Shown: positions 1 through 64,000 of the stretch, in pieces | Layout of the letters: every line of letters begins with the position of its first letter | Position numbering within the stretch: the first letter of the stretch is position 1 | From: a virus | Taxonomy: Duplodnaviria; Caudoviricetes | Virus record (IMG/VR): IMGVR_UViG_3300037067_026010 | Span: 1-64,000 of that record | Length of the DNA stretch: 64,000 nucleotides | Direction: 5' to 3' (one strand) | Made by a program: the position numbers and the translations under genes | The notes under the pieces: generated by a model | What the model saw: the letters and a program-made list of their open reading frames with translations, nothing else | Databases searched by the model: none | What the model was told of the DNA's origin: nothing

Positions 1-1020
1 GGCATCGCGCATTCGTGTCTCACTTTCCCCGACCAGCGAACCGAATACCGAACCAATATCCATCACATACCCCGGAAGGCCTAGTAGACGGGATACAGCT
101 TTAGCCACCATGCTCTTACCTGTCCCAGGAATCCCCAAAAGAACTACGCCTTTCGGATAATCGATACGTTCCGCTCGCGCTTCCTTGCCGTAAGCAAGCG
201 CCCTGCGCTCTATGAATTCGAGCAGCATCTCGAAGCCGCCGATTTCTGCCTTGGTCGCCATCTGCGACTCCGGGATGTACGTCAACACCTCGCTCTTTTT
301 GATGATGGACGCCTTCTCGTCCTTGAGCGTCTGAAGCAGGTCGTCGGTGAAGCAACGATGCCGCACGAGGCAGCGCGACAATGCGTTTTCGGCTTCGGAC
401 GAGGTAAGCCCGCGCAAGCATTGCACGATCTTGTCTTGCAACTCGGCCGGGCATTTCAGATTTTCAGCATTAGGGGATCCGGCGGCCGCATTCAGTACAA
501 AATTAAAAGTGTCCTGGAGTTGTACTTCGGTCGGCAGCGCAAATTCCAGCGGTGTAATGCAACTTTTGAGCTTCTCGTGGATTTTGCTCTGCGCACTGAT
601 GATGATCAGCGGCCGTTTTTGGTACGCATTAACCAGTTGGTTTGCCTCGACGAGAGACTTCACCGCGCGCCTCACTATTGGATCGCCGAAGAAATCGTCG
701 AGATCCCGGAAAATACACAAAGCGTCCCCGGTGAACAGATCCTTTTCCGGCAACACTTTGAGGGCTTCGGCCGGATGGCGATATTTTGTCACACCCTGCC
801 CGCGCGGTGCCTCTGCAGCGCCGTGCTGTATAAAGCCGTTAAAGTGGTCCCAGGTGATTACCTTTAATTTTAAGGCTTTGGCCACGTGCACGAGTTCGAC
901 TTCGCACCGCATTTCTTCGCTGGTCGTGATGTACAGGCATTGGTAGCCCGCGTCGAGATGTTCTTGGAATAAGTTGCTAAAAGCGCTCGGAGCAGCGCCA
1001 GTCTTGGGAATATTAACCAT
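1..1020 (-). CDS. Ycf46-like AAA+ ATPase (3' end runs off the window)
   Basis: Absent from the ORF track because it has no stop in the window. Read manually from ATG 1020: MVNIPKTG...LYITTSEEMR...LRGLTSSEAEN...EKASIIKKSEVLTY...IGGFEML...PKGVVLLGIPGTGKSMVAKAV (Walker A)...DIGSVFGSLVGESETRMRDA. This is the typical Ycf46-family layout. Confidence 0.85.
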   Translation of the reverse strand, partial: MVNIPKTGAAPSAFSNLFQEHLDAGYQCLYITTSEEMRCEVELVHVAKALKLKVITWDHFNGFIQHGAAEAPRGQGVTKYRHPAEALKVLPEKDLFTGDALCIFRDLDDFFGDPIVRRAVKSLVEANQLVNAYQKRPLIIISAQSKIHEKLKSCITPLEFALPTEVQLQDTFNFVLNAAAGSPNAENLKCPAELQDKIVQCLRGLTSSEAENALSRCLVRHRCFTDDLLQTLKDEKASIIKKSEVLTYIPESQMATKAEIGGFEMLLEFIERRALAYGKEARAERIDYPKGVVLLGIPGTGKSMVAKAVSRLLGLPGYVMDIGSVFGSLVGESETRMRDA

Positions 1021-1056
1021 AGCAATAAGTGGAAGATTAAGACGTCAACGGATAGA

Positions 1057-1737
1057 TTAAGACCGTGTAAGCAGTTTATGCACGATGTCCTTTGCCTGGC
1101 CTGAGGCCAGCGTGAGGCCATCCAACTGCTGAGAGAGCTCCGCCAAATTATCGCGGACGTATTGGTTGATTTGCTCGCGCTTGCTTTGTTCGAATTTGTA
1201 AACGGCATCGAACATTTCCGGGTCATCGGCGAAGTCGTCGCGAACCTTGGCTGCAAGGTCCTGTTCGCGAACCGCGATGCGCAAAACATCCGGCGGCTGA
1301 ATAATGCCTTCTTGGTCGAGCACCGTGCCGATATAGGACGTAATGTCCGGCACGAACGGATCGTCTTCGTCAGGTGGTTCGATCAGCAAGGCTTCCGTAA
1401 TGCCCCAAGCTATATCCTGGGCGTCTGCTGGTTCCCAGGTTTTAGGATCAAAGCAATCTCCGTTAAGAATATTGCAGAAATTGACGAAATCCGGCAAAGA
1501 TTTGTAAAAAGCATCCGTTACTACCAGATTGATAGCCGTCAACAGCCGGTCCTGATTCGCCGGGGGTAGCTCCACGTCGAAATCATCCTGAATTTCGAGC
1601 AGTATCGTTGCCGGGTCCCACTGCAACGCTTCGGTGCCGTAGGCGTCTATAAACAACAGCAACAGCGTCGTTGCAAAACTATTTTCACCGGTCCAATGCT
1701 TGCGCAGTTGTTGTTTACGGTTGTTCGACTGTGGCAT
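1057..1737 (-). CDS. hypothetical protein (acidic, helical, 226 aa)
   Basis: ORF track; protein-like composition; co-oriented and tightly packed. Confidence 0.8.
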   Translation of the reverse strand: MPQSNNRKQQLRKHWTGENSFATTLLLLFIDAYGTEALQWDPATILLEIQDDFDVELPPANQDRLLTAINLVVTDAFYKSLPDFVNFCNILNGDCFDPKTWEPADAQDIAWGITEALLIEPPDEDDPFVPDITSYIGTVLDQEGIIQPPDVLRIAVREQDLAAKVRDDFADDPEMFDAVYKFEQSKREQINQYVRDNLAELSQQLDGLTLASGQAKDIVHKLLTRS

Positions 1738-2212
1738 CGGCAGAGACCTCCGAGGATTGCATAACGCGCTGGCATACGGCGGCGTTGCGACGAAACAGCT
1801 CCGTCAGGTTGCAGCCCAGGCTCTCCAGGACGGGCTGCGGCAAGCGAGCGATGTACTCACCTGTCTCTAAGTCCAAAAACTCGGCACTGCCAGTCCATGT
1901 CGCGTACTTCCCGTCCGCCAGGACCAATTGTAAATTCGGATACTCCGTTACACCCGGGCCGAACGGCGCGGCATCGGCTGGCATTTGCGAGAACACGCCG
2001 GCACGGCGCATTTCGTCCAAAATAATGTGGCGCTGGTCCTCTTGTAAACAGCCGATTCCGTTTAAGTGCACGGCTGTCCAAAGCAAGAAACATTCGGCGG
2101 CAGTGTAATCGTCATCGCGGTCCGCACGTTGCAACGTACGCAGCAGAAAAGCCCGCAGGGCGAGCGGGCTTAACTTCGTGCGGTGAAACAGGACGCGTTG
2201 CGGTAATCTCAT
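1715..2212 (-). CDS. hypothetical protein (165 aa)
   Basis: Start moved to ATG 2212, which forms an ATGA overlap with the upstream stop. Confidence 0.7.
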   Translation of the reverse strand: MRLPQRVLFHRTKLSPLALRAFLLRTLQRADRDDDYTAAECFLLWTAVHLNGIGCLQEDQRHIILDEMRRAGVFSQMPADAAPFGPGVTEYPNLQLVLADGKYATWTGSAEFLDLETGEYIARLPQPVLESLGCNLTELFRRNAAVCQRVMQSSEVSADATVEQP

Positions 2213-2475
2213 AGACCGGACGATACGTGGTAATCGCAACGGTAACCGGCGACCGGGCGTTTGCCCTGCATGACCTCGTCGTCGCTGTTGCCGTCTGCGT
2301 CCACCGGATAGGTCGTGTCGTTTCCCGACAACCCAGGCCGGCTGAGGCCCAGACTAGCGGCTTCCTGAAGGACCAAATTGCGTGCGGCGAGTCCTTTGAC
2401 TTCTTCTTGGCCGTCGGCTTGAGCTACGATAACGGCCTGCTGGCCTTGGAGTGTTTTGGAAACGATATGAACCAT
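2209..2475 (-). CDS. hypothetical protein (88 aa)
   Basis: AGGAG Shine-Dalgarno (SD) upstream; translationally coupled to the next gene. Confidence 0.75.
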   Translation of the reverse strand: MVHIVSKTLQGQQAVIVAQADGQEEVKGLAARNLVLQEAASLGLSRPGLSGNDTTYPVDADGNSDDEVMQGKRPVAGYRCDYHVSSGL

Positions 2476-2552
2476 CGGTAATGCTCCTGATTAGAGGATT
2501 TAGTGGTGATTGTGTTCATCATAGACTTATGGCGCAAATGGGGCAATCCGAG

Positions 2553-3065
2553 CTACCGCTTAGGCTTGGTTTTACGCTTCTTCGGCGATACTTCGGGGGC
2601 TGTGGGCGCGGCCGTTACCTCACTGGATTCTTGCAAATCCTCGGGGAAACAGCGCCGCCACGCGGCCTTTGCCAAAAGGTATTCGGCAATCGCTTCACGA
2701 CGTTGGCGTAGATGGTCCCGCAACAGCGCCAAATACTGGTCGTCAAAAATTCGGCAGACCTCGTCGGCAAGGCTACTCCGCCAGTCGTCATCGTGGACGC
2801 CTCCTTTAAGTATTTGCAGGATTTGTCCTTGCAGTCCGGCATCTTCATCGCAAAATTTCTCGAAAATCTCCGGTTCCAGCCAACAGTGTGGTCGACCAAG
2901 CGGACCACTATCCATGAAATGCACCGGCTCCCGCGGCTCTACGCCCTCCGCGGTCCGCACCCCGCGACGCAGGCTGTCCAAGCGCCCGCCCCAGGCAAAA
3001 ATGTCGTCATTCGGGGCCGGCAAAATAAAGGCTGGTTTTACCCGTGTCGTGGTCGGTTTTGTCAT
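2553..3065 (-). CDS. hypothetical protein with basic C-terminal tail (170 aa)
   Basis: Likely start MTKPTTTRVK after an AT-rich stretch; ends KKRKTKPKR. Confidence 0.65.
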   Translation of the reverse strand: MTKPTTTRVKPAFILPAPNDDIFAWGGRLDSLRRGVRTAEGVEPREPVHFMDSGPLGRPHCWLEPEIFEKFCDEDAGLQGQILQILKGGVHDDDWRSSLADEVCRIFDDQYLALLRDHLRQRREAIAEYLLAKAAWRRCFPEDLQESSEVTAAPTAPEVSPKKRKTKPKR

Positions 3066-3211
3066 AATAGTTAAGAAAAAATAAAAATTATTTTCTTGCC
3101 CCTTCGCGGCGGTCACGCATTCGGCGCGTATTCGGCCGAAGCACAACGCGGTCGGCCGTGAGTCTTTGCGTAAGGTTAGCAAAAAACTCACGGCGCGGCC
3201 GCGACGCCCTT

Positions 3212-3409
3212 TTAGGCGTAGATGTCCAAACAACGCCCTGTCGGACGAATCTCAATACGTCCGTCGGAAAACGATGAGTATTCGAAGGCTGGGATGTCCT
3301 TCAAATCGACCGCCGTTTCCACGGGTTTCCGATTGTTCGTCAAAACCGGGCTGGTGCGTACATTTTGGGTCCTTGGTAAACTTGCGTGTAGAGAGATAGC
3401 ACTTAACAT
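3212..3409 (-). CDS. small hypothetical protein (65 aa) behind a long structured leader
   Basis: GAAAGGA SD upstream of ATG 3409; MLSAISLHAS...GRCLDIYA. Confidence 0.5.
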   Translation of the reverse strand: MLSAISLHASLPRTQNVRTSPVLTNNRKPVETAVDLKDIPAFEYSSFSDGRIEIRPTGRCLDIYA

Positions 3410-3715
3410 ACCTGCGATTCCTTTCAACAAGACAGGTAGAGGGGGTAAGGTGAACACGGCGCGGCGCCGGACGCGATGTTGTAAGTGCTAACCCTACAAC
3501 ATCGGCCGACGGCGCGCCGTAATCACCAATCCCTACGCCGGAGCAGCCGCTTGTTTACAGCAACTGCTCCGGCGCCCACTCTAGGAAAACACAAACGGGC
3601 GGTACATTACAACCGCCCGTAAGGGTTGCCGAGCCAATAGGCGCCGGCAACAAACCCAGAATTTCCCCTAAGCTAAAGAAACCATTCCAGCCTTGGAACG
3701 ATTAACTGACCAGCA
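3410..3715 (-). ncRNA. candidate structured ncRNA or 5' leader (multi-stem)
   Basis: Consecutive and nested stems: CGCCGGAGCAG/CTGCTCCGGCG, ACGGGCGGT/ACCGCCCGT, GTTGCCG/CGGCAAC, CGATGTTGTA/TACAACATCG inside ACGGCGCG/CGCGCCGT. No good ORF; lies just downstream of a promoter-like motif. Confidence 0.45.
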
Positions 3716-3722
3716 TCAATCT

Positions 3723-3750
3723 AATATGCCATATTTATGCAGAATATTTA
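3723..3750 (-). promoter_or_regulatory. putative phage promoter TAAA-N16-GGCATATT (copy 1)
   Basis: Minus strand cTAAA-TATTCTGCATAAATAT-GGCATATTag, about 25 nt downstream of an intrinsic terminator. Confidence 0.65.
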
Positions 3751-3776
3751 GTACACGGATGGGTGCTTATCTAACG

Positions 3777-3816
3777 AAAAAAGCCCAATAACCCGTAAGG
3801 TACGGATCATTGGGCT
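3777..3816 (-). terminator. intrinsic terminator
   Basis: AGCCCAATGATCCGTA-cct-TACGGGTTATTGGGCT followed by a T-run on the minus strand. Confidence 0.75.
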
Positions 3817-3928
3817 AAGTACCGTAGCACCTGGTCCAGCCGGACGATGATTCAATTTGGTAGACTCCGTCATCATCCGGCCAGAGTCGCGGAGGACACG
3901 GCTACTATCTGGTAATTAAACACCGCCA
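3777..3928 (-). ncRNA. candidate small RNA (~150 nt)
   Basis: Bounded by promoter copy 2 and the terminator; rod-like stem CTGGCCGGATGATGA/TCATCGTCCGGCTGG extended by GTAGC/GCTAC; no SD-led ORF. Confidence 0.5.
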
Positions 3929-3934
3929 CAACCT

Positions 3935-3962
3935 AATATGCCAGTTTTTCTCAGATTATTTA
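3935..3962 (-). promoter_or_regulatory. putative phage promoter TAAA-N16-GGCATATT (copy 2)
   Basis: Minus strand gTAAA-TAATCTGAGAAAAACT-GGCATATTag; the TAAA box overlaps the upstream stop codon. Confidence 0.65.
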
Positions 3963-4121
3963 CGGCCTGCGCACCAGCCAGCCAAGCAGCCAGTCGACCG
4001 GTAAAAAGAGTTTTTCCAGCCAGCCCGGAATGGCGGCAGTAGGCTTCAACGTAAAATAGATGCCGCAGCCGATATACGCTACGGTATACAGCCCAACGAC
4101 ACCGCAGATGGACCATAGCAT
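3960..4121 (-). CDS. small membrane protein (53 aa, below the ORF-track cutoff)
   Basis: AAAGGAAG SD; MLWSICGVVGLYTVAYIGCGIYFTLKPTAAIPGWLEKLFLPVDWLLGWLVRRP*; N-terminal hydrophobic helix. Confidence 0.65.
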   Translation of the reverse strand: MLWSICGVVGLYTVAYIGCGIYFTLKPTAAIPGWLEKLFLPVDWLLGWLVRRP

Positions 4122-4135
4122 GGCGATCTTCCTTT

Positions 4136-4453
4136 TCAAAAAGTGATACGCACCATACCGCCATGATTATTAGGGCGGATGACGCGCATCTGTTTGGCCT
4201 GTGCGAGCTGTTTTAATTCTGCGCGTTTAACTGCCGGCAAGGCAACGATGCACTGGCGGACTTGACTGAGCAACATCGTAGTGTTCGCCGTACTGCGCTT
4301 CCGGCGACATCCGCTACAACCGTGCTGCACCGTCTGTAGGTTATTCAACAACTGTTGGCCGTTTGCAAAACAGGGAATGGCGGCTCTGTATCGAAGATCG
4401 CGCAGCATATTTAACAGCACCGCGTCGTCAAGAACCAGAAGTTCGTGTGCCAT
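4136..4453 (-). CDS. hypothetical GCxxC protein (paralogue of 4922-5263)
   Basis: MAHELLVLD...PCFA...GCSGC. Confidence 0.75.
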   Translation of the reverse strand: MAHELLVLDDAVLLNMLRDLRYRAAIPCFANGQQLLNNLQTVQHGCSGCRRKRSTANTTMLLSQVRQCIVALPAVKRAELKQLAQAKQMRVIRPNNHGGMVRITF

Positions 4454-4912
4454 TTATAATACCTCAGACGACGATTCTTCTTCCATTTCGGAAGACTCTT
4501 CCTCAATTGTACCGATAATCTCCGTGCCGCCGGTAACCAAGGCGTCCATAATATCCAACGTGGCTTTAAGCCGACGCACATCCTCGTAAACGCCTGCAAC
4601 AAAATCTTGGGCCTCGGCCACGGACCGCAATAGCACGTCCACATAGGCCAGGCGGAACCATTCCGGGCGCCGCGTGGTAACCGGGCCGTCCTCGGGGTAG
4701 TCCACGAGATCCGGAGGCGAACAGATGTGGCTAAAGTATCCCGTATCCTGCCCGCTTGCCGGGTCTCTGGGCAACATGCGATAGGCAAAGACCTTGAGTG
4801 GCATATTCTGGGCGGCGACCGCGTCGATGCGCACACGTACGCCGTCGTGGCGTCCGTACACATAATGACTGCAGGTCCATGTCAATTGGATTCCCCGCGT
4901 TAAAACGGCCAT
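4454..4912 (-). CDS. hypothetical protein with acidic Ser-rich C-terminus (152 aa)
   Basis: AGGA SD; abuts its neighbours. Confidence 0.75.
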   Translation of the reverse strand: MAVLTRGIQLTWTCSHYVYGRHDGVRVRIDAVAAQNMPLKVFAYRMLPRDPASGQDTGYFSHICSPPDLVDYPEDGPVTTRRPEWFRLAYVDVLLRSVAEAQDFVAGVYEDVRRLKATLDIMDALVTGGTEIIGTIEEESSEMEEESSSEVL

Positions 4913-4921
4913 CCTGTGTCC

Positions 4922-5263
4922 TCAGAATTGAAATTTGACGGGTGGATGCTCCAGATACGGACGATAGTATAGCACAACGGGACGGCACGGGCGACCTTTT
5001 TTTAGCTCTAAGAAGGTTCGTAGACGCTCTACAGCTTCCGGATATCGCACACGATACTGCTGCAGCAGTTCCACGAACGCAGAAATCCTTGGATAAAGCT
5101 GCAGCCAGCGGCCATGTGCACAACGAAGGCAGCCGGTCGCCGGCGGCGACGCCGGCACAATATTTTGAATTGCCGCAAAGTCCGGGCAATGCTCATAAAA
5201 GTCTTGAGTCTGCACCAGCCATACTAACTGTGTTCTGTCCAAGACCAACAATTGCGATGTCAT
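4922..5263 (-). CDS. hypothetical GCxxC protein (paralogue of 4136-4453)
   Basis: MTSQLLVLD...PDFA...GCLRC; ATGA overlap with the upstream gene. Confidence 0.75.
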   Translation of the reverse strand: MTSQLLVLDRTQLVWLVQTQDFYEHCPDFAAIQNIVPASPPATGCLRCAHGRWLQLYPRISAFVELLQQYRVRYPEAVERLRTFLELKKGRPCRPVVLYYRPYLEHPPVKFQF

Positions 5264-6462
5264 CTTAAAACGACAGGTATGACCGGCTGCGCCAGGCGCA
5301 AGACCGTCGGCTGACGGGCCGGCGCCATCACGGCCGGGTTGGGTCGGCAGGCCACCGGCCCCTGGTGTCGCGGCCCCGTCAGCGATGCGCCTGTCTGAGT
5401 CCGCGGTATTGCAGCCGGAGCCGGCAAAGGAGCTTGGTCGGCTAAACTGCTAATACGGCGTATCGCCTCGGCCGCCGGGACCGGACTTTGCGAGATGGGC
5501 GGCAAACTTTTATCTTCGTAATACGACATGACAGCCTCCATGACGTGGTCCACGGTAATTGCATCTAAACACTGCGGCACAGGTTGCTCGGGATACATTA
5601 CAGGTCTAAAACACAGGGATTTATCCTGGTCTATTTCCACGACCTTGTTGCGCCAGCAACCGGTGTACGGGCAGCAGTCGAACATGCCTATCGTATGCAG
5701 GTAGCGATGCGGCATGGGGAGCGTTTGTGCCAGCTCAGCCCCGCCTAGTCCGATATTTTGCCGGACATAAGCCTCCCACCACCAGGCTTCGCGTCCTCCC
5801 GCCAAAACTATGCAGGGCCGGTGCAATGCGGCTGCGGCGTGCATGAAAAACGTCACGGGGCAAATGACGCCGTCGGCCTGGGCAATGATGCGCAGCGCAT
5901 CGCGCAAGCCGGTCTGCCCGCAGAGGTTGAGTACGCCGGTCAGAGGCATATGCCAGTGACCCGGTTTATTGCCGCCGTCCTGGACGACGCCGAGGCCACA
6001 CTGTCGCAAACAGTTGACAACCTGTTGCATTTTCCGGCAGTCCCAGACTTTGGCGGTCAGGTCGCTTTTGCCTCCGTTGATTATGAGCCAGTACCTACCT
6101 TCGACGATGCGATTATTCAATTCGTCGTCGGTAAGATGCAGGTCGGGATAAGGCCGGCAGAGCGGCACCGCAATATTCGTCTGCTTTTCAAAATCGCGGT
6201 GGAAATATGACAGAAAATGCACCGTCTCCCGCACCTGGTCGATCAAACCCTGGCCGTACGAGATATTGATATGTTCGACGTCACGGCGGTAGACGCCCCG
6301 CAAAGGCGTAATGTACGGATTGTGTTCCCAGAGCTCCGGCGAAAAGCAATTGACGTCGATGGCAAATTGCCCCGGATAGGTCAAAGCAATATCGCGCACC
6401 AGAGCTGTCAGCACCGTAAGGTCACCCGGCGCACGGCGATGGGTCAGTATGATCTTGCGCAT
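5260..6462 (-). CDS. glycosyltransferase, GT9 (heptosyltransferase-like) family
   Basis: N-terminal RRAPGDLTVLTALVRDI; LNLCGQTGLRDALRIIAQADGVICPVTFFMHAAAALHRPCIVLAG matches the GT9 C-terminal motif; Pro-rich tail. Confidence 0.8.
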   Translation of the reverse strand: MRKIILTHRRAPGDLTVLTALVRDIALTYPGQFAIDVNCFSPELWEHNPYITPLRGVYRRDVEHINISYGQGLIDQVRETVHFLSYFHRDFEKQTNIAVPLCRPYPDLHLTDDELNNRIVEGRYWLIINGGKSDLTAKVWDCRKMQQVVNCLRQCGLGVVQDGGNKPGHWHMPLTGVLNLCGQTGLRDALRIIAQADGVICPVTFFMHAAAALHRPCIVLAGGREAWWWEAYVRQNIGLGGAELAQTLPMPHRYLHTIGMFDCCPYTGCWRNKVVEIDQDKSLCFRPVMYPEQPVPQCLDAITVDHVMEAVMSYYEDKSLPPISQSPVPAAEAIRRISSLADQAPLPAPAAIPRTQTGASLTGPRHQGPVACRPNPAVMAPARQPTVLRLAQPVIPVVLR

Positions 6463-7630
6463 TGGTAGTGTCGATGGGGTACGGGCCGAGCCAGTTCAAG
6501 GAGGTACGTTGCCGTTCCGCGTACCAGCCGTTGCCGGCCTGGACGTCCCGGAGCATGTCAAAAAATTCCTGATACATATAACGTACGTTCCACATGGAGT
6601 AGCGATCTACCGCCCGCTTGCGAATATAGCACGGATCGAGATCTCTAACATGGTCCGCGGCCCATAGAAATTGCTCCATGGTTCGGCAGCGAAATCCGGT
6701 ACGGCCATGTTCGACGGTTTCGGTGAAGGCACCCCAATCCGTGGTTAATACGGGCGTGCCGACGCATTGGGCTTCGACGGCTACTCCGCCGAACGGCTCT
6801 ATGTACAACGTGGGCACCAATACTGCCTGCGCACGGCCCATGATTTCGGCGCGGCGCTGTACGTCGAGAAAGCCGACATACTCTAAGCCCGGGGCACGCA
6901 TCTCTGTGCCGTCCATGCAGACGAGCCAGCCCGGCCCGTGGGCCCGGCAGCCTTGTCCGCCGACTAAAAGCCGTTTTTTAGCCCGTTTGGCGATGTCGGC
7001 CGCGACTGCCACGCCTTTGCGCTGGATCAATCGCCCCACGTAGAGCAAGTAATCTTCTTTCTCGGCACGGAGCGGCCACATATCGGGATCAAAATAATTA
7101 GGAATGACCGTTTCGTACCAAGCCCCGTCTGCGGCCAATCCGCGCGTGCCCATCATAAAATGCAACAACGCGTAACTCTCGTAGGCGCGAAACGGCGCAA
7201 GTACCCCCGTATAACCTATGCCGTATTCGACCGGCGTTAGCTTATTCTGTAAAAGCTCCAAGAGCGTTTTATGCGGTGTGCCGGTAATGAGACACAGAAA
7301 ATCGTGTTTCCTGGCGCGTTTGGCAATTTCAAAAGCGACGCGGATGTTCAGCAATTGCCAGTGGGGTTTGTCCCAAGACCAGTCAGGATTGTAGAGTTCG
7401 CGCGTCGTGTCCTGCACACCGAGAAGTTGTCGTTGTTCCTCTGCGGAAATGAGCTGCACATGTTCGGCGTTTTCCACCGTACTGCCTTCGGTACCGTAAT
7501 GAATTACTTCATGGCCCAGGCTGGTCATCATGCGCACAAAATTAAAAACCTTCATCGTGTAAGCGCAGCCGCAGTGTGCTAAACAAGTCTGCGTATGCGG
7601 CAAACCGACTACATGAAAACGGAAAGTCAT
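6422..7630 (-). CDS. glycosyltransferase, GT4 (GT-B) family
   Basis: LYVGRLIQRKG; EPFGGVAVEAQCVGTPVLTTDWGAFTETVEHGRTGF (E-x7-E motif). Confidence 0.9.
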   Translation of the reverse strand: MTFRFHVVGLPHTQTCLAHCGCAYTMKVFNFVRMMTSLGHEVIHYGTEGSTVENAEHVQLISAEEQRQLLGVQDTTRELYNPDWSWDKPHWQLLNIRVAFEIAKRARKHDFLCLITGTPHKTLLELLQNKLTPVEYGIGYTGVLAPFRAYESYALLHFMMGTRGLAADGAWYETVIPNYFDPDMWPLRAEKEDYLLYVGRLIQRKGVAVAADIAKRAKKRLLVGGQGCRAHGPGWLVCMDGTEMRAPGLEYVGFLDVQRRAEIMGRAQAVLVPTLYIEPFGGVAVEAQCVGTPVLTTDWGAFTETVEHGRTGFRCRTMEQFLWAADHVRDLDPCYIRKRAVDRYSMWNVRYMYQEFFDMLRDVQAGNGWYAERQRTSLNWLGPYPIDTTNAQDHTDPSPCAG

Positions 7631-7694
7631 AATAGCACCATTGCGGAATTTCGATCAGCATAGCCGGACCTTTATTCGCCAGCAAGCCCCAAAT

Positions 7695-8507
7695 CTACGC
7701 AGTGCAGCCCGTCAAGCCGATAATAACATTACCGGTCGTTTCCGCGCACGTCACCGGGTTGACCGTGCTGTATACGATATTATTGCCCGATACGCTGATC
7801 GATGTTACAAAGGCGTGATCGCCGCAAGACATTCCGGCACCGGTTGGGCCTGTTGGGCCTGTTGCCCCTGTTGCCCCTGTTGCGCCTGCAGGACCTTGTG
7901 GCCCGGTTGCCCCCACGGCGCCATCTGCGCCAGCCGGACCTTGCGGTCCAGTCGCTCCCACAGCGCCATCTGCACCGGCTGGGCCAGTTGGACCGGTTGC
8001 ACCTGGTGCCCCTGGGGAACCGGCTGGGCCGGTTGCCCCCACGGCGCCATCTGCGCCAGCCGGACCTTGCGGTCCAGTCGCTCCCACAGCGCCATCTGCA
8101 CCGGCTGGGCCCGTCGGGCCGGTAGGGCCGACAGGTCCAGTAGGGCCTGTAGGACCTGTCGGGCCGGTAGCACCCATGCTTGCCGGCAAGATTAAGGTGA
8201 GAGCCGCATCCACCGTTTTCCCCGGATCAAATGCTCCGGTGGGTCCGCTAAAACCGGGGGTACCCGGCGTTACCGTAAAAATTAGCGTGCCGGAAGCAGG
8301 CGACCCCTCTGTTATGGTCACTGCTCCGCTAAATGCCAGATAGGGATCAATCGGCAGAGGATCTTCGCGCCAAGGTATTGAGATATCCGGGCAGTCGAAA
8401 ATAGGGGGTGGCGCGGGCAATACGCTACAATCGTCCACGAAATCAAAATCTTTCGCGGGTACGTAAAGGTCACAGCGCGCCGGATCAAATAAATTCGGCC
8501 AAGCCAC
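7695..8507 (-). CDS. collagen-like (Gly-X-Y) fibre protein
   Basis: About 110 aa of continuous [15 protein letters not shown] triplets between Cys-containing N- and C-terminal domains. Confidence 0.85.
7903..8111. repeat. 83-bp exact direct repeat (7903-7985 and 8029-8111) within the collagen region
   Basis: Identical ccggttgcccccacggcg...caccggctgggcc, period 126 bp (in frame). Confidence 0.85.
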
Positions 8508-8510
8508 CGG

Positions 8511-9611
8511 TTAATCCTCCGGACCGAGACTGATGTCTACCCATTCTGTGTTATCGTACATGTCGGCACATACGGCAAACTCGTTCAAATTCAAAGCAAT
8601 TTGCAAAGTATTGGCATCCAGTGCCGTGACATCGAAACCTGCACCCGGCTCGATACGAATCTGCCGGCCGCCTACGCCATTGATCGTTTTGATGACTTCG
8701 CTACAGGCAGGGCCACCTTCGTAGTATACGCTGTCACTGGGCAACTCTTCATCTTCATACAACGGAAATTCCGTGCACGGAAACCCATCGCCGGCACCGA
8801 GCGACGCACCTACCGCTAGCGCGTTTGCCGCGTCGTCCTGGCGTATTAGGCAGTTATAGCCCTCCTGTAATGCAACATCTCCCGTTATGCCGACGGCGTT
8901 TACGACGAACACGGCCACTTGCAGACTTTCCCCGGAACACTCCGGCAACAGCGAACGTACGCGTGGGGCATTTGCGAGATTTAAGCTCGTGACCGCGCTG
9001 CGCGTCAGACCTTGCACCTGCGCCGGTTCCAGCAGCCAGAGTTGTGGATTGAATAGTACGGCAGTATCTACCGGAATTTGCGCCATCAGCGCGTCAAATT
9101 TGCCGGTAACCAAATACCCCTCCCAATAAGAGGTCGGGGCTGGTGCCAGCGTCGGCACAATAGGTGTAACGCGCGGTTCGGCGGCCAAACGCATCGTGCG
9201 CGGACGGCTTCGCGTTGCTCCCAACCGGCCCGTTATGGTGTCGGAGAGAGACGATGACCCTCCCGATCCGATAGCCGCGGAGCTTGCCCAACTGAGCGTG
9301 AATTCCGGGTCGGTATTATTGCGCTGAAATACCAGGGCCTGCTGGCTGGCCGCCGGTGCCGTTGTACGGAATTCATAAGTAAACCCGGTCGCGGTACGAG
9401 CGATACGGAAAAGGTAGATCTGATGGACGCCCGGATAATACTCCGCGTCGGGATGCATAATGATCCCGGCATCCACGACGGCGTCATAGGGCAGAGCCGT
9501 CAGGTGCTCATCCGCTATTTCTTCCGGCCAATTCTCGATAAGCGGCGTACTTCGCGGCACGAACGGGTAGCTGCGGTAAGAATTATCGATATAAAATCCG
9601 GAGCGCGCCAT
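8511..9611 (-). CDS. virion structural protein, Cys-rich paralogue family member 5
   Basis: NSYRSYPF at the N-terminus; C-x3-IKTINGV. Confidence 0.7.
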   Translation of the reverse strand: MARSGFYIDNSYRSYPFVPRSTPLIENWPEEIADEHLTALPYDAVVDAGIIMHPDAEYYPGVHQIYLFRIARTATGFTYEFRTTAPAASQQALVFQRNNTDPEFTLSWASSAAIGSGGSSSLSDTITGRLGATRSRPRTMRLAAEPRVTPIVPTLAPAPTSYWEGYLVTGKFDALMAQIPVDTAVLFNPQLWLLEPAQVQGLTRSAVTSLNLANAPRVRSLLPECSGESLQVAVFVVNAVGITGDVALQEGYNCLIRQDDAANALAVGASLGAGDGFPCTEFPLYEDEELPSDSVYYEGGPACSEVIKTINGVGGRQIRIEPGAGFDVTALDANTLQIALNLNEFAVCADMYDNTEWVDISLGPED

Positions 9612-9614
9612 GCT

Positions 9615-10388
9615 CTAATCTCCATGCAGAATTTGTCCGACGGCCTCGATCCGCAGGACCCCGGCATCCGTCGGATAAATACGTAAAATGGTGTCTCCAG
9701 CCAACTGGTCGCCAACTAAGATGTGATAATTGCCGTAGGCATCAGGCGGACAATTGTTGATGGTTCTTATGAAATTCGGCGGCACGAACTCGTCGGTATC
9801 CGTACAGCGCTTACGTTTGAAAAGCGGCTCGCCCACGACGTCGATGCGTATTACCGCTTCGGAAGGGCTGGTAATGACCACGCCGTCATCGCCTACCAAC
9901 CAAACTTCCCCGGATACGGCAAAGCCTTCATCGGTGCGTAACGAGCGCACGCCGATGCCCGGCGTCGGTATGACACAGGAGGCGACAAATTCCGTCGCAG
10001 ACAATTTAAAGGTGTAAGTGCCGGCCGGCCAAGTCGTAAAACGCAGTAAGCGCAATGCCTCGGAGATGATGATGCCGGCGGGACGGCCGTCCGGGTCGTT
10101 AAAAACCAGAACATCCGTCGTGGCGCCTGCCGTATAAGGCGCGCTCGCTGTGGCTGTGCCAAACTCGTCGCTGATGACAAAGAGGACATTGGCGGTGTCG
10201 TCTACCGTAATTTGCGAGAGATACAACCTATCGCTTGCGCCGATTAGGTATAGGCTGGCGTCGAGAAAGCTGTCCGGCTCAATACGCATGGCTTTTGTCG
10301 TATCCAGCAGGCTGACCGTGTCCGCAAAAGGATACTTCGTGGCCTCCAGCTCCGCCCGAAAATCAGGATATAGAATCTGTTCAGGCAT
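9615..10388 (-). CDS. virion structural protein, paralogue family member 4
   Basis: ATKYPFAD; GVRSL; IRTINNCPPDAYGNY. Confidence 0.7.
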   Translation of the reverse strand: MPEQILYPDFRAELEATKYPFADTVSLLDTTKAMRIEPDSFLDASLYLIGASDRLYLSQITVDDTANVLFVISDEFGTATASAPYTAGATTDVLVFNDPDGRPAGIIISEALRLLRFTTWPAGTYTFKLSATEFVASCVIPTPGIGVRSLRTDEGFAVSGEVWLVGDDGVVITSPSEAVIRIDVVGEPLFKRKRCTDTDEFVPPNFIRTINNCPPDAYGNYHILVGDQLAGDTILRIYPTDAGVLRIEAVGQILHGD

Positions 10389-12414
10389 CGGCTACCCCCA
10401 CCTGAAAATAAGTAAAATGCGTCTCGGCGCCTTCGCTGAATACGCCGAAGCTGCCTGTATCGACCGAATAATCCGGCAGGGTTACGTCGTAGACCAGATC
10501 CGTGCCGTCCAGATCCATACCGTAACCGAGGACCTGGCAATGCATCGGTTGAGCCAGGATAAGGGCACGCAACATGCAGGGGCCGAGCGGAATGAGCGCG
10601 GCTTTACGCGATAGTTCCGCAGCAGTGCCGTTTTTATAATGCTCCAGCACGATCTCTTGCGTTAGATAATCCGCGTATAGCTTGAAATAATTGGCGCTCG
10701 TTTCACCGTCCGGCATGGCGCGGTAATTAAACACCAGGCCGCCGTTCACGGCCTCGTTGGCATTGTCCAACGTAAAGCCGACCAGGCAGTATTGGCCGAG
10801 CGCCGTGGCGGCGATGCACTGCCCGCCGAGCCACAATGCGACGTTGCTGCTGGTCCCAGTCGAGTCCCACGAGCTCTCCGCGGCGACCCATGTGCCCTCT
10901 TGCTCCGTAAAGTCCGGCAGGCTGTATACCAGCGTACCTACCCCGCTTTCGCCGACGGTAAATTTTGTAAACTCTGTGGTAGCACCAAAACTGCGAATAC
11001 CAAACTGGCCGCTATCGATGAACTCCTCCGTATACGACACACCGATCGTCAGATTGGCGCCGCCTGCACCCATGCCGTAGGCCGTAACTCCGAACAATAC
11101 TTCTCCGGCAGTTTCTCCGGCGACGACGTCGATACGCACCTTGCATGCACCCAGTGGCACCGTCGCCGCTTCGCTGGCCAGGATGTCCTCGCTTATACCG
11201 GTAAAATGCCGCAATGATACGGTCTGCTCATTGTAGTTCACGTGCACATAGAAAAAATCGTTGGAGTAGTATCCGGTGGTCCGCGAAAAAACGTCGTGTC
11301 GGAAATTGAAGACCAACCCGCCGTTAATGTTTTCCGGATAAGCATTCGTGAGCGTAAACTCCAAAATGCCGTAATAACCGATCGTTTTAACCCCGGTGCA
11401 GGCGTTGCCGGTCCATATCGCCGTATTCGGTTGGAATTGGCCTATGGCCTCGTAGGCGGCATACTGCATGTCGAATATGCCCTCCATAACGTAAAAATCG
11501 GCGGGAACGCCATTGCCGAAGGTCTCTGTGAACGGCAGGGTGCACGGCAAATATTCCGAAGTCAATTCGGCAGTGCATAGATCCGTGCCGGACGCATTCC
11601 GTACACGTTGCTGCAGGCATATTTCCGACAGTTTGATAGAGTCCTCTAGGACCATGCCGGTGTCCCACTGCCCGCAGTTCACAAATGCTGCGGTCTGCAG
11701 TCCCTGGATGACTATGTTGATGTTTCCGTTGCAGTCCGGTACGACATCGTTAATGGATTCGATACCCTCCTTGAGGCACGTGCCGCTCTCGGGCCTGCCT
11801 CCACAGGGCCCTAAATAAGTCTGCATGGCGTCCAGGCGCGTCAGCCGGAATACGAAGGCATTGCGCAGGCCAATCTTCGGCAAAGCCACCAGTTCCTGTG
11901 TCGCGGTAATATCTGTTCCGCCGCGTAGCAAGACATCGCCGACGAGCCCCGTGCGCGCACCCTGTTTGCGTAATGACGGGATTGGCAACTCCGTGTAAGG
12001 CTGTGCGCAGTCCGGGGACAGCAAACTCTGCAACGGCGTGCTGAATCGCGCGTTAAAAGTGTCCCTCACGTTGCCGAAAACGACGACGCCGCCGGTGCCG
12101 GGTTGGAAGGGGGTAATAGCGTACGGCCGATACTCGTCAACCGGCTGCGGGATACTGACCGCCGCCAGTGGCGCGAAGGTTGTTGTCGTCTGGCTATTGG
12201 TTACTATGAACAGCGCCGTAACCACATGCGGAGTGACTGTAATGCCACCCAAGAACGCGTACTGCCCTAAGGCGGACGGCCAGCGCAATCGGCAATCTAC
12301 CAAGATATCGGACGGCAGTTGTTCGCCGCCGTCACCGACGGCGGTTGCCGTATCCATCAACGGATAGGCCCGCTGCGACTGCAGATTGTAATAATTGGGA
12401 TTGCGGTGAGCCAT
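10381..12414 (-). CDS. virion structural protein with two tandem beta-sandwich (lectin-like) domains; candidate receptor-binding protein
   Basis: NLQSQRAYPLMD; IESINDVVPDCNGNI; duplicated NGGLVFN[FY]R...PLG.C...YGM...D[ST]G.FG..S.GA.T.FT.F.VG. Confidence 0.65.
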   Translation of the reverse strand: MAHRNPNYYNLQSQRAYPLMDTATAVGDGGEQLPSDILVDCRLRWPSALGQYAFLGGITVTPHVVTALFIVTNSQTTTTFAPLAAVSIPQPVDEYRPYAITPFQPGTGGVVVFGNVRDTFNARFSTPLQSLLSPDCAQPYTELPIPSLRKQGARTGLVGDVLLRGGTDITATQELVALPKIGLRNAFVFRLTRLDAMQTYLGPCGGRPESGTCLKEGIESINDVVPDCNGNINIVIQGLQTAAFVNCGQWDTGMVLEDSIKLSEICLQQRVRNASGTDLCTAELTSEYLPCTLPFTETFGNGVPADFYVMEGIFDMQYAAYEAIGQFQPNTAIWTGNACTGVKTIGYYGILEFTLTNAYPENINGGLVFNFRHDVFSRTTGYYSNDFFYVHVNYNEQTVSLRHFTGISEDILASEAATVPLGACKVRIDVVAGETAGEVLFGVTAYGMGAGGANLTIGVSYTEEFIDSGQFGIRSFGATTEFTKFTVGESGVGTLVYSLPDFTEQEGTWVAAESSWDSTGTSSNVALWLGGQCIAATALGQYCLVGFTLDNANEAVNGGLVFNYRAMPDGETSANYFKLYADYLTQEIVLEHYKNGTAAELSRKAALIPLGPCMLRALILAQPMHCQVLGYGMDLDGTDLVYDVTLPDYSVDTGSFGVFSEGAETHFTYFQVGVADA

Positions 12415-12417
12415 AAA

Positions 12418-13974
12418 TTATACAACAGGGCATATCGGGCTGTTATCGTAGTCAGTGGCCTGGGCGGGGCATCGTAATGTCGCCGCTTGGCAATCAGAGG
12501 CCGGCTCCGTACCGGTGTCATCAACCGTCGGCACTGTAATATCCTCGGCACCGATGGTGCCCGTCAAGCAGCCGGTTAGCACTTGCGGCGTGGTACAATC
12601 GGCACCGACTAATCGAAATTGCACAAATACGGACTGATACGGGTGAACCTGATCCCAGTGCACGGTATATGTCGGCCAAGTCCCGGTCAACAAATAAGGC
12701 TGCCGCATCCCGGTAAATCGTCCAGGATTCGTCTCGGCGCCGACGATAAATGTAGAACCTGGCACAAGTTGCAATGGCGTTAACGCGGTAAATTCTACGG
12801 TCAGATCCACATCGAGCTTGCATGCCTCGCTCTGGTTACAGTATTGCAGGACCACGTCCAGCAACGGGCATCGTTGCGGCTGCATCAGCAAGCGCAATGG
12901 CCGACGCAAATAACAACGGCGGCTTTCCAGCCAGCGCCGGCGATTGGCATAATACCGATTGCGCACCGTTTGCGACATTTGCCCGAGCGTGCAATAGCGA
13001 TCGCGCTCTCGGTTTAAACGCGTAGCTGCAGCAACGTAGTCTTCGCACTGGCAACAGGCTTGGCAATCGCTACCCAATTGCAATTGCGCATCGGTAATTG
13101 CGAGTGGAAACGCCGGTGCCCTCAGCGTCTCTTCCAATGGCGTCGTCGGGTCCTCCAGAGGTATGTAGGCCACGACGGTCTGAACATCCAAATGTTGCAA
13201 AGGCCGGCGCAGCCAGTAACAGTCGGCAGCCGCCAGCAGAAAGTCTCCGGACGTCGTCGGGCCTACGCCGTTAATACTGCGCAACGTCAGCGGCGCCGGT
13301 GTGCAGTCCGGATATCGGCCCAAACCTGCGCCGGGGACAGCCGCAAAGTTCAATTGCTCCACTGCGCGTTGCCCGCGTACCGCCGTGCGCCCGCCATACG
13401 TCAGATTCAGGTTGTAGCCGGCGGCAAAATGCATCCGGCGGATATCCGTGAAAGTGGTTGCACCAACCGTAACGGATCTAACGCGTTGCGGCAGTCTCCA
13501 GGAGCTGCGGGCATCCAGTATGGCGGCATCCGGTACAAAAGAGCTCGAGTAAGTTCGCTCCACCGGCTCACCGCTGTCCGGCCATGCCGTATGGACGACT
13601 ACTCGGCACACGGCTTCGTCAGTCTGCCATTCGTAGATATACAGGCGCGTACCCCACGCCCGAGCACTAAAAGACGTTGCCTGCGTTGAATCGAACAACC
13701 TGTTACCGTCGGCGTCCACTATCCAAATTTCGGCGGCATGCACCGGCGTAACGGGTGTAACCTCCGCCGGCCCTATACCAAAACCGTAGAGCCAGGCGAC
13801 GTGCAACGGCAGTTCCGTTTCCGTTCCGCCATAGTCGCCGGGGTCATCATAAGCGAGGAATAGGTCGGCCAACAAGTACCGAACATCCGCAGACGGCTGT
13901 ACGAGCGGCCAATCGCTGCCGCTCTGCGGTTGCGTTACGCCAATACCTTGTCGACCTTGTGGATGATACGTCAC
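12418..13974 (-). CDS. Cys-rich virion structural protein, paralogue family member 2
   Basis: GTG start in a GTGA overlap with GGAGG SD; LRSINGVGPTTSGDF; SDCQACCQCEDY followed by a coiled coil. Confidence 0.7.
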   Translation of the reverse strand: MTYHPQGRQGIGVTQPQSGSDWPLVQPSADVRYLLADLFLAYDDPGDYGGTETELPLHVAWLYGFGIGPAEVTPVTPVHAAEIWIVDADGNRLFDSTQATSFSARAWGTRLYIYEWQTDEAVCRVVVHTAWPDSGEPVERTYSSSFVPDAAILDARSSWRLPQRVRSVTVGATTFTDIRRMHFAAGYNLNLTYGGRTAVRGQRAVEQLNFAAVPGAGLGRYPDCTPAPLTLRSINGVGPTTSGDFLLAAADCYWLRRPLQHLDVQTVVAYIPLEDPTTPLEETLRAPAFPLAITDAQLQLGSDCQACCQCEDYVAAATRLNRERDRYCTLGQMSQTVRNRYYANRRRWLESRRCYLRRPLRLLMQPQRCPLLDVVLQYCNQSEACKLDVDLTVEFTALTPLQLVPGSTFIVGAETNPGRFTGMRQPYLLTGTWPTYTVHWDQVHPYQSVFVQFRLVGADCTTPQVLTGCLTGTIGAEDITVPTVDDTGTEPASDCQAATLRCPAQATDYDNSPICPVV

Positions 13975-14945
13975 AGGCTGCCTTCCTCCGCGCCGCATTC
14001 GATGCAGCCGCCAGTGTCGCCCAATCGGCTGCCCAGTACGACTTGACTCATTTGCGTAACCTCGCCGCTAAGTCTATTCACGAATAATTGCAACGTTTTT
14101 GCGCCATCCGTGAACCTATCCAACTGCTGCAATATGGCATTCAGTTCCTCACAGCCGCAGCAAGGTTTTGAGCAAGTATCTGCGAATTGCAGTCCGTTGG
14201 TGATCGCCGACAACGTGAGGCAATCGTCGCCGAGTAGCCGGAAGTTACCGTCTGCGGTAGGCGGAATGCCGTTGATCGTGCGAATGCACGGCGGCGTATT
14301 CTCGGTGTCCTCGCAGGTGCACGAGTCCGTCAGCCCCTCGCCGTCTATTGCCGAAAACGTAATCGTGGAACTGCCGCCTGTGCCGCTCGCCGTAATCCGC
14401 ATGTTTTCCCCTGCGGACAGCACGATATCTCCGTACAGGCGCGTTCCTGAGGTTTGTCCGGTGCGCACCGTCAAAGAACTTATGCCGCGGATCATAGGGC
14501 GAATACAATCCACTTCGAAACCGGCGCCGTCGAGATCAAACGTGTATTGCCCCGGCGGCAGTTGATCGATGTTGTCGAGCCGGCCTATCACGATCGTGCC
14601 GATGCAATCGTCAAAATTTCCGGTGCCAGCCACCGCGTAACTTCGATTTTCCGTATGGGTGCTCCTCGCAATACTTACGGTGGCGGCCAATGCCGGTGGA
14701 GCTACACCGTCGTCGTAGCCGATGCCGAGCGTATACCCGAGGGAGTAGACGCCCAGTTCCTTCAAGAAGAAGCGTTCCGGCGCTACGTTCACTCCGGCGG
14801 ATATTGGAAAATAGAAGCCGACTAGGAAATCGTCCGGCAAAGTAATGGCCCCTGCCGTATCCTGCCGCGTAGCCCAATCGACGAGCGGATACGCTCGCGA
14901 CATGTTCTGATTGAGCCACTCGATATTCCATAAACCAAGAGTCAT
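13971..14945 (-). CDS. Cys-rich virion structural protein, paralogue family member 1
   Basis: AGGAG SD before MTLGLWN; NQNMSRAYPLVD; CIRTINGIPPTADGNF; CSKPCCGCEEL followed by a coiled coil. Confidence 0.7.
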   Translation of the reverse strand: MTLGLWNIEWLNQNMSRAYPLVDWATRQDTAGAITLPDDFLVGFYFPISAGVNVAPERFFLKELGVYSLGYTLGIGYDDGVAPPALAATVSIARSTHTENRSYAVAGTGNFDDCIGTIVIGRLDNIDQLPPGQYTFDLDGAGFEVDCIRPMIRGISSLTVRTGQTSGTRLYGDIVLSAGENMRITASGTGGSSTITFSAIDGEGLTDSCTCEDTENTPPCIRTINGIPPTADGNFRLLGDDCLTLSAITNGLQFADTCSKPCCGCEELNAILQQLDRFTDGAKTLQLFVNRLSGEVTQMSQVVLGSRLGDTGGCIECGAEEGSL

Positions 14946-14961
14946 GACGGTCTCCTGAACG

Positions 14962-16821
14962 TTACGCGGTGGCAGTAACAATGCCGGTAATACGCACGAT
15001 GCCGACCTCGCCGATATACCCGGCGGCACTTGCTCGTGTCACGGACAGCAATATGGTATCTCCGGGTGCCACCACGATGGCATCGCTTTCGATTTCGATG
15101 GCATTATACGCCGTGACCGCTACAGCCGTTGTGGCAAAATCGACTGTTGTATCCCCGGCGGCGATGACCGTGGGCGTACCTGTGACCGGCCTGGCCAGAC
15201 GCTGATACGTCATACCCATTGCCGGCAATGCGCCCGTCGTTGACCCGAATAGCATGACGCGTATTTTCAGTTGCGGATCCGCCGGGAGGCCGTCTACAGG
15301 TATATTCAGCCGCAGGCGTATTTCACTATCGCGGGACTGCGGAAAGCCTAAATACGGCACATCGGCATAAATGCGCTCCATGGCGTCGGCAAGCCGTACA
15401 ATTTGAGGTGCAATCTCACGTTCGCCGGGCTCGAGCGTCACGTTAATATGCACTAAGCCTTGATGCACCGTCGGGTTGTCTACGCCTGCGGGAGAATCCG
15501 GATCCAACAGACGGGTGTACTCCCCGGTGATCTGCACATATTCCGAATCGGCAATTAAACCTTCGGTAATGCGGCCGAGGCCAAATTTCAGACCCGGTCC
15601 CACTAACTGTTTAAACGCGCGGCTGCCCGCATATTCAAGAGAGTCCTCGACTGCCGTCAAATCGAATTGTGCCCATAGATCGCCCGTGGTTGCCGCTGCG
15701 CCGTCGCAATTAACGAACGAGATCGGGGAGTCGGTCGCCGTATGCAAGCTCGTGACGACGGTGTGCTGCGTCGCAAACAACATATGCACAAACCCCAGGA
15801 TGAGGCGCATGCGCTCCGGCCGCGGGCACGTAAGCACTTCTGAAGACAATTCTTCGGAAGGCAGACTATACTCCGGCGGAATATTGTCGTACCACGTCGG
15901 CCACGGTACGTCGTCGTAGCAGCCGCTCATCCACCAAATACCGTATCTGTCCATTTTCACGAGGGCTTCCGCGCCGGTCGTAGGTATTTCCGTGGCACCG
16001 TACTGCCCGTAGCCACGGTCCCAGAAAAGAACGGCGGATTCCAGCGGCACAGGCGGCCACACTCGTGCAACTTCCGGATGCGCAGCAAGGTTGTAGCCGA
16101 ATACTGCGCCCGCAGGGGCGTTGCCGGCGAAACTCGGATCATCGGCCGGAAGCCATCCGGGACTCTCAGCGTCGGCGTCGGTAATCGTATGCGTCATACC
16201 CGGTAACGGTTGGTCCGTGAGTCCCGCGGGCATACAATACAGCTCGAAGCGGTAGTGGATATGATTTTCCAGGAAGTCTCCGAGCTGCGGCAGCACGTAA
16301 ACATAGGTGGACGTTTCGCAGGCCGTCAATGGGCCCAAGACCACGCAAACAGGCACGGAGACGGGCGGCCGCTGTTGCGCCAATTTTCCGGCCAATGCCG
16401 AGGACAGATAATACCGGCCCGTCGCTATCGTGCCGTCGATCGCATTCGACATATCCAACGGTACGACGCCGCCCAGCACGATGTCGCCCAATACCGAGGT
16501 ACTCTTGCGATAACACAGGCCGATGCAGTCGCAGCTCGGATTGGGAATCAGCGTGCCGCTATCCAGATCGTTGGTTACCGTCGCCAGGGCCGCCTCGAAT
16601 TGTTGCGTCACGGTATTCCAAAACACGGGCTGCCCCAGCGCCACGGTGCTATCGACCCGCTGGTTTTCGAGCAGCAGCGCCCTTCCGGCCTCAATACGCG
16701 CGAGCGCGTCTTTCAGATAATTGGTACGGGCCTCCAACGCGCGTGCTGCCCGGCTATCGACCGCAGCGGTCACGGGCTCGTTGATTTTCGTATGCCGTAT
16801 CGGGTCAAATGTGCTGGCCAT
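14962..16821 (-). CDS. putative baseplate/tail-fibre-proximal structural protein (619 aa)
   Basis: Follows the baseplate wedge genes; N-terminal RALEARTNYLK typical of fibre attachment segments; beta-rich. Confidence 0.55.
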   Translation of the reverse strand: MASTFDPIRHTKINEPVTAAVDSRAARALEARTNYLKDALARIEAGRALLLENQRVDSTVALGQPVFWNTVTQQFEAALATVTNDLDSGTLIPNPSCDCIGLCYRKSTSVLGDIVLGGVVPLDMSNAIDGTIATGRYYLSSALAGKLAQQRPPVSVPVCVVLGPLTACETSTYVYVLPQLGDFLENHIHYRFELYCMPAGLTDQPLPGMTHTITDADAESPGWLPADDPSFAGNAPAGAVFGYNLAAHPEVARVWPPVPLESAVLFWDRGYGQYGATEIPTTGAEALVKMDRYGIWWMSGCYDDVPWPTWYDNIPPEYSLPSEELSSEVLTCPRPERMRLILGFVHMLFATQHTVVTSLHTATDSPISFVNCDGAAATTGDLWAQFDLTAVEDSLEYAGSRAFKQLVGPGLKFGLGRITEGLIADSEYVQITGEYTRLLDPDSPAGVDNPTVHQGLVHINVTLEPGEREIAPQIVRLADAMERIYADVPYLGFPQSRDSEIRLRLNIPVDGLPADPQLKIRVMLFGSTTGALPAMGMTYQRLARPVTGTPTVIAAGDTTVDFATTAVAVTAYNAIEIESDAIVVAPGDTILLSVTRASAAGYIGEVGIVRITGIVTATA

Positions 16822-16839
16822 CCTTGGCGCCCTTTCCGG

Positions 16840-17454
16840 TTATGTCAGACTTTCTTCGAAGCCGAGATCCCAACTAATGCCGCATTGTCCGGTGACCGCT
16901 TTGAGTATCTGTGCCTCGGCCTCGTAGTAAGCCCTGGCAAAAATCAGATCTTGCGTGTGATCGCTGCCGCCCGGTGCAGCCACCACGGCTGCTCCATAGA
17001 TCTTCGAGTTAACGGTGGATCCGAACAGCACTCCGCCCATGCCCTCGGCTACACTTGCCGACGTCTGCGCGAAAAAGGTCAGTTGATTACCGGTTTCGCC
17101 GCTTTCGAAATAGTCTTCGTAACCGGGCACGATGCCGATTTGCGGCTCCGTCAATAACGGCACGCGCAAATAGTCTGCGGTTCCGCCGCTGTCTGTAGCA
17201 AGATTCGCGTAATACTCCCGCCCGTCGGCTCTTGTAAAATCGGGCGCGACAACGACGTCGTCAGGATCACTGACATTCGCAAATTCCAAATACATATAGC
17301 GAACGGCGTATTCCCGCTGGGCCCGGCCAATGCACTGCGCGGCAATGTATCCCCAGTCGTATTGTCGCTGATTTTTGACCGTGCTCCGCGGCAGCCACAA
17401 ACCGGAGGACTGAACGTCCCACAGCGTCACGCGACCCTGTCCGTAATGATTCAT
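16840..17454 (-). CDS. putative baseplate/fibre-attachment protein (204 aa)
   Basis: GAGGA SD before MNHYGQGRV; synteny after the wedge genes. Confidence 0.5.
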   Translation of the reverse strand: MNHYGQGRVTLWDVQSSGLWLPRSTVKNQRQYDWGYIAAQCIGRAQREYAVRYMYLEFANVSDPDDVVVAPDFTRADGREYYANLATDSGGTADYLRVPLLTEPQIGIVPGYEDYFESGETGNQLTFFAQTSASVAEGMGGVLFGSTVNSKIYGAAVVAAPGGSDHTQDLIFARAYYEAEAQILKAVTGQCGISWDLGFEESLT

Positions 17455-17465
17455 AATTATCGTCC

Positions 17466-19082
17466 TCAATGGCATGTGCCTGAAATACTGGCCAAAATGC
17501 TACGGGAATGCCACGATACGCAATCCACCTGTTCTGAAAGCGGTTCTGCCGCGGTGAACTGTGCTAGCGTATCAAATAGTTGTCCGTAGTGGATCGTTTC
17601 TCCCGGCATCGCCGAGTTCAACAGTAAACACGCCGTTGTGTGCGGCGGGCAGAGCCGCTTCAGCCAACGAGCGTGTTGCAAGCCGACGGCGCCATCGCCG
17701 CACAGCGACAAATCGATTTGTACGATAAAGGCATTATACCGCAGGATATGCTGTATCAGGAACTGCAATGGGTTGATCGTTTGCGGTAAGTGCTCTGCGG
17801 TAGGCTCGCCGTACCGTACGATCCGCGTGTCCAGCAGGTGCGCCAGGGTGCCGCATCGAAATAACCTTGGCGCGGTCTCGCCCGGCAGCGGGGGCCAGGT
17901 AATAATGTCGCTACCGTCGCATTCGTCCGTTAGCGGAACTGCCAAGGCCACGCCGCGGGTATGCAGTTCGTCAAAAAAACATGCAATATCCAGCGGCAGG
18001 CCACCCAACTCGAAAGACACCTTAGTGAAGCCGGAGGGGTCCGTGACGTCGACGACCAGCGGCACATCCTTATTCTCGAATATCAAGTCGTATTGGAGAC
18101 ACAGGCCCACCATGCCGCGGCCGATCGCTAACGCGGAAACGCCGGCAGGAGTTAGCCCGTCGTTCAGTTCTTCTACCGTAAACGCGTTCGTCAGGGTATC
18201 CCCGGCATAGACGGTGTCGCCGATGCTGACGCGAGCCGCATCATTACGGTGATATTTATAAACATTCACGTCCGTAAGGACTAATAAATTGGCGCTGTCT
18301 TGCACAATATCCACTACCGTTTCCTGCGGGGTCGCCACGAGAGGTATGCCCGTCAAGGCGGATAATGCAAGGTTGAAATGGCGCCCTGCGCAGCCTTGCA
18401 CCAGCGCGTCAAATAATGCATTCAGCATATTGCGATACCCGTCGCTGCTGGGTAGGTGGAGGCCGAGAACGTAGCCGAATTGGTTATAAAGCGTGTCGCG
18501 ATCGAAATCCCCACGAAATACCCATAGCAATAATTCCGTGTCGGCAACCACGCCGTTTTCGAATATGGACTGCTGCGGCATGCGGGCGTCCTCGAACGGA
18601 TTCTGCCTGAAAACTATAGCCTGCCTCTCGATATCCAGATAATACTGGTCACCGGCGTGCCAAACTAGCGACGGCTCCATAAAGCGATTGAACAGCACCG
18701 GCGCCAGCCGTAAACCGTCCGGCAACGGAAAGGAATACACGCCCCTGGTTAAGGGCGCATCGAAGACATACCCGCCGTCGTACGTTCCTGCGCCATCGTA
18801 AGCGGGCAGGGCCGTGGCGTCCGTATTCATCTGGGATTGCCGTAGCCGCAACGGGTACCACAGATCTTTGTGATAAACCGGTACAGTGCGCCGATTGACG
18901 GCTTGCAGCAGCTCGCTCATGTCTTGGGCAGTTTGCTTCGCCACCTGAGCGTACGCCGCGGACAATGACACAACCTGATCCTGCCCGCCGTAAAGCTGGT
19001 TCCAGAATGTTCCCAGCACCGCCGCTAGGTTGTACGGCTGGTCGAGATCGGTTGCCGGGTAATTGTAACTATAGGTTGCCAT
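17466..19082 (-). CDS. putative baseplate wedge protein (P2 gpI/T4 gp7-like position)
   Basis: Directly follows the baseplate J-like gene; LYNQFGYVLG...YRNMLNAL...LSALTGIP and C-terminal LKRLCPPHT. Confidence 0.55.
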   Translation of the reverse strand: MATYSYNYPATDLDQPYNLAAVLGTFWNQLYGGQDQVVSLSAAYAQVAKQTAQDMSELLQAVNRRTVPVYHKDLWYPLRLRQSQMNTDATALPAYDGAGTYDGGYVFDAPLTRGVYSFPLPDGLRLAPVLFNRFMEPSLVWHAGDQYYLDIERQAIVFRQNPFEDARMPQQSIFENGVVADTELLLWVFRGDFDRDTLYNQFGYVLGLHLPSSDGYRNMLNALFDALVQGCAGRHFNLALSALTGIPLVATPQETVVDIVQDSANLLVLTDVNVYKYHRNDAARVSIGDTVYAGDTLTNAFTVEELNDGLTPAGVSALAIGRGMVGLCLQYDLIFENKDVPLVVDVTDPSGFTKVSFELGGLPLDIACFFDELHTRGVALAVPLTDECDGSDIITWPPLPGETAPRLFRCGTLAHLLDTRIVRYGEPTAEHLPQTINPLQFLIQHILRYNAFIVQIDLSLCGDGAVGLQHARWLKRLCPPHTTACLLLNSAMPGETIHYGQLFDTLAQFTAAEPLSEQVDCVSWHSRSILASISGTCH

Positions 19083-19088
19083 TGTAGG

Positions 19089-20747
19089 TTATAGATCGTC
19101 AGTGAAGCCTTCCGTGATTACATCGATGGCAATATCTTGCGGGTCCAGGAAAAATACCGTCGTGCGCCCGGTAACGTAATTCAACGGATCTTCCGGTATT
19201 TGCAACAACGTCGTTCCATGGATGTAATGCATTTCCCCACTCGGCCTGCGAATACGGCCCTGCATATCAATGATGCCCAAGGCCTGCCTGCCGCTCAAAT
19301 AGTTATGTGCAACGTCAGCCAGTAGCGAGGCATGGACCTGGCTGGGGAAGCCAAGCTGGTTTACTGCGGTTGCAAGCGCATTCTTCATGGCTGCCGTGTC
19401 CGGAGCCGTGGTTTCTTTCGCGATGCGCACCTGGAAATTTACCGATAAAAAGCATGGCACGGCCGCCCGCACCAATATATCCCCGGCTCGGTAGCGTACG
19501 TCGGTTCCACCCAGAAAATCTTGCAGGTCGGCGATTTGCGGCATACCAGAGGCACTGACGATATAATCTGCGACGCTTCCGATTGGAGTACTATCCGTAG
19601 AGGTTGCGGGATCGACAAACTGCACCACCGCGGTTTGATACCGGCTATACGCGCCTTCCCCGACGGAAATGATGTCCGGGACGAGCGTCTGTCCTACAGA
19701 TAGGTCGAGGAAGCGCTGATCCGACAAGATCTCCAAACTGGGAACGTCCGGATCATCATCCTCCCTTCGAATTTGTACGATTTCGTAAAATCCGGGGGCC
19801 TCATCGCGATTTATGGTAAATTGCCATATGCCGCCTGTGGCAACGGTTCCGACGAGTGTCGCTTCTTTCGTCAAGGCTATGGCCAACGGCAACTCCCGCG
19901 TGCGGGCGTATACATCTATCCGGCCGCCGCACGATATTGGAAATAACGAGTGCTGGTCACGCGTCATTTCCGGATTGCCGAAGCCGATGACCGAGTACTC
20001 TAATGTGTCCGTAAATGCCGCTTGTTCTTTAATGAGCGCACGGATATTTGCAGAGCCGCTAATCGTCTTCGCAGCGATGCCGTCCTGGAGTCTGCGTAAC
20101 ATCGCCGCGTTGTCTTCCGTAACGGTCCCGCCGTCAAAGTCTCCAGCGGCGTACGCGGTCACGAACCCTGCAAGGTCCGTGGTTGGCGTCATTTTCGTAC
20201 TCCTGGCGACATTACCCTCCGCGCCAGTTACGCTGCACTGCACCGGCACGGTAAACGCGTACGTACCGTTGCCGAGTGGGTTCATGATTCTCGTATCCGC
20301 CGTGATCAGTTGCGACCCCGCGACATTTGCATCGTAAGCCTGCAACGTCACGAAGGTTAAGCCGTTTGCCGTGAATGCCGTGCCTGCAGCGAGAACGACA
20401 GGGGCATCGCTAAGTACGACAATGACAACTTCCCCGGCCGCGTAAGTTCCAGATTGGCGCGTAACGTTAAACATGGAAAATACGTCATCCGCCAGGGTCG
20501 TATCGGCCAGCGCCGGGTCGTTGGCGATCTGCAACAGGCTCCTCGCATTCAGATAACGCTGCAATTCTGTTTGGGACCATGCGCCGAATACCGCACCAAA
20601 GTAGCAAATCAAATCGTGAATGACGCCGCGCGTCAGCACTTCGACTTCCGGGTGCCGCTCCTGGATCAACTGCGTTATTTCCGCCTGGGTCTGCGTAACC
20701 AGCTCCAAGGGGATATCGTTGAGATTAGTAACTTGCAGCGTGGCCAT
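19089..20747 (-). CDS. baseplate J-like wedge protein (T4 gp6/P2 gpJ family)
   Basis: FNVTRQSGTYAAGEV...LAAGT.F...VQCSVTGAEGNVA...GGTVTEDNAAMLRR. Confidence 0.8.
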   Translation of the reverse strand: MATLQVTNLNDIPLELVTQTQAEITQLIQERHPEVEVLTRGVIHDLICYFGAVFGAWSQTELQRYLNARSLLQIANDPALADTTLADDVFSMFNVTRQSGTYAAGEVVIVVLSDAPVVLAAGTAFTANGLTFVTLQAYDANVAGSQLITADTRIMNPLGNGTYAFTVPVQCSVTGAEGNVARSTKMTPTTDLAGFVTAYAAGDFDGGTVTEDNAAMLRRLQDGIAAKTISGSANIRALIKEQAAFTDTLEYSVIGFGNPEMTRDQHSLFPISCGGRIDVYARTRELPLAIALTKEATLVGTVATGGIWQFTINRDEAPGFYEIVQIRREDDDPDVPSLEILSDQRFLDLSVGQTLVPDIISVGEGAYSRYQTAVVQFVDPATSTDSTPIGSVADYIVSASGMPQIADLQDFLGGTDVRYRAGDILVRAAVPCFLSVNFQVRIAKETTAPDTAAMKNALATAVNQLGFPSQVHASLLADVAHNYLSGRQALGIIDMQGRIRRPSGEMHYIHGTTLLQIPEDPLNYVTGRTTVFFLDPQDIAIDVITEGFTDDL

Positions 20748-20765
20748 GGCGTCCTCTGCGTTGGA

Positions 20766-21242
20766 TTAGGTCATCGGCTTATAGGGTGCAACGTCGATCG
20801 GCAAAATAACGGCTCGAGCCGTCCCGGCTTTACTGGTAATCTGCACACGCAGTGTGACTTTCGTGGCCGTAACGGTCGTGTCGGTCAGCGTCGCATAATC
20901 GTAACGTTCGTCCGCGGGCATATCCTCGGATTCTTCCAGGGCAAACTGAGACCGGAGGGTCAGATCCGCAGCCAGGAATGTCTGCTGTACGTCAAGCTCG
21001 GTACGCAAACGCCCTGCGTAAAAGTCCGTGAGAAAGGTACATCCCCGGTCGGGCAAAAAGCGCATGGAGCCTTGCTGCGTCAAAAATTCCAGAACCCACC
21101 TTTGCGCCAGTTTTTGAATACCCGTACAAACTTCGCCGGAATTGGCAAATAACGTCTGCGACAACAGGTGCTCGCGGGTGGCCTGCGCGCCTTGCAGGGC
21201 GAGCATATCGAACCGGCGTCCCTGGTAGTCCCTAACGCTCAT
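20766..21242 (-). CDS. baseplate wedge/sheath initiator (gp25-like)
   Basis: TGIQKLAQRWVLEFLTQQGSMRFLPDRGCTF; size and position before baseplate J. Confidence 0.75.
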   Translation of the reverse strand: MSVRDYQGRRFDMLALQGAQATREHLLSQTLFANSGEVCTGIQKLAQRWVLEFLTQQGSMRFLPDRGCTFLTDFYAGRLRTELDVQQTFLAADLTLRSQFALEESEDMPADERYDYATLTDTTVTATKVTLRVQITSKAGTARAVILPIDVAPYKPMT

Positions 21243-21676
21243 CGGGCACCTCCGGCTTTTATGCTATCCTGCACCTGTTTGACGACGTAAGGAAACAGGT
21301 CGCTCGTAGCATGCCCGTGCCTTCGACCGTGTTGATGTGCCAAACAGCGGCACAATGTGGCATGCCGGTAGCGAAATGCCCGCTCCTCTGCGGCATTATA
21401 GTCGATCTGCTGTTTAAGTCCGATGATGTCGCCGACGGTGCCCGGTTCGTCACTTTGCATGGCGGACGCATAATTTGCATTGATCGGTTGTCGCTGCCAT
21501 GCCGGCTCGTGCAGATTGGGAACGTCGGTCAACGCCGTGTCGAGCACGGCCGGTACCTGCCAAACACGCTGTGCTTCACCGGCAAACGAATCTGCAATCG
21601 CCTGTGCCTCCGCTTGCAAGGCTTGCAATCGCTGTAGAAAAACGGTATGTATCTGCCCGCGCGTAGTGCCTTTCAC
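21239..21676 (-). CDS. hypothetical helical protein (145 aa)
   Basis: GTG start with GAGGA SD; ATGA overlap with the gp25-like gene. Confidence 0.7.
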   Translation of the reverse strand: MKGTTRGQIHTVFLQRLQALQAEAQAIADSFAGEAQRVWQVPAVLDTALTDVPNLHEPAWQRQPINANYASAMQSDEPGTVGDIIGLKQQIDYNAAEERAFRYRHATLCRCLAHQHGRRHGHATSDLFPYVVKQVQDSIKAGGAR

Positions 21677-21686
21677 GGTAATGTCC

Positions 21687-22466
21687 TCACAGTCCTAAGC
21701 CGGATACGTATCGCTGATCGAGTAAATCCTGGATGGTGCGGCGCCGTTGGCTGATCAATCCAGGCGTTACGCCCAGCTTGGCGGCGAGTTCGGCTGTGTT
21801 AAGGACGCTATTTCCGTTCCAGCCAAGCGTGTGTTGCAGTATTACCTGATCGCGTGGTGAAAGATCATGGTACACGATATTTATCCAGGCGTCGTCGTCA
21901 GTCTGCCCCACCGGTCTTATAGGGGGCATTGGTGCATCCGAGGGTTGCGCAGCCAGGACACCCGTCGGTATGCTTCCACGATTTTTTCGTACATGCTTGA
22001 TGCGTTTTAGCGAAAACCCGGTATGGTCCGCCAACTCTTGATCGCTCGGTGCTCTACCCAAATTGTCCTCCAAGTTGCGCTCCGCATGATGCAATCGCCG
22101 CCAATCCAGGGCCACCTGCTCTGGTACACTGATCGCCGCAGCTTCACGCGCCCCGACACGTTGCAAGCCGCGCAAATGGGACATGAGGTGCGTCCGCAAT
22201 GGGCTTTTTGCCGGATCGTAGGTTTGCATGGCCTGCAGCGCCATGAGTTTAGCGCGAGTGCGCAACGTCGGACTGCCCTGGGAACCGGCGCCGTAGGCCC
22301 GTACCGCGTCGTCGAGCACCGGGCGTACTGACTCCAACAACGCCGTGCGCGTTTGTGGGGTATCCTCCTTCTTCCACGATTGCCAGGCGGTGGTATATTC
22401 CGGTGTTTCCGGGGTTTCCGGGAGCGGTTTTGGCCCAAGTCCTGGTTTGAGAATGTCGAAAACCAT
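21687..22466 (-). CDS. phage-encoded sigma70-family sigma factor (regions 2, 3 and 4; group-3-like)
   Basis: ALQAMQTYDPAKSPLRTHL (region 2), ISVPE...LEDNLGRAPSDQELADHTGFSLKRI (region 3), LSPRDQVILQHTLG...TAELAAKLGVTPGLISQRR (region 4 HTH). Start re-assigned to MVFDIL. Confidence 0.85.
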   Translation of the reverse strand: MVFDILKPGLGPKPLPETPETPEYTTAWQSWKKEDTPQTRTALLESVRPVLDDAVRAYGAGSQGSPTLRTRAKLMALQAMQTYDPAKSPLRTHLMSHLRGLQRVGAREAAAISVPEQVALDWRRLHHAERNLEDNLGRAPSDQELADHTGFSLKRIKHVRKNRGSIPTGVLAAQPSDAPMPPIRPVGQTDDDAWINIVYHDLSPRDQVILQHTLGWNGNSVLNTAELAAKLGVTPGLISQRRRTIQDLLDQRYVSGLGL

Positions 22467-22476
22467 GTCAGTATTC

Positions 22477-24138
22477 CTAAATATTGGCGAGCGTAGCTCC
22501 GCGGAATTCTCTGGTGTATAACGGCGGCGCCACCGCCGCAAAACGGGCATCTTTATTTTCAGTTTCCGTGTGCAAATGCGCTAGCGCAAACGCCGTACCG
22601 GCACGCTGGGCCTCGGCATTGATATGGATGGACGTCCGCATAACGGTACCTAACAACGGCCTGGCCAATTGGTCTTCGGCAATCAAATGCGAGCTGCCTA
22701 GATAGACGCGTATCTGCGAGCCGGGGGCAATATCGAAGCGTAACCGCCCCGATAGTTCGCCGACGCGGCCTTTGAGCATTTCCATGATGTACATATGGTG
22801 GCAATATCTGTCGCCAAGCGTCTTCATGGCCTTCTCGGTAAGCGCTGGCCGTCTTTGTACCTCCGGTAACGTCGGCAAAGCGCCGTGCGGACGCGGATGC
22901 AGCGCCAAGCCGATCGGATTTGCATTGATGTTGCCCGTTGTCGACGCTGAGTGCACCCACGGTATGGTGCTTTGCGCCAGCCACATCGGCACGTCTTTGA
23001 TGATGATCGTACCCTCGTTGAGCGGCGGGTCCGGCCAAAACCCCGCCAAACCGGAATGATCCGCGCTATTGCCGGCGATATGTAAACCGTCGGCATTAGT
23101 TTGCGAGCTGGCTGGGCGCGTCAAACCGATGCCTCTAATGACCCGCGGCAAATAACAGCCCAATTCACACTGCGCATAGCTCGTTGCCGGTATATCTCGA
23201 AACGGCGCCGTTTGCAGACCGCCGCAAAACGGGACGATGTAGGCATTCTCGATGCGCGGTACAACGGTAAACAACAACTGCGGCGCCAATTCGCCGATCA
23301 GTTTCCCCCACACCGTCGTATTAGCCCAGGCTTGCCAGCCTCCGTGTCCTAGGGCCCACTGCAGCCCTTCTGCTACAATCAGTTTATCGACCTCGTTAAG
23401 GCCCTCCATATTGAGCGTAATAGGCGGATCGGCAACCATGCGCTGCAGTGCCTTGACGGCTGCGGCATTGCCACCTTGTTCCATTACTCCGCCGGTCAGC
23501 CGCGGATCGATTGGATCAATGTTTTCGGCAGTGGCTCCCGCAATGAACCACGGTTTTAGAATATTCGTCCAGATATCCTGGAGATCGACCGGCAAAAAGG
23601 CGTGAAAACCGCCTGGCATAGGACACCAGCACGGGCTTTCCGCACCCGTTGGCGTAGTATTCTTGCCGGCCGCAGCAAACTGAATCCGCCGAAAGCTCGC
23701 CGAGTAGGTCCAATCCGATGGATTACCCGGATGCGACATGCCGCTAAGCGTCGAAGTATAATCCAGGTCGCAAAGCCAGTGCACGAGACTGATCGTGCAG
23801 CCTGCGCTGACCGTAGTACGTTGCCACCCTATACCTGTGGCATAACCGTCAAATATCAATATTTCACCGTCAGGCAGGTCCGTCGGAGCATCCCCCCACG
23901 CTGCCGCGTTCACCACCCGCAACCAGACTTTCGCCGGTAAAAGAATCTTCATGCTATCAAATACCGCATGAATGGACGCAGCCTTACCGGTTTGCACATG
24001 CGTACCAACCGCTACAGTGACTGCAGCATTCGGAATATTGTTCATCTCGAATGCTGCGCTGAACTGCGTAACGTCGTCAAACATGACGTCGCCGATCTGG
24101 GCTCGCATCGTAAGGCCGATGGTGCGAAAATTAGCCAT
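22477..24138 (-). CDS. putative baseplate hub protein (gp27/gpD-like)
   Basis: F....IP.A.VTVAVG; ILIFDGYATG; C-terminal GELSGRLRFDIAPGS.I; downstream of the tape measure gene. Confidence 0.6.
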   Translation of the reverse strand: MANFRTIGLTMRAQIGDVMFDDVTQFSAAFEMNNIPNAAVTVAVGTHVQTGKAASIHAVFDSMKILLPAKVWLRVVNAAAWGDAPTDLPDGEILIFDGYATGIGWQRTTVSAGCTISLVHWLCDLDYTSTLSGMSHPGNPSDWTYSASFRRIQFAAAGKNTTPTGAESPCWCPMPGGFHAFLPVDLQDIWTNILKPWFIAGATAENIDPIDPRLTGGVMEQGGNAAAVKALQRMVADPPITLNMEGLNEVDKLIVAEGLQWALGHGGWQAWANTTVWGKLIGELAPQLLFTVVPRIENAYIVPFCGGLQTAPFRDIPATSYAQCELGCYLPRVIRGIGLTRPASSQTNADGLHIAGNSADHSGLAGFWPDPPLNEGTIIIKDVPMWLAQSTIPWVHSASTTGNINANPIGLALHPRPHGALPTLPEVQRRPALTEKAMKTLGDRYCHHMYIMEMLKGRVGELSGRLRFDIAPGSQIRVYLGSSHLIAEDQLARPLLGTVMRTSIHINAEAQRAGTAFALAHLHTETENKDARFAAVAPPLYTREFRGATLANI

Positions 24139-24961
24139 TGCCGCCCCCTTGCCGTATTTGATCGATGCGATAGGCCATGGCCAGCAGAATACTGCAATAC
24201 CGGTACGCGGAGGACGGGTGCTGGGCATAAACGTTATAGAATGTCCGCCACGGTTCTTCCGTCGTCGGCATAAAAAGCATTTCAGGCGTGCTGTGATACA
24301 ATTGCGACATAAGATCCGCAAAGTCCAATTCCGGACGTGCCGTCGCGGTAATCTGCCACTGCCCGGATATGCCCTCGGGTACCCGAAACGTTAAAGCGCT
24401 GCCGGGCAATGTTACCGGATCGCTTAATTGGTTTTCATAGGCCATGGCGACAGCGACCGTTTCCAACCCGGCCTGAATTTCAGCCGTCGGCTCCCCAAAA
24501 TACGCCGGCGCAGAGCCGAGCAGACGAGGCAACCGCAACGGCAGGACTGTAGGCGTACGTGTTGTCACGGTGACGCGCCATGTGCTTTGCAGTACGGTAG
24601 TACCTGCCGCCTCGCCGAACACATAAATAGGTGCCGCTCCGGACAGTGCCGCAACCTGTGTTCCGAAAACGCCGTCAAAATACGGATTGGCCTCTCGCAG
24701 ATACGTAATACGCGGATCTAGGGCCGTCACGAATTCGGCCAATTCCGTAGTGTGAAGCAGTCGCATGGCCTGCCATAGCCGGTACAGCACATAGCAAGTG
24801 TCTGAAACATGCCCGAACAGCATACGCCGTAGGTTTTCCAACCAGAACGGCAAGGTTACCGCGCGATAATCCACCGGCACGTATTCTTCACCCGGGAAGC
24901 TCATACCGCGGCCCGTGCCGCCGTCGCGATTTAACAGTAACGTACGTACGTGATTGATCAC
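24131..24961 (-). CDS. tail/baseplate-associated hypothetical protein (276 aa)
   Basis: GTG start in a GTGA overlap with GGAGG SD (MINHVRTLLLN). Confidence 0.65.
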   Translation of the reverse strand: MINHVRTLLLNRDGGTGRGMSFPGEEYVPVDYRAVTLPFWLENLRRMLFGHVSDTCYVLYRLWQAMRLLHTTELAEFVTALDPRITYLREANPYFDGVFGTQVAALSGAAPIYVFGEAAGTTVLQSTWRVTVTTRTPTVLPLRLPRLLGSAPAYFGEPTAEIQAGLETVAVAMAYENQLSDPVTLPGSALTFRVPEGISGQWQITATARPELDFADLMSQLYHSTPEMLFMPTTEEPWRTFYNVYAQHPSSAYRYCSILLAMAYRIDQIRQGGGNG

Positions 24962-25407
24962 TGCCGGCCCTCCGGGAACGTGGCAAAACGATAGGACCAT
25001 TGCGTCAACATGTTCTCTGGATCGACGATCTGGGCCTGCATGCCGGTAAGAAAAGCAGCAAAGGCCGTATGACCGATGACGACGACTACCGGCGCCGGGC
25101 GCACGGCGATTCTACCGTAGTTGTACGTTGCCAGGATCTCGTTCAAGCCGTCCGGGCCCGCCCAGCATGTGTTCGCAAAGGCAAAACCTCCGACGACCAA
25201 TTCACCGATCCTGGTGCCGAAGACGTAAACGTAAATCGTATCGGCCAGCGTATGTAAAAACTGGTAATTATCGTTCTGAACGATCGCGGCCTGCGTAATA
25301 ATCGCCTTGGCAAAAGTCTGGCCATGCAAAGAAATACGAAAAGGGATGGCCTCCCTGCCGTCCGGCATGACGCTTACCGTGCCTCGTCCGCGGCTAAAAA
25401 TAAACAT
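24958..25407 (-). CDS. putative tail tube initiator (tube-fold) protein
   Basis: Directly after the tape measure gene; NYQFLHTLADTIYVYVFGTRIGELVVGG resembles tube-fold strands. Confidence 0.5.
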   Translation of the reverse strand: MFIFSRGRGTVSVMPDGREAIPFRISLHGQTFAKAIITQAAIVQNDNYQFLHTLADTIYVYVFGTRIGELVVGGFAFANTCWAGPDGLNEILATYNYGRIAVRPAPVVVVIGHTAFAAFLTGMQAQIVDPENMLTQWSYRFATFPEGRQ

Positions 25408-25425
25408 GAGAACACCGCTTCCTTG

Positions 25426-28400
25426 CTAGGCGAGTACCGTAGTATAGTCGGCCGACGGCATTAGCATCATCTGATCGATGACCATATCGTTGCCTTCGAG
25501 GTGTACGCGGCCGCCGGTTACTGTCATTTTGAGCGGCTTATCCTGCTGCTCTTTGGCACGTACCGCGTCGGCCTTGGCCTGCTCGTCGGCCTGTTGTTTT
25601 TTCAACTGCTGCGCTTCCGCGGACAGTTGTCCGATTTCCTGTGCGTGTTTTTGCGGATCCTTTGCCAGGCCTTCGCGGCGTTGCTCGATGGAACGTATAC
25701 GCTCGGCCAGCGGTACTTCGTGTTTTTTTGCCTCGGCCTCATCCAAAGCATCGCGCTCCGCCTTCAAAGCCGCCAAACCCGTTTGTGTCTGCTTATCTTG
25801 GGGTGCTTGCTCCAGAGTCCGGATAGCCGTCGTGAGCTCGTCGCGCTTGCGCTCTGTTTCCGTAGGGGCATCGCGTCTCAAGCGTTTCAAGTGTTCCGCT
25901 AAGCCGTCGGCGCTGGTAATGTCCAATGCCGCCAGCTCTTTATCGATACTTTGCAGCCGTGCTGCTTTCTGCCCGGCATCCGGCTGTTTTAACAACCACG
26001 CGCGTTCCTTTTGCAGTGTCTCCCGCATTTGAGTATTGTCAGTACCGCCTTTGGCCAATGCCGCAATCATCTTATTGGCGCGTTGGGCCTGCGTACGGCC
26101 TTCTTCGGTCATCAAGCCGGTTTTTGGGTCCACCATCTGGAGCGCGCCTTCGGCGGCTGCCAACTGCCGCTGAAACTCGCGCATCGTCGGATCGCGCCCG
26201 GCCAACTCCTTCAGATCGATGCCGCCGAGCGCCGCCGCGCCGAGATCGCGTAAGCTCGTATCGGCCCGGCCCTCCCGTACGGCATCGGAGATGCGGGCTA
26301 CCATGCCCTCTCGCCCTAGGCTGCTTAATGCTTGCTGGGTGTCCGCAACGGCAATAGCGCGCTGCTCCTCTTGCACGGCCCGGGCACGCGTTCGCGGGTT
26401 TCCAAGCTGATATAGATGCAATGCACTCTCCGCCTGGCCCTGCATCGAGGCCGTCACGTCGATTTGCGACCACAATTGGCCGGCCAACATGGTCAGCTGT
26501 TTTTGACTCAATCGACCGGGACCGATTGCTTTATCTAAGGTTTCCGCAAGAACACGATGCCGCTCTGCAGGCGTTGCCGCCACGGTGGAGTCCATTTGCC
26601 AAAAAGCTTTGTTTACGGCGTCGCCAACGCGAGTCATAAACGCCTGCTGACCACCTGGCGCTTGTTGAGCAATCGTATGAAGCTCCCGGCTGGTAGCAAT
26701 GACATTTTGCGTGCTGCGTTTCACCGTATTGGAGTAATCGATTTGCTGCTGTGCTCGAGCTGCGGCCCTGTCCAGTTGCATATCTCGCGTCATCTCTTGA
26801 TTGGCTTTGACGTCCACCAGGTATGCCAAGGCTGCATCACCCGACATGCCGCCGGCCTTCATAAGCTTCAGGATGTCGTCCTGCGATATTGCCCGCAGTG
26901 TACCGGCGGCCTCCTTTCGAAAACCGACATTAAGCTCTTGTCCGCGGAATGCGTAAGTTTCGCGGCCTTCGCGCAGGGCTTGCAACATCGAGCCTGCCTC
27001 TGTATCCCGACCGAACAGTTCCGGATTGTCTCGTTGTGCCCGCAGTAATGCCGCCCAGCGATTTGCCAAGGGCGATACTGCGCCTGCCATACGAAGACGC
27101 TGGCCTTGCAACATAAGCTGTTCCGGAGTGGCCCGTCCCCAGGCAGGACGATCCCAGCCCGTATCGAGTCGCGCTGCAGCGCCAAAAGCCATGGCACCCT
27201 GCATGATGCCTGGGACCAGGGCACGGTCCATGCCCAGTTGATCTGCCATCCCGGCCGCTTGCGCAGTAAGCCCTAGCAGGCCCTGCATGCCTATGCCAGA
27301 TTGCTTGGCAAGATTATAGCTGGTACGGACTAATTGCTCGACGCGTGCAGGATCCATAGAGGCCATACTGCCTTGAGTAAGCGCATCCAGGCCGTTGAGT
27401 AGTTCGCGCATAGGCGCGTTGGGCCGGCCGAGATCCCCAAAAATATCCCGCATCGCCGACACCACACCAGTCAGATTGCTTAACCGCTGCTTTATGCGGT
27501 CTGCTTCGCCGGCGGCCAGCAAACCCTCCCCGACATCCCCGAGGTCCGTCAGACGGCCGCGCTCATTTTCATCCGTTTTCGCTGCGCGAATACGCTGATG
27601 TGCTGCAGTAACACGCTGATCCAAATCGCGAAACTCGTCTAATACATTGCGCCCCTCTGCCGTCTGTGTCTGTCCAGCATCTAATAACGCCTGCAGCTCC
27701 CGTCCACGGGTCGTACCGACCGCAATACGCCGCGTAGTGCCTTCATCCAACTCTTCAGGGAGGTAATCGCCGGCGCGCAACATGCGCTCTGCAAGCGTGC
27801 CCTCAGCGCCGATGCCACCACCCGACCACCCGCGTCTAACTGCTTCGTCATAAAGCACGCCTAGCGTGCCTGCCGAGATGCCTCGCATTTCGGCCCGGTA
27901 CTTGTCCGTGCTATACAGCCCTTCCCACAGGTGTGTTGCTACCATGCCTGCCGTGCGCGGAGAGGCACCAATGCTGCCTGTAACAGGGTCCAAGCCGGTG
28001 TACATCGTCCGGAATAACTGCCGGCCCAGTAAGGAAGCACTACCACGAGATCCGAACAGTTGATCGGCTATCTCCGTGCCGCCCAGCATCTCTACGAACG
28101 GCAGTAATGCCGTAGCGTCTTGTGCAATAATCCGTGCTTGTGCCTGCTCTTGTGGCGTTAACGTATTTCGGCCGGCATACATGCGCAACGCACCTTCGCC
28201 AATGGCTTGTGCCTGTCGTGTATCGGCCTGAAGAGCGGCCTGCGAAGCCTGTAAACTGTCCAAAAAATAGCGTTGGGCAACCAGTTGATCATAAATATTC
28301 TGGCTTGGCGCGAACTGCGCAGGGATTTTGCCCGGCCCCATCAGACTTTGAAGCACCATCGGCCCCAGCAACTGGGCCATACCGCCCGTGGTACCGCCGC

Positions 28401-28491
28401 CGAGCATATTATAAACGTCGATATTCAGCGGCGGCACGTAATTTGGGCCGCTCCAGTTGCTAAACATCGGCGTATTTTCAAATGGTCCCAT
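25426..28491 (-). CDS. tape measure protein (1021 aa)
   Basis: Long Ala/Gly/Gln-rich helical protein immediately after the frameshifted chaperone pair. Confidence 0.65.
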   Translation of the reverse strand: MGPFENTPMFSNWSGPNYVPPLNIDVYNMLGGGTTGGMAQLLGPMVLQSLMGPGKIPAQFAPSQNIYDQLVAQRYFLDSLQASQAALQADTRQAQAIGEGALRMYAGRNTLTPQEQAQARIIAQDATALLPFVEMLGGTEIADQLFGSRGSASLLGRQLFRTMYTGLDPVTGSIGASPRTAGMVATHLWEGLYSTDKYRAEMRGISAGTLGVLYDEAVRRGWSGGGIGAEGTLAERMLRAGDYLPEELDEGTTRRIAVGTTRGRELQALLDAGQTQTAEGRNVLDEFRDLDQRVTAAHQRIRAAKTDENERGRLTDLGDVGEGLLAAGEADRIKQRLSNLTGVVSAMRDIFGDLGRPNAPMRELLNGLDALTQGSMASMDPARVEQLVRTSYNLAKQSGIGMQGLLGLTAQAAGMADQLGMDRALVPGIMQGAMAFGAAARLDTGWDRPAWGRATPEQLMLQGQRLRMAGAVSPLANRWAALLRAQRDNPELFGRDTEAGSMLQALREGRETYAFRGQELNVGFRKEAAGTLRAISQDDILKLMKAGGMSGDAALAYLVDVKANQEMTRDMQLDRAAARAQQQIDYSNTVKRSTQNVIATSRELHTIAQQAPGGQQAFMTRVGDAVNKAFWQMDSTVAATPAERHRVLAETLDKAIGPGRLSQKQLTMLAGQLWSQIDVTASMQGQAESALHLYQLGNPRTRARAVQEEQRAIAVADTQQALSSLGREGMVARISDAVREGRADTSLRDLGAAALGGIDLKELAGRDPTMREFQRQLAAAEGALQMVDPKTGLMTEEGRTQAQRANKMIAALAKGGTDNTQMRETLQKERAWLLKQPDAGQKAARLQSIDKELAALDITSADGLAEHLKRLRRDAPTETERKRDELTTAIRTLEQAPQDKQTQTGLAALKAERDALDEAEAKKHEVPLAERIRSIEQRREGLAKDPQKHAQEIGQLSAEAQQLKKQQADEQAKADAVRAKEQQDKPLKMTVTGGRVHLEGNDMVIDQMMLMPSADYTTVLA

Positions 28492-28494
28492 GTT

Positions 28495-28941
28495 TTACAA
28501 TTCTGGGTGGATTTCCGCAGTATCCGCGTTAATTTGCGCCACTAGCTCGGCCACCATTTTGTCGTAAGCAGGGTCACCAGGTTGGCCAAATTCGGCGCGA
28601 TAATCCTCTAAAATCTGGTCTTGTTCAGTACGTGCGCGATTTTCGTCAAGTTTTAACCACGGAAACAGGCTAGCAAGAATTTTTCGATCGATGTCGTGTG
28701 CATTGTGCCGGGCCGTATCGCGCGTTTCCGCCGACAAATCCGTATTTAAGGACTGAAGACCCCAAAAATGGTGTTGCAGCGTCAAATAGCTGCGATATTC
28801 AGCCTCTTCTACCTCGTCCAGCAGCCACCGTAATCGGCGCCAGCTCCATGTATCGAAGGGATCGAAACCTTTGAAATCGTATTTGCCGCTGGCCGCAGCA
28901 CGTACCATCAAAGAAAATGTTCGATCCCTTACCAAAAATCC
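28495..28941 (-). CDS. tail assembly chaperone, frameshifted (T-like) extension
   Basis: Lies in the -1 frame relative to 28929-30056 and overlaps the slippery site; no strong independent SD. Confidence 0.6.
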   Translation of the reverse strand, partial: GFLVRDRTFSLMVRAAASGKYDFKGFDPFDTWSWRRLRWLLDEVEEAEYRSYLTLQHHFWGLQSLNTDLSAETRDTARHNAHDIDRKILASLFPWLKLDENRARTEQDQILEDYRAEFGQPGDPAYDKMVAELVAQINADTAEIHPEL

Positions 28942-30056
28942 GGCTCTGCCGCTTGGGCCTCCATAACCTCTACCAGCCGTTGGAACTCCTGATGGCATTT
29001 TGCGACAACGCGTCTAACCGGCTCCTGCGCGGCAACCGTTTCCCAAAACCAGCGTGTCATCGGTACGAGCACCGTTTCATGCTTTTCGGCAGGTTGATCG
29101 TATTTTATCGTCAACGCGGCCGGTACTTCAGTAACTGCACCGACTGCAATGAGCTTTTCCGTACTCATAACCAGCCGATATGTCTGTAACCGTGCGACGA
29201 AATCGCCTTCTGTGATAATTTCGCCGGCTTGAGTGTCAAATCGCAGCTGGGTATAGAGCGTTTCCGCTTCTTGAGCCGTTAAACTGCGAAAAATGACACG
29301 TAATTTATTGCCCAACAGCGCATATTCCTTACGAAACCGATCGTTCGCCAGAATGCTTGCCACGAATATCTGACGATCCTCGGCGGTCGGTACGGTTTCA
29401 AGCTGTTGTGCCACGGGCCAATGGCACCGCGGGCAGTGCGTCACCGGCTGTACGGCCGAGGTATCTGACGCTGCGGGCATTTCCAGGGGTGGGACGGGGG
29501 CATTAGGGGCGGACATCGAAGGTATTTCCGGCTCAGGATCCTGTACTGGCCCGGTTTTTGCTTGTGGGAACTCCAGGATCGCAGAAGGTTGTGCGGTAAT
29601 GCTGGTACGTAGCGCTTGGGCCACGGACGGATGTGCGCCCGTCGGTATCCGGGCTTCTACCTGTGCACGTGCAGCCTGCTCGGATGCTTGCGCCGTTGCC
29701 AACGCCTTCGCTTCCGCCATAAATGCCCGTAGTTCTGCTTGTGCTCCGGCTGACAAGCTACTGATATCCACGGCCTTTGGCGTTTTCAGTTTGAAATCTG
29801 CAGGGAGCCCTGTCGGGGGGCCAACAATATCCGCCTGGATGCGTTTCGAGACTTCGTCAATTTTTTCGGCCAGATTGCTCGGAATAGGGTCGCCATCCTT
29901 CCAACCAAGTAGAGACAGCTGTTTTCGCGTCATATCCGTCATATAAAGCTGCCCGGTACCGATCGGTTTGCCATCGACTGTCGGTGGTACGGCTGGCAGG
30001 GCCGGTTTGGCCGCCGGCGGGATGGTGGAACGACTAAAATCGGGGTTTTGCGTCAT
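28929..30056 (-). CDS. tail assembly chaperone (G-like) with a long Pro/Ala-rich N-terminal region
   Basis: AAGGAG SD before MTQNPDF; CPRC; LRVIFRSLTAQEAETL; upstream of the tape measure gene. Confidence 0.65.
   Translation of the reverse strand: MTQNPDFSRSTIPPAAKPALPAVPPTVDGKPIGTGQLYMTDMTRKQLSLLGWKDGDPIPSNLAEKIDEVSKRIQADIVGPPTGLPADFKLKTPKAVDISSLSAGAQAELRAFMAEAKALATAQASEQAARAQVEARIPTGAHPSVAQALRTSITAQPSAILEFPQAKTGPVQDPEPEIPSMSAPNAPVPPLEMPAASDTSAVQPVTHCPRCHWPVAQQLETVPTAEDRQIFVASILANDRFRKEYALLGNKLRVIFRSLTAQEAETLYTQLRFDTQAGEIITEGDFVARLQTYRLVMSTEKLIAVGAVTEVPAALTIKYDQPAEKHETVLVPMTRWFWETVAAQEPVRRVVAKCHQEFQRLVEVMEAQAAEPDFW
28935..28941 (-). other. putative programmed -1 ribosomal frameshift site G GAT TTT
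   Basis: ccG GAT TTT TGG TAA at the end of the chaperone ORF; the -1 frame stays open to 28495. Confidence 0.65.
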
Positions 30057-30066
30057 AAAATGCTCC

Positions 30067-32766
30067 TTATTCGTGAATAACTGCGTATTCAGACAATTGT
30101 TTAGGCATACTCGCGCCAAATTGTGCTAAACGGTACGCCTCAGAGAGTTGCGGCGACGCGCCTCGGTCCGCACAATGCCCGTTTGCACCGTCGTACAGTG
30201 TCGGCGTATGCTGATAATATACCGAAGCGTAGAAATTTTCGTAGCCTGGATATGGCATGCTCACTCCAACCGTGCATTGTACTAATGCCTCCTCCCATTT
30301 GGCCGGCACACCGTCACCCAGCCGTGCCACTTGCTGCCAACGCGTCTCGTACAGCACGAAATCCTGTGTTTTATACTCGTCCATGGTCCGCAGCGTAACT
30401 TCCGCCTGCTGCAGCACGTCCTCGTTGCCCGCGTGATAATCCGCGTACCAAAAATCGGTGAAAATGTCCCGATAATCTGTTTCCGCTGTCTGCAGGAGTG
30501 TTTGCAAGGTGTAATCAGAGGCCTCAGCACAAGTATCCTGGATTTGCTGTAAGAGATCGCCCGTCAACGCGCCTATTTCGCGATCGATTTTGCCAGTTTC
30601 GGTATAGACATGGCCACTTGCCACGTAGAGGTTTCCGCGACTCGACAAATTGCCGTCTATAACCAGCCCGCTGCCTACCGTCACTTGACTGCCGAAGCGC
30701 GCGCCATCCGTACTAAATTCGTTTGCGCTTTGGATTCGTCCGTTAACACCGAAGTACTGGGCAATGGTGCCACTGGAGTAGGTCGTGTGATTCTGGCAGT
30801 TTAGGATGATATTTGCTTGTCCGGCGGAGGCATCCAGGCAAATCTGGCCAGTCGCTATAGATCCGTTGTTGCTGCCCGTGCGTAAATAAATATTTTCCGC
30901 CCAAGTTACGACGTCGGCATTCGCCGCACGTAATTGGATTCCGCTAGCTTGCACGCTTTCCCCGCCTTCCTCATACCGGTAGTCCTGGCTTTGGCCGCGG
31001 CTTTCGATAAGCACGGCGCCAGTCCCGCCATTACCCGCCAGCACTTGTACATGCTGCTCCGCTTTGAGCCTGATGTCGTGCTTCGTCGTCGTCAAGTCGG
31101 CGGAATTTTTTGCGCGGAGAATCAGGTCGTAACCGGCCCACTGGTTTACGTTGCGACCTGCTTTGAGCCAGATATCGCCAGGAGCGTCGATAAATACCTG
31201 GCCTCCGGTGAAACAGATCTGTTCTCCACCTCCGCCATAAAGGACGACTCCGCCGTCCTCCAGGAAATCGAGACCAGCTTCCGTTTGCCAGTATTCTTGT
31301 TGTGCGAGGCGGTGGTCGATGTCCCATTTGACCGGTTGAGGGGGTTCCAGGTATTGTTGTTCGGCAAGCTGCCGAAATGCCAATTTGGCAGTCGTCGTAC
31401 CGCCCGTATGCAGCAACTCGTGTTCTTCGGGCACAGACCAGTCTTTCTCGTGCCAGTAAAAGCCCACGAAACCGGCATAATTGTACAGGTAGGCGTGCAT
31501 GTCCAGAATGCCGGCGGCGCGCTGCAGGAATGCCTTGTCGTCCGTCGTTTGCAGTCCGCTCGTAAGCGTATGCTCCGGCCCGCTGCCCTGCAAACCGGCA
31601 AAACGGTAATTTTCCGGAGTGTCGCCCTGTCCGGGCTGTTCGGGGCGGGCGACACGTTGCGGGGAGATAATAGCACAGCGCTTGACGATCGAAATGCGCT
31701 TAGCCGACTGGATGCATCGCTCGCCGCTCATGGTCACAAAATCGTCGTGCAGCCCGATATTTTGCAGCAGATTGCCGTGGTAGCAGTTTGGCAACGTCGA
31801 TTGTTGCATCGGCGGCGCCTGTTGCAGCTCCTTCCGGCCCTGGCCCAGATAGCCGTGGAAGACGCGGCTGCGATGCCACGGTTGCTGATTATCGTATTTC
31901 GGTTCCCATTCGCTATACCACGGCTGTTGTTCGCCGATTTGCCAATCTTCCGGTTGCAGTTCACGCTTCAGGTTCTGCCGGCTGAAGTAGCCCATCTGCT
32001 CCCACGGGTACGGCGTCCAACCCTCCAGATCGCAGCACTCATCCTGGTCGTTAAGACTTTCCCGCTCGTATCCCGACGTCCAGAATTGCAAATTGTAGGC
32101 GGCAATTCGCAGTAAATCGTCGTGGTAGAATGCCGTGATATTACAGCCCTCACCCGTGCCAAGCATGGCCATGAACGGGTCCAGGTAGATGCGCAGTCCC
32201 GTTTCCGTTATAGCCCCCCACTCTCCGACAGTCGTGCCGTCGAAGGGCCGGCCCGCCAGCAGGTCGGGAATATAGCCGTTGGCGTTCATGCGCAGAGGAA
32301 GCTTATGTGCTTCGTCAACGCGGTTGCGGCTGGCTTGGCAGATTACGTCGGCTAGGGCATAGTCACCAGTGCAGAATTGCGGCGACGGCAACACGCCTAA
32401 GATGATGCCGTACTGATACTGCTGATGTACGAGGGCCACGACGGTCGTACCCGGCTGCAGCGTCCGTAGATCCCGTGTGCCGAAAAGAGAGTGGCTGGTC
32501 GTAGAAAGCAGCGTGCACGGTATGACGTGCTGGCCCTTTTCGAACTGTACGCGGTAGACGTGCGCGATGGCACAGCTGTCGGTGATCGTGCCGACGAGCG
32601 TTCTGGCTGTTTTATCGTGAGCGTGCAGCCATGCCGAGGTTTGGCTTTGAGGGTCCGATTTGAAAGCGTTCTGCGTCGGATCGTCCTGGACGTAATGCGA
32701 CCGCAACTGCTCGCGGCGCAGTGCCATGCCGACGACGTCCTGCGGCTGTTGCACTTTGATGGACAT
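30067..32766 (-). CDS. baseplate central spike protein (gp5/gpV/VgrG-like, 899 aa)
   Basis: N-terminal OB-fold-like GTITD...YRVQF...LQPGTTVVALV; beta-helix repeats GLDFLEDGGVVLYGGGGEQICFTGGQVFIDAPGDIWLKAGRNVN. Confidence 0.7.
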   Translation of the reverse strand: MSIKVQQPQDVVGMALRREQLRSHYVQDDPTQNAFKSDPQSQTSAWLHAHDKTARTLVGTITDSCAIAHVYRVQFEKGQHVIPCTLLSTTSHSLFGTRDLRTLQPGTTVVALVHQQYQYGIILGVLPSPQFCTGDYALADVICQASRNRVDEAHKLPLRMNANGYIPDLLAGRPFDGTTVGEWGAITETGLRIYLDPFMAMLGTGEGCNITAFYHDDLLRIAAYNLQFWTSGYERESLNDQDECCDLEGWTPYPWEQMGYFSRQNLKRELQPEDWQIGEQQPWYSEWEPKYDNQQPWHRSRVFHGYLGQGRKELQQAPPMQQSTLPNCYHGNLLQNIGLHDDFVTMSGERCIQSAKRISIVKRCAIISPQRVARPEQPGQGDTPENYRFAGLQGSGPEHTLTSGLQTTDDKAFLQRAAGILDMHAYLYNYAGFVGFYWHEKDWSVPEEHELLHTGGTTTAKLAFRQLAEQQYLEPPQPVKWDIDHRLAQQEYWQTEAGLDFLEDGGVVLYGGGGEQICFTGGQVFIDAPGDIWLKAGRNVNQWAGYDLILRAKNSADLTTTKHDIRLKAEQHVQVLAGNGGTGAVLIESRGQSQDYRYEEGGESVQASGIQLRAANADVVTWAENIYLRTGSNNGSIATGQICLDASAGQANIILNCQNHTTYSSGTIAQYFGVNGRIQSANEFSTDGARFGSQVTVGSGLVIDGNLSSRGNLYVASGHVYTETGKIDREIGALTGDLLQQIQDTCAEASDYTLQTLLQTAETDYRDIFTDFWYADYHAGNEDVLQQAEVTLRTMDEYKTQDFVLYETRWQQVARLGDGVPAKWEEALVQCTVGVSMPYPGYENFYASVYYQHTPTLYDGANGHCADRGASPQLSEAYRLAQFGASMPKQLSEYAVIHE

Positions 32767-32787
32767 AGCAACCTTAGTTCAAGGCGC

Positions 32788-32838
32788 AAAAACATGGGCG
32801 GCGGCCCGCCGCCCCGGCGACTCCGGCTGGAGTCGCCC
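32788..32838 (-). terminator. possible terminator (double hairpin plus T-run) after the tube gene
   Basis: GGCGACTCC-agcc-GGAGTCGCC, then GGGCGGC-gggcc-GCCGCCC, then atgTTTTT. Confidence 0.45.
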
Positions 32839-32853
32839 AATAGGCACTGCTGG

Positions 32854-33300
32854 CTACTGCACGTTTAAATTAACGTAAATGAATTGGAGTTGTTCGTGGA
32901 TGACGATATCCTGGGCAGCCACGGTTTGTGCGATCGTCGTCAACACGACGCCGCTGAGCGTATAGGTAGAACCTTGGAAGGTACTGCCTTGGCAACCGCC
33001 GCTCGCTTTGAACGTTAAATTGCTTTTATTGCAAATATCGCCGTAGCGCTGCAACAATGCCGTGGTCGCTTGGGACGGCCCAACAATGCGAGACACGCCC
33101 GCATTGCCGGAGGCGCGGCCACCGACGAAATACACGGCGGCGGAACCGATCTCGTAAAGCGTGGTAACCTGCTGCGTGTAATTGAATTGAATATTCTGCA
33201 GTAGCAGGCCTTTCGCGTCGTACCCGGCAAACTGGACGCTTACCTTGTCCGCGCGGAAGGAGCCTTGGAGCTGCTGCTCGACGCCAAAAATATTGGCCAT
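32854..33300 (-). CDS. tail tube protein
   Basis: 148 aa directly after the sheath gene; LLQNIQFNYTQQVTTLYEIGS...YFVGGR; GGAGG SD. Confidence 0.75.
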   Translation of the reverse strand: MANIFGVEQQLQGSFRADKVSVQFAGYDAKGLLLQNIQFNYTQQVTTLYEIGSAAVYFVGGRASGNAGVSRIVGPSQATTALLQRYGDICNKSNLTFKASGGCQGSTFQGSTYTLSGVVLTTIAQTVAAQDIVIHEQLQFIYVNLNVQ

Positions 33301-33435
33301 GTGCGTTTAACCTCCGTGTCAAACCGCCCTTACGGGCTTGATGGTTGTAAGTTGCAAACGCCTGCCCACAGTGGGGCAGGGCGTTTGCGCGAGATTCTAA
33401 ACAAAAACAGTCCCACAGCGGGTTGTCATATTACC

Positions 33436-36303
33436 TCAAATGACCAAATGTAATTCTATGTGATTTAAGGGCGCCGGCACGGTCAAGTTCAGCACCACAT
33501 AAATCCGGTCCCGCAACAAATCGTGAATCTTGATCTGGGCAATCGAGCCGTCGATCAGTTGCGACCCCAACTGTGCCGTGGTGCCGTTGGTCTTGAGCGT
33601 GTCGATAATGGTGTTAATCTCGTGCTCGAGGAGATTGACCATGGACGGCGTGGCATTGCAACGTCCGATGTACGGGCGCAACAAGTTGAGGAAGACGTAG
33701 GAAATGGAGTCTACGTTGCGCCGGATCATCTCTTCGCGACGATTCAGATCCGTTACGTCCGTAGTTAGGGCGTGACGTGTGTACGGCGTACCGTTGTTAT
33801 CCGTTGTGCAAATCCATACGCCGCCATCCGTAAGGTCGTTCAACTGGCTGTTGCTGAAGAACTGCCGTGTACGAGCAAAATCGTCGAAACCGGCGACCTC
33901 AACGTTCGTAAGCGGCTGATGCGGCAACACGCCGGAAACGAGGCCGGCGAGCGCGGCGGTAAGGAAGTACCCTTCTTGGGTTACGCCGGCTGTACCGACG
34001 TAATCGGGCCAAACCATGCAGACACGCGAGCTATTGAACGTCTGTGCTTGCGACTGCAGATCGTCAACGACCTCGGCCTTGGTCAGCGTTCGCCAGATTT
34101 CGACCTTTTGGGCGCTATTTACTGCCGCCCCGTAGTCCTCGAGAAGCAGCAAGGTATTGTTGGAGAGTACGCTGTCCACGGTGAATTCGCTGTAGGATGC
34201 CGTACCCCAGGCGTCGATCGTGAAAATGAATCGAACGATGTCGCCCGCGCGCACGCCGTAAGTGATAAACCCGGCATTACTGCCGGCACTCAGCAAGGTG
34301 TACTGGATGCTGGTCGCGTCGGGATTATCCTCGAGCGTGGCCAGGACGACTTCGCCGTCTGTGGACGTCGGATGCAGCAATTGCTGCGCTGCCGTGGACT
34401 GGCCGACGATTAGTTTGCTGCTGGCCGCCTGCAACGCACCGAACATCGCTTTCCAGTTGCCCGCTTCCGGCGAGGATTCCGTGGCGACATGCGCAGCAAA
34501 CAAGTTCAGCACCTCGGTGTCGAACGTCAGGGGTACGAAATTGTACATGTCATTGCGCCCGTCCACGCGTTCGATAACGTCCTGCCAGCTGTCCAAATCG
34601 TCCGGATCGGCTACTGCCGTATATTTGATTGCAGTGCCGTTTGCATTTTGCAGCGCGCGGAAGATGCCCCATTTTAACGGATTCTCCGGGTCCAATGGGC
34701 CCGGGACGTCATCCAGACTGGCCACGTCTTCGATGGTGTAAACCGCGTCGGCTTTGGTCGGCAACCACTCTCGGTACTCGATATACACGTCGCCGCCGAG
34801 CACGGGCATGGCCAAAGGTACGCTGCTGTCCGTATAGGATGCGTCATATGCCGTAATACCCGCCTTGGACACCAACTGCGTCGTTTCCTTTTCGTAATTG
34901 ACATTGGGCGGGTCGCTGAGCCGGTTTTCGGTGACCTCGATATCTTTGCGGATATACAAATCCAGATCGAGATCGCTGACGCTGCGCATGGCCGTGGGTA
35001 AATCGTCCTGCAGAATCAGCGTACTGACACGCCCGGTTCCCTGCCCGGTAACGTGCACGTAAAACTGATCGCCGTACCGTAATCCCGTGAGAATGTCTGA
35101 GAGACTGATCGAAGCTTGTTCGTCGGTCATGTCGTATCCGCCGACGCCTACCGGCAAAGTCAGCGGCAACCCGCTGGGTTCGCCTGCGATACTGTCGAGC
35201 TCGCATCCGCCGAAGGAAATGGTCAAACCTTGCGTGCCGATCGGAATTGCCACGGATTGTCCTGTGACAATCGTTGGGCCGGAAGCGTCCAGTCCCTTGG
35301 ATGTCGTAACGGTAATCTCCGGCGATGCCGCCCAGTTGCCGCCTTTGGTCACGCGGACAATGTAGGTATCGTCCGCCGCGCCGGTGTACGTTCCCCCGGC
35401 TTGGCAGCAAGTGCGTTCGTAGGCCTGCAGCACGGACACGGTCCAGATCTGGCCGACTGTCAACTCTTCGTCGACAGCTTGGGTGAAGGTTACGGTAAGT
35501 CCCCGCGTGCCGATGGCTGTGGCAACGCCCCAGCTGCCCGGGGTGACTTCTTCCTGGTTGTCTGCGCCGCTTGCCGTCGTTACGCGCAGCCTGGCAGCTG
35601 CACAACCGACAACGGAAGACGCGGTAACTTCGATCGTATAAACGTCGCTGATATAACCGCTTGGCAAACCGTCGTAAGCGGTGCTGTCCGCGGTCATGGT
35701 GATTCCGTCTTGGGCTATGGCCGGTGCGACGGTGCAGTCTGCGGATTGCGTAGCCGGGTTGTATAGATCCGGTTCGCAATCGTCGACTGTGCCGATGACG
35801 GTTTCAGAAGCGAAACCGGCGACGGTAGTCCAGAGCTCCACTTCCAGGCAGGCGTCGTCCGGATCGCTAATGCCGCGAAGATAAACGACGTCGCCGATGG
35901 CTACATCGCGGTCGTAAAATCCAGCGCTGCGCAGGTAGGCGCCGTTGGTGCGGAAGGCGAGCGTGTCGGACCGTATCCAGTTCTTTTTGTTGGCGACTGG
36001 CGCGATCGTACTGCCGCTGTTGATGGGGTCCGTGAAATAACGCAGCAAAGCGTCATCAATGAAAAGACGTACGCTGTCGAGATCGACAAGACCACCGGCG
36101 GTGCGCCCGGGCCATAGGTAATTGTCGTCGTTCAACGGGTCGTAGGCACCGACGCTTATCGAAATTTTTTCCGTTGCGTCGCTGTAGCGATGCAACATGG
36201 CGTTGGGCCCGGAAATATGGGCGCGTAACGGAGCCGACATCTCCGTCGGAACAATCTGAAAGTCCTGGTAAACCAGTACCTGGGGGGTGACGATCGTGGG
36301 CAT
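33436..36303 (-). CDS. tail sheath protein (955 aa, with inserted domains)
   Basis: MPTIVTPQVLVYQ; AALAGLVSG..PHQPLTN; RHALTTD...EEMIRRNVDSI; C-terminal VVLNLTVPAPLNHIELHLVI. Confidence 0.9.
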   Translation of the reverse strand: MPTIVTPQVLVYQDFQIVPTEMSAPLRAHISGPNAMLHRYSDATEKISISVGAYDPLNDDNYLWPGRTAGGLVDLDSVRLFIDDALLRYFTDPINSGSTIAPVANKKNWIRSDTLAFRTNGAYLRSAGFYDRDVAIGDVVYLRGISDPDDACLEVELWTTVAGFASETVIGTVDDCEPDLYNPATQSADCTVAPAIAQDGITMTADSTAYDGLPSGYISDVYTIEVTASSVVGCAAARLRVTTASGADNQEEVTPGSWGVATAIGTRGLTVTFTQAVDEELTVGQIWTVSVLQAYERTCCQAGGTYTGAADDTYIVRVTKGGNWAASPEITVTTSKGLDASGPTIVTGQSVAIPIGTQGLTISFGGCELDSIAGEPSGLPLTLPVGVGGYDMTDEQASISLSDILTGLRYGDQFYVHVTGQGTGRVSTLILQDDLPTAMRSVSDLDLDLYIRKDIEVTENRLSDPPNVNYEKETTQLVSKAGITAYDASYTDSSVPLAMPVLGGDVYIEYREWLPTKADAVYTIEDVASLDDVPGPLDPENPLKWGIFRALQNANGTAIKYTAVADPDDLDSWQDVIERVDGRNDMYNFVPLTFDTEVLNLFAAHVATESSPEAGNWKAMFGALQAASSKLIVGQSTAAQQLLHPTSTDGEVVLATLEDNPDATSIQYTLLSAGSNAGFITYGVRAGDIVRFIFTIDAWGTASYSEFTVDSVLSNNTLLLLEDYGAAVNSAQKVEIWRTLTKAEVVDDLQSQAQTFNSSRVCMVWPDYVGTAGVTQEGYFLTAALAGLVSGVLPHQPLTNVEVAGFDDFARTRQFFSNSQLNDLTDGGVWICTTDNNGTPYTRHALTTDVTDLNRREEMIRRNVDSISYVFLNLLRPYIGRCNATPSMVNLLEHEINTIIDTLKTNGTTAQLGSQLIDGSIAQIKIHDLLRDRIYVVLNLTVPAPLNHIELHLVI

Positions 36304-36347
36304 CCTTGCGGCCTCCTATCCGGGTCCTCGGTGAGGGTGTAATTCCT

Positions 36348-37052
36348 TTACAAGATCAAATCCGCCACCTGGAAACGTACTTGTTTTAATCGTGGAGCTT
36401 CAATCGTTAAATTCCATCGCTCCTCGGCCAAGTATTCACAGCTGACGGGTACGACGTAATGTTCCGTCGCTTCTTGGACGGCCGCTAACTCGCCGATCGC
36501 CGTTAACTGAAAACGATGCAGCGAGAGTTGGTCCGCCAAAAGCGGCCCGAAGAACACCAGGAGTTTGGCAACTTCCGTGGCCAACACTTGGGTCTCGGCA
36601 CCCTGTTTACCCAGGGCAAAAATCGTGTGCGTACCGTGCCAGACAGATAAAAACCCTTGCGTTCCGGTACATGCGTCAACACCTGCCTGGTTTCCGATCG
36701 TCACCCGTTCGTGCCTCCAGCCGCCTTCTTTGAGAAGTAGGGCCGGACGCGCTTCCGTAAGTTCCGGACGCCAACGCGCGAGACTTTCGATATACAAACC
36801 CGTGTTGGCTTCCGATGTCCAGGCGCCTTCTTGTTGCAAGTAAGAACGCAAGGACGCGCTTCGAACATTCTCCGCATTACAAAAATGTTGCACCAATATC
36901 TGCCGTAGCGCCCCGGTCATTATCAGCGGCGTCTGTCCGATCGAACACAACGCACTTAGCTTGTCGAAACGTATTTCCGGTACGCTTCCATTCGGGTAAA
37001 GCGCCTCCACTTCTTCGGGGTTCGCGGCAGGCGTTGGACAAGCTGTAGTCAC
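36348..37052 (-). CDS. putative tail completion/terminator protein
   Basis: Position between neck and sheath; RPALLLK; GTHTIFALG..GAETQVLA. Confidence 0.55.
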   Translation of the reverse strand: MTTACPTPAANPEEVEALYPNGSVPEIRFDKLSALCSIGQTPLIMTGALRQILVQHFCNAENVRSASLRSYLQQEGAWTSEANTGLYIESLARWRPELTEARPALLLKEGGWRHERVTIGNQAGVDACTGTQGFLSVWHGTHTIFALGKQGAETQVLATEVAKLLVFFGPLLADQLSLHRFQLTAIGELAAVQEATEHYVVPVSCEYLAEERWNLTIEAPRLKQVRFQVADLIL

Positions 37053-37064
37053 GCTAATTGTGCC

Positions 37065-37214
37065 TCAAATGGGTGTACGTAGGCGGAATATTCTTGGTGG
37101 CTTATAGCGGTACAGGCTTAATTTCGGTAGCAGCCCGGATCGTACCTTTTCGGCCCAGTCCGTGTTGGGCGGCATGGGTCGTTCGTCCGGCGGCTTGTTT
37201 ACGGCTTGTGTCAT
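37065..37214 (-). CDS. possible small protein (49 aa)
   Basis: MTQAVNKPPDERPMPPNTDWAEKVRSGLLPKLSLYRYKPPRIFRLRTPI* fills the intergenic gap; weak SD. Confidence 0.35.
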   Translation of the reverse strand: MTQAVNKPPDERPMPPNTDWAEKVRSGLLPKLSLYRYKPPRIFRLRTPI

Positions 37215-37254
37215 TTATATTCCAAGATAGGCCGATTATCCTCAAAACGCAATC

Positions 37255-38514
37255 TCAAAAGATGCCGAAGTCCGGTATGGTTGTCCATGCCGGAGCAACC
37301 GCAGGCGGCGTGGCCACGAGCGGCTGATCGGTATTTTCGACTGAAACGGTTTCTGTAACCGGCTCCACAACGGTTATATCCACCACGTCAGGGCCGTACT
37401 CTCCCTGCTTTTCGTAGACCAGTACATATTCGCCAGGGTCCAGACCCATGGCCTCCGCCCAGGTGCCATTACCGACGGTGTGAGTTGCTGCAACGATCGC
37501 AGAGGCGTCCGGTGCGCCTAGGGCTTGATCGTAGTCCTCTTTCCGGTAAGCAGTTACGGTGGCGCCGACGATCGGGCACGGACACTCTCCGGTATCGTCG
37601 ATATAAGCCAGCGCGTTTTCGCCGCCGTAGTCGTGGTTTACGTAAATGCTGCCGCATCCAGCCAGGGACAGATATTCGGTCATGCGGGCTTGTGAAATCT
37701 GCAGGCCCTTGACCGGCAGCCTGTAAATCACATCCGTGAATTCGGCCAGGCGCAAGGTTACGTCCAGGACGAGCGGCACACTGCGGATACCGGCTTTTTC
37801 TTCCACGGAGTCCACGAACCACCGCTCGTCGGAATCCGCGTCGACGAAGATGTCTTCTTTGTTCAGCATGGGAAATGCCGTAACTCGGCAATGCTGTACG
37901 ACCTCACGGCTCTGCCCCGGCGGCGCAGCGCCATTACGGCGCTCCGTGTGCGAAGCACTGCCGGTTTCGAGCATCCAGGTAAAGGCCAGCGGAGGATGGT
38001 ATCCCGTACTGAAGCCGGTTCCGAAACATTCCGGGCAGCGGCTGTTGGTAATTTCCTCGGTCTGCGGGTCCAGGCAGTTTTGGCAACGCTGCCCGTACCG
38101 CAATCGCTTTAACAGGTACCCGCTCTTAGCCGCTTGCTTCCCTAAGAGCAATTCCTTGCGCACAATCTCGCGGGCGAGTATCCAATCCTTGTCCGACAGG
38201 CTGCCGAAACAGTAAATCGGCTCTGACACGTATTGCTGGACGGGCGTCGTTAGGACGACGCGGTAAAATACGTCGAGTGTTTTACCGTAGAGCCGTTTCT
38301 GCGTATCCACGGCCATCAAGCCATTGACCACAGGATCAGCGACATTTTCCCAGTCGGCTGCCGTAGAGGCGTTAGTGCGGCCGGCCTGGAGCTGAAAAGT
38401 GTACGGGCCGGGGTCGAGCAGATGCTCGGCTATCTCCCACCACACCTGCGTACCGCCTTCCACGACATGGTTGACGCGTAACCGGCGAAAAGGGAAGGAG
38501 GAGGTGTTGGGCAT
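37255..38514 (-). CDS. neck/head-closure protein with Zn-ribbon motif
   Basis: RCQNC...RCPECFGTGFSTGYHPP; N-terminal FN3-like W..YTFQL..W..YRV; C-terminal Ig-like domain. Confidence 0.6.
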   Translation of the reverse strand: MPNTSSFPFRRLRVNHVVEGGTQVWWEIAEHLLDPGPYTFQLQAGRTNASTAADWENVADPVVNGLMAVDTQKRLYGKTLDVFYRVVLTTPVQQYVSEPIYCFGSLSDKDWILAREIVRKELLLGKQAAKSGYLLKRLRYGQRCQNCLDPQTEEITNSRCPECFGTGFSTGYHPPLAFTWMLETGSASHTERRNGAAPPGQSREVVQHCRVTAFPMLNKEDIFVDADSDERWFVDSVEEKAGIRSVPLVLDVTLRLAEFTDVIYRLPVKGLQISQARMTEYLSLAGCGSIYVNHDYGGENALAYIDDTGECPCPIVGATVTAYRKEDYDQALGAPDASAIVAATHTVGNGTWAEAMGLDPGEYVLVYEKQGEYGPDVVDITVVEPVTETVSVENTDQPLVATPPAVAPAWTTIPDFGIF

Positions 38515-38559
38515 GGGTGTTTGTCGGATAAAAGCGGTGCTTAATTACCGCGGCTTGCT

Positions 38560-39654
38560 TTATTTGCACACATATCCACCACTATTTCTTTGCGCATAGC
38601 CGTACAGCGCGTATCCGCTGCCGATACCGCCCCAGCATGCCTCCAGATTCAATTCAGCCTTCTTGCGGCGTACGAATTCCGTGTAGGTGCTCCACCGGCG
38701 TGCAGCAGCGGCTTCGTAGTTCTGCTCCTTGTCCTGATCGTCGATATTAACCCCAGCGGCGCTGTACTGCAGCCGGTTCGCCCGGAACTGCTCCGCTGCC
38801 ATCATGAAGAGTTGCCCGCAGATCCCCTCCAGCCAGTGGTAGCGGTAGGGCATAGTCTGCGAAGTGTGTTGTACGATGTCCGGAGGTATTTCATTCCAAT
38901 AGGCCAGGGCATTTACGGCGGCAGACGCGATTTCAGCGTCGTCGAATTTTATATTGTCCAACAAGAAATTTTCGTTTCCGTCGCTGTCGCGCAGGTGCAA
39001 GCGCACTTCTGCAATCGACGGCGGCCCGTGCGGCCCGCGCCGCGACCAGAGGCTTCGATCGATATACAGGTAAAAAATGTTCGAAAAAAGAATATATTCC
39101 GCGGCTTCTGCATCGTCGTCGTTGACCAGCGCCATCTCCGCGAAATAAACGCCAGGCTGATTCGTCGCCTCCGCCGGTATGGTTGCGGAAACGACGCCAT
39201 TTGGCGCGTCGATGATCGTCGCTGGAAACTCATGCCTGCTCATGTCCACCAACTCGTTATACCCGACTGCCAAATACTCATGAATGCGCAATTTCAGGTG
39301 GTACGGCGCCTGGCAGGCCTGCCCGGCATTTGGATCTTCCTCCGGCAAGGTCTCGCCGTCCGGCGTCAAAAGGATTTGTTCCGAATCCAATTCCGTGGCA
39401 CACTCCAGACAGTCCGTCAGATCCACCGGATTGCCGGTGCGGTCCTGCATCGTCCAGCGAATTACGGCTTGCTGGCCGCTGCGCACCGTAATGGCCCGCA
39501 TACGGCTCAAGATCGGACGTTTATTTACTGTGGACAACGGCGCCGTTAGAATGTTTTGGCCGCCGCAGAACTGCGGGGTCAAACGCACCGGTTTTGGACT
39601 TGGCGCGTCGCATGGCGACTGCGCGGTAAGTGTCGGGGTAGCATTTACGGCCAT
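38560..39654 (-). CDS. neck/head-tail adaptor protein
   Basis: AAGGAG SD; EVRLHLRD..ENFLLDNIKFDDAEI..A...AL..WNEIPP; N-terminal beta domain. Confidence 0.6.
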   Translation of the reverse strand: MAVNATPTLTAQSPCDAPSPKPVRLTPQFCGGQNILTAPLSTVNKRPILSRMRAITVRSGQQAVIRWTMQDRTGNPVDLTDCLECATELDSEQILLTPDGETLPEEDPNAGQACQAPYHLKLRIHEYLAVGYNELVDMSRHEFPATIIDAPNGVVSATIPAEATNQPGVYFAEMALVNDDDAEAAEYILFSNIFYLYIDRSLWSRRGPHGPPSIAEVRLHLRDSDGNENFLLDNIKFDDAEIASAAVNALAYWNEIPPDIVQHTSQTMPYRYHWLEGICGQLFMMAAEQFRANRLQYSAAGVNIDDQDKEQNYEAAAARRWSTYTEFVRRKKAELNLEACWGGIGSGYALYGYAQRNSGGYVCK

Positions 39655-39707
39655 GTTCGTGCTCCTTGCAATAACATTGTATCAGACTGCTGCCCCCCGC
39701 CATAGCT

Positions 39708-39733
39708 AAAAAAAGCCGGGCTTGTAGCCCGGC
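39708..39733 (-). terminator. intrinsic terminator
   Basis: GCCGGGCT-aca-AGCCCGGC-TTTTTTT on the minus strand. Confidence 0.85.
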
Positions 39734-39752
39734 ACACGCTTTAAATCAGCCG

Positions 39753-40247
39753 CTAACGCCGCACATCTTGTTGCAACCGCAAGATATCGCGAATGCGCAC
39801 GGTCTCCGTTGCGGCCAAGCGTACATACCACCTGGTCAACGGCTGAGCCGCGTCTGCGTCGCGGACGGCATTCAAGCCTAGGCAGACGTGTCCTGGCGAC
39901 CAGGGAAGCTCGGTGTATAGTATATAGTGCACCGCAGGCAGCGTTTGCAGCGCCAGCAGCCAGCCTGGTAAATCTTGCATAGGCAGTTCTTGCCCGTTCA
40001 AGGCGATGCCGGCAAGGCGACCGTCTACAAGGGAAAACTGCAGTACATCGCACGGCCGTAGGCACACGTACAGTAACCCGAGTTTACGCTGCACCAGGCA
40101 CGCGAGCACGAGCGCGACAACTGCACCGAGTAGACTCAGGTAAGACACGTAGCTGGGCCAGTGCGGAGCGCACGACGGCAGCACGGCGGCGGCGATTAAA
40201 AGCACCGCGAAGCTTATCAACGCCAGACATTGTCGCAAAATTTCCAT
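39753..40247 (-). CDS. membrane protein (2 N-terminal TM helices, 164 aa)
   Basis: GGAG SD before MEILRQCL; two hydrophobic segments. Confidence 0.6.
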   Translation of the reverse strand: MEILRQCLALISFAVLLIAAAVLPSCAPHWPSYVSYLSLLGAVVALVLACLVQRKLGLLYVCLRPCDVLQFSLVDGRLAGIALNGQELPMQDLPGWLLALQTLPAVHYILYTELPWSPGHVCLGLNAVRDADAAQPLTRWYVRLAATETVRIRDILRLQQDVRR

Positions 40248-40310
40248 GCTATTGCTCCAAATCAGTTGGGAGGCCGAATCCTGGCCTCGACTTATGCACA
40301 AAACGCCCCG

Positions 40311-40511
40311 TCAGTCTTTCTTGCCCGGCGGGCAGCTCGCCAATCCCGCCACGATGCCCACAACGATACTCCATGAGGGCGTGGCAAAGAAAGGCCAACG
40401 AGGTGTCGAGACAAAACAGCTGATAAGATAAAACATGCCGTAAGACCCGAGGCAGGCGGCCGCCGCAGCGACTGCCAAGCGTATCGCGTAGGTAAGAGAA
40501 TAACGACTCAT
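40311..40511 (-). CDS. small membrane protein (66 aa, 2 TM)
   Basis: AAGGAG SD; hydrophobic. Confidence 0.65.
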   Translation of the reverse strand: MSRYSLTYAIRLAVAAAAACLGSYGMFYLISCFVSTPRWPFFATPSWSIVVGIVAGLASCPPGKKD

Positions 40512-40547
40512 AACAAAAACTCCTTAGTTAAAAAGTAAGATGATCGC

Positions 40548-40784
40548 CTATTCGTGAAATCTCCCCGATCGCCACTTGGAATAACGTAAACATAACGCCA
40601 AGCGGACGATCACGCACCGGCCACCCGGCCAGAAGAAGGCACGCAACGCCCGGAACCACCACGTACGGGGAACTACCATGTTGCCATTGACCACCGGGTA
40701 TCGCCGTATGAGGATTTCGATAAAAATTTCCGTACAGAGGAGATACGTGCACACTGCCGCCAAAATGTACAGAACGTATATCAT
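40548..40784 (-). CDS. small membrane protein (78 aa)
   Basis: N-terminal TM helix; AFFWP motif; AAAGG SD. Confidence 0.6.
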   Translation of the reverse strand: MIYVLYILAAVCTYLLCTEIFIEILIRRYPVVNGNMVVPRTWWFRALRAFFWPGGRCVIVRLALCLRYSKWRSGRFHE

Positions 40785-40836
40785 TTGCCGCTGCCTTTCT
40801 CCGCCCGGACGGTAAAGTTTTGAAGTAACATTTTCT

Positions 40837-40929
40837 TCAATCCTCGCTGAAGGGGTATAAAATGATTTGTCTCCTTAAAATAACGGATTGCCGTATATAA
40901 ACATCGCCGCGTCGCAGCGGGTTATGCAT
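40837..40929 (-). CDS. possible 30-aa peptide directly after promoter copy 3
   Basis: Strong AAAGGAGGT SD; MHNPLRRGDVYIRQSVILRRQIILYPFSED*. Confidence 0.4.
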   Translation of the reverse strand: MHNPLRRGDVYIRQSVILRRQIILYPFSED

Positions 40930-40991
40930 GGTACACCTCCTTTGTGGTGAATTGGCAACTGTGCCGTTAGATAAATGCGCATCATCTATTC

Positions 40992-41019
40992 AATATGCCC
41001 GATTTATGCGCATTTTTTA
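40992..41019 (-). promoter_or_regulatory. putative phage promoter TAAA-N16-GGCATATT (copy 3)
   Basis: Minus strand gTAAA-AAATGCGCATAAATCG-GGCATATTg, 12 nt downstream of a terminator. Confidence 0.65.
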
Positions 41020-41031
41020 CTGAGAAGACCT

Positions 41032-41067
41032 AAAAGAAAAGCGGACCTCTTGCGAGATCCGCTTTTC
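41032..41067 (-). terminator. intrinsic terminator ending the head operon
   Basis: GAAAAGCGGATCTC-GCAA-GAGGTCCGCTTTTC-TTTT. Confidence 0.85.
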
Positions 41068-41120
41068 CGAGCAACGGTCCTACTGGATAGTCTGGACGCA
41101 GGTATGCTAAGTAGCGCGCG

Positions 41121-41501
41121 CTAGGCAGAGGCAAATACCGAAGATCCTTCTTCGACGCCCCATTCCCAGCTCGGGTCGATGATCCCCAAGACGCCGTTGC
41201 GCAGCGCGGGCACCTTGGAGGGATCGGTTGCGAGCGGATCGTTGAGCACGGGAGGTGGTGTACTGACCACCGTCAACGACGGCGTGCGTTGTCCGGAATC
41301 GCCGGTTAGGGCGCGGGCCAACGCGTTAAACTTGCGCCGGCTGGTGCCTACCGCCAGTTTGGTCAGAAGGTTTCCGGGTTCCGTATAGGCTTCCGCCGCG
41401 CCAAGCCGCCGGCCGTGTACGCCCAGAAAACTGAACGTGCGATCGACTCCGGAGTTATTGACGACGGTCGTATAGAGGTCAGCTGCAGTAGGTGTGGACA
41501 T
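41121..41501 (-). CDS. hypothetical, probably virion, protein (126 aa)
   Basis: AGGAG SD before MSTPTAADL. Confidence 0.7.
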   Translation of the reverse strand: MSTPTAADLYTTVVNNSGVDRTFSFLGVHGRRLGAAEAYTEPGNLLTKLAVGTSRRKFNALARALTGDSGQRTPSLTVVSTPPPVLNDPLATDPSKVPALRNGVLGIIDPSWEWGVEEGSSVFASA

Positions 41502-41599
41502 GACTGTCTCCTGATGGACTGGTAATGGGCCGAGACCCAGCATTAGCGGCAATAATGACGGCAACATACTGGGCTAAACCGCTAAAAGGCATTTAATGG

Positions 41600-41959
41600 T
41601 TACGCGGCCGGTTGCGCGGCAGCGAACAAACTCAACACGGCATTCGCCAATTGCGGATCGCTTGCCGCCTCGGTGGCGGCTTGTTTGATCACGGCAGCGT
41701 CGGCAGGCGCCGTTTGGCCGCCGAGTTGCGCTTGCAACTGCGCAGCCGCGGCCTTCAGCAAATTTTTGCTGCTCGGCTGCGCCTGATGGTACGCCGTGCG
41801 CAATTGCTCTGCCATGCCCAACATTTGTCTGGCTTCCTCGGCGTCCGCCGGCTGGATGCCGTAATCCTGGGCAAGCTTCGCAAAGAAACACGGATTGTAA
41901 ACACGCTCCTGGATTGCGGCAAATGCCGTTTCGGGGGCGAGGGGTTGGGTAGCGGGCAT
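41600..41959 (-). CDS. head-associated helical protein with K-x-A motifs (119 aa)
   Basis: GGAG SD; FFAKLAQ, LKAAA, IKQAA. Confidence 0.7.
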   Translation of the reverse strand: MPATQPLAPETAFAAIQERVYNPCFFAKLAQDYGIQPADAEEARQMLGMAEQLRTAYHQAQPSSKNLLKAAAAQLQAQLGGQTAPADAAVIKQAATEAASDPQLANAVLSLFAAAQPAA

Positions 41960-42205
41960 GGCAAGGGTCTCCGGGTGAGAACGAAAATTTTACGAACTTT
42001 TGCGTAATTTACGGTCGGCGCACTTGTGGCAAGTTGGACAACATACGCGGTAGCTCGCTGGGAGACTTAGTACTGCATGGCGTACATTGTCCGAATTGTC
42101 AAAGAGCAGGTCTCGGACCTGGCGTCGTAAGTGCAACGCCAGGTCCGAGGTAGGCATGTGTCCGAAATGTGCCATTCAAACGGTTAGGCACATTGATTGG
42201 CTTGC

Positions 42206-43135
42206 TCAACTGAAGTCTGCGCGGGCGATACCGCCGGAATGCCCGATGGCGCCACCGCAAGTCTCATAAGAAAAGAATTCGAGCATGAATGCTTCTCTTT
42301 TGACGTACATAGTGGTGTCTTCCAGCAGATACGATTTCCCGATAAATTTCGGGTCCGCGAACATGAAAATCGTGTCGTCGGGAACCAGATCGCGTTTGAT
42401 CGTGATAACCCAGGTGCAACCGAGGAAGTTGACCTCGGCCCAGCCGTTCTTGACGATATCTTGCGAGAAATCGCCGCCCATCTCGTCACGGCCGAACTTC
42501 ATCGGTTCCTTGATCGTGACATTGTTGATGAGGCAGGTGTGCACTTCGAGGTGCGACGGTCCGCGCGGCATGATTTTGAGCATGTCGCACAGCGATTCAC
42601 GCGTGATGCCGCCTTCGATGGTTTCCCATTGAACCTGGTTGCCGTTGTACGGCACCGGAACGTCGGGACCGATCATTACCGCGTTGCACGCGGTAATATA
42701 TTTAGAATCTTCTTCCGCCAGCATGTCCTTTATGGCATTGTCCGAAAGGACTTGGCGGATATCCATGACCCACGTACGCAATTCGTCGACGTCCTTCGTG
42801 AATCGCGGTGTAACGATTCGGTCGAACATGACGCGGTAGCGCGGGCCGCGGATGTAGATATTGATCGGCAGCGTGGCGAACGGGATCGAAATCGCTGCGG
42901 GGGAGTCCGGTTCTTTATCGACGACTTTAACCGGCTTGTCGGTATCGACTTGACGGTCAAGTTCGTCGTTGCTGAGCTGGAGCGGCGGCAAAATACGACG
43001 GTAAAAACCGTCTTCACGCATCTTGGTGCGCGTGAAGTCGTTGACCGCGTCGATGGCCTGTTTCTCCATGCCCGGCGTCGAGAGCTGCTCAAACAAAGTC
43101 TCGTTGAGCAGTTGCGTATCGGCTCGAGAAGCCAT
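42206..43135 (-). CDS. major capsid protein (HK97-like fold inferred, ~309 aa)
   Basis: GGAGG SD before MASRAD; follows protease, scaffold and decoration genes; REDGFYRRILPP, TP.F.KDVDELR, LAEED, FFSYETCGGAIG.....A..DF; strongly biased (C/G-ending) codon usage. Confidence 0.8.
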   Translation of the reverse strand: MASRADTQLLNETLFEQLSTPGMEKQAIDAVNDFTRTKMREDGFYRRILPPLQLSNDELDRQVDTDKPVKVVDKEPDSPAAISIPFATLPINIYIRGPRYRVMFDRIVTPRFTKDVDELRTWVMDIRQVLSDNAIKDMLAEEDSKYITACNAVMIGPDVPVPYNGNQVQWETIEGGITRESLCDMLKIMPRGPSHLEVHTCLINNVTIKEPMKFGRDEMGGDFSQDIVKNGWAEVNFLGCTWVITIKRDLVPDDTIFMFADPKFIGKSYLLEDTTMYVKREAFMLEFFSYETCGGAIGHSGGIARADFS

Positions 43136-43224
43136 GGGCTTAACCTCCATGTTGGTGTCAAAGCGCCCGTAATGAGCGCTGGGCTAACGGATTGAACAAA
43201 TAATGTGGCTTGAGCTACGGCCTA

Positions 43225-43791
43225 TCAGGCGTAAGCGCCGGGCAGCCAGACCGGCCAAAAGTCGAGTACGTAAACACCGTGACTGTTGCGGAACGCGCCG
43301 TCGGCGACGACACCGCACACGGGGTCGACGAACTGTTGTACGTCACCATTCACCCCCGTCCCTACGTTGGTGAGCACACCGCCGGTGGCCAACGTGGTGT
43401 TGGCTACGGTGGCCGTCAGCAAATCGCCGGTGACGTAGGATTGCGTGGCGTCGAATTCGGTCGACTGGATTTCATAGCCGCCCGTGGCGACCAGGCCCGA
43501 CATAACGCCGGTGGGGGCAATGGCCTGTTGCATGAACAGCCCGCTTGCCGTGGTACCGGGATTGGCCACGTCGAAGTCGTTGCTGGCTTGCAAGAGGAAA
43601 ATGGCCATGTCCGTTTGGCCGACACCGGTTTCGAATTCACCGGCGCTATTCAGGTGGACCACGCGGCCCGCCGGAAGGTCAAACGTCACGTTGGCGGACA
43701 ATTTCGCCGATTTATCGAGAGCCGCCGGTTGGAACCACCCCTTCGGGACGTCCAAACCGTGCTCGAACATAAGTCCAGGAGTTGCAGGCAT
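43225..43791 (-). CDS. putative capsid decoration/stabilisation protein
   Basis: Beta-rich, 188 aa, immediately upstream of the capsid gene; GGAGG SD. Confidence 0.6.
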   Translation of the reverse strand: MPATPGLMFEHGLDVPKGWFQPAALDKSAKLSANVTFDLPAGRVVHLNSAGEFETGVGQTDMAIFLLQASNDFDVANPGTTASGLFMQQAIAPTGVMSGLVATGGYEIQSTEFDATQSYVTGDLLTATVANTTLATGGVLTNVGTGVNGDVQQFVDPVCGVVADGAFRNSHGVYVLDFWPVWLPGAYA

Positions 43792-43851
43792 TGGATAAAA
43801 CCTCCATGTCTATGGTGTACGGGAATTCAAACTCCCGCTTTTCGCTATGAA

Positions 43852-44277
43852 TTAAACCGTCGGCGGTGCCAAACCGAGCCGACGGAACAGGTTCACGTCT
43901 GATTGCTTGACCCGGGTGCTGCGCTGGCCGACATACGGGTTGCTCAGGGATGCGCCGGGATCGTAAGCGGCGGTCTTTAATTGACCGTCGGCCGGTTCGC
44001 CCAGCCGCTGTTCGCCGGCGTTGCGGTGCTGTGCCACATGGGCCAGCAACTCCAGCGCCTTGACCGGATCGGCCAGGGTGGCCGCGGCCTTTTCGCGTTG
44101 CTCCGGGAGAATCCGCTCGTTTTCGACCAAAGCGTCGACAACGCCGGGGATAAGGGCCTGGCAAGCCGCTTTAACACGGTCCGTTTGGGCTATGGCCGCT
44201 GCCGCTTTTTCCAGAGCCGCCGAGGAATAACCGATGTGCTCCACGATCTTTTCGGGAAGCGTAAGTTGGGTAGCCAT
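43852..44277 (-). CDS. head-associated (scaffold/core-like) protein with K-x-A motifs
   Basis: GGAGG SD; EKAA, VKAA, EKAA, LKTAA. Confidence 0.7.
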   Translation of the reverse strand: MATQLTLPEKIVEHIGYSSAALEKAAAAIAQTDRVKAACQALIPGVVDALVENERILPEQREKAAATLADPVKALELLAHVAQHRNAGEQRLGEPADGQLKTAAYDPGASLSNPYVGQRSTRVKQSDVNLFRRLGLAPPTV

Positions 44278-44347
44278 TCAAAAATCCTCCATGATCAAAG
44301 GCCGTGCTAATCCGTCCCTCGATTGCTTTTACAAGAGAAAGGATGCG

Positions 44348-45571
44348 TTATGACAGGCGCAATAATTCGCGGATCGTTGCTTTCATGCTGTCGCGGAGAT
44401 CCCGCGCACGTTTTGTGCTGGCGGCCTTGATCTGATAACGGCCGGAACGCTTGAAGGCAATAACGCGTTGCGCGGCGAGTTTCAGGCCTTCGGCCGGTCC
44501 GGCGCCACCGGCATCGGGTGTAGGCACAGCAGGTCCTGCCGGCGGAATTTCCGGGGCGGGTTCCGGATTGCCTGCGGCCGGGTTGGCTGCGGCCGCTTCG
44601 GCCAAAGCTTCCGGCGGAATGCCCAACTCCTCGAGAGCTGCGGCAAGTTCCTGCAAGGCCTCTTCCTCGGACGGCTGTGCCGGAGCAGCGGGTGCACCGC
44701 CGAGACCAGCATCTCCGCCGCCTCCGCCGGCACCGAGAAGTGCACCAAGATCGCCGGCACCTGCTTCAGGGGGCGGCGCGCCAGCACCAGCCTCGGGCGG
44801 TGGTCCGCCGGCATCGACGGGCACCGTCGGGTCACGCGGCTTGTCATCCGCCTCGGCTTCCGCCGCCTTTTTGCAGTATTCCGTATAGTATCCGCCGAAG
44901 AGATCGGCGTCGGTGTGGGCGTCACGAATGGTTTGTGCGAGGCAATCCTCGACGGTTTTTTGGGCAGCCGTCTTTTGCAGGCCAAGCACGGTTGCTAACT
45001 CGTATCCGGCTTGCGCGGCGGCGTCCGCTGCGGATGGCGCAACCGTGGCGGGCGCAGTCGCTTGTTTTTGCAAGCGTTCCCCGAAGCCGTTGGCGAGATC
45101 CGCCAAAATATCGTTTGCCAGCGCCGCGGCCTTGGAACGTCCGGCGGCAAAGCTGACGGAGCTGTACTTTTCGCCGTCTTCAGCGTTGGCGGGATGCGTG
45201 GTACCGGGGTCGTCCTTCGTGCCCTTGTAGGCGTCTTCCGTGGACGGGTCTTCGCCGGTTGGTGATTTGGTGGTGCCGATCTGCACTTGTTGATCCTGGG
45301 ATTCGCCAGGTTTTGCTTCCGACATGCTGTCGACGCCCGGTGCGCCCTGATCTTTTTTCACGTCCGCCGCGTTTTCGGTGGAGCGCGCGCCCTCAGTGGC
45401 GTTCTGCACGTTATTGTCCACGTCCTTAACGGGATGCGTGGTATCGCCTTGATAGCCGCCGGGATCATCGGGCGTAGCGGCTGTTTTTGAACGCGCGGCC
45501 GCCTGCTTTTGCACCTGAATTTCCTCGGTCATAGCATGCAGGGCTGCGAAGAGGCTCGTTTTTTGACTCAT
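44348..45571 (-). CDS. putative scaffolding/prohead core protein (acidic, Pro/Ala/Gly-rich)
   Basis: Between protease and capsid genes; low complexity; many K-x-A sites; AAGGAG SD. Confidence 0.65.
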   Translation of the reverse strand: MSQKTSLFAALHAMTEEIQVQKQAAARSKTAATPDDPGGYQGDTTHPVKDVDNNVQNATEGARSTENAADVKKDQGAPGVDSMSEAKPGESQDQQVQIGTTKSPTGEDPSTEDAYKGTKDDPGTTHPANAEDGEKYSSVSFAAGRSKAAALANDILADLANGFGERLQKQATAPATVAPSAADAAAQAGYELATVLGLQKTAAQKTVEDCLAQTIRDAHTDADLFGGYYTEYCKKAAEAEADDKPRDPTVPVDAGGPPPEAGAGAPPPEAGAGDLGALLGAGGGGGDAGLGGAPAAPAQPSEEEALQELAAALEELGIPPEALAEAAAANPAAGNPEPAPEIPPAGPAVPTPDAGGAGPAEGLKLAAQRVIAFKRSGRYQIKAASTKRARDLRDSMKATIRELLRLS

Positions 45572-45617
45572 TGGTATGTCACTCCTTTGACAGGTTGGGC
45601 AGGCAGTCGTTACTGCA

Positions 45618-47081
45618 TTAGCTAGTACGATTATGCAGCATGGCCGCTTTTGCCGTCAAGATGAACTCGGATTCCGGAACGCTTGCGGCGTACGCGAGCG
45701 TATACAGTGCATATTCTTCCGCGAGCCGTTCGGCGGCGTCGCGTGGTTGTGCGAGCTTTACCAGATCTGGCGAACGTAGCGGCGCCGGCTCGTTGCGCAG
45801 CGCAGCTCTAATGCTGCGTTGCTGCAGGCCAGCCTCCGTCCAAGCGTAATCTTCCGCCTGTTTTTGCGCCCACAATCTGAACTGGGCATTCGTTGCATTG
45901 GCGGGCAGATACGGGTTGTGCTCGACGCGCTCGACGAAGTCCGGTCGGGCAATCAGGCGGGAGTAGATGCCCGGTAAATGCGGTCGGATAGCCCCTGCGA
46001 TCTTTTCCGAATTGCCACCGAGCATCGCCGACAAAAATTGCTCGAGAGGCCAGCAGATGCGCACGTCCGTCAAGGCCCGTAACACGGATGCAAATTTTTC
46101 TTGAAACAGCGGTGGCAGTGTCGGCAGTGCGGCCTCGCTGTGGACAGAGGCTGCAAATGCCATATCCACGTCCTGTTGTTCCATATCCACGAGTTGGTGG
46201 GCTGCCTTGAGCATACGGCGAACGATCGCAGGGTGCCGTGCTTCAATGCACAGGTCGTATGGCATGGTGACACCGAGACGCTCCGCCAATTCCGCTCCCG
46301 AGATGCAACTGGCAGATGCCGCCTTCAGCAATCCGGTCACGTAGGCAATGCGGTCGGCCGGGCGAAATACGTGTGAAATGTCAAAAAAGGTACCGTCGGG
46401 ATTATCCGCGTGCAGGTGATGCAATACGGATTGGCCGTCTTTCTCCATCTCGACCAGTTCGCCGATGTGGTGCTTTAAACCACCGGCCTTGCAGTGACCG
46501 CCATGGTCGATATGGTTGCAATACTCGGCACGCGTGGCAGCCTTATTGTAACACCAGCTGCACTGATCAAACGGGACGCGGATGGCCATCGATACCGGCA
46601 GTTCTTCATTCTTGGCCAGCTTTTCGAGTTCTTTGTCGGCTACCAAGCCGCCGTTGCGTCGCGCGGCCTCTTTTGAGCCGTTCAGCGCCACAAGTAATTC
46701 CACGCGGCGCATGGCCTCGTTGTATGCCGAGGCCTTTACGATCCCGTAGCTTTTCGAGGGATCTTTATTTTGATGATCCCGGTAAAACCTGGCGTGTTTT
46801 ACGAAGGTGGGGTGGCAACGGCGAAGCATCGCCGCGAGGAAGCCGTCGCCATTCCGGTTCGGGCCTACACCTTCCGTCGCACCCATTGCCAACAGGTGGA
46901 CCAGCGGTTCATCCGCCGCCGTTTTGATATGCAACAACTGTTCGAACAATGCAGTCGAAGCCCGCTTTTCCAAAATGCCGCGATCAGCACCGATCAGGCC
47001 ACGGCTGGAGATCTTCACCAGCTGCACGATAGGCTCTGCGAAACTCTGCGAACCACTGTCGATAAGCTTGATCATGCTCAT
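45618..47081 (-). CDS. prohead (head maturation) protease, assemblin-fold type
   Basis: PNRNGDGF, YRDHQNKDP..SYG.V, VELLV, LPVSMAIRVPFDQCSWC, DNP..TFFDISHVFRPADRIA; ATGA overlap at the start. Confidence 0.75.
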   Translation of the reverse strand: MSMIKLIDSGSQSFAEPIVQLVKISSRGLIGADRGILEKRASTALFEQLLHIKTAADEPLVHLLAMGATEGVGPNRNGDGFLAAMLRRCHPTFVKHARFYRDHQNKDPSKSYGIVKASAYNEAMRRVELLVALNGSKEAARRNGGLVADKELEKLAKNEELPVSMAIRVPFDQCSWCYNKAATRAEYCNHIDHGGHCKAGGLKHHIGELVEMEKDGQSVLHHLHADNPDGTFFDISHVFRPADRIAYVTGLLKAASASCISGAELAERLGVTMPYDLCIEARHPAIVRRMLKAAHQLVDMEQQDVDMAFAASVHSEAALPTLPPLFQEKFASVLRALTDVRICWPLEQFLSAMLGGNSEKIAGAIRPHLPGIYSRLIARPDFVERVEHNPYLPANATNAQFRLWAQKQAEDYAWTEAGLQQRSIRAALRNEPAPLRSPDLVKLAQPRDAAERLAEEYALYTLAYAASVPESEFILTAKAAMLHNRTS

Positions 47082-47941
47082 TGTGGGGCTCCGGCATTTT
47101 GTGCAGCTGCTCGGGCGGCAGCTTCGGCATTGGCCTGATGGCGTAAGTACTCCTCTGTGGCGCCCAGCGCAAAACCCAGCCACGGTACGCGCCGTAATGC
47201 ACGCACGCCTGGTATCTTGCTAAACATGCCCTGTGATGCCGCACGGCGCGCGGCGGTATCCAAAGCTCGTGCTTGCGCGGGTGATAATGCTGCAGGCCGT
47301 CCGCGCAGTCGATCCATGAGCCGCTCGCGCCAAGTCGCACTGTTTATCGACGTGGCCAGTCTACGGCTTTCCAGAGGTATTGCCCCCGGGGCGGTATCCA
47401 GTTCTTTAATAATCTGCTCGGTCGGCAGCGAGCGTATTCGACCCGCGCGTCCGAGATGCGTCGTCGCTGCGGACACGGCCGGACGCGCCGCCAGTTGGAT
47501 GCCGGCGCCGGCAACGCCGCCGGCTAAAGCCTGCTCTGCTCCTGTGGCTCTGGCCAGCGGGCTGTATAGTCCGAATGCGCCAGGTTCGACTTTCGGCGGT
47601 GGTGCGTTTGCCGTCTGCGGATTTGGCAGAGTGTGCCCTAATAAAGTACCGCCCGCGCCCAAGGCTCCGCCGGAAATCAACCCGCGCATGGCGCCGCGTC
47701 GCGCAGCTTCTCCGGTGTCTTCGTCTTCGTCGGCGTGCAGAGCACCCAGGAGTGCGCCGCCGCCAGCGCCCAAGCCGGCACCGATTAAAGCATTTCGCAG
47801 CGCGCCTTCCGCCGGGGTTTTACCCAAAAGCGTTTCGCGCCAACCCGCCGCAAACTTTGCAAAGCCTCCGATGGCTTGGCTGGCCATACGCCGTTTCGCG
47901 AGAAGCTCTGCGGCAGTGTCTAGGGATATGTTTTCCAACAT
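47078..47941 (-). CDS. putative internal virion protein with glycine-zipper segments
   Basis: ALIGAGLGAGGGALLG, GLISGGALGAGGTLLG, ALAGGVAGAG; AKFAA. Confidence 0.6.
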   Translation of the reverse strand: MLENISLDTAAELLAKRRMASQAIGGFAKFAAGWRETLLGKTPAEGALRNALIGAGLGAGGGALLGALHADEDEDTGEAARRGAMRGLISGGALGAGGTLLGHTLPNPQTANAPPPKVEPGAFGLYSPLARATGAEQALAGGVAGAGIQLAARPAVSAATTHLGRAGRIRSLPTEQIIKELDTAPGAIPLESRRLATSINSATWRERLMDRLRGRPAALSPAQARALDTAARRAASQGMFSKIPGVRALRRVPWLGFALGATEEYLRHQANAEAAARAAAQNAGAPQ

Positions 47942-47951
47942 AGGCTCATTC

Positions 47952-50015
47952 CTAAAACAGTTTTAGGGTGCTTTCCGGTTTCGGCGCGGCAGGTGCAGAC
48001 AACGGATCGTCTGGATTGCGGTACTGGTTCATCGCCTCGCTGTGAATATCCAGTTTATCTTCCAGAATGGCACGCGCCGCATCCGGATCCGGCATGCCGG
48101 CCACCTGTCTGGATAGTTGTTCCGTACGCAATGGGTGCAGCTCCTGGCGTTGTTGTGCCTCTTCGCGGCGCCAACCGTGCGCCTCCGTCTGCTGCTGCAA
48201 CGCTGCTTGTTCGCGCTCCTCGCGGGCACGCCGTCTCTCTGCTTCTTCCGAGGCCCAACCGTGCTGTTCGGTACGTTGTCCGTGTTCCGTAACGTCGCGT
48301 CCTTCCTGTACGGCTTTGCGTTTTGCCTCTTCCTCCCGTCGCCGATCTTCCGGAGTAGTAACGACATTACCGGTGGTAGGGTCGTACGTTTTGCCGCCCG
48401 CCTCGAGCTGCCGTTGTGCCAGCTCCTGCGCGGCCTGCACGCGGTTTGCCTCGTTGTGGCCGAGCATTTCTTGTAATTTCTTCTCTTCGAGTTGCCGCAG
48501 CACGTTGTCGCGGGCAATCTGGTCCCGCCGCTGTTGCGTATGCAGCCCGTATTCCGCAGCATGCAGCTGATGCTCGCGCTCGCGCTGTGCCCGCTCGTGC
48601 CGCAGACGTTCGCGGTCCAATTTCAACCGGTCGCTTTCGGACATCTGCCGCGACCTGAACTGTGCTTGGCCTTGCGCCATCTCGCGCATTTTCAATTCGC
48701 TGCCGCTCGGTTCGCGGCCCGCCCGCAGTTTTTCGCTCATATTCAACAACTGGTCGACTTCATGCGTATCCAGATCTCCGCCCAGCTTTTTCTTGAGGAG
48801 TGGCCGGATGAGCAGCATCTGGTCGGCCGCTTGCGGCGCGGCATCTACGATTTCGTTATAAGCCGCCAATACCTCGTCCGGATCGTGCCCGGCAATGTCC
48901 GGGTCGTTTTGCATCAAGTACTGTAGCAGCGCTTCCGACCGTACATCGCGCAGTTCCTGCTCATACTTCGGATCTGTCAGTTCCTGATATGCCCGCTGCA
49001 CTTGCTCAGAAGGCGGTGCGCCTTGCAGGGTGCGGGCCAACTGTGTCGTCGCTTGATTTATCGTGCTTTCCCCGCTGCCAAAGGGCATAAAAGCCCACGC
49101 CTGTTTTTCAGTCGAAGGACCATCGAGTACAGACGCGCACCGGGGCCCGCCGGCAAAAGGGGCGAGCAGGACCTCGGCCTGCTGTGCATTGGTCTTTGCG
49201 GTGCTTAAATACCGCGCCTGGGCTTCTTTGTAGTGGGTAATATCCGTCAACAGCCGTTCGACAAGGTCGTATGCCGGCCCTCGCGCCGACAAATCCTGCC
49301 GTGAACAGATTCCGCGGCGATGCTGCGCCATCTTCGCCAGTCCGGGAGTGACATTCAGCAATTGTTCGAAAACTTGTCCGACTTTTTCGCCGTGCAGCAA
49401 CACGGCGTTGTCGCGTACTACGGGTATCGGCACGCAGTCGGGCCTACGGAAGTAATCCGTCAATTCGCAGAAGGTGTAACCCATCTTGTCAAAAGCCGCG
49501 GCGGCCTGCCTGCGCAGTTCTTCCGTGGCGGTCTGCAACCGTCGGGCACCGGCTGCGGCCTTGCACATGGCCGCGGCGGGATCGGTCGGCAGGCTCTCCG
49601 GCTTTGCACCCATGCTCCAATCCGGTTGACGTGCTTGTTTTTCGCGGGCGGCCTTGCGCGCCAGCACGCCAGCCGGAGAAAGCGCGTATTCTGTGGACAC
49701 GGTGCAGGCATGATGCTGGGCCGACGCGGTCTTGGCAGTCGTCGGATACATTAGTTCCAGCACTTCTCCCGTATCGGCGAGGTCAAAGTCCGCCGCCTTT
49801 TCTTGTACGGTCGTCCCCAGCTTGCGCTGTTGATTGGTACGCCCGGTATTGTAGGCATAAACGAGCTGAGCAATGTGCCCGGCCGGCACACCCTGGGCCA
49901 TCGCCGACTTGGCGATAGCGGCATTCGGGTGCGTACCCGCATTAACGGCTTCTGCGATCTTTTCGAGAGTCGCGAGTAACCGTGCTTCAGCTTCCTTGCT
50001 CAAGGCTTTGCTCAT
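47952..50015 (-). CDS. putative internal head protein with a charged coiled-coil C-terminus
   Basis: EKIA, AKSA, EKAA, KTAS, EKQA (twice), AKMA; E/R/Q-rich tail. Confidence 0.65.
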   Translation of the reverse strand: MSKALSKEAEARLLATLEKIAEAVNAGTHPNAAIAKSAMAQGVPAGHIAQLVYAYNTGRTNQQRKLGTTVQEKAADFDLADTGEVLELMYPTTAKTASAQHHACTVSTEYALSPAGVLARKAAREKQARQPDWSMGAKPESLPTDPAAAMCKAAAGARRLQTATEELRRQAAAAFDKMGYTFCELTDYFRRPDCVPIPVVRDNAVLLHGEKVGQVFEQLLNVTPGLAKMAQHRRGICSRQDLSARGPAYDLVERLLTDITHYKEAQARYLSTAKTNAQQAEVLLAPFAGGPRCASVLDGPSTEKQAWAFMPFGSGESTINQATTQLARTLQGAPPSEQVQRAYQELTDPKYEQELRDVRSEALLQYLMQNDPDIAGHDPDEVLAAYNEIVDAAPQAADQMLLIRPLLKKKLGGDLDTHEVDQLLNMSEKLRAGREPSGSELKMREMAQGQAQFRSRQMSESDRLKLDRERLRHERAQREREHQLHAAEYGLHTQQRRDQIARDNVLRQLEEKKLQEMLGHNEANRVQAAQELAQRQLEAGGKTYDPTTGNVVTTPEDRRREEEAKRKAVQEGRDVTEHGQRTEQHGWASEEAERRRAREEREQAALQQQTEAHGWRREEAQQRQELHPLRTEQLSRQVAGMPDPDAARAILEDKLDIHSEAMNQYRNPDDPLSAPAAPKPESTLKLF

Positions 50016-50029
50016 CGGTGCACCTTTCA

Positions 50030-51004
50030 TTAAGGCGTTGGCAATGCGACATTCGGCGGCACAGGGAACGTCAAGTCCTGCAAGCTTTCCGCTTCCAGCA
50101 GCGGTTGGCCTACTGCGCCTCGTAAATTTTCTTCGAAAGTAAGCTCGATGGCGCTTGTACGGTATTGTGCCGTCAACCCGCGCGCCACGCGCGCATGCTT
50201 GTTGCGTGGATCTCGGCCCGACACATCGAACGGCAACTGCGACATCATCGCCGAAACGTGCTCCATCAGCTGGCTTTCCGCCTTTTGCGTACTGTCGCTG
50301 GACCGCTCCACGTCCACGAACGCCGTAAACGCATTGATCAGGTCCATCTGCGTCTCGGCATTAACGTTCACAGTCTTGGCAGCCAGCATGGCCTTCAGCT
50401 TCAGGGTACTGATGGCGTCGCTCTCAATCGCGGCGCTGACACCGTCCGGATTATCGACCCACACGGGATTCACAAATCGCTGCGATAGCGCCGCGAACAT
50501 TTCCGGACCGTAAAAGTAGGCATACAGCTTCCAGAGCAGCGAGGGGTTATCCGCCTGAAAGCCACCGCGCACTGCCTGCCGCAAAATGCATTTTACCACC
50601 AACTCCGTGTGCAGCAGCCTGTCGCGCACGTTAAAAAATACGCCTTCGTATGCCTCGACCACGCGGGGATCCAGGCCACAACGAAAACCTATGCTCCGGT
50701 CGCTCTCGCGGGCCAGGATTAAGGCGTCGACCGTCCAGTGCAACGGCCCGTCATCCTGCCACAAGTCGTACGCCCAGTATAGTGCGGCGCGCCCGCGGCG
50801 CTCGGATAGCTGATACTTCTCTAGGGGCGTCGTACAGGCTTGGTACTCCGTATGGAAGCGCATTGCCGCCTTGACCCACTTGTGGCCACGCGGACCGTCG
50901 CGTTGCATACTCGCCGCCGGCTGCAGGCCGTCTAAAATGCCGATTGCTCGGAGCCACCGCCATTCCGGCATACGTTGTGCATTGTGGAAATTACATTCGT
51001 CCAT
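50030..51004 (-). CDS. hypothetical protein (324 aa, possible HTH-like segment)
   Basis: ALILARESDRSIGFRCGLDPRVVEAYEGVFFNVRDRL. Confidence 0.7.
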   Translation of the reverse strand: MDECNFHNAQRMPEWRWLRAIGILDGLQPAASMQRDGPRGHKWVKAAMRFHTEYQACTTPLEKYQLSERRGRAALYWAYDLWQDDGPLHWTVDALILARESDRSIGFRCGLDPRVVEAYEGVFFNVRDRLLHTELVVKCILRQAVRGGFQADNPSLLWKLYAYFYGPEMFAALSQRFVNPVWVDNPDGVSAAIESDAISTLKLKAMLAAKTVNVNAETQMDLINAFTAFVDVERSSDSTQKAESQLMEHVSAMMSQLPFDVSGRDPRNKHARVARGLTAQYRTSAIELTFEENLRGAVGQPLLEAESLQDLTFPVPPNVALPTP

Positions 51005-51019
51005 CGTAAAAACATGTCG

Positions 51020-51499
51020 TCAAATCGTTATCGGCAATTCGATTTCCAGGGCAAATTCCCAACCCGTCGCGGCACTGCCGGCAGGCGTGATTCCGAGGTA
51101 CAAACGCCGTTTGCGGTTCGTGGGTCCGCCGCCGTCGCGGTTTTGATAGGGGTACTGCGTGTCTTCGCCGTATTCCGTGTACAGACCGGTTGATCCCGTA
51201 TACGTCTTCTGGCCGAAGACCGAATACATGGCGCGGTTGCCGAAAATGGCCACGTCGTCCGTCAGTTCCAGCGGCTCCGACGGGTGATCCGGCACTTGTT
51301 GGCTGGCTTCTTCGAATAGCGACGTCCCTATGCAGGATTCCGCAGTAAACACTTCGAATGTCGCGTCGACCGCAGCGCCGCCCACCTGCATCAGGCGTAT
51401 TGCCCGGATCGTGCCGCGGCTCGGCACTTTAAGTACGATGAACGTCTCGACGCCACCCTCGGCCTCAAACTTGAACGGCCCGGCACTGTAAGGAATCAT
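51020..51499 (-). CDS. hypothetical beta-rich protein (159 aa)
   Basis: GAGGT SD; co-oriented. Confidence 0.7.
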   Translation of the reverse strand: MIPYSAGPFKFEAEGGVETFIVLKVPSRGTIRAIRLMQVGGAAVDATFEVFTAESCIGTSLFEEASQQVPDHPSEPLELTDDVAIFGNRAMYSVFGQKTYTGSTGLYTEYGEDTQYPYQNRDGGGPTNRKRRLYLGITPAGSAATGWEFALEIELPITI

Positions 51500-51516
51500 A
51501 GATGACCTCGTTATAA

Positions 51517-53850
51517 TTAGGCGACTTCGCCCAGATCAGTGGACGTGCTGGTTTCCTCGGGGTACGGTTCGATCGTTTTTTGCTTCAAAAACATGATGAC
51601 GTCGCCCAAGTCTTCAAAACTGTTCCTTAGGGCATCCTCGAGTTCGCTCATGTCCGCCTTGCCATAGCGTTCGGAAAAGCGGTCGCCGTGCCAGTAAAAG
51701 GCAAATAGCAGTCGCCCAAGGCGGTCCATGCCCTTCACCAGGTCCGGGATATGCCGCTCGATCATCGTGTCGTCGCGCGTGCTTTTCAGCAAGCTGCCGA
51801 TCATGGCGGTATCGAAAATTTCCTTTTGGCCCGACTCCGCGGCACTCTGCAGTCGCTGTGCATCCATCGGATCGCCGACCGACGCTGGGCTGGGGTTGTA
51901 AATCGCCCGATCCGTTTGGGCGGCGGACAGCTCCGGTATCGTCAGATGCTGCTCCATGAGCCCTTGTGTCGGCGCCGTGGACCCCATGATGTTGTTTTCG
52001 CCGTACGGCGGGTCGGGAATGAACGGCGCCGTCGGCCCATCCTGCGTCAAATAAGGCGCCGCGTACTTGACACGGCAGCGCAGCACGCGTTTCACGGCAG
52101 CCTGCTTCATGAGTTCGCGGGCAACGTCTTCCCGGAAGCCGTGGTCGCGTACGAGCGTCAACAGCGTAGGAAGCGGGGACTGCGTCGCCGCATTGTTGAT
52201 GCTGTACTGCGTACCGTCGAAATGAACCTTCAAGCTCGCTGTTTTCGTAATGATGCCTATCTCGGCATCGATGTAATCTCCCGGGCGCAGCGGCATCGTG
52301 CTACTACGCGCACTACTACCGCAACAGGGTTCGGTGGATTTGGCGTCAGCATCGACCTGTGCCTGCTGGACTTTCAGAAGTTTTGCCCCCTTCGGCACCC
52401 AGACATCGCCGCGCACAACGCGGAAGCTCGTGCCGTCTTTGCCGTTGATATGCACCCGTTGTCCGTCGTAGGTTCCGCAGCAAGGGCCGCAGCACGATGT
52501 TACAGGGTAGGGCCGTTTGTCCAGACCGTATTCGCAGTAATCGCTAAAGTTCACGTCGTAGCTCGCGCGATCGTTCTCCGTGCCTAGGGAGAGGTCGACG
52601 CGGAACGGCAGCGTCGCTGCGCCGCGCTGGCCAAGCAGCATATAACGATTATCGCTTTTTTCCAGGGAATCCGGCGTCGGCAGGGCATCCCACCATTTCG
52701 TATACTCGGCGTCTTCGATCTTACTGACGCACCATATACGCGACGGGTGCGCATTGCACCAATCCGCCTCGCCTTCGACGCGCACGAGCGTCGCGAAATG
52801 CACCTGGCCGCCGGCACCGTACGGCTGCATAGCGATGAAACATTTCTCGAAAGTGCCCGGCTTGGTCAATACCTGGTACAGGCCGGTTTCCGTCGGATTG
52901 AACAGCTTGCGCTGCACTTGGATGCTGTAGGGCACGGACACCTGTTCGCCGGTCCGGCGATCGCGAATCAGCACGGTATCCTTGAGCAGCTTCTCCTGAT
53001 CCTCTTCCGTCAGCCCGTTAGGCAGTTCCGTCTCCTGGGTGGCGTCGTAGGTGATGATTTGAAGTTCCCCCGTTTTCACGGGGTGCTGTGCACGCGGCAC
53101 ATCCAGCACCGAACCGTAAAGCGGTGGAGCTTTACGTGGTTGTGCATTTGGAGCCAACACGCTGTTGGCGCGAATACCCGCTGCCTTGATGGCGGCATGG
53201 ACGGTCTCCAGACCGTGATACTCGTCAAACGCTGCAGCGATTTTCGGGTGCGTCGTGAGGAACTCGACCAGCGTCTCCAATACCCGTAGATCCGCCTGCT
53301 TGAGAAACGCGGGCATATTCAGGGCCTCCCCGACGTCTTGCATCGCCTTTCGCGTATCCAATAACGCCGTATGGGCAAATGCCGGCACGGCCGGCTGTGC
53401 CCAGGACGCGAACTTATGCGGCGACATCGACAGCCGGTTCAGCTCGGGCTGCCGGACGCCGAGACTGCCCGTATTGCGTGGGGTACCTTTGCCCAAGCCC
53501 GCCGGTTTGCGATTCAGCAGGTAATTGAGCCAGTTTTCCTTGAGCGGCATAAACAGATCGCTGTTCTTCAGATACAGCATCTCCGTGCCTTTCACGTTCC
53601 CCTGCAGGAAAAAGATTGGCACGAAAATCTGTTGACTGCCAACCTTGAATCCGACGACTCCCACCGCACGGTCGTTGTCATCGCCGCGCTCGAGCAGTTG
53701 AAAACCCTGCTCGTAGTCCAGCAGGGTGGGACACTTGTCCTTGAGCACGGCATGGGCCAGGGAAGAAAGGCTCGCTTCGAAATTGCCGGAATTCCCGTCC
53801 TCGCCGAGAGTTGCCATTTTCTGCCGCTGCGACTGCATAAGATAGGTCAT
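51517..53850 (-). CDS. large putative head/internal protein with K-x-A motifs (777 aa)
   Basis: AAGGA SD before MTYLMQ; QKMA, HKFA, LKQA, KTAS, MKQAA, VKYAA; CC pairs. Confidence 0.7.
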   Translation of the reverse strand: MTYLMQSQRQKMATLGEDGNSGNFEASLSSLAHAVLKDKCPTLLDYEQGFQLLERGDDNDRAVGVVGFKVGSQQIFVPIFFLQGNVKGTEMLYLKNSDLFMPLKENWLNYLLNRKPAGLGKGTPRNTGSLGVRQPELNRLSMSPHKFASWAQPAVPAFAHTALLDTRKAMQDVGEALNMPAFLKQADLRVLETLVEFLTTHPKIAAAFDEYHGLETVHAAIKAAGIRANSVLAPNAQPRKAPPLYGSVLDVPRAQHPVKTGELQIITYDATQETELPNGLTEEDQEKLLKDTVLIRDRRTGEQVSVPYSIQVQRKLFNPTETGLYQVLTKPGTFEKCFIAMQPYGAGGQVHFATLVRVEGEADWCNAHPSRIWCVSKIEDAEYTKWWDALPTPDSLEKSDNRYMLLGQRGAATLPFRVDLSLGTENDRASYDVNFSDYCEYGLDKRPYPVTSCCGPCCGTYDGQRVHINGKDGTSFRVVRGDVWVPKGAKLLKVQQAQVDADAKSTEPCCGSSARSSTMPLRPGDYIDAEIGIITKTASLKVHFDGTQYSINNAATQSPLPTLLTLVRDHGFREDVARELMKQAAVKRVLRCRVKYAAPYLTQDGPTAPFIPDPPYGENNIMGSTAPTQGLMEQHLTIPELSAAQTDRAIYNPSPASVGDPMDAQRLQSAAESGQKEIFDTAMIGSLLKSTRDDTMIERHIPDLVKGMDRLGRLLFAFYWHGDRFSERYGKADMSELEDALRNSFEDLGDVIMFLKQKTIEPYPEETSTSTDLGEVA

Positions 53851-54005
53851 GAAATTCGTCCTTGAATCGTGGCCGAGCCGGGAAATACCCACGAACCCTT
53901 CTAATAGCCTAACAAATCATTCCCCGCGCCGCTATCCAAATTCCGGCAGCTGGTTTACGGCGCAGCAACGTGGGCAGATAGTTTTGCCGGATGGCTACAC
54001 GCTTG

Positions 54006-57000
54006 CTACCAGCCCTTCGTAGCACCCGTCCGTCCGAACTCGGTACCGGCGGCTAACGCCGGTACATAACTGGTGCCGCTGGTGTCAGATACATCCCCAC
54101 GGGCCACACCCTTGAGCAGGCTTTTTTTCTGATCGCCAGCCAAGAACCTCGTCATCCAGTCCGGGTCTTGGGCGGCGTTGGCCACTCCACGGATCATTTC
54201 CGGGGCGAAGGGCGGCGGATCTCTGTGGGCAAATATGCGTGTAACGCCGTACCGCTCCATAGCCGGCAACATGGACGGCTGCACCTTGGTGCCTATCGTA
54301 TGCTGGAGCACCGGTCGTTCCAAATAGTAGCCGACGGCTTGTTTCGGCGGTGCGATGATGTGACCCGGCCGCGGCATCCATTCTCGCTCGAGTGTCTGGT
54401 ACGGCACGACGTCGTCCGGCGCCCAATGCCCGTATTCCTCGGCAAGCCGCACATGATTGATCAAACCGCGCGCCAGCAACTCGATGTTCCTTCGGTGCGC
54501 CGAGACACCGGAGTCCGCCAACATTTTACGAAAGGCATCCACAAAATACCGACGGCCTTCGCCGATGCCCTTGTGTTTGACTATTTCCGCCGGATTGGGC
54601 GTACCGCCGCTCAGGATATCGCCGGCTTCCGCGTAGTCCCCGACTTTGACCTGCAACTTGCGATCGGCCGGCACGTAATGGTCCTCGCCCTCGATCGTGA
54701 CGTACGAGCCACCGGCAGGTGCTTCGCGTATATGGTTGATGCGACCATCCTTTTGTGCATGGGTGGCGCCGCCGGGAAAGTGTTTGGGAACCTGAATCAG
54801 GGCGTCAATGCCTTTAAAACCGGCGATAGCTCCGGCTTCGGCTGCACCGGCTACTCCCCCGGTGTGCTTCGAGGAGTTGGAGACGATTAGGCCATTTGCC
54901 AGAACAAAGAGATGCGAAGCATGATCCACTTCGAGATCATAAGTCTGCTGTAAACCGACCGGTGCCATTTCTTCACGCAGTAACTTGTAATAAGCGTGTG
55001 GCCGGATTACTTGCCAATTAGCAAGTTTCTCGGCCAAAACACGCTGCTTAACCCCGTAAAGGGGAATGGCTGCGGCACAACGGCGGATGCCGTCTTCGTG
55101 GGTAATGTCAATTTGATAAAGCGTACGTTTTCGGCCACTGTTATTATGGTACGGCCCGGTAGCGTATACCCCGAAACGCCAAGCTAGCAATTCCCTTACT
55201 TTGCGTGCCATAGCTAGTGACGTAGACGCAAAACCAAGATAGGGCTTGGCTCTGTCCGCATAACAATCCGGGGTGAAAACCGAGCCATCTGTGACCATGA
55301 GCCCGCCCAACAGGGCTGCAATAGATCGATTGTTCCAGCTGTCGATGGCTGCCGGCAATTCTTTTTCGTGAGCATATTTACCAAGCATCTCGTGGTCATG
55401 CAACCAGCGTCGAATTGGGTTAAGATAACCTTCCTTTATGCGTCCCTGACTATCCCGCGGTGCCGACGCCTGCACGAGCTGGCTTACCCGATAATACCCC
55501 GTATGCCCGGCTAAGCGTGTTAATTTCAAATTCAAAGGGGACAATTCTGCTTTCAAATCTTCAATCAGACTTGGATCATAACAACTGAAATTGACGCCAT
55601 TCGCGGCGTCCGTGTAACAACCGTCTCCAAGTACTAATCCCACTAGGAGAGCCATTGGCTCATCAACGTAACGTGCATCGTCGTCAAAAGCAATGGGCAA
55701 TACGGCGCGCAGTCGCCGCGTACGCAGCCCGACAGGGTATTGCATCGGTACGCCGTTAAAAACGTCCGCCTTGCAATTGGACGTGTAACGGATACCGAGG
55801 ATTTTGTGCTCCACCGTAGAGACCAGTGTTACACCGCTGTGGTCTCGCCTGAAGGGGTACCGGAAAAATGTACGGTAGCATGACCGCAAGCCGTTGTCGA
55901 AACAGCGTAGTACCTGTACCGGGAAGGTACGCCCGGTTTCATCCGCACCCAAAATCCAATCACCTGGGCGGACACGCTCGATCGCTTTTGTTGTCCAATC
56001 CGCCATGCGCACCAGTGTGCCCTGCGCCAGACAGATTTGCGCCTGTGTGATCGGCGCCGACAGTGCATGCGCCGCCGCCACGCCAATGAAGTCGCCTGTA
56101 GGCGGTATGCCGCCTCGCTCGCGCCTTCCGGCGTCACGTGCATAGACACCGCCGTCGGATGGGCCGCCCACCGTCGTACTGCGCACCAGGATTTCGTCGA
56201 CGCCTTTATTTTTTAGATCTCGGAGTATTTTCGGAGTGAGTTCCGTATTGCGGTTGTAGCCGCCGACGGCATGCGCCAAAAGCGCCCCGGCATTGTCCGG
56301 GTCGTCCGTGGCTATGGGCATTCCGCGCGGCATGGCCTCGTCGTAGGGCCGGTCGTCGTCGAGAGCGGAGACGAGTAGTCGGTGATTTGCCGCCACGAGC
56401 TGTTTCCCGAGGAAACCGGCTTTTGCGGTGGAAGCCTTCAAGTCAAGGATCCCCTTTCGTGCCCCGTAAGCTCCTGCAAAGTACTCGACGGGCGATAAAC
56501 CCTGGCTGTAACTGCGCGTGACGGGGACGGGCAACACGTTGCCGCGATGGTCCGTATACAGCAAGTCCGCCCCCACCAGGCTCGAAAGAAACTGTTCCCC
56601 CTGCTTGCTGCGGGCTCCACTGGCCACTTGGCGCCACAACGGGTTGTCCGTCTCAGCCAGCTCTTTGAGCAGCCTGGGCAGCATCTTGTTCTTCGCCATG
56701 CCTGCCGCGTGGATAACTCTGTCGTTCCGTTCGCTTTCCGACAGTTTGGGGTCCGAGAGGATGCGCTGGATTTCCGAACGCAGCTCCAGCTGCATTTGCT
56801 TGGCTGCCAGGGTGCTCTGCAGATGCTTGAGGCCGAAAGAGTAGCCGCCGGTGCTGTAGGCCGCATCCCGGCCTACGTCCGACAGCTTTTTCGAGACTTC
56901 GCGATATTTGTCCGGATGCTTTTCCGCTACGACCTGCAGCAACTTCTTCTGCATCTTGCCGTCGAGTACGCGGTCGTAGTCGCGCATATCCTCCGGCAAG

Positions 57001-57041
57001 GCTTCGTTGACGAGCAGTTGTCCGACGGTGGTTTTGAGCAT
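54006..57041 (-). CDS. rpoC: DNA-directed RNA polymerase beta' subunit, C-terminal part (intein-containing)
   Basis: TTVGQLLVN; VASGARSK; PVPVTRSYSQGLSPVEYFAGAYGARKG...TAKAGFLGKQLV (bridge helix); IGVAAAHALSAPITQ...KHTGG (trigger loop); HRRNIELLAR. Confidence 0.9.
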   Translation of the reverse strand: MLKTTVGQLLVNEALPEDMRDYDRVLDGKMQKKLLQVVAEKHPDKYREVSKKLSDVGRDAAYSTGGYSFGLKHLQSTLAAKQMQLELRSEIQRILSDPKLSESERNDRVIHAAGMAKNKMLPRLLKELAETDNPLWRQVASGARSKQGEQFLSSLVGADLLYTDHRGNVLPVPVTRSYSQGLSPVEYFAGAYGARKGILDLKASTAKAGFLGKQLVAANHRLLVSALDDDRPYDEAMPRGMPIATDDPDNAGALLAHAVGGYNRNTELTPKILRDLKNKGVDEILVRSTTVGGPSDGGVYARDAGRRERGGIPPTGDFIGVAAAHALSAPITQAQICLAQGTLVRMADWTTKAIERVRPGDWILGADETGRTFPVQVLRCFDNGLRSCYRTFFRYPFRRDHSGVTLVSTVEHKILGIRYTSNCKADVFNGVPMQYPVGLRTRRLRAVLPIAFDDDARYVDEPMALLVGLVLGDGCYTDAANGVNFSCYDPSLIEDLKAELSPLNLKLTRLAGHTGYYRVSQLVQASAPRDSQGRIKEGYLNPIRRWLHDHEMLGKYAHEKELPAAIDSWNNRSIAALLGGLMVTDGSVFTPDCYADRAKPYLGFASTSLAMARKVRELLAWRFGVYATGPYHNNSGRKRTLYQIDITHEDGIRRCAAAIPLYGVKQRVLAEKLANWQVIRPHAYYKLLREEMAPVGLQQTYDLEVDHASHLFVLANGLIVSNSSKHTGGVAGAAEAGAIAGFKGIDALIQVPKHFPGGATHAQKDGRINHIREAPAGGSYVTIEGEDHYVPADRKLQVKVGDYAEAGDILSGGTPNPAEIVKHKGIGEGRRYFVDAFRKMLADSGVSAHRRNIELLARGLINHVRLAEEYGHWAPDDVVPYQTLEREWMPRPGHIIAPPKQAVGYYLERPVLQHTIGTKVQPSMLPAMERYGVTRIFAHRDPPPFAPEMIRGVANAAQDPDWMTRFLAGDQKKSLLKGVARGDVSDTSGTSYVPALAAGTEFGRTGATKGW
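54876..56033 (-). mobile_element. intein with LAGLIDADG endonuclease (386 aa) in the beta' trigger loop
   Basis: QAQI|CLAQGTLVRMAD...STVEHKI...LVGLVLGDG...LGGLMVTDG...TYDLEVD..HLFVLANGLIVSN|SSKHTGG. Confidence 0.92.
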
Positions 57042-57099
57042 GGTGCTATTTCCGGCTGTCGTACTGCAGCCGGTCGTACAAAACGGTAATTAAGCACCG

Positions 57100-57360
57100 C
57101 TATCCGATAAGCTGTGCCGTATCGAAGCGCACCTGGGCCAACGGCGTCTGCTCCGGCTGCGTGCAGATCACCGTTTGCGCGACGCCGAGCTGCCGAAGCA
57201 GTTTGTCGAAGTCCTTATCGCCGACCCGTGCGACGTAGTAACCCTGGGTATCCCACTCCATCGCCATAATCAGCGGATTTCGGTGTGTATCGTAGACGAC
57301 CACGCGCGTGCACGGAATGCGCTGCGGGGCCCCCAGGCCGTTATGTATTTCTGCGATCAT
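57100..57360 (-). CDS. hypothetical protein (86 aa) between RNAP genes
   Basis: AAGGA SD; co-oriented. Confidence 0.7.
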   Translation of the reverse strand: MIAEIHNGLGAPQRIPCTRVVVYDTHRNPLIMAMEWDTQGYYVARVGDKDFDKLLRQLGVAQTVICTQPEQTPLAQVRFDTAQLIG

Positions 57361-57373
57361 CGAAACGGTTTCC

Positions 57374-58096
57374 TTAACCTGCCGCCCTCGTACGGCTGCG
57401 CATTAACGCCGCCAAAGCCGCCGCCCCCGTCGTCGGCGACGGTATCTCGGCCTCCGTCCTATCGATGGGACGACCGACGTAGGCCACCTTTGCTGTGTCC
57501 TGCTGCGCCAACTCGGGGCTGGCCCCCTGCATCGGTTCGATCGCCTGGATGGCGCTTTGCCCTGCGCCTTGTCCCGGGCTTTGTCCCTGGCTCTGCCCCT
57601 GGCCTTGTGCCATCGGATCGTTTGGTCCGCCCGGCAGTGCGGATTCCACCGGCGGAGGCCCGAATTGCCCGGGCGGCATGACCAGGGCCTCCGGCGGCAT
57701 CTGAATTTGCAGTGAATTCATGATAGCCGTCAGCATTTGCTGCAGATTGTACATGCGGTAGTCGAGCTGCGTCATCATCTCTTCGGGCTTGCGCTTTACC
57801 GGAGCAGGAGCTGCGGCTTGTCCCGGCATTTGTCCCGGCATTTGTCCCGGCATTGGCGGAGGCATTCCCATCATAGCCGTCGGATCCATGCCCGGCATCG
57901 GAGCTGCCGGCGGCGGTGCGCCAGGCATTCCCGGAGCACCCCCCGCGCCTGCCATCGCTGCAGGGTCCTGTTGCATCGCCGCGGGGTCCTGCGGCATCGC
58001 CGCGCCGGCGCCCTCGGGCGGCTGAAAGGCCTCCTTGGTTTGTTGCTGCCAGACGCGTTCTCTGGCCAAAGCGAGCAGTATGGGGTTGACGCTCAT
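57374..58096 (-). CDS. Pro/Met/Gln/Gly-rich low-complexity protein (240 aa) between RNAP genes
   Basis: AGGAG SD; MPGQ x3 (12-bp tandem repeat), QGQGQSQGQ; central helix; KEA and KVA near the termini. Confidence 0.75.
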   Translation of the reverse strand: MSVNPILLALARERVWQQQTKEAFQPPEGAGAAMPQDPAAMQQDPAAMAGAGGAPGMPGAPPPAAPMPGMDPTAMMGMPPPMPGQMPGQMPGQAAAPAPVKRKPEEMMTQLDYRMYNLQQMLTAIMNSLQIQMPPEALVMPPGQFGPPPVESALPGGPNDPMAQGQGQSQGQSPGQGAGQSAIQAIEPMQGASPELAQQDTAKVAYVGRPIDRTEAEIPSPTTGAAALAALMRSRTRAAG

Positions 58097-58115
58097 GGTT
58101 TACTCCTGCGATTCG

Positions 58116-61100
58116 CTAATTGTGAACGACGACCTGGCGGTCTACGTTGATTTTTCCTTGACGATAAGCACGTACAGCGTCCGCTACTGTAGCAAAGTGT
58201 ACCGGTTTATTCTTTTTATCGATAGCCCCAGATGCCTCGTAAAGGCCTGCCGTGTATTCTTTACCGGGCGTTTGGTGCACCTGGAACGTCGACGGCGAGA
58301 AGAGATTGGAAGACGGCAGCATTTTCTCCAGGGCCTCCTGGGCCGCTTCGTCGGTGCCGGGTACGTGAAATTGCATCGTATTGCTTAGGAATACGCCGTC
58401 TACATCCATAAATGTTTCCGGTCCGGGCACGGTTAAATCGTATCCCGTCACGCATTGCTCGCCGACTTCGACGTTCGCGACCTGCTCCCATGTAATATCG
58501 GTGTTTCCAACGATATTTTGCCATAGCTCCCACTCTGGATGCATCGCAGCCTTGGTTACATCAACAAACTTGGTTATTCGTTCAGCGGATTGTCGTGTAA
58601 CGTAACCACTATGCCGCGCTCGCATAAATGCCATATAGATAGCTTCTTGCCCAGCCGGCCACTTTTTGTGATTTTTCGGCGTATACATAAGGCCTGTCAG
58701 CCACTTGGCTAATTCAAAGCTAACCGGAATAAGGTCATGGCGAACAGCGGCGGGCGTTGCCTCCACAACAATCGAACGCAGCTTCTGTAATTTGTCCGTA
58801 TGTACCATCACTGCACCGCCCCACTTCGCAATATCACCGTTGGCAAAAGATAATTGCCAAAAAGGCAGGCCTGCCGGCGTGTTGCTCGGCGTAATCCGGC
58901 CACGTATGCCTAAAGAAGCAGCCAACAGCCGCACTTCTTGCACAAGGCGCAGACTGCGACTGGAATAGCCTGACATCAGCTGCGGTTTTTTGCCCTTTGC
59001 CCTGGCTATTGAAATCGACCCATCCGTATCCATACAACCGGCGAATAATCCCATACGTGCCGCTCGCGGCGCTGCTAAGAACCAGCCCGGAAGATGCTTC
59101 GCCTCGGCAGTATGCCCGATCATAGGCGCCAATAGCCGCGCCAAGGTCACGCTATTGTAGGTGATCCGCTGGCTGTGACCATACGACGCGGTACTTATGA
59201 TATGTACGCCTTTTGGCCCGTCGCCTGCAAACAACGATGCAATAATCCGGGCAATTTTCTCCTGAACTTCACCGCTGATGCCTGCTAAACTGAAATCGCG
59301 GATAACTCCTCTCAAGCGTGTTGTCCACCCGTCGCCTACTGCACAACCGCACAAATAGCCAAAATCCTCGTCTAAGGCAATTTGTGGCTTGAGCCATAGC
59401 GGCTGTACCGTGTCTGGCAGCGGTGGCCGCACAATTTGCAATTCCGCGTGTTCCAGCGAAGCCAGATGGGCCGCGCGCGGCACCATAAATTTGCGGGACA
59501 GTGCGTCCTGCGGACGCGCTCGTGTAAGTGCCAGCGTGCCACAGGCTACACCATAAACCGCCCGAGGGTCGTCATCCGTGAAAATCTGGCGACCGGACTG
59601 TAACGTAACTGCGATCATCGGGCAATCGCGATGCACGGACCACACCGTCGGATGCCGCCAGACGGCTGCGCCAGTCACCGGGCAATGCGCCAGTACCTCC
59701 ACATCCTCCGGCACAGCGAACCAATCGATCGGACCATGTTGCCCGCGTGTTCGGTGCAGCAATTCGCCGTGTGGGAAATCTTGCAAATGCGTAAGAAATA
59801 CGTCGTAGCCGCGGCAATGCGGCAGCGCAACTTTAAAGCGTGCAGACATTTTGTGCTCCTGTAAAAATGTGGACGATTTCGTACTAGTCCGCATTATAAC
59901 ATCGAGCTTACTTTTTCTGCAACGCCAAAATACATGGGAAAATTGGCTATCGCCATCGAAGTCGGCGCTTAGACCACCGATAATCAACGGGCTAATCCTC
60001 AACACGTCCCCCTTTGCCAACTGCGGCTTTGCCGCCATCAGTCCAAAGCGGTGGAGCGTGGGTGCCCGGTTGATGATAACCGGCCGGCTTTCCATCTCTT
60101 CGAGGAGCGCCTTCCGAGCGGTCGGTGATCGATCTTCAACGAGGGCATTTGCCCGGAGCGTGGGGACGTTATTGCGCCGGAGATTGCGGATGACGAAGGG
60201 CTTATAGATTTCCCAGGCTTTGTCCTCGGGGAGACCCACCGTGTCCATATCCAGTTCAGGATCCGGCACAATAACCGCCCGGCCGACCAGGTCGACGCTT
60301 CCCCCGAGCAGCCTACGTTGCACCGACCCGAATTTTGGGGAGTGGCTAAAGACTTCGCGCAGGATGCCCCGGACATTGCGCTCTCGATTCTTGGGATGGA
60401 TGGGGTCGCCGAGGCCGACGACGCCCTTGAATGCGTTGTAGACATTTTGATGCTCCTCGCCGACGTTGTCGCCTAACTGCTCCTGTGCCTGTTTAAGCAA
60501 CTGCACGGAGTCGAACAATTCCTTATAAAGTAGATTTGCGTCATCCACCAAAGGCAGTTTCTTGGCACCGAGCGTGCTTACCGGCCGGAAGAACGGCGGA
60601 AGCACGGGAACCTTATCGAGCATCCATTCCCGCGGGTGAAGCTGCAGTTCCTGAGCACTTTTGAGATAGCCCAGCCGGCGCACCGCGATATCGCGCCGAG
60701 ACTTTTTGGCGCTGCGGATATCTTCGCGGCAACGCTCGATTTCCTTATCCACATTGATGTTGGCGAGCGCCGTGCCGATCGCTTGCGGCCCGGTCGTGCC
60801 GTTCAGTTGCAGCTTGTTCCCGATAATGTCTTGAAACTGCTGCTCCGTAAGCCCCAGCATCCGTCGGATGGGATCCTCCATGGCCGGGTTTGGGACGGGG
60901 TAGGGTAACGCAATATAAGCCCAATTCCTGCCGCCGTGTCCCCCTGTAGTAGCAGGGTCGAAGAGTCCTCCCGGAACCGGGCTGAGATCTTTCCAGTCCA
61001 CGGTTTCCAGCGTCAAGCCGCCGCGGCCGTCCGGAGTTCCCTTGATCTCGCGGTCGCCGGCAAGCTGCTCGACGTCGCGAGAGGTCAGCGCCATGATCTG

Positions 61101-64000
61101 CGTACGTTCGTTCGTTCGCACCGGGTGAATGCCGGAGGCGCGCAATTGGTTGATGAATTTTTCGTAGGCGACCGGCACGCGCGGCGTCGCCGGCTTGTGC
61201 CCCTGCATGTATTGTGCCCAGTAATCGGGATTGGCCTGGCCGCGCAGCAATTTCATGTCGCGAAGCACTTGCGTGCTGCCGTACGAAAGAAGGGCGCCTG
61301 ATTCCAATAACCCAAGCCGTTTGGAATTTGCAACCAGCGCCTGTCCGGCTATGTAAGTATGCGTATCCGCCACGGTAATATCGTATACATTCACTTCCGT
61401 TATTCCTGCTTTGTCGTGACGGTAAGGCCGGATACTCGCAATGCGCATAGGCACCAGGCCTAAACGGCTTACGCTGTCAATAGGCCGGGGCAACAAGTTA
61501 TGCTGCGCGTCCGCCACAAATCGTCGCAGGAAGGGTTTGGAGCCAGGAATAGCTGCGGCAGGCACCCATTGGGCGACAATTTCCGCCAATTTTCGACAGG
61601 CGTCCGCAGAGAGGCAAATATTTTTATCCTGCCCTAATGTGCATGTCGTGGCGTAGCGGGTATTGAGCCAATCCAATAGCAACTGACACGAGACATTGTC
61701 AAAGCCCATCGTACAAAGCTTACCCGTCAGGTGTACTCGACCTTTCTTCTTTGCTCGATTGGTAATAGACCCGTCATCCAATACCCAGGCGGCAACGCTT
61801 AAATCCGATAGTTGCTGTAACCATTCGACTGTTACGCGCTTTATATGGTTATCATCATAACAGGTCCGCTGTAGTGTGGCACATACATGATCTTCGTTAA
61901 TCCACAACACCCGACTATGATGCCGTTTACGTTTACCGCGCCCGTCGCCATGCACCGAGTCACAACTGCCTGGGCAGAGACCTCCCAGAATTTTACGTTT
62001 CCATTGCAAATACGCGCTTTGTTTTATCGAATGTTCGCAGCTGACCGCGTTGTTGTCTACCGTAGCGTCCCCCAACATAGTCCCATACAAAAAGGCCCAT
62101 TGCTGTGCCGTAGGTAACAGGCCCCACGTGATCAGCTGATCGTTTTGCCGTAACTCGCTCACCGGAATACGCCCGCGGGTATACTCAAAAATTTCATGGT
62201 TCCGCGTGGCATACAGGCAAGATCGTGTTCTATTTACGCGTGAGGTCTTTTCGCAAGGTCCACCGATCGTTTCAATTGTCACGATGTCGTCGATGTTTGC
62301 CCGATAAATAAACCAATCAATTACCGGGCGGTAGACCCACTCCTGTAACTGCGGCGAAAAGGTACGGACTTGTACGCCCAGTTGTTTTTCACAAATAGCG
62401 GCAATATCCATGCTGCCGCGTATCGTGACAATCTGCTGTTTAGCCGTAAAACAGCCTGCAGCGCCACCTTTCGCCGGCGCCATGTCCATCGTGTAAGCGC
62501 CTAGTCCACGACCTTGCAGTTTGTGTTCGGCTTGATGGTGCAGTTTCATCATGAAGATGTTTCCGGCCAGCACGCCGCTGATCTTGCGATCGGTCGTCGG
62601 GTCGGTGATGTCTTCGAGATCGCTTATGCCGTGTTTGCGGCATTCTTCCAATGCCCACGCCGCCAGATCCTTTTGGTCGTCGAAGTCGGGAACCTTGTAC
62701 GGTTTCCCCGTTTTTTCGGCGATTTTACCGAGCGCAACTTCGATAACCTGCGCCGGATTGGTTCTCGACAATATGCTCAGGGGATCCATGAGCACCTCGA
62801 AGGGCCGGCCGTCGGCGCCGTGCGGCATTTCGCCGTCGGGAATGATGGCGGACACGACCATCTTATTGCCGTGCCGGCCCGCCAGCTTGTCCCCCACCTG
62901 CATCTGCGCCGTGCTCTTGACGATGACGTTGATTCCTTTGGGCGATACGTCCACGTCGGTCACCAAACCCGGATTATGGTGCTCCCACAATATAGATTCA
63001 TCAATGGGCGTCAGTTTGCGATGCACCTGCTTGGCAGTCGCAGCGCGTTTGCGCGCCACGAGGACCAGCGGCTCCCCTGGTTGCACTGTCGTCCCGGGTT
63101 TGATGACGCCGCGTTCGTCGAAATTCGCCAGGATCTTGCGATCGAATTTGCCGGGAAACATGCTCCGAAAATAGGACTTGTCGGTGCGGACCGTGCTGTC
63201 GTCCAGGTCGAGACCGTGCTGATACATATGCTCGGATACCAGCCGCTTCGCCGCGCTCTCGGAGATAACGGTAGCGTCCTCGTGGTTCAAACCGCGGAAA
63301 GGAATGTACGCCGCGCGCAGATTCCGCCCGATGGCCATCGTCCCCTGTGCATCCGTATAATTCGACTTGGCCAGGAGTTGACCTGGTTGTACGACATCTC
63401 CGGGGCGCACGGCCGGAGTCTGGTGCCAGTACGTTTTGCGATTTGACGGGAAGTGGTTGTACAGCTCGTGCGTTTCCGTGTTGCCGTCCGCACGGCGGAC
63501 CACAATGCCGTCCGGCGTGACGCTTTCCACCTTTCCCGGCTTGTCCGCGTACAAAGCCCCCATGTATCGCGAATACTCCTCTTCGTACGAGCGATCGGGC
63601 CGTTCCGGCATGGCATTCTGCACGAGTGGTGCCTCGGGATCGATCAATGGGAGCGCTTGGGCGATCATGCGTGAAGACATTATTGCCCTCTGGCCTTTTA
63701 CTAGACTCTTGAGGGGCACGAGGTTGCCCAGCGGGCTGAAGGCATGCTCCATGTACGGCAATTCAAATGCAACTTCCGCGCGCGGCACATTTTTGATTTT
63801 GCCGTTGACGACTGCAGCGACGTACGGGCTATTGCGCCGGAGTTCGTTCGGAAAAGCTACGGCTTGGCCTACCAGGTCCTGCGGGGTTTTATAGACGGTT
63901 CGGCCTTGCATGTCCTGCAATTGCGCGTAGAGCTTGCCGTTCGGGCCTTTCCTGGTATGCACCGCCATGCGCAAGTCGATTCCCGACTTGGTCGACTCCG
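58116..64000 (-). CDS. rpoBC: DNA-directed RNA polymerase beta / beta'(N-terminal half) fusion with two inteins; 5' end beyond the window
   Basis: Beta motifs: ESTKSGIDLR, RAIMSSRMIAQALPL, GRNLRAAY.PF.G.NHEDA.VISE, GDKLAGRHGNK.VV, SRTNPAQ, MMKLHH, KRLGLLE. Beta' motifs: GGLFDP, VPVLPP..RP, GRAVI, NRAPTLHR, ADFDGD|T, MLPS.NL. Frame is open to the window edge. Confidence 0.93.
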   Translation of the reverse strand, partial: ESTKSGIDLRMAVHTRKGPNGKLYAQLQDMQGRTVYKTPQDLVGQAVAFPNELRRNSPYVAAVVNGKIKNVPRAEVAFELPYMEHAFSPLGNLVPLKSLVKGQRAIMSSRMIAQALPLIDPEAPLVQNAMPERPDRSYEEEYSRYMGALYADKPGKVESVTPDGIVVRRADGNTETHELYNHFPSNRKTYWHQTPAVRPGDVVQPGQLLAKSNYTDAQGTMAIGRNLRAAYIPFRGLNHEDATVISESAAKRLVSEHMYQHGLDLDDSTVRTDKSYFRSMFPGKFDRKILANFDERGVIKPGTTVQPGEPLVLVARKRAATAKQVHRKLTPIDESILWEHHNPGLVTDVDVSPKGINVIVKSTAQMQVGDKLAGRHGNKMVVSAIIPDGEMPHGADGRPFEVLMDPLSILSRTNPAQVIEVALGKIAEKTGKPYKVPDFDDQKDLAAWALEECRKHGISDLEDITDPTTDRKISGVLAGNIFMMKLHHQAEHKLQGRGLGAYTMDMAPAKGGAAGCFTAKQQIVTIRGSMDIAAICEKQLGVQVRTFSPQLQEWVYRPVIDWFIYRANIDDIVTIETIGGPCEKTSRVNRTRSCLYATRNHEIFEYTRGRIPVSELRQNDQLITWGLLPTAQQWAFLYGTMLGDATVDNNAVSCEHSIKQSAYLQWKRKILGGLCPGSCDSVHGDGRGKRKRHHSRVLWINEDHVCATLQRTCYDDNHIKRVTVEWLQQLSDLSVAAWVLDDGSITNRAKKKGRVHLTGKLCTMGFDNVSCQLLLDWLNTRYATTCTLGQDKNICLSADACRKLAEIVAQWVPAAAIPGSKPFLRRFVADAQHNLLPRPIDSVSRLGLVPMRIASIRPYRHDKAGITEVNVYDITVADTHTYIAGQALVANSKRLGLLESGALLSYGSTQVLRDMKLLRGQANPDYWAQYMQGHKPATPRVPVAYEKFINQLRASGIHPVRTNERTQIMALTSRDVEQLAGDREIKGTPDGRGGLTLETVDWKDLSPVPGGLFDPATTGGHGGRNWAYIALPYPVPNPAMEDPIRRMLGLTEQQFQDIIGNKLQLNGTTGPQAIGTALANINVDKEIERCREDIRSAKKSRRDIAVRRLGYLKSAQELQLHPREWMLDKVPVLPPFFRPVSTLGAKKLPLVDDANLLYKELFDSVQLLKQAQEQLGDNVGEEHQNVYNAFKGVVGLGDPIHPKNRERNVRGILREVFSHSPKFGSVQRRLLGGSVDLVGRAVIVPDPELDMDTVGLPEDKAWEIYKPFVIRNLRRNNVPTLRANALVEDRSPTARKALLEEMESRPVIINRAPTLHRFGLMAAKPQLAKGDVLRISPLIIGGLSADFDGDSQFSHVFWRCRKSKLDVIMRTSTKSSTFLQEHKMSARFKVALPHCRGYDVFLTHLQDFPHGELLHRTRGQHGPIDWFAVPEDVEVLAHCPVTGAAVWRHPTVWSVHRDCPMIAVTLQSGRQIFTDDDPRAVYGVACGTLALTRARPQDALSRKFMVPRAAHLASLEHAELQIVRPPLPDTVQPLWLKPQIALDEDFGYLCGCAVGDGWTTRLRGVIRDFSLAGISGEVQEKIARIIASLFAGDGPKGVHIISTASYGHSQRITYNSVTLARLLAPMIGHTAEAKHLPGWFLAAPRAARMGLFAGCMDTDGSISIARAKGKKPQLMSGYSSRSLRLVQEVRLLAASLGIRGRITPSNTPAGLPFWQLSFANGDIAKWGGAVMVHTDKLQKLRSIVVEATPAAVRHDLIPVSFELAKWLTGLMYTPKNHKKWPAGQEAIYMAFMRARHSGYVTRQSAERITKFVDVTKAAMHPEWELWQNIVGNTDITWEQVANVEVGEQCVTGYDLTVPGPETFMDVDGVFLSNTMQFHVPGTDEAAQEALEKMLPSSNLFSPSTFQVHQTPGKEYTAGLYEASGAIDKKNKPVHFATVADAVRAYRQGKINVDRQVVVHN
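58380..59948 (-). mobile_element. intein with LAGLIDADG endonuclease (523 aa) directly after the catalytic DFDGD
   Basis: SADFDGD|SQFSH...GYLCGCAVGDG...FAGCMDTDGS...TGYDLTVPGPETFMDVDGVFLSN|TMQFHVP. Confidence 0.88.
59847..59922 (-). promoter_or_regulatory. sigma70-like promoter, SD and in-frame ATG inside the intein coding sequence
   Basis: TTGCAG(59917-22)-N18-TATAAT(59893-98) with a TG extension; AGGAG(59856-60)-6 nt-ATG(59847-49) in frame. Confidence 0.55.
61326..62453 (-). mobile_element. intein with LAGLIDADG endonuclease (376 aa) in the beta C-terminal conserved region
   Basis: AKGGAAG|CFTAKQQIVT...YATRNHEIF...LYGTMLGDA...AWVLDDGS...VYDITVADTHTYIAGQALVAN|SKRLG. Confidence 0.92.

Follow-up and report, generated by a model that had tools for sequence, protein, structure and literature searches.

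Five sites in the 210,569-bp genome of this phage belong to a small and strongly conserved class of promoter-like two-box signals whose layout is that of bacterial flagellar (sigma-28) promoters. According to an exact pattern search, TAAA-N16-GGCATATT has exactly three matches in the window (the whole stretch of DNA analysed, 64,000 nucleotides), all on the minus strand, compared with 0.02 expected from dinucleotide shuffles (n = 100), of which 0/100 reached three. A chance origin of the three copies is excluded, and the sequence-only reading, which had reported three minus-strand copies with identical 16-nt spacing, is borne out on this point. As for its statement that all three lie at gene boundaries, each is indeed outside called genes; sites 1 and 3 are non-coding, and the TAA with which site 2 begins is the stop codon of the 53-aa ORF upstream. 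Two further copies, having one mismatch each, are located beyond the window on the coding strand at gene ends.

3723-3750, minus strand: site 1, cTAAATATTCTGCATAAATATGGCATATT, with a predicted −35 box (C)TAAA and an extended −10 GGCATATT; matrix score 25.6
3935-3962, minus strand: site 2, TAAATAATCTGAGAAAAACTGGCATATT, exact match; matrix score 16.7
40992-41019, minus strand: site 3, TAAAAAATGCGCATAAATCGGGCATATT, between head-side and tail-side genes; matrix score 23.1
Genome 115881-115908, minus strand, beyond the window: fourth copy, GGCATAAT, N16
Genome 145375-145402, minus strand, beyond the window: fifth copy, GGCATATC, N16

The sequence-only reading was based on the window only and included neither the last two copies nor the second sigma factor of the phage (genome 74573-75466).

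Sequence and significance of the motif

The remaining twelve GGCATATT octamers of the genome belong to G+C-rich coding sequence and have no TAAA box. In an unbiased count of 4-mer/5-mer dyads over the intergenic DNA of this genome, TAAA-N17-GCATA ranks first, and its sense-strand copies genome-wide (5) are all intergenic (5/5). A scoring matrix trained only on 26 sites from other phages places the five sites at ranks 1-5 in this genome (scores 16.7-26.4), followed by the next match at 11.6; the weakest true site (16.7) is close to the top match in a reversed-sequence control (15.7), which counts against the promoter reading. The N16 spacing is exact in 5/5 sites here and in ~40 sites of relatives, while N15 and N17 variants do not recur. 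The genome holds five sites, perhaps six, for ~270 genes.

Conservation extends beyond both boxes to a W-tract in the spacer, made up mostly of A in some copies and mostly of T in others, and to a T located 4-5 nt past the second box. This T (1.8 bits) and the C before TAAA (1.4 bits) are conserved columns that were unused in the search, whereas TAAA itself was fixed by the search pattern; in the sites of this genome the base before TAAA is C in 2/5 and G in 3/5. The A of G-G/T-C-A-T is constant across the aligned sites, although the searches required that A and only its register is independent (PMC12784957).

Conservation in related phages

The scan of the genome and of related phages proposed by the sequence-only reading uncovers intergenic, strand-oriented enrichment. 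The pattern (C)TAAA-N16-G[G/T]CAT[A/T] is present 2-10 times per genome in eight relatives; over eight genomes, ~42 copies are on the coding strand versus 2 on the opposite one. Reversed-pattern controls give 0-1 matches per strand in seven genomes, and 1 and 4 in G006. In the three complete genomes, the main coding strand carries 17/17 matches, and 16/17 are non-coding, even though ~90% of the DNA is coding. The motif is seen in G000-G007, which form the motif-positive clade, and is absent from G008 and G010-G012. A lone match in G009 (GGCATGGT) looks like chance. The motif-bearing relatives are all uncultured, and the lineage consists of 200-kb phages that have an RNA polymerase and a sigma of their own.

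At three positions there is full or near synteny among relatives. Sites 1 and 2 have counterparts at G001:107561 and G003:113325 as well as on about ten other contigs; site 2 is syntenic with the sites in G001, G003, and ~ten relatives, downstream of a glycosyltransferase cluster. Site 5 corresponds to G001:38705, and site 3 is one gene off G001:151089; G001 and G005 carry their site in the same module, downstream by one gene. The motif is conserved in sequence and partly also in position, at a protein identity of just 25-60% between the phages. Judged by its strand specificity, gene-boundary location, rigid spacing, and conservation, the motif behaves as a promoter class.

Predicted transcription units at the sites

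The units and terminators found next to sites 1-3 are as follows.

3782-3816, minus strand: intrinsic terminator before site 1, 16-bp hairpin and U-run, with the T-run ending ~25 nt before the site
3776-3934, minus strand: structured RNA unit behind site 2, ~150 nt, without an SD-led ORF, closing with the 3782-3816 terminator
3585-3722, minus strand: RNA unit behind site 1, ~130 nt, five hairpins, the last of them terminator-like (3595-3620) and followed by UUUGUGUUUUC
41035-41068, minus strand: intrinsic terminator of the head-side transcript before site 3, 15-bp stem and U-run
40311-40929, minus strand: small-ORF cassette behind site 3, three ORFs (taken from the ORF list with translations)
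40837-40929, minus strand: ORF of 30 aa with a strong SD
40548-40784, minus strand: ORF of 78 aa, hydrophobic
40311-40511, minus strand: ORF of 66 aa, hydrophobic

Both RNA units are strongly structured (MFE −69.3 kcal/mol with z = −5.15 for 3776-3934, and −58.3 kcal/mol with z = −5.24 for 3585-3722). Neither matches an Rfam family, and 3776-3934 contains no tRNA. The terminator at 41035-41068 (−31.1 kcal/mol, z = −4.97) is ~12-15 nt ahead of site 3, which, together with the ~25 nt at site 1, agrees with the earlier claim that two copies follow an intrinsic terminator by 12-25 nt. The genes behind site 3 have no Pfam or PHROG family, and the small-ORF genes are missing at the syntenic place in G001; the product of the gene next to the cassette, 39753-40247, is also hydrophobic.

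The sites precede terminator-ended structured RNAs or small genes, some with hydrophobic products. The sequence-only reading had stated that they lead into small non-structural genes or RNAs, but not all downstream genes are small: the gene behind the site 5 position has 433 aa, and in G001 the site near site 3 is located upstream of the ortholog of a 396-aa gene (37255-38445). Regarding the leaders, the 40 nt downstream of the sites have a folding energy of −11.5 kcal/mol versus −8.9 kcal/mol in random same-strand windows (P = 1e-4), despite lower G+C, and a structured leader begins 0-8 nt from the box in 33/39 sites. Leaders are shared among the G001 sites, which represents duplication within the genome. 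At site 5, a hairpin and T-run follow within ~20 nt downstream, which would imply an early end of transcription and counts against its being a promoter.

Sigma factors and RNA polymerase of the phage

That the phage encodes its own RNA polymerase (PF00562, PF00623, PF04998) and a sigma factor at 21687-22466, as the sequence-only reading had it, is confirmed by domain searches.

21687-22466, minus strand: sigma1, 259 aa, of the sigma-70 family, comprising domains 2, 3, and 4 and encoded in the baseplate operon
58116-64000, minus strand, continuing to genome 65243 beyond the window: RNA polymerase gene in which beta and the front half of beta-prime are fused
54006-57041, minus strand: separate gene for the back half of beta-prime, with PF04998 above the cut-off
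Genome 74573-75466, beyond the window: second sigma, region 2 and region 4, SigK/RpoS-like

The RNA polymerase gene has PF00562 (173.6 bits) and PF00623 (43.1 bits) within one open frame and contains inteins, as intein domains were found. Sigma1 has domains sigma2, sigma3, and sigma4 in order, with Pfam Sigma70_r3 above the cut-off. Its AlphaFold model (pLDDT 76.8) is aligned by Foldseek over ~250 columns to SigA, SigD, SigB, and RpoS chains (E 1e-7), and its PDB profile matches cover regions 2-4. The analogy that had been drawn between the motif and sigma-28 promoters proves better than claimed, but the accompanying assignment to a group 3 sigma is doubtful for sigma1, whose family profile prefers SigA/RpoS (1e-17, compared with 2e-5 for FliA) and whose top NCBIfam match, FliA_WhiG, has only 29.9 bits versus a cut-off of 189.6. 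Sigma1 is not demonstrably a member of group 3 or of FliA/WhiG; since it falls outside the scored FliA/WhiG family, the sigma-28 look of the putative promoter is not backed by the family of the sigma.

Circumstantial support makes sigma1 the likeliest reader of the motif. Its ortholog is present in every motif-bearing genome, and it is the sole sigma-family gene found in G001-G007, save for a faint match in G002 (E 0.0016, ~28 residues). Helix 4.2 of sigma1, PGA(I/V)SQR, is invariant in the motif-positive clade and replaced in the clade without the motif, a covariation confounded by phylogeny because there are just two clades. This helix aligns with GVTESRVSQI of WhiG, and the FliA Gln equivalent to that in the helix is the −35 specificity residue (PMC12784957). 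In the complex model, region 2 of sigma1 (residues 37-77) sits on residues 249-298 of the phage beta-prime fragment, a helical hairpin, with a score of 0.81, the best of 3 controls having 0.01; the docking mark is reached by 58/80 solved complexes and 2/110 mismatched pairs. At least 54% of contacts are shared between the runs, and partner pLDDT is at least 69. The interface, sigma region 2 on the beta-prime clamp helices, is a textbook one, and the pass may reflect memory of solved sigma/beta-prime complexes.

Phage sigmas that redirect the host polymerase include gp28 and gp33/34 of B. subtilis SPO1 and gp55 of T4. The sigmas of jumbo phages without an RNA polymerase have also been reviewed (PMC7824862, PMC13282480). 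The promoters of such sigmas resemble the present motif in having a phage-specific consensus unlike the host housekeeping promoter, being lineage-conserved, and being tied to a phage sigma gene. Sigma1 might likewise act on host core RNA polymerase, leaving other signals to the phage enzyme, which we regard as improbable. In its favour, current reviews present redirection of host polymerase as the role of phage sigmas and describe the known jumbo-phage multisubunit polymerases as having no sequence-recognisable sigma, the sigma1 profile fits cellular SigA/RpoS well over regions 2-4, and with just five sites most genes must depend on other signals for their transcription by the phage enzyme. 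This phage, however, also has its own beta/beta-prime polymerase, which always co-occurs with sigma1 in the lineage. The modelled docking of sigma1 on the phage beta-prime hairpin, subject to the same possibility of memory, and the virion content of a cultured relative also speak against the host core: RNA polymerase beta, beta-prime, and sigma Gp10 are all abundant in virions of Salmonella phage Arash (OQ632216; PMC10585845).

In Arash and Vibrio phages D69, D148, and D181, the sigma gene is likewise in the baseplate operon. Gp10 is 26% identical to sigma1 over half the protein, and TAAA-N15-17-GGCATA has no site in the genomes of Arash and D69, both of them cultured relatives; their sigma is therefore presumably of other specificity, and the virion data transfer to this phage only by analogy.

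Promoters of the phiKZ/AR9 type are short single elements near the start site. The virion and non-virion multisubunit polymerases of phiKZ and AR9 (PMC7598289, PMC9209446, PMC7618050) share with the present system a phage-encoded enzyme, maybe virion-delivered, and phage-specific signals. In contrast, the architecture here is the classical sigma-type one with two boxes, and the phage has a true member of the sigma-70 family.

Comparison with sigma-28 promoters

The solved sigma-28 promoter of P. aeruginosa fliC has the elements (−36)TCTAAAG(−30) and (−15)GCCGATAA(−8) (PMC12784957). Sigma-28 promoters and the phage motif have in common the −35 core CTAAA, 19 nt between TAAA and ATA, a G/C-rich extended −10 of 3-4 nt right upstream of the core, and a poorly conserved −7. 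When aligned on the fliC promoter, the phage CTAAA and A-T-A core fall in register (−35, and −11 to −9, respectively), and the spacing is N16 here versus N15 in sigma-28 promoters because the second box is drawn differently. In contrast, the consensus of 39 phage sites is (G)G(G/T)CAT(A/T)(A/T) and not the sigma-28 −10 element GCCGATAA. The extended −10 reads (G)GGC or (G)GTC and in no case GCCG, position −8 holds T or A, and a T is conserved at the predicted −3. Moreover, the phage sites serve accessory units and not flagellar genes, and the candidate sigma is not a scored FliA/WhiG member.

Since the phage motif shares the CTAAA box of sigma-28 promoters and the distance from there to the A-T-A core, it would also suit a host FliA-type sigma acting on host polymerase, with another job for the phage sigma. 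We consider this slightly less probable again than use of the host core by sigma1: GCCG is found in 0/39 phage sites, all of which have (G/C/T)G(G/T)C, no canonical TAAA-N15-GCCGATAA is present on the coding strand of intergenic DNA in this genome, and the motif tracks the sigma1 clade. A sigma active only late in flagellar assembly would also be an odd choice for a lytic phage.

Comparison with promoter/stem-loop cassettes

In the PeSL (promoter-early stem-loop) cassettes of T4-type phages (Arbiol et al. 2010, PMC2839356), promoters and stem-loops or terminators bracket accessory genes in long arrays. The phage sites show similar features, namely a terminator right before sites 1 and 3, a hairpin after site 5, leaders duplicated in G001, and a site 3 cassette located one gene from its position in relatives. 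PeSL promoters, however, are sigma-70-like and numerous, whereas the phage motif is not sigma-70-like and has few copies.

An alternative of low probability is a strand-specific site at cassette borders that is bound by another phage protein, either on DNA (a repressor or anti-terminator loader) or on RNA (processing or stability). In 6/17 sites of the three complete genomes, the motif overlaps the stop codon of the preceding gene, and with the terminator-like hairpin directly after site 5 this means that the motif would occur in read-through RNA too. Against such a site, the rigid 16-nt distance, short boxes, and variable spacer are typical of two-domain sigma recognition, A-rich and T-rich W-tracts are equivalent in DNA but not in RNA, two sites come after terminators, where a new promoter is needed, and the register agrees with the solved open complex (PMC12784957).

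As for the second sigma, it is well conserved (TIGR02937, 83 bits; full-length SigK and SigE matches). Sporulation sigmas use −10 elements containing CATA, and relatives of this protein read −10 boxes of that type, but it is a very unlikely reader, as its ortholog is missing from motif-bearing G001-G007, including three 100% complete genomes with 2-10 motif copies each, a purely comparative argument for excluding it as the conserved reader.

Proposed role of the sites

With moderate confidence, we favour the explanation that the five sites are one sigma-70-family promoter class, read most likely by sigma1 on the phage beta/beta-prime. Its observed basis is the sequence, spacing, strand, position, and conservation of the sites. 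The putative promoter would have three elements: (C)TAAA as the −35 box, a spacer of 16 nt with central G/C followed by the W-tract, and G-G/T-C-A-T-A/T-A/T as the extended −10 box, in which the invariant A is predicted to be the −11 base. If recognition follows the sigma-28 pattern, CTAAA would be read by sigma domain 4, and GGC and ATA by domains 3 and 2, of the conserved sigma1 (21687-22466) bound to the phage's own polymerase. RNA would start ~6-8 nt past the second box, and a stem-loop would open most transcripts. Promoter activity, the start site, the identity of sigma and polymerase, and the timing of expression are what we infer in this scheme.

Such a small class (2-10 per genome) would drive short self-contained units set among long arrays of co-directional genes. 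These units are the two terminator-ended RNAs in tandem (3585-3934), the small-ORF cassette at 40311-40929, in which two ORFs are hydrophobic, a gene of 77 aa, and a leader hairpin before the 433-aa gene. Five sites are too few for ~270 genes, so that the motif cannot serve the phage polymerase as its general promoter. Motif and dyad searches found no second abundant motif in this genome, and sigma-70-type promoters are few; most transcription is thus still unexplained.

A further reading, which we hold only tentatively, is that a virion-carried bacterial-type holoenzyme (fused beta/beta-prime and sigma) fires a few sigma-28-like promoters early after injection, for small RNAs and small, partly hydrophobic proteins. 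If true, no sigma-dependent promoter class would have been described before this one for a multisubunit RNA polymerase encoded by a phage.

Genome setting and motif copies

The phage contig, rated complete in IMG/VR, has a length of 210,569 bp (the window being its first 64 kb) and a G+C content of 57%, with 258 of 274 called genes located on the minus strand. Megablast of the region against cultured phages gave no match. According to profile and domain matches, the genome encodes a multisubunit RNA polymerase split over two genes, and a sigma-family gene is found elsewhere in the window:

58116-65243, minus strand: beta fused to the front of beta-prime, contains inteins
54006-57041, minus strand: remainder of beta-prime, a separate gene
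21687-22466, minus strand: sigma1, a divergent sigma-70-family protein within the baseplate operon

Three minus-strand copies of TAAA-N16-GGCATATT had been reported by the sequence-only reading, and all three were matched; they are the only ones in the window, against 0.02 expected from shuffles. Their sequence context also agrees with that description. The twelve other GGCATATT octamers in the genome all lie in G+C-rich coding sequence and have no TAAA box. When one mismatch is allowed, two further N16 minus-strand sites appear beyond the window:

3723-3750, minus strand: site 1, downstream of the preceding unit's terminator (hairpin 3782-3816 and T-run)
3935-3962, minus strand: site 2, begins on the upstream ORF's stop codon
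40992-41019, minus strand: site 3, downstream of a 15-bp hairpin with a U-run (41035-41068)
115881-115908, minus strand: site 4, GGCATAAT, starts on the upstream gene's stop codon
145375-145402, minus strand: site 5, GGCATATC, starts on the upstream gene's stop codon

The intergenic, strand-oriented enrichment expected of a promoter class was likewise found across the whole contig. In an unbiased count of all 4-mer/5-mer dyads of this genome's intergenic DNA, TAAA-N17-GCATA is top-ranked, and its sense-strand copies are intergenic in 5 of 5 cases. A matrix derived from relatives alone places the five sites first (scores 16.7-26.4; next match 11.6); its reversed-sequence control peaks at 15.7, and the weakest site (16.7) is thus near noise by score alone. 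A weaker plus-strand look-alike, AAAA-N16-GGCATATG (genome 196035-196072), is a possible sixth site with a score of 11.6, below the control maximum. It falls in a space between genes of the minus strand, some 480 nt upstream of the sole large plus-strand gene (196547-200890, 1447 aa).

No second abundant promoter class was found among this genome's intergenic k-mers and dyads, the other enriched words being only an 18-bp palindrome, SD sequences, and T-runs. Intergenic sigma-70-type matches (at least 10 of 12 positions) number only seven, several of them in or near an IS1 element. The 18-bp near-palindrome (words such as GGTGCTTAATTA and TAAGCACC) is dispersed genome-wide and unrelated to the promoter motif.

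Conservation in related phages

The motif recurs, in the orientation of the genes and at the matching location, in related uncultured IMG/VR contigs, which were retrieved by proteins adjoining the sites (37-61% identity). Whole-genome scans report coding-strand/other-strand counts of 10/1, 5/0, 3/0, 3/1, and 5/0 for G001, G002, G004, G005, and G007, respectively; the counts for G006 (all GTCATA) and G003 (with GTCATTAT) are 9/1 and 2/0. Reversed-pattern controls give 0-1 matches per strand, with the exception of G006 (1 and 4). In three gene-called genomes with a coding density of about 90%, all 17 sites follow the coding strand and all but one (16 of 17) are non-coding; in 6 of 17 the upstream gene's stop codon is supplied by the box's TAA. 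Conservation extends to columns outside the search pattern: TAAA has a conserved C ahead of it, and a conserved T stands 4-5 nt past the second box. Since unconstrained intergenic DNA would lose a signal of 12-15 positions at 25-60% protein identity, the motif is taken to be functional on the strength of its conservation.

Several positions are also shared. The genes flanking G001:107561 and G003:113325 are orthologous to those around sites 1 and 2, G001:38705 is the counterpart of site 5, and G001:151089 and one site of G005 are shifted one gene downstream relative to site 3. In G001 (IMGVR_UViG_3300035670_000009), 8 of 10 motif copies are packed into 27 kb (12.3-38.7 kb). Downstream leaders in this genome are near-identical within three sets (16570/17842; 12337/18494; 27624/38705/151089), which argues that promoter-leader cassettes were duplicated; they recall the PeSL cassettes of T4-type phages (PMC2839356).

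As for the cultured relatives, the TAAA-type motif was not found in Arash (Salmonella phage, OQ632216) or Vibrio phage D69. In a de novo dyad search of Arash, the output is mostly tRNA genes and a five-copy repeat, and no promoter was called. Arash carries a conserved element containing AAAAGTCATTCGTAATATATAAAGGGTACCTAATCTTATATAAGGGTCTTGAGG in five copies at intervals of about 34-40 kb (at approximately 26.7, 66.5, 100.2, 138.6, and 173.3 kb); upstream of three of these copies, at a distance of about 54 nt, is a further conserved block.

Downstream units

Site 1 leads into about 130 nt with five hairpins and a terminator at the end (z −5.24), and site 2 into about 150 nt that has no SD-led ORF and folds as an extended rod with a terminator (−69.3 kcal/mol, z −5.15). 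No Rfam family or tRNA was detected in either unit, with sub-threshold miRNA and RsmV noise only. Past the terminator of the site-1 unit, positions 3183-3584 (minus strand) form 400 nt of dense hairpins with only sub-threshold Rfam noise; an 81-aa ORF there (3212-3457, minus strand) has no family match.

Site 3 is followed by ORFs of 30, 78, and 66 aa and then a 164-aa gene (39753-40929, minus strand), and all of these products except the 30-aa one are hydrophobic. This cassette has head-side genes on one flank and tail-side genes on the other, and G001 lacks it at the syntenic position. It is possibly a lysis, exclusion, or moron-type module. Hydrophobic-looking small ORFs, judged by eye, also follow the motif in contigs L009, L012, and L018. 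Site 4 precedes a 77-aa gene whose start codon is 43 nt past the box, with an SD-like AAAGGA. About 20 nt beyond site 5 there is a 10-bp hairpin with TTTTTCT (genome 145340-145375, minus strand), followed by a 433-aa gene. Possible readings of this arrangement are an attenuator, a very short RNA, and a PeSL-like unit of promoter and stem-loop; at the syntenic G001 site, a 325-nt leader takes the hairpin's place. Genes downstream of the sites have no Pfam or PHROG annotation.

Over 39 sites, the first 40 nt downstream have a folding energy of −11.5 kcal/mol versus −8.9 in random same-strand windows (P = 1e-4), being more structured despite a lower G+C content, and the first paired base is at most 8 nt from the box in 33 of 39. 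This pattern would fit transcripts that begin with a protective stem-loop.

Motif anatomy

The consensus is (a)gCTAAAt - N - GC - W4 - N - (c/g)G(G/T)CAT(A/T)(A/T) - N3 - T-G. In the Pseudomonas aeruginosa sigma-28 open complex as resolved by cryo-EM, the fliC promoter reads (−36)TCTAAAG(−30) and (−15)GCCGATAA(−8), A(−11) is flipped out, −7 is not read, and the −35 specificity is set by a Gln of helix 4.2 (PMC12784957). Setting the phage TAAA at −34 to −31 brings the invariant A of GGCAT to −11, with T at −10 and A at −9 after it. The sequence-only reading had contrasted N16 with the N15 of sigma-28 promoters: the sigma-28-like architecture stands, whereas the spacing difference is not real, because TAAA and ATA are 19 nt apart in both and the two numbers merely follow from how the second box is delimited. 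Within the spacer, the W-tract of some copies is rich in A and that of others in T, a variation that fits a feature of the DNA rather than of the RNA.

With this register, a host sigma-28-type factor is a possible reader of the motif. The extended −10 element of sigma-28 promoters, however, is GCCG, while that of the phage motif is GGGC or GGTC, and GCCG occurs at none of the 39 phage sites. The architecture is classical; by analogy, the motif probably works in the manner of a sigma-28 promoter, but it does not pass the −10 test that defines that class, which suggests a new specificity within a known promoter kind.

Candidate readers

The sequence-only reading had named the phage polymerase with sigma1 as the motif's reader. 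Sigma1 is present in every motif-bearing genome, matches Pfam Sigma70_r3, and has an AlphaFold model (pLDDT 76.8) that Foldseek aligns over about 250 columns to SigA, SigD, SigB, and RpoS chains. Its membership in the FliA/WhiG group is unsupported: it scores 29.9 bits there, against a cut-off of 189.6, and its family profile prefers SigA/RpoS. The sigma1 tree has two well-supported clades. One of them (G000-G007 and G013-G020) holds all genomes found to carry the motif; its two smallest fragments, G019 and G020, yielded no motif in the strictest scan, the only one applied to them. In the other (G008-G012 and G021) there is none, save one probable chance match in G009. Helix 4.2, PGA(I/V)SQR, aligns with GVTESRVSQI of WhiG and is invariant in the motif-bearing clade and replaced in the other. 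These patterns agree with sigma1 reading CTAAA directly, as a correlation confounded by descent with two clades only.

An apparent covariation of the −13 base (G/T) with sigma1 residue 117 (Q/R), presumably the place of sigma-70 His455, proved unusable. G003 and G006 (all GTC, R at residue 117) share a clade of weak support, R occurs together with GGC in G016, and G007 has both GGC and GTC sites.

In the complex model, sigma1 residues 37-77 lie on the helical hairpin that residues 249-298 form in the phage beta-prime fragment, with a score of 0.81, the best of three controls reaching 0.01. Of 80 solved complexes, 58 pass the mark applied, compared with 2 of 110 mismatched pairs; the runs have at least 54% of contacts in common, and partner pLDDT is at least 69. 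Since this interface is the textbook one, the pass indicates likeness rather than proof of binding, and sigma1 acting on the host core polymerase is also a possible reader. Regarding the phage holoenzyme, Arash virions contain large amounts of beta, beta-prime, and the sigma Gp10 (PMC10585845); as that virion holds polymerase and sigma, delivery of the holoenzyme with the DNA would be plausible for this lineage, although Arash lacks the motif.

A second sigma gene, unseen in the sequence-only reading (genome 74573-75466, minus strand; L055:1372-2265; 297 aa), has well-conserved regions 2 and 4 (TIGR02937, 83 bits) and SigK/SigE/RpoS-like matches. It is ruled out as the conserved reader because the motif-bearing close relatives G001-G007 have no ortholog of it, and this absence marks it as an accessory gene of the phage; the only sigma-family gene detected in them is the sigma1 ortholog, plus one faint, short match in G002.

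Scope and implications

Five or six sites cannot cover about 270 genes, and no other class was found; the motif is therefore either a special-purpose class, or the remaining genes are under signals too degenerate for the methods used. Reviews of jumbo-phage transcription describe one group with phage multisubunit polymerases without a recognisable sigma and another with phage sigmas serving the host polymerase (PMC7824862, PMC13282480). In contrast to these phages, which have a polymerase or a sigma, the lineage studied here has both. A literature search for promoters of Arash-type phages found no paper.

The motif is a concrete, conserved, and testable candidate DNA target for the phage polymerase/sigma pair, with templates defined (five in this genome and about forty in relatives) and with register, start site, and specificity helix predicted. 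Should host or other factors turn out to be its reader, it would remain a clean lineage-specific regulatory signal that helps to annotate these uncultured genomes. If the phage pair is confirmed as its reader, a phage-borne polymerase would be able to use classical two-box, sigma-dependent initiation, and the small RNAs and small proteins reserved for this machinery would become defined.

Follow-up and report, generated by a model that had tools for sequence, protein, structure and literature searches.

The closest described counterparts of the RNA polymerase (RNAP) analysed here are encoded by cultured phages with large genomes of the myovirus type, Arash (OQ632216) and the Vibrio phages D69, D148 and D181, which share its two-gene layout. 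In Arash, gp206 (1525 aa) joins beta to the N-terminal part of beta' (beta-beta'N) across a collinear junction and gp216 (606 aa) forms the C-terminal remainder (beta'C). The Arash proteins are annotated as plain beta and beta-prime, the fusion going unmentioned, and in mass spectrometry of the virion Gp206 gave the most spectra of all proteins, with Gp216 and the sigma factor Gp10 being detected as well (PMC10585845). Both RNAP chains are abundant in the Arash virion. We found no description of the beta-beta'N plus beta'C layout in the literature searched.

An in-frame joining of the beta C-terminus to the beta' N-terminus, as seen here, occurs in RpoBC of Helicobacter and Wolbachia and in an engineered E. 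coli tether. Those fusions comprise a complete beta', and alpha and omega are retained; in the phage, by comparison, beta' is also cut, lacks its first ~15 residues and the zinc ribbon, and is unaccompanied by alpha or omega genes. Severinov et al. are said to have found in 1996 and 1997 that E. coli RNAP tolerates a beta-beta' tether and also division of beta' where the chloroplast subunit is split. In cyanobacteria and plastids beta' is divided after the barrel into gamma/RpoC1 and beta'/RpoC2, in the same inter-module region as in the phage but at another peptide bond, gamma extending ~70 residues further than the phage beta'N. Since the phage beta'C starts ~12 residues upstream of the RpoC2 N-terminus it includes TTVGQ, which agrees with the predicted split just ahead of the cyanobacterial one. 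The cyanobacterial enzyme differs further in its separate beta and in having kept alpha, omega and the zinc sites.

The phiKZ/AR9-type RNAPs resemble the present enzyme in being phage-encoded and lacking alpha and omega, and one form of the phiKZ-type RNAP is packed into virions (PMC7598289). They differ in consisting of 4–5 chains, beta itself being divided into two or three and never fused to beta', in occurring as two paralogous sets where a single set is present here, in lacking a sigma-70-family factor and in being far more diverged. In phiKZ-type enzymes beta' is cut behind the barrel at the cyanobacterial position (Sokolova et al. 2020, PMC7598289). The original prediction that phiKZ-type enzymes are split differently therefore applies to beta and fails for beta', which is cut in the same region. 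Since the region of the beta' split is shared with both cyanobacterial and phiKZ-type enzymes, the difference is confined to the beta part.

Bacterial-like, deep-branching RNAPs have also been described in IMG/VR for uncultured tailed phages termed mReC (Weinheimer and Aylward 2020, PMC7481178). The paper mentions neither fusion nor split, and among the supplement entries considered beta (~1000–1400 aa) and beta' (~900–1300 aa) are mostly separate and often adjacent (PMC7481178). Since the filter applied there demanded at least 800 aa for each subunit, a fused-and-split layout would tend to drop out. One contig among these entries, with a 1563-aa 'beta' and separate Rpb1_5 and Rpb1_2 proteins, may belong to the RNAP family considered here. 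Reviews from 2020–2026 (including PMC13282480) portray RNAP-encoding jumbo phages without sigma homologues and sigma-bearing phages without RNAP; against this, both Arash and the genome studied here combine RNAP and sigma, which is RpoS-like in either phage.

The RNAP genes are carried by a 210-kb uncultured phage genome rated 100% complete. The window analysed is the whole stretch of 64,000 nucleotides from position 1 of the record IMGVR_UViG_3300037067_026010; positions beyond it are given as genome positions. Two genes of this genome very probably encode the catalytic core of a phage-encoded, bacterial-type multisubunit RNAP, built of two polypeptides instead of beta, beta', two alpha and omega. 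The features of the first gene are as follows:

58116..64000, minus strand, extending beyond the window as far as genome 65243: beta-beta'N fusion precursor gene, one open frame, with Pfam matches
62487..63539, minus strand: beta double-psi barrel region, Rpb2 domain 6 with GRHGNK (E 3.8e-52 genome-wide; aligned to bacterial beta)
61104..61118, minus strand: junction, a five-residue linker RTNER leading from the last beta helix (..ASGIHPV) to the beta' N-terminus (TQIMALTS..)
59949..59963, minus strand: DFDGD, the catalytic Mg-binding motif of beta', on the fusion chain, aligned to bacterial NADFDGD
58116..58379, minus strand: final 87 residues of beta'N (TMQFHVP ... VVVHN) and TAG stop

Beta had been predicted to read without a stop into the beta' N-terminus and through DFDGD, and translation of window positions 58116–63998 (minus strand) indeed gave 1960 residues with zero stops. 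In the whole genome the frame is open up to 65729. A search of the rest of the contig for beta-N, as had been proposed, revealed that the same frame continues to genome 65243, where MAMSNS is the likely start; the alignments of relatives begin at query residue 1–4 of the fusion protein. The precursor comprises ~2375 aa and the predicted spliced product 1476 aa. Fusion residues 1518–1537 read VPVAYEKFINQLRASGIHPV, and TQIMALTSRD starts at residue 1543.

Pfam placed the beta barrel (Rpb2_6, PF00562, E 2.8e-49, GRHGNKM being present) and the beta' barrel (Rpb1_2) together on the large chain, which is also the only genome-wide match to either model, so that the genome holds a single RNAP set. The beta' part contributes clamp helices, barrel and DFDGD; SADFDGD matches bacterial NADFDGD with Asn replaced by Ser, and is immediately followed by an intein (intein 2 below). 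The tail of beta'N aligned to residues 472–553 of cyanobacterial gamma and 466–548 of E. coli beta'. The frame had been expected to end shortly after EYTAGLYEAS; TAG (58116–58118) was found 37 residues on, and immediately behind it stand a ribosome-binding site, AGGAG, and the ATG that opens the following gene. Alignment to bacterial beta shows a shortened counterpart of the flap tip, the docking site of sigma region 4. Compared with solved structures, beta matched bacterial beta best (E 7e-67), as the proposed bacterial-like nature implies, followed by archaeal Rpo2 (1e-17) and a 665-aa viral-type chain, 7s00_C (1e-15), titled only 'DNA-directed RNA polymerase', which we take to be the AR9 enzyme.

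The second gene and the sequence separating it from the first contain the following features:

57374..58096, minus strand: 240-aa Pro/Met/Gln/Gly-rich protein between the RNAP genes (ORF)
57100..57360, minus strand: 86-aa beta-rich protein immediately upstream of beta'C, found in 17 loci
57084..57099, no strand assigned: copy of a palindromic 16-mer belonging to the CGGTGCTTAATTACCG family; distance to the downstream start of beta'C 42 nt
54006..57041, minus strand: beta'C gene with TTVGQ start, bridge helix, trigger loop and C-terminal module (Pfam Rpb1_5)
56397..56501, minus strand: bridge helix (GLSPVEYFAGAYGARKG...), beginning at residue 181 of the second protein

The remainder of beta', said to restart at MLKTTVGQLL two genes later, corresponds to this 1011-aa ORF, which opens with that sequence two small genes downstream of the fusion gene and yields a predicted spliced product of 625 aa. 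Bridge helix and trigger loop align to bacterial beta', the latter being broken by intein 3. Pfam and the alignments thus bear out the expected distribution, with both double-psi barrels on one chain and bridge helix and trigger loop on the other. Beta'C aligns to Arash gp216 from its residue 5 to its end, gp216 entering the alignment at residue 7, and the two chains begin at an equivalent position, the TTxG motif. In Arash the two RNAP genes are 10 genes apart with opposite-strand genes between them.

For the 240-aa protein Pfam and PHROG searches were without match; a homologue occupies the equivalent position in 16 of the 80 related loci. The 86-aa protein was tried as a stand-in for omega or alpha: its model reached pLDDT 82.6, but the best solved-structure match, to FHA domains, scored only Z 2.9, which is no clear fold match and gives the idea no support. 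The palindromic 16-mer upstream of beta'C is a candidate regulatory site, and a promoter search by intergenic 8-mer enrichment returned nothing besides it. A 791-aa protein following beta'C is kept beside it in 47/80 loci; an identification with the Arash gp217 helicase was rejected, similarity being absent. Pfam and PHROGs gave nothing useful on eight neighbouring proteins, and wider neighbourhood scans yielded only a tail sheath, a baseplate wedge and a polyvalent protein with ligase. The RNAP genes adjoin tail sheath, baseplate and head genes.

Both RNAP genes are interrupted by endonuclease-bearing inteins, three in total and all at active-centre motifs:

61326..62453, minus strand: intein 1, 376 aa, C1 ... 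N followed by S, LAGLIDADG endonuclease, in beta between GGAAG and SKRLGLLE (GEME region)
58380..59948, minus strand: intein 2, 523 aa, S1 ... SN followed by T, LAGLIDADG domain and C-terminal splicing block, directly after DFDGD
54876..56033, minus strand: intein 3, 386 aa, C1 ... SN followed by S, LAGLIDADG endonuclease, in the trigger loop between ITQAQI and SSKHTGG

Related loci have contiguous exteins at the site of intein 1 in 61/79 cases, of intein 2 in 75/80 and of intein 3 in 49/61. All three have the border residues and contiguous exteins of class 1 inteins with a homing endonuclease, and all three lack the penultimate His. Block B of intein 2 reads TDDD, without His, and across its allele family the nucleophile at the first residue is not conserved; intein 2 is assumed to splice. 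All three would have to be removed before the enzyme can work, and since they sit in active-centre motifs its production would depend on three splicing events. Inteins are absent from Arash and D69, and in D181 and D148 the match falls into three pieces across annotated genes including a homing endonuclease.

This contig is not alone in its fused-and-split layout, which related phages share in their hundreds. In IMG/VR 486 contigs encode a relative, 80 loci being kept for the locus counts. The junction formed one uninterrupted tblastn segment in all 80 (37–58% identity), and the junction piece was matched end to end in each of the best 150 cluster representatives (150/150, E ≤ 1e-118). Beta-N lies in the same frame as the junction in 71/79 loci. 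Beta'C has a gene of its own on the same strand in 63/63, located downstream at a median distance of 1.8 kb. The best 120 database proteins all carried Rpb2_6 and Rpb1_2 on one chain, typically of 1441–1510 aa. The junction is also kept in Arash and Vibrio D69. The Arash and Vibrio RNAPs are only ~24–33% identical to this one. With its separate beta'C and collinear junction, this phage belongs to the Arash-like RNAP family, and the fused layout is likewise present in all four cultured phages. The fusion is real, neither chance nor an assembly error.

The original prediction noted that no alpha or omega gene was visible, and this holds beyond the window: when the complete genome was searched with the alpha (PF01000) and omega (PF01192) models, zero matches were obtained at E ≤ 1; the positive controls were recovered in 14/14 genomes. 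No alpha was found in five complete relatives either. Since the absence is judged by Pfam models only, a diverged or host-supplied subunit may exist. Neither of the two beta' zinc sites is present: the N-terminal zinc ribbon is deleted (GGLFDPATTGGHGGRNWAY) and the second site lacks all four Cys, some of which are kept in Arash. The spliced chains contain 3 Cys in the fusion and 0 in beta'C. One RpoS-like gene of the sigma-70 family is located outside the window at genome 74573–75466. Pfam Sigma70_r2 was found in one of the five complete relatives, and with this phage's sigma as query none of the five was matched. As the sigma is not kept across these relatives, its partnership with this RNAP is tentative, and its partner could be the host enzyme.

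A tentative reading, to which we give somewhat less than an even chance, is that of a minimal, self-sufficient two-chain RNAP in which the beta-beta'N tether replaces the alpha-dimer platform and the loss of zinc sites and Cys is an adaptation to capsid packing and delivery for early transcription. Under the favoured interpretation, that of a catalytic core made of two polypeptides, the covalent tether would take over the assembly role of the alpha dimer, initiation would proceed via a sigma-like factor, here perhaps the RpoS-like sigma of the phage, and the enzyme, as in Arash, would travel in the virion and serve early transcription. Virion packaging is known only for Arash, whose RNAP is ~31% identical; in the present phage the RNAP genes adjoin tail and head genes.

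The same absence of alpha and omega from the genome, and of alpha from the five complete relatives, would also be expected if the two phage chains borrowed alpha, omega and/or sigma from the host to form a hybrid enzyme. The bacterial type of the enzyme and the poor conservation of the phage sigma across relatives fit such borrowing. However, phiKZ-type and AR9 enzymes function without alpha, omega or host subunits (PMC7598289; PMC13282480), and an enzyme carried in the virion, as in Arash, has to function as soon as it is delivered. Even in the conserved blocks no bacterial enzyme exceeds ~30–35% identity, and the RNAP family is found across many environments and thus presumably in many hosts. 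We regard a hybrid as unlikely.

Still less probable is that the fusion is a polyprotein from which a phage protease releases separate beta and beta'N chains, cutting at the junction or close to it, either post-translationally or as the head matures. Virion proteins of phiKZ-type phages are processed by a prohead protease, and a K-P-A lies ~25 residues ahead of the junction. In 27 aligned homologues, however, K-P-A is not conserved, and the junction shows no conserved cleavage-like motif. In the same alignment the linker is free of indels except for a single one-residue insertion; being short, of fixed length and flanked by conserved residues, it fits a structured tether. That the fusion is only apparent, owing to misassembly, an overlooked stop or a frameshift, or belongs to a pseudogene in decay, is practically refuted by the uninterrupted junction in independent viral contigs, protein clusters and cultured phages alike, by intact catalytic motifs and by this being the only RNAP set of a complete genome.

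To our knowledge every cellular multisubunit RNAP is put together around an alpha-like platform. What a minimal core needs can be examined in nature in this large family, where beta and the catalytic half of beta' form one chain and alpha, omega and both zinc sites have been dropped. In contrast to the phiKZ and crAss types, the family aligns clearly with bacterial enzymes, which permits residue-level comparison, and since a cultured member exists in Arash, which grows on Salmonella Typhimurium, these questions are open to bench work. In this genome three active-centre inteins are added. If the two-chain RNAP is indeed self-sufficient, it would be a third, independent phage solution to a multisubunit RNAP beside the phiKZ and crAss types.

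The RNA polymerase (RNAP) genes lie in an IMG/VR record of 210,569 bp (CheckV completeness 100%), whose initial 64 kb form the window and in which the minus strand carries nearly all genes. Since tail-sheath and baseplate-wedge genes are present in the window, the RNAP genes adjoin the virion module of a myovirus-type phage. Translation of 58116-63998 on the minus strand yielded 1960 stop-free residues in a frame leaving the window edge, and in the whole-genome layout this frame stays open up to position 65729. Relatives do not align to its first 162 codons, an Arg-rich stretch that overlaps the preceding ORF (65246-66286); because their alignment begins at MAMSNS (65243), we place the fusion precursor at about 2375 aa. 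The last beta helix, ending at residue 1537 of the fusion translation (minus strand), is followed by a linker and then by beta-prime. The sequence strings quoted in the original prediction, which had proposed a beta-beta'N fusion with beta'C as a separate gene, were all found in their places. The stop codon of the fusion gene is directly followed by an AGGAG and by the next gene's start codon, ATG. The features are (slashes mark intein borders):

61326-62453, intein 1, 376 aa, in beta, GGAAG/C...VAN/SKRLG
61104-61118, minus strand, five-residue linker RTNER between the last beta helix and beta-prime, the latter beginning TQIMALTS right after it (minus strand)
59949-59963, minus strand, DFDGD on the fusion chain
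58380-59948, intein 2, 523 aa, in beta-prime, DFDGD/S...LSN/TMQFHVP
58116-58118, minus strand, end of the fusion frame, ...VVVHN-TAG
57374-58096 and 57100-57360, minus strand, two small genes between the fusion gene and the beta'C gene
54006-57041, minus strand, beta'C ORF, 1011 aa, opening MLKTTVGQLL
54876-56033, intein 3, 386 aa, in the trigger loop, ITQAQI/C...VSN/SSKHTGG

We assessed the spread of the fusion with a 459-aa piece covering the junction as query in an exhaustive profile-free protein search. The best 150 representatives all span both sides of the junction (150/150, all E <= 1e-118). The matched part lies some 900-2300 residues from the start of these proteins, which are 1440-3350 aa long. 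In a second database search the best 120 of 1744 proteins (E <= 1e-20) all carry Rpb2_6 and Rpb1_2. A scan of IMG/VR returned 486 contigs encoding a relative, and our locus counts refer to the 80 that were kept. The junction is one unbroken segment in all 80, with beta-N in frame in 71 of 79 and the beta'N tail in frame in 79 of 80. Wherever it was within reach (63/63 loci), beta'C is a separate gene on the same strand, 0.86-8.4 kb downstream of the fusion (median 1.8 kb) and in one locus upstream. In 27 aligned homologues the linker is flanked by conserved residues and free of indels but for a single one-residue insertion. A rival reading takes the fusion as a polyprotein that would be cut at this junction. 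An artefact is not credible, since many independent assemblies and four cultured phages have the same junction in common. The two-chain beta-beta'N plus beta'C RNAP is real, as had been predicted.

By tblastn the best GenBank phage matches were Salmonella phage Arash and Vibrio phages D69, D148 and D181, the match spanning beta through DFDGD in one place. In Arash the counterparts gp206 (1525 aa) and gp216 (606 aa) are both annotated as RNA polymerase beta subunit; the same gene pair in D69 is annotated as hypothetical. Gp206 is the protein with most spectra in purified Arash virions, and Gp216 and the RpoS-like Gp10 are likewise abundant; the paper makes no remark on the fusion (PMC10585845). 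The mReC phages of Weinheimer and Aylward (PMC7481178) have a different gene layout, with mostly separate beta (~1000-1400 aa) and beta-prime (~900-1300 aa) genes among the entries covered. Our literature search found no description of the beta-beta'N plus beta'C layout, which is already present in database records and one cultured phage, unremarked.

Pfam assigned Rpb2 domain 6 and Rpb1 domain 2 to the fusion chain and Rpb1 domain 5 to beta'C, with three LAGLIDADG/Hint signals across the two chains. Among solved structures the beta part matched bacterial beta best (E 7e-67), with archaeal Rpo2 at 1e-17, the 665-aa viral-type chain 7s00_C at 1e-15 and Pol II Rpb2 at 1e-11. For the piece between the junction and DFDGD, matches to bacterial beta-prime and to cyanobacterial gamma scored about 1e-37; the alignment of beta'C with bacterial beta-prime begins at the TTxGR motif, takes in the bridge helix and extends to the trigger loop. 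These Pfam and structure-database matches bear out that the fusion chain carries both double-psi barrels, and beta'C the bridge helix together with the trigger loop. Direct reading of the bacterial alignments showed a deletion of the N-terminal zinc ribbon in beta-prime and the loss of all four cysteines of its second zinc site; the exteins contain three cysteines in the fusion chain and none in beta'C, the inteins 14, 9 and 8 (inteins 1 to 3). In the beta alignment the rifampicin pocket retains the residues equivalent to Q513, H526, R529 and L533 and substitutes F514 by Ser, D516 by Glu and S531 by Thr, in E. coli numbering. Read from sequence, these residues predict neither sensitivity nor its absence.

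Relative to cyanobacterial RpoC2, beta'C begins about 12 residues ahead of the N-terminus (query residue 21 aligned to chain residue 9), and the beta'N tail aligns to residues 472-553 of 624 in gamma and 466-548 in E. coli beta-prime. The cut therefore falls in the same inter-module region as the cyanobacterial gamma/RpoC2 split but at another bond, with about 35-70 bacterial residues missing. The phiKZ-type beta-prime is split in the same place as the cyanobacterial one (Sokolova et al. 2020, PMC7598289).

All three inteins interrupt conserved motifs. Their borders are fixed because the flanking exteins are contiguous in intein-free relatives, directly so in 61/79, 75/80 and 49/61 related loci for inteins 1, 2 and 3. 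The predicted spliced products of 1476 and 625 residues agree with the sizes usual in the family, 1441-1510 aa (among the matches listed) and about 606 aa. At the intein-1 site three related loci (L013:9238-10000, L028:7664-10000, L032:8478-10000) seem to carry a naturally split intein: their beta frame ...GG..G/CF... runs into an N-intein of about 100 aa and stops, and after a gap of 0.76-2.3 kb a later ORF starts with about 45-70 aa ending ...VVSN/SKR..., followed by betaC-beta'N. There, restoring the fusion chain would require trans-splicing. Intein 2 is one of a family of alleles that sit directly after DFDGD (related proteins P0007, P0018, P0050, P0069, P0079, P0092, P0129, P0134, P0139, P0140, P0141) with a conserved end ..LSN/T; block B of the window copy is TDDD. 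Members of this family begin with A, E, G, L, N, Q, S or Y and thus share no N-terminal nucleophile, and the splicing of intein 2 may follow a chemistry other than standard class 1. A second family at this site, DFDGN/C...(Y/W/F/Q)D/T, occurs in 20 of 36 insertion-bearing proteins (P0008, P0040, P0041, P0046, P0062, P0064, P0078, P0080, P0089, P0096, P0114, P0147 and others); here Asn replaces the third catalytic Asp, and Asp the terminal Asn of the intein. Intein load is highly variable, with fusion ORFs of 1640-2770 aa at, for example, loci L077, L070, L043 and L084. The shortest open frames, free of inteins, measure about 1440 aa, and the longest reach 2769 aa among the loci and 3350 aa among database proteins; additional insertion points in relatives lie close to junction-piece residues 133 and 327-335.

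Of the two small proteins between the RNAP genes, the beta-rich one of 86 aa (57100-57360) occupies the same position in 17/80 related loci and the disordered Pro/Met/Gln-rich one of 240 aa (57374-58096) in 16/80; neither gave a family match or a clear fold match. Directly downstream of beta'C lies a 791-aa protein (51517-53892), kept in position in 47/80 related loci at about 45% identity; it matched nothing in Pfam or PHROGs and is not similar to Arash gp217. We also noticed a palindromic 16-mer, CGGTGCTTAATTACCG, with five copies in the window, counting its complement, where 0.03 would be expected:

38535-38550, 49199-49214 and 57084-57099, exact copies
3910-3925 and 10721-10736, copies with one mismatch

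Genome-wide there are 22 copies at <=2 mismatches; most are intergenic, and the next start codon usually follows at a distance of 6-70 nt. Copies occur in either orientation, with a T-run after some of them. Candidate roles for the element are phage promoter, operator and small hairpin.

The genome contains a single beta barrel and a single beta-prime barrel. Extending the original prediction, which saw no alpha or omega gene in the window, to the rest of the genome recovered the remainder of beta, starting at 65243, but no profile match to alpha or omega; alpha was likewise not found in five complete relatives. One sigma-70-family gene with regions 2 and 4 lies outside the window at 74573-75466 (L005:1084-1977, a piece of the same genome), its region 2 closest to RpoS/SigA. 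Sigma70_r2 was detected in one of the five complete relatives sharing the RNAP, and the phage's own sigma as query matched none of them. Weak region-4-like matches occur at window positions 21738-21863 and genome positions 107002-107067. Beta-prime has the clamp helices that dock sigma region 2; in the beta alignment the stretch corresponding to the flap tip is shorter by about 10 residues. With a poorly conserved sigma, clamp helices present and a shorter flap tip, a partnership between the RNAP and the phage sigma is plausible but unproven. According to Iyer et al. 2021 and a 2026 review (PMC13282480), jumbo phages that carry an RNAP have no sigma and those that carry a sigma have no RNAP. 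In a rival view the phage would borrow alpha, omega or sigma from its host, making the working enzyme a hybrid.

The phage thus encodes one RNAP set, a two-chain core with all catalytic elements and three inteins; alpha and omega genes are missing from the genome, and the zinc sites and most cysteines are lost. The E. coli enzyme reportedly accepts a beta-beta' tether and also a break in the chain at the plastid site (Severinov et al. 1996, 1997). We propose that three splicing events would precede activity of the enzyme, that the beta-beta' tether may stand in for alpha-mediated assembly and that the enzyme would, by analogy with Arash, be packaged and delivered.

Follow-up and report, generated by a model that had tools for sequence, protein, structure and literature searches.

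How is the endonuclease of an intein expressed when the intein interrupts a very long gene, and could its expression begin within the intein itself? On the usual view, an intein endonuclease arises solely as part of the host protein, from which splicing frees it, and a literature search of incomplete coverage found no published description of an internal promoter or internal start in an intein. The question is raised by the second intein (intein 2) in an RNA polymerase gene of a jumbo phage (genome 210.6 kb, 57% GC), the coding sequence of which contains the motifs of a promoter, a ribosome-binding site and a start codon. These motifs are rare in the genome, conserved at the nucleotide level and coincide with the point at which relatives of this intein are naturally split. 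We consider it likely that the loop holding them is a selected internal gene start, placed in frame between the first strand and the remainder of the splicing domain.

The RNA polymerase gene and intein 2

The window, i.e. the whole 64,000-nucleotide stretch of phage DNA that was analysed, ends within a gene for a fusion of the RNA polymerase beta subunit with the N-terminal half of beta-prime (table 1). The gene extends beyond the window end to about 2375 codons across the whole genome, matches the Pfam families RNA_pol_Rpb2_6 (2.8e-49) and RNA_pol_Rpb1_2 (2.4e-17), and contains two inteins. Intein 2 is inserted directly 3′ of the catalytic DFDGD, in the catalytic loop of the polymerase; its translation runs from an initial Ser to a terminal Asn, with Thr in position +1. 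Cys 1395 was considered as the true start of the intein and rejected, as this Cys is not conserved and both the homologous N-strand and the split relatives put the junction directly after DFDGD. A single uninterrupted reading frame spans the junction in the window, in place of the two genes of a naturally split intein.

The AlphaFold2 model of intein 2 (pLDDT 82) has a strand at residues 5-11, and its top Foldseek matches are the TliVMA, PI-PfuI and PI-SceI inteins (E 9e-20 to 1e-9), with further fold matches of the nuclease to I-DmoI and I-OnuI. Pfam LAGLIDADG_3 scores over its cut-off and Intein_splicing, at 27.7 bits, under its cut-off of 35.8; taken together, the model, Foldseek and Pfam identify a Hint fold with an inserted LAGLIDADG domain. 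Neither the RNA polymerase gene nor intein 2 matched any GenBank phage, whether as DNA or as protein. The sequencing runs listed as containing this DNA include no RNA run and only two DNA metagenomes, one from groundwater, possibly its source, and one from landfill, and their contigs (for landfill, short identical pieces only) revealed no differences, joints or intein-free allele.

Table 1. Features of the RNA polymerase fusion gene and of intein 2 in the window.
Feature	Position	Strand	Basis
RNA polymerase beta / beta-prime N-half fusion gene	58116..64000	-	ORF and translation; Pfam
Intein 2, 523 aa	58380..59948	-	Translation; AlphaFold2 model; Foldseek; Pfam LAGLIDADG_3
First 13 codons of intein 2, N-terminal strand	59910..59948	-	Equals the entire N-piece of split L004/L051
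AT-rich variable loop, intein codons 14-33, with candidate expression signals	59850..59909	-	GC; homolog comparison
-35-like hexamer TTGCAG	59922-59917	-	Sequence
Extended -10, TGtTATAAT	TG 59901-59900, TATAAT 59898-59893	-	Sequence
Shine-Dalgarno core AGGAG, 6-nt spacer to ATG	59860-59856	-	Sequence
In-frame ATG, intein 2 Met 34 (P0001 Met 1384)	59849-59847	-	Aligned with the starts of split C-pieces
Predicted internal product, 577 aa + stop	58116..59849	-	Intein part 490 aa, with the LAGLIDADG nuclease; C-extein part 87 aa
Splicing-domain block B, TDDDP in place of TxxH	59565..59579	-	DDDPR invariant in alignments A1 and A2
LAGLIDADG endonuclease core	58878..59054	-	PF14528 1e-06, P0001 residues 1649-1707
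C-extein, 87 aa	58119..58379	-	Translation; Thr first, resumes the beta-prime strand after DFDGD

Candidate start signals in the variable loop

A preliminary description of this DNA had reported TTGCAG-N18-TATAAT with an extended -10 TG, followed by AGGAG-N6-ATG in frame, at an AT-rich start of the intein. Both elements are confirmed on the minus strand, and so is the low GC content: no 100-nt window in the gene has less GC than positions 59850-59949 (39%; genome 57%), and the loop has 39-40% GC against 55% for the intein body. Compared with a sigma-70-type promoter, the candidate site has a -10 hexamer matching at 6/6 positions and preceded by TG, a spacer of 18 nt and a -35 hexamer matching TTGACA at only 3/6 positions, which is why it is absent from the list of a stricter consensus scan. 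Over the two strands of the 210.6-kb genome (421 kb), there are four occurrences of TGnTATAAT and six of TTGnnn-N16-19-TATAAT, of which three are intergenic; the intein 2 site alone has both. A sigma-70 weight matrix, which is E. coli-like and may not be that of the host, ranks the site 9th genome-wide, and 7 of the 14 top-scoring sites are intergenic. The intergenic promoter-like sites of this genome start with TTGC, like the -35 of intein 2. The other intein of the same gene also has a promoter-like match (61854-61882), after which neither a Shine-Dalgarno core nor an in-frame start was found, so that the device is specific to intein 2.

Just seven in-frame ATG, GTG or TTG codons follow any 4-nt Shine-Dalgarno core among the 1960 codons of the gene in the window, and the AGGAG site is unique among them in combining a 5-nt core with ATG at 6-nt spacing. 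The region corresponding to the C-piece of a split intein has a ribosome-binding site and start codon of its own. By prediction, the leader folds no more strongly than shuffled versions of itself (z = +1.15), which suggests that the ribosome-binding site is not sequestered, and no hairpin hiding it, as in control of the I-TevI type, was predicted in the leader. Met 34 falls where confidence in the model is lowest (pLDDT about 56 or lower for residues 31-41), probably a flexible region in which there would be no structural reason for this residue. A programmed frameshift or stop in the loop was also considered, since the alternative frames close quickly within the AT-rich stretch, but was dropped, as neither a slippery heptamer nor a long A run is present.

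If these signals are active, transcription from a sigma-70-type promoter with a weak -35 and a perfect extended -10 would begin near 59886, and ribosomes would be loaded onto the mRNA at AGGAG and the ATG at 59849. Translation would yield the intein minus its first 33 residues, with the homing endonuclease and the C-extein, and would not require synthesis of the 2375-aa RNA polymerase precursor. From the sequence we infer that this internal start site may be used in vivo.

Coincidence with the natural split point

The candidate start signals of intein 2 coincide with the natural break point of split members of the family. In the split relatives (L004/L051, L041, L046 and L022) the N- and C-pieces are on separate genes: a stop 13-30 residues after DFDGD is followed by a promoter-like pair, a ribosome-binding site and an ATG at the aligned Met. 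All nine split C-piece proteins in alignment A1 start at the column of Met 34, and at least eight cluster representatives start at the aligned Met (P0003, P0010, P0051, P0061, P0068, P0093, P0119 and P0141). In L004 the N-gene stops 13 residues past DFDGD, the peptide being homologous to the N-strand of the window's intein, and a 1-kb spacer separates the halves; its one ORF matches no Pfam family. Proteins that relatives encode separately match the predicted 577-aa product from end to end, with 28-48% identity. The earlier proposal that a start at 59849 would produce the intein body with its nuclease, together with the C-extein, has its natural counterpart in relatives that encode this very protein as a separate gene.

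The coincidence with the split point, which the preliminary description does not mention, offers a second possible reason for the existence of the signals. Alternatively, intein 2 could be a re-fused split intein that has lost the stop and spacer, in which the promoter, ribosome-binding site and ATG are functionless leftovers in decay. Split and contiguous forms do coexist, some split loci differing from contiguous ones solely by a frame change and about 50 nt, and re-fusion into a contiguous gene is foreseen by the fractured-gene model (Dassa et al. 2009, PMC2677866). However, the signals persist between lineages that are just 26-47% identical as protein, and leftovers without selection would have decayed at such distances. 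This, together with the nucleotide-level conservation described below, makes a dead relic improbable.

Conservation at the nucleotide level

The search for the intein family yielded 609 cluster representatives at E<1e-3, 213 of them at E<1e-30, and conservation was assessed in 54 contiguous homologs, made non-redundant at a ceiling of 90% identity in the compared segment. The codon aligned with the start, taken 1-2 columns off the aligned column in 9 of the 54 loci, is ATG in 45, GTG in 6, and TTG, GTC and ATA in one each, so that 52 homologs have a start-capable codon (ATG, GTG or TTG). Where Met is replaced, six of the seven Val codons are GTG and the sole Leu codon is TTG. In 37 of the 54 this codon is preceded, at 4-10 nt, by a Shine-Dalgarno core, compared with a background of 7.7% at any in-frame codon; the 17 homologs without a core include an entire clade (L039, L042, L043, L108, L110, L111 and L124). 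In the first set of homologs the core was present in 18 of 24 loci against the same 7.7% background (binomial 8.5e-16, a value that, like the other P values given here, overstates independence because the homologs share kinship). Synonymous resampling of that set expects 9.8 loci with a core (P=3.5e-5). The cores are spelled in differing codon phases by unrelated amino acid pairs.

The promoter-like pair behaves similarly. The GC content of the loop is below that of the intein body in 49 of the 54 homologs (Wilcoxon 1.8e-9), and since an AT-rich loop inflates promoter-like scores, each pair was compared with mononucleotide shuffles of its own loop, which correct for AT-richness at that level only; it beats them (p<=0.05) in 25 of 54 homologs, where 2.7 are expected (Fisher 4e-23). 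In 34 of the 54, the loop outscores every window of equal size taken from the intein body. The -10 ends 17-54 nt upstream of the start codon, and the -35 is found at intein codons 3 to 29 in all three phases, which indicates that its position follows the start codon and not the protein. The preliminary description had proposed to check whether homologous inteins keep the motifs in their DNA and not the amino acids; across very divergent homologs the outcome is positive for the start codon, the core and the promoter-like pair.

On the one hand, the motif following Met is conserved as protein, and part of the signal could therefore be a constraint on the protein. Met, the acidic and basic residues preceding it and an AT-rich flexible loop could be kept for folding or splicing and merely mimic expression signals, considering that purine-rich Glu and Arg codons often spell a Shine-Dalgarno core and that -10-like hexamers arise from AT-rich DNA. 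On the other hand, the excess of cores over synonymous resampling, their spelling by unrelated residue pairs and phases, the replacement of Met almost exclusively by GTG or TTG, and a -35 that moves with the length of the loop all speak against protein constraint and composition as the whole cause, as do the low model confidence around Met and the C-piece genes of split relatives that begin at it. We regard this explanation as the most improbable of those weighed here. The synonymous-site preference, the start-capable codons and the cores in different frames likewise argue against decaying leftovers. The frame is open through the loop in most members, which implies that the full-length precursor is selected too.

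The promoter could also serve mainly the genes downstream, the in-frame start keeping the transcript translated and the nuclease-bearing protein being a by-product; in that case the polymerase encoded by the phage may read it, together with its sigma factor. Internal promoters are common within long phage genes, and here the neighbouring genes (two small genes, the C-terminal half of beta-prime at 54006-57041 and the head module) are all downstream on the same strand. But the signals accompany the intein across phages with differing downstream genes, are missing from the other intein of the gene, and in split relatives it is the C-piece itself that needs a start. Of the alternatives weighed against a selected start for the intein's own product this one deserves the most attention, and we still think it unlikely.

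Relation to known systems and consequences

Phage homing endonuclease genes of the I-TevI type, whether intron-encoded or free-standing, have their own promoters and regulated ribosome-binding sites. Intein 2 resembles them (they are also cited in PMC2677866) in that the signals of the homing nuclease are separate from those of the interrupted gene. Theirs, however, are found in the non-coding RNA of introns or intergenic regions, where a hairpin often covers the ribosome-binding site, whereas the signals of intein 2 are read as codons of the precursor and no such hairpin is predicted. One described intein, the nuclease of which is apparently translated separately, also has its own Shine-Dalgarno sequence and start inside the intein DNA; in that case the nuclease is in another frame and absent from the intein polypeptide, while in intein 2 one frame serves both products and the promoter-like site is conserved too.

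With naturally split inteins that have a short N-piece, intein 2 shares the position of the break: its relatives are split (N-pieces of 13-30 aa) just behind the first splicing-domain strand, and their C-piece begins at the aligned Met. It differs in that the gene in the window is contiguous, with the signals inside the coding sequence, and in that the C-piece contains a full LAGLIDADG nuclease. In the fractured genes of phages, the halves of split inteins flank a free-standing endonuclease gene and control elements (Dassa et al. 2009, PMC2677866). The phage setting and the control elements at the intein break are common to both, and L004 has its 1-kb spacer with an ORF; in intein 2, unlike in fractured genes, the nuclease is an in-frame domain, with no separate gene and no insertion.

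The preliminary description, the interpretation of which is supported in part, had proposed that host RNA polymerase may read the site, for early homing or for interference with competing phages. In our reading, a separate expression schedule for the nuclease would most likely help homing. If this is true, a selfish nuclease is uncoupled from its host gene, here a late and very long RNA polymerase gene, and the timing and modelling of phage homing would change; regulatory signals would also overlap codons and shape the protein sequence. The internal start would furthermore make the intein tolerant of splitting. The same three signals are at the same point family-wide, and in some members a stop or frame change in the loop does split the gene there, into an N-piece of 13-24 aa and a long C-piece. 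Since the C-piece would already be expressed, any such stop would yield a working split; in our best reading the gene is one mutation away from a split intein. This would give a testable origin for split inteins with short N-pieces, which are prized for protein semi-synthesis. The N-piece described as the shortest characterized has 15 aa (PMC10189870), which the 13-aa N-piece of L004 would undercut.

Splicing motifs and possible facultative splitting

In the splicing domain of intein 2 the histidine of block B TxxH is replaced, and the penultimate residue is Ser instead of His, invariantly in the family. The Asn-Thr at the C-terminal junction, invariant in alignments A1 and A2, provides the C-terminal Asn and the nucleophile. 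Position 1, which is Cys or Ser in the class 1 mechanism, is Ser in the window and varies elsewhere: among 80 contiguous representatives it is Q in 33, E in 12, D in 11, L in 8, A in 6, C in 4, G in 2, and S, N, F and K in one each, and in split members it is F, L, Y or C.

Tentatively, and as a possibility that we would not favour at present, the whole family could be facultatively split, all members making the C-piece internally and the open full-length frame being a second, cis-splicing route, with a splicing chemistry outside the three described intein classes. The standing internal start would then be a pre-adaptation for atypically split inteins with very short N-pieces, which would arise repeatedly through a single stop or frameshift, and splicing would proceed without a nucleophile in position 1, an Asp triad replacing the histidine of block B. 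One contiguous member of the family, P0144, has a decayed nuclease.

Genomic context of intein 2

The source of the DNA is a jumbo phage with a genome of 210,569 bp and 57% GC, of which the window is the first 64 kb; the DNA is contained in a groundwater metagenome run. Nearly all long genes of the window are carried by the minus strand, and the very long RNA polymerase fusion gene adjoins the virion module. Another study's landfill metagenome run also contains short low-depth contigs identical to this gene (window 57900-62600), so the occurrence of the phage, or of a very close relative, extends beyond the groundwater sample.

Intein 2 ends in Asn, followed by Thr and then the native beta-prime strand, and its AlphaFold2 model (pLDDT 82) resembles the solved LAGLIDADG inteins TliVMA, PI-PfuI and PI-SceI. 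Its start (59927-59948) is similar to the first C-extein residues (58359-58379), and in most relatives the first intein residues resemble the native beta-prime strand after DFDGD, so that the intein N-strand looks like a copy of the displaced host strand.

Features of the RNA polymerase gene, intein 2 and the candidate internal start (window positions, except where genome positions are stated)
Feature	Position	Strand	Remarks
RNA polymerase beta + beta-prime N-half fusion gene	58116 to beyond window end	minus	about 2375 codons; two inteins
Intein 2	58380-59948	minus	523 aa; immediately after catalytic DFDGD
-35-like TTGCAG	59922-59917	minus	followed by 18-nt spacer; weak, 3/6 consensus
Extended -10 TG	59901-59900	minus	read from sequence
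-10 TATAAT	59898-59893	minus	read from sequence
Shine-Dalgarno AGGAG	59860-59856	minus	followed by 6-nt spacer
In-frame ATG	59849-59847	minus	candidate start codon
Intergenic promoter candidates (whole genome, G000)	106490-106517, 113391-113418, 113972-114000, 120076-120105		mostly TTGC start

Motifs of the candidate internal start

The preliminary description had placed a promoter-like site, an AGGAG and an in-frame ATG in an AT-rich stretch of intein 2, and this motif set was borne out by reading of the minus strand, by base composition and by genome-wide rarity. GC falls to 39% at 59850-59949, the minimum for the RNA polymerase gene. Both strands of the whole genome together contain four copies of TGnTATAAT and six of TTGnnn-N16-19-TATAAT; three of the six are intergenic and start with TTGC, like TTGCAG. 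The candidate promoter ranks 9th genome-wide by a sigma-70 weight matrix, which is E. coli-like and may not be that of the host, and 7 of the 14 top sites are intergenic; it is missing from the consensus scan because its -35 matches 3/6 positions. Among the 1960 codons of the gene that lie in the window, no in-frame ATG other than 59849 follows a 5-nt Shine-Dalgarno core at a distance of 6 nt, and in folding prediction the leader before it shows no more structure than shuffled versions.

Outside the window, at about 106,000-120,200, intergenic DNA contains a cluster of the genome's best sigma-70-like candidates, most of which begin with TTGC; this may be the mark of an early region transcribed by host polymerase. 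Another promoter-like site, likewise with an extended -10, lies in intein 1 (61854-61882, minus, the coding strand), and after it neither a ribosome-binding site nor an in-frame start was found.

The intein family

No match was found among GenBank phages, but intein 2 belongs to a very large metagenomic family, with hits to 609 cluster representatives (E<1e-3), of which 213 reach E<1e-30. Its common layout begins with a short N-terminal strand directly after DFDGD, followed by a loop that is unconserved in sequence and variable in length (26-59 codons from junction to Met). A conserved Met with a small motif, the splicing domain and the nuclease follow in the whole family. In the family alignments block B is an invariant TDDDP and the Ser-Asn-Thr end is invariant; the block B His and penultimate His, both canonical intein features, are absent in intein 2. 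The penultimate residue is Ser, +1 is always Thr and the pre-junction residue is always the catalytic-loop Asp (family proteins P0002-P0151, loci L012-L137). Position 1 has no conserved nucleophile (Q 33, E 12, D 11, L 8, A 6, C 4 and others among 80 representatives), and in split members it is F, L, Y or C. To our knowledge, the residues at position 1, block B, the penultimate position and +1 fit none of intein classes 1-3. One contiguous member, the metagenome protein P0144 (2378 aa, intein of 372 aa), has lost both LAGLIDADG motifs and keeps the Met plus acidic and basic residues ahead of it.

Conservation of the start and promoter-like signals

Loci from viral and metagenome contigs were aligned, and 54 contiguous ones, at most 90% identical over the compared segment, were kept. 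The earlier proposal to ask whether homologous inteins keep the DNA motifs rather than the amino acids has a positive answer in this set: the aligned codon is ATG in 45, GTG in 6, TTG in 1, GTC in 1 and ATA in 1, so that nearly all non-Met codons are still start-capable (52 of 54 loci in total), and a Shine-Dalgarno core (GGAG, GAGG or AGGA, 4-10 nt upstream) is present in 37. The 17 loci in which the core is absent include one clade with larger inteins. Among the first 24 loci the core is found in 18. In-frame codons of these genes in general have one in 7.7% of cases (binomial 8.5e-16), and synonymous resampling of the seven upstream codons with gene-specific codon usage predicts 9.8 loci (P=3.5e-5), although the relatedness of the homologs makes such P values overstate independence. 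The core is encoded by unrelated amino-acid pairs in differing codon phases, which together with the synonymous excess argues for selection on DNA and not on protein alone.

Promoter scoring was limited to the loop, taken as the stretch that opens with the first intein codon and closes 5 nt upstream of the start. A promoter-like pair beats shuffles of its own loop at p<=0.05 in 25 of the 54 loci (2.7 expected; Fisher 4e-23), and in 34 no intein-body window of equal size reaches the loop's score. Several pairs are near consensus, such as TTGACA-N16-TATAAT in L081. Distances from the end of the -10 to the start codon are 17-54 nt. The -35 occupies positions between intein codons 3 and 29 that shift with loop length, and all three codon phases are represented; it is therefore anchored to the start codon and not to the protein. 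GC is lower in the loop than in the intein body in 49 of 54 loci (mean 10 points; Wilcoxon 1.8e-9). A low GC content may also serve to leave the ribosome-binding site and its surroundings unpaired in the mRNA, which makes the promoter claim somewhat weaker than the start-codon claim.

Three observations contradict an origin of the signals in protein constraint alone: Met is replaced by GTG and TTG codons, cores and -35 boxes change phase, and the structural model has low confidence near the Met. If the signals were a dead relic left by a split ancestor, neither their conservation across 26-47% protein identity nor the signal at synonymous sites would be easy to explain.

Natural splits in the loop

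Several viral contigs carry the gene as two separate pieces, with the break in the same loop. In L004/L051 the N-gene stops 13 residues past DFDGD; the C-gene, which opens at the Met aligned with the 59849 ATG, lies beyond a 1-kb spacer containing a single ORF (158 aa, no Pfam match in L004). L004 (1850-2960, the same as L051) and L134-L137 are AT-rich phage contigs in which this intein is a nuclease-free mini-intein, split after an N-piece of 13 residues. The N-genes of L041, L046 and L022 end after 24-30 residues, and a gap of about 50-150 nt with a Shine-Dalgarno core precedes a C-gene start at the aligned position; the gaps of L041 and L046 also contain TTGACT or TTGACA plus a -10. Eight full-nuclease cluster representatives begin exactly at the aligned Met, and the predicted 577-aa product from 59849 is 28-48% identical over its length to proteins separately encoded in relatives. 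Since the C-genes of relatives start at the aligned Met, the 59849 ATG is the counterpart of a real start codon there.

Functional implications

The loop signals of intein 2 are most likely a working internal gene start, a reading well supported by comparative evidence. From it the nuclease-bearing intein body with the attached short C-extein would be transcribed and translated without the giant precursor, and its purpose would most likely be to let the homing endonuclease be expressed on a schedule of its own. The preliminary suggestion of independent nuclease expression is upheld in part. It is also possible, and compatible with an internal start, that the promoter mainly feeds downstream genes, perhaps via the phage's own enzyme. 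The loop frame is open in about nine-tenths of family members (54 contiguous vs 7 split in the set) despite its AT-rich, unconserved sequence, which points to selection for the full-length cis-splicing precursor as well; both the precursor and the internal product seem to be important. A stop or frameshift anywhere in the loop would leave two expressed halves, which would explain the repeated, differently built splits at one point.

The internal start would act like the C-gene start of a split intein, and the promoter-like site like a phage homing-endonuclease promoter. However, in intein 2 the signals are in frame within a contiguous intein, and because of its one open frame it falls outside the split-intein class. 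A literature search of incomplete coverage turned up no intein described as having a promoter, ribosome-binding site and start codon in frame. The nuclease of the cyanobacterial dnaX intein is out of frame and translated separately, from a Shine-Dalgarno motif of its own. Atypically split inteins whose N-pieces are short are also known, and the 15-aa N-piece of PolB16 OarG has been called the shortest characterized (PMC10189870); the split N-piece of L004, with 13 residues, is shorter.
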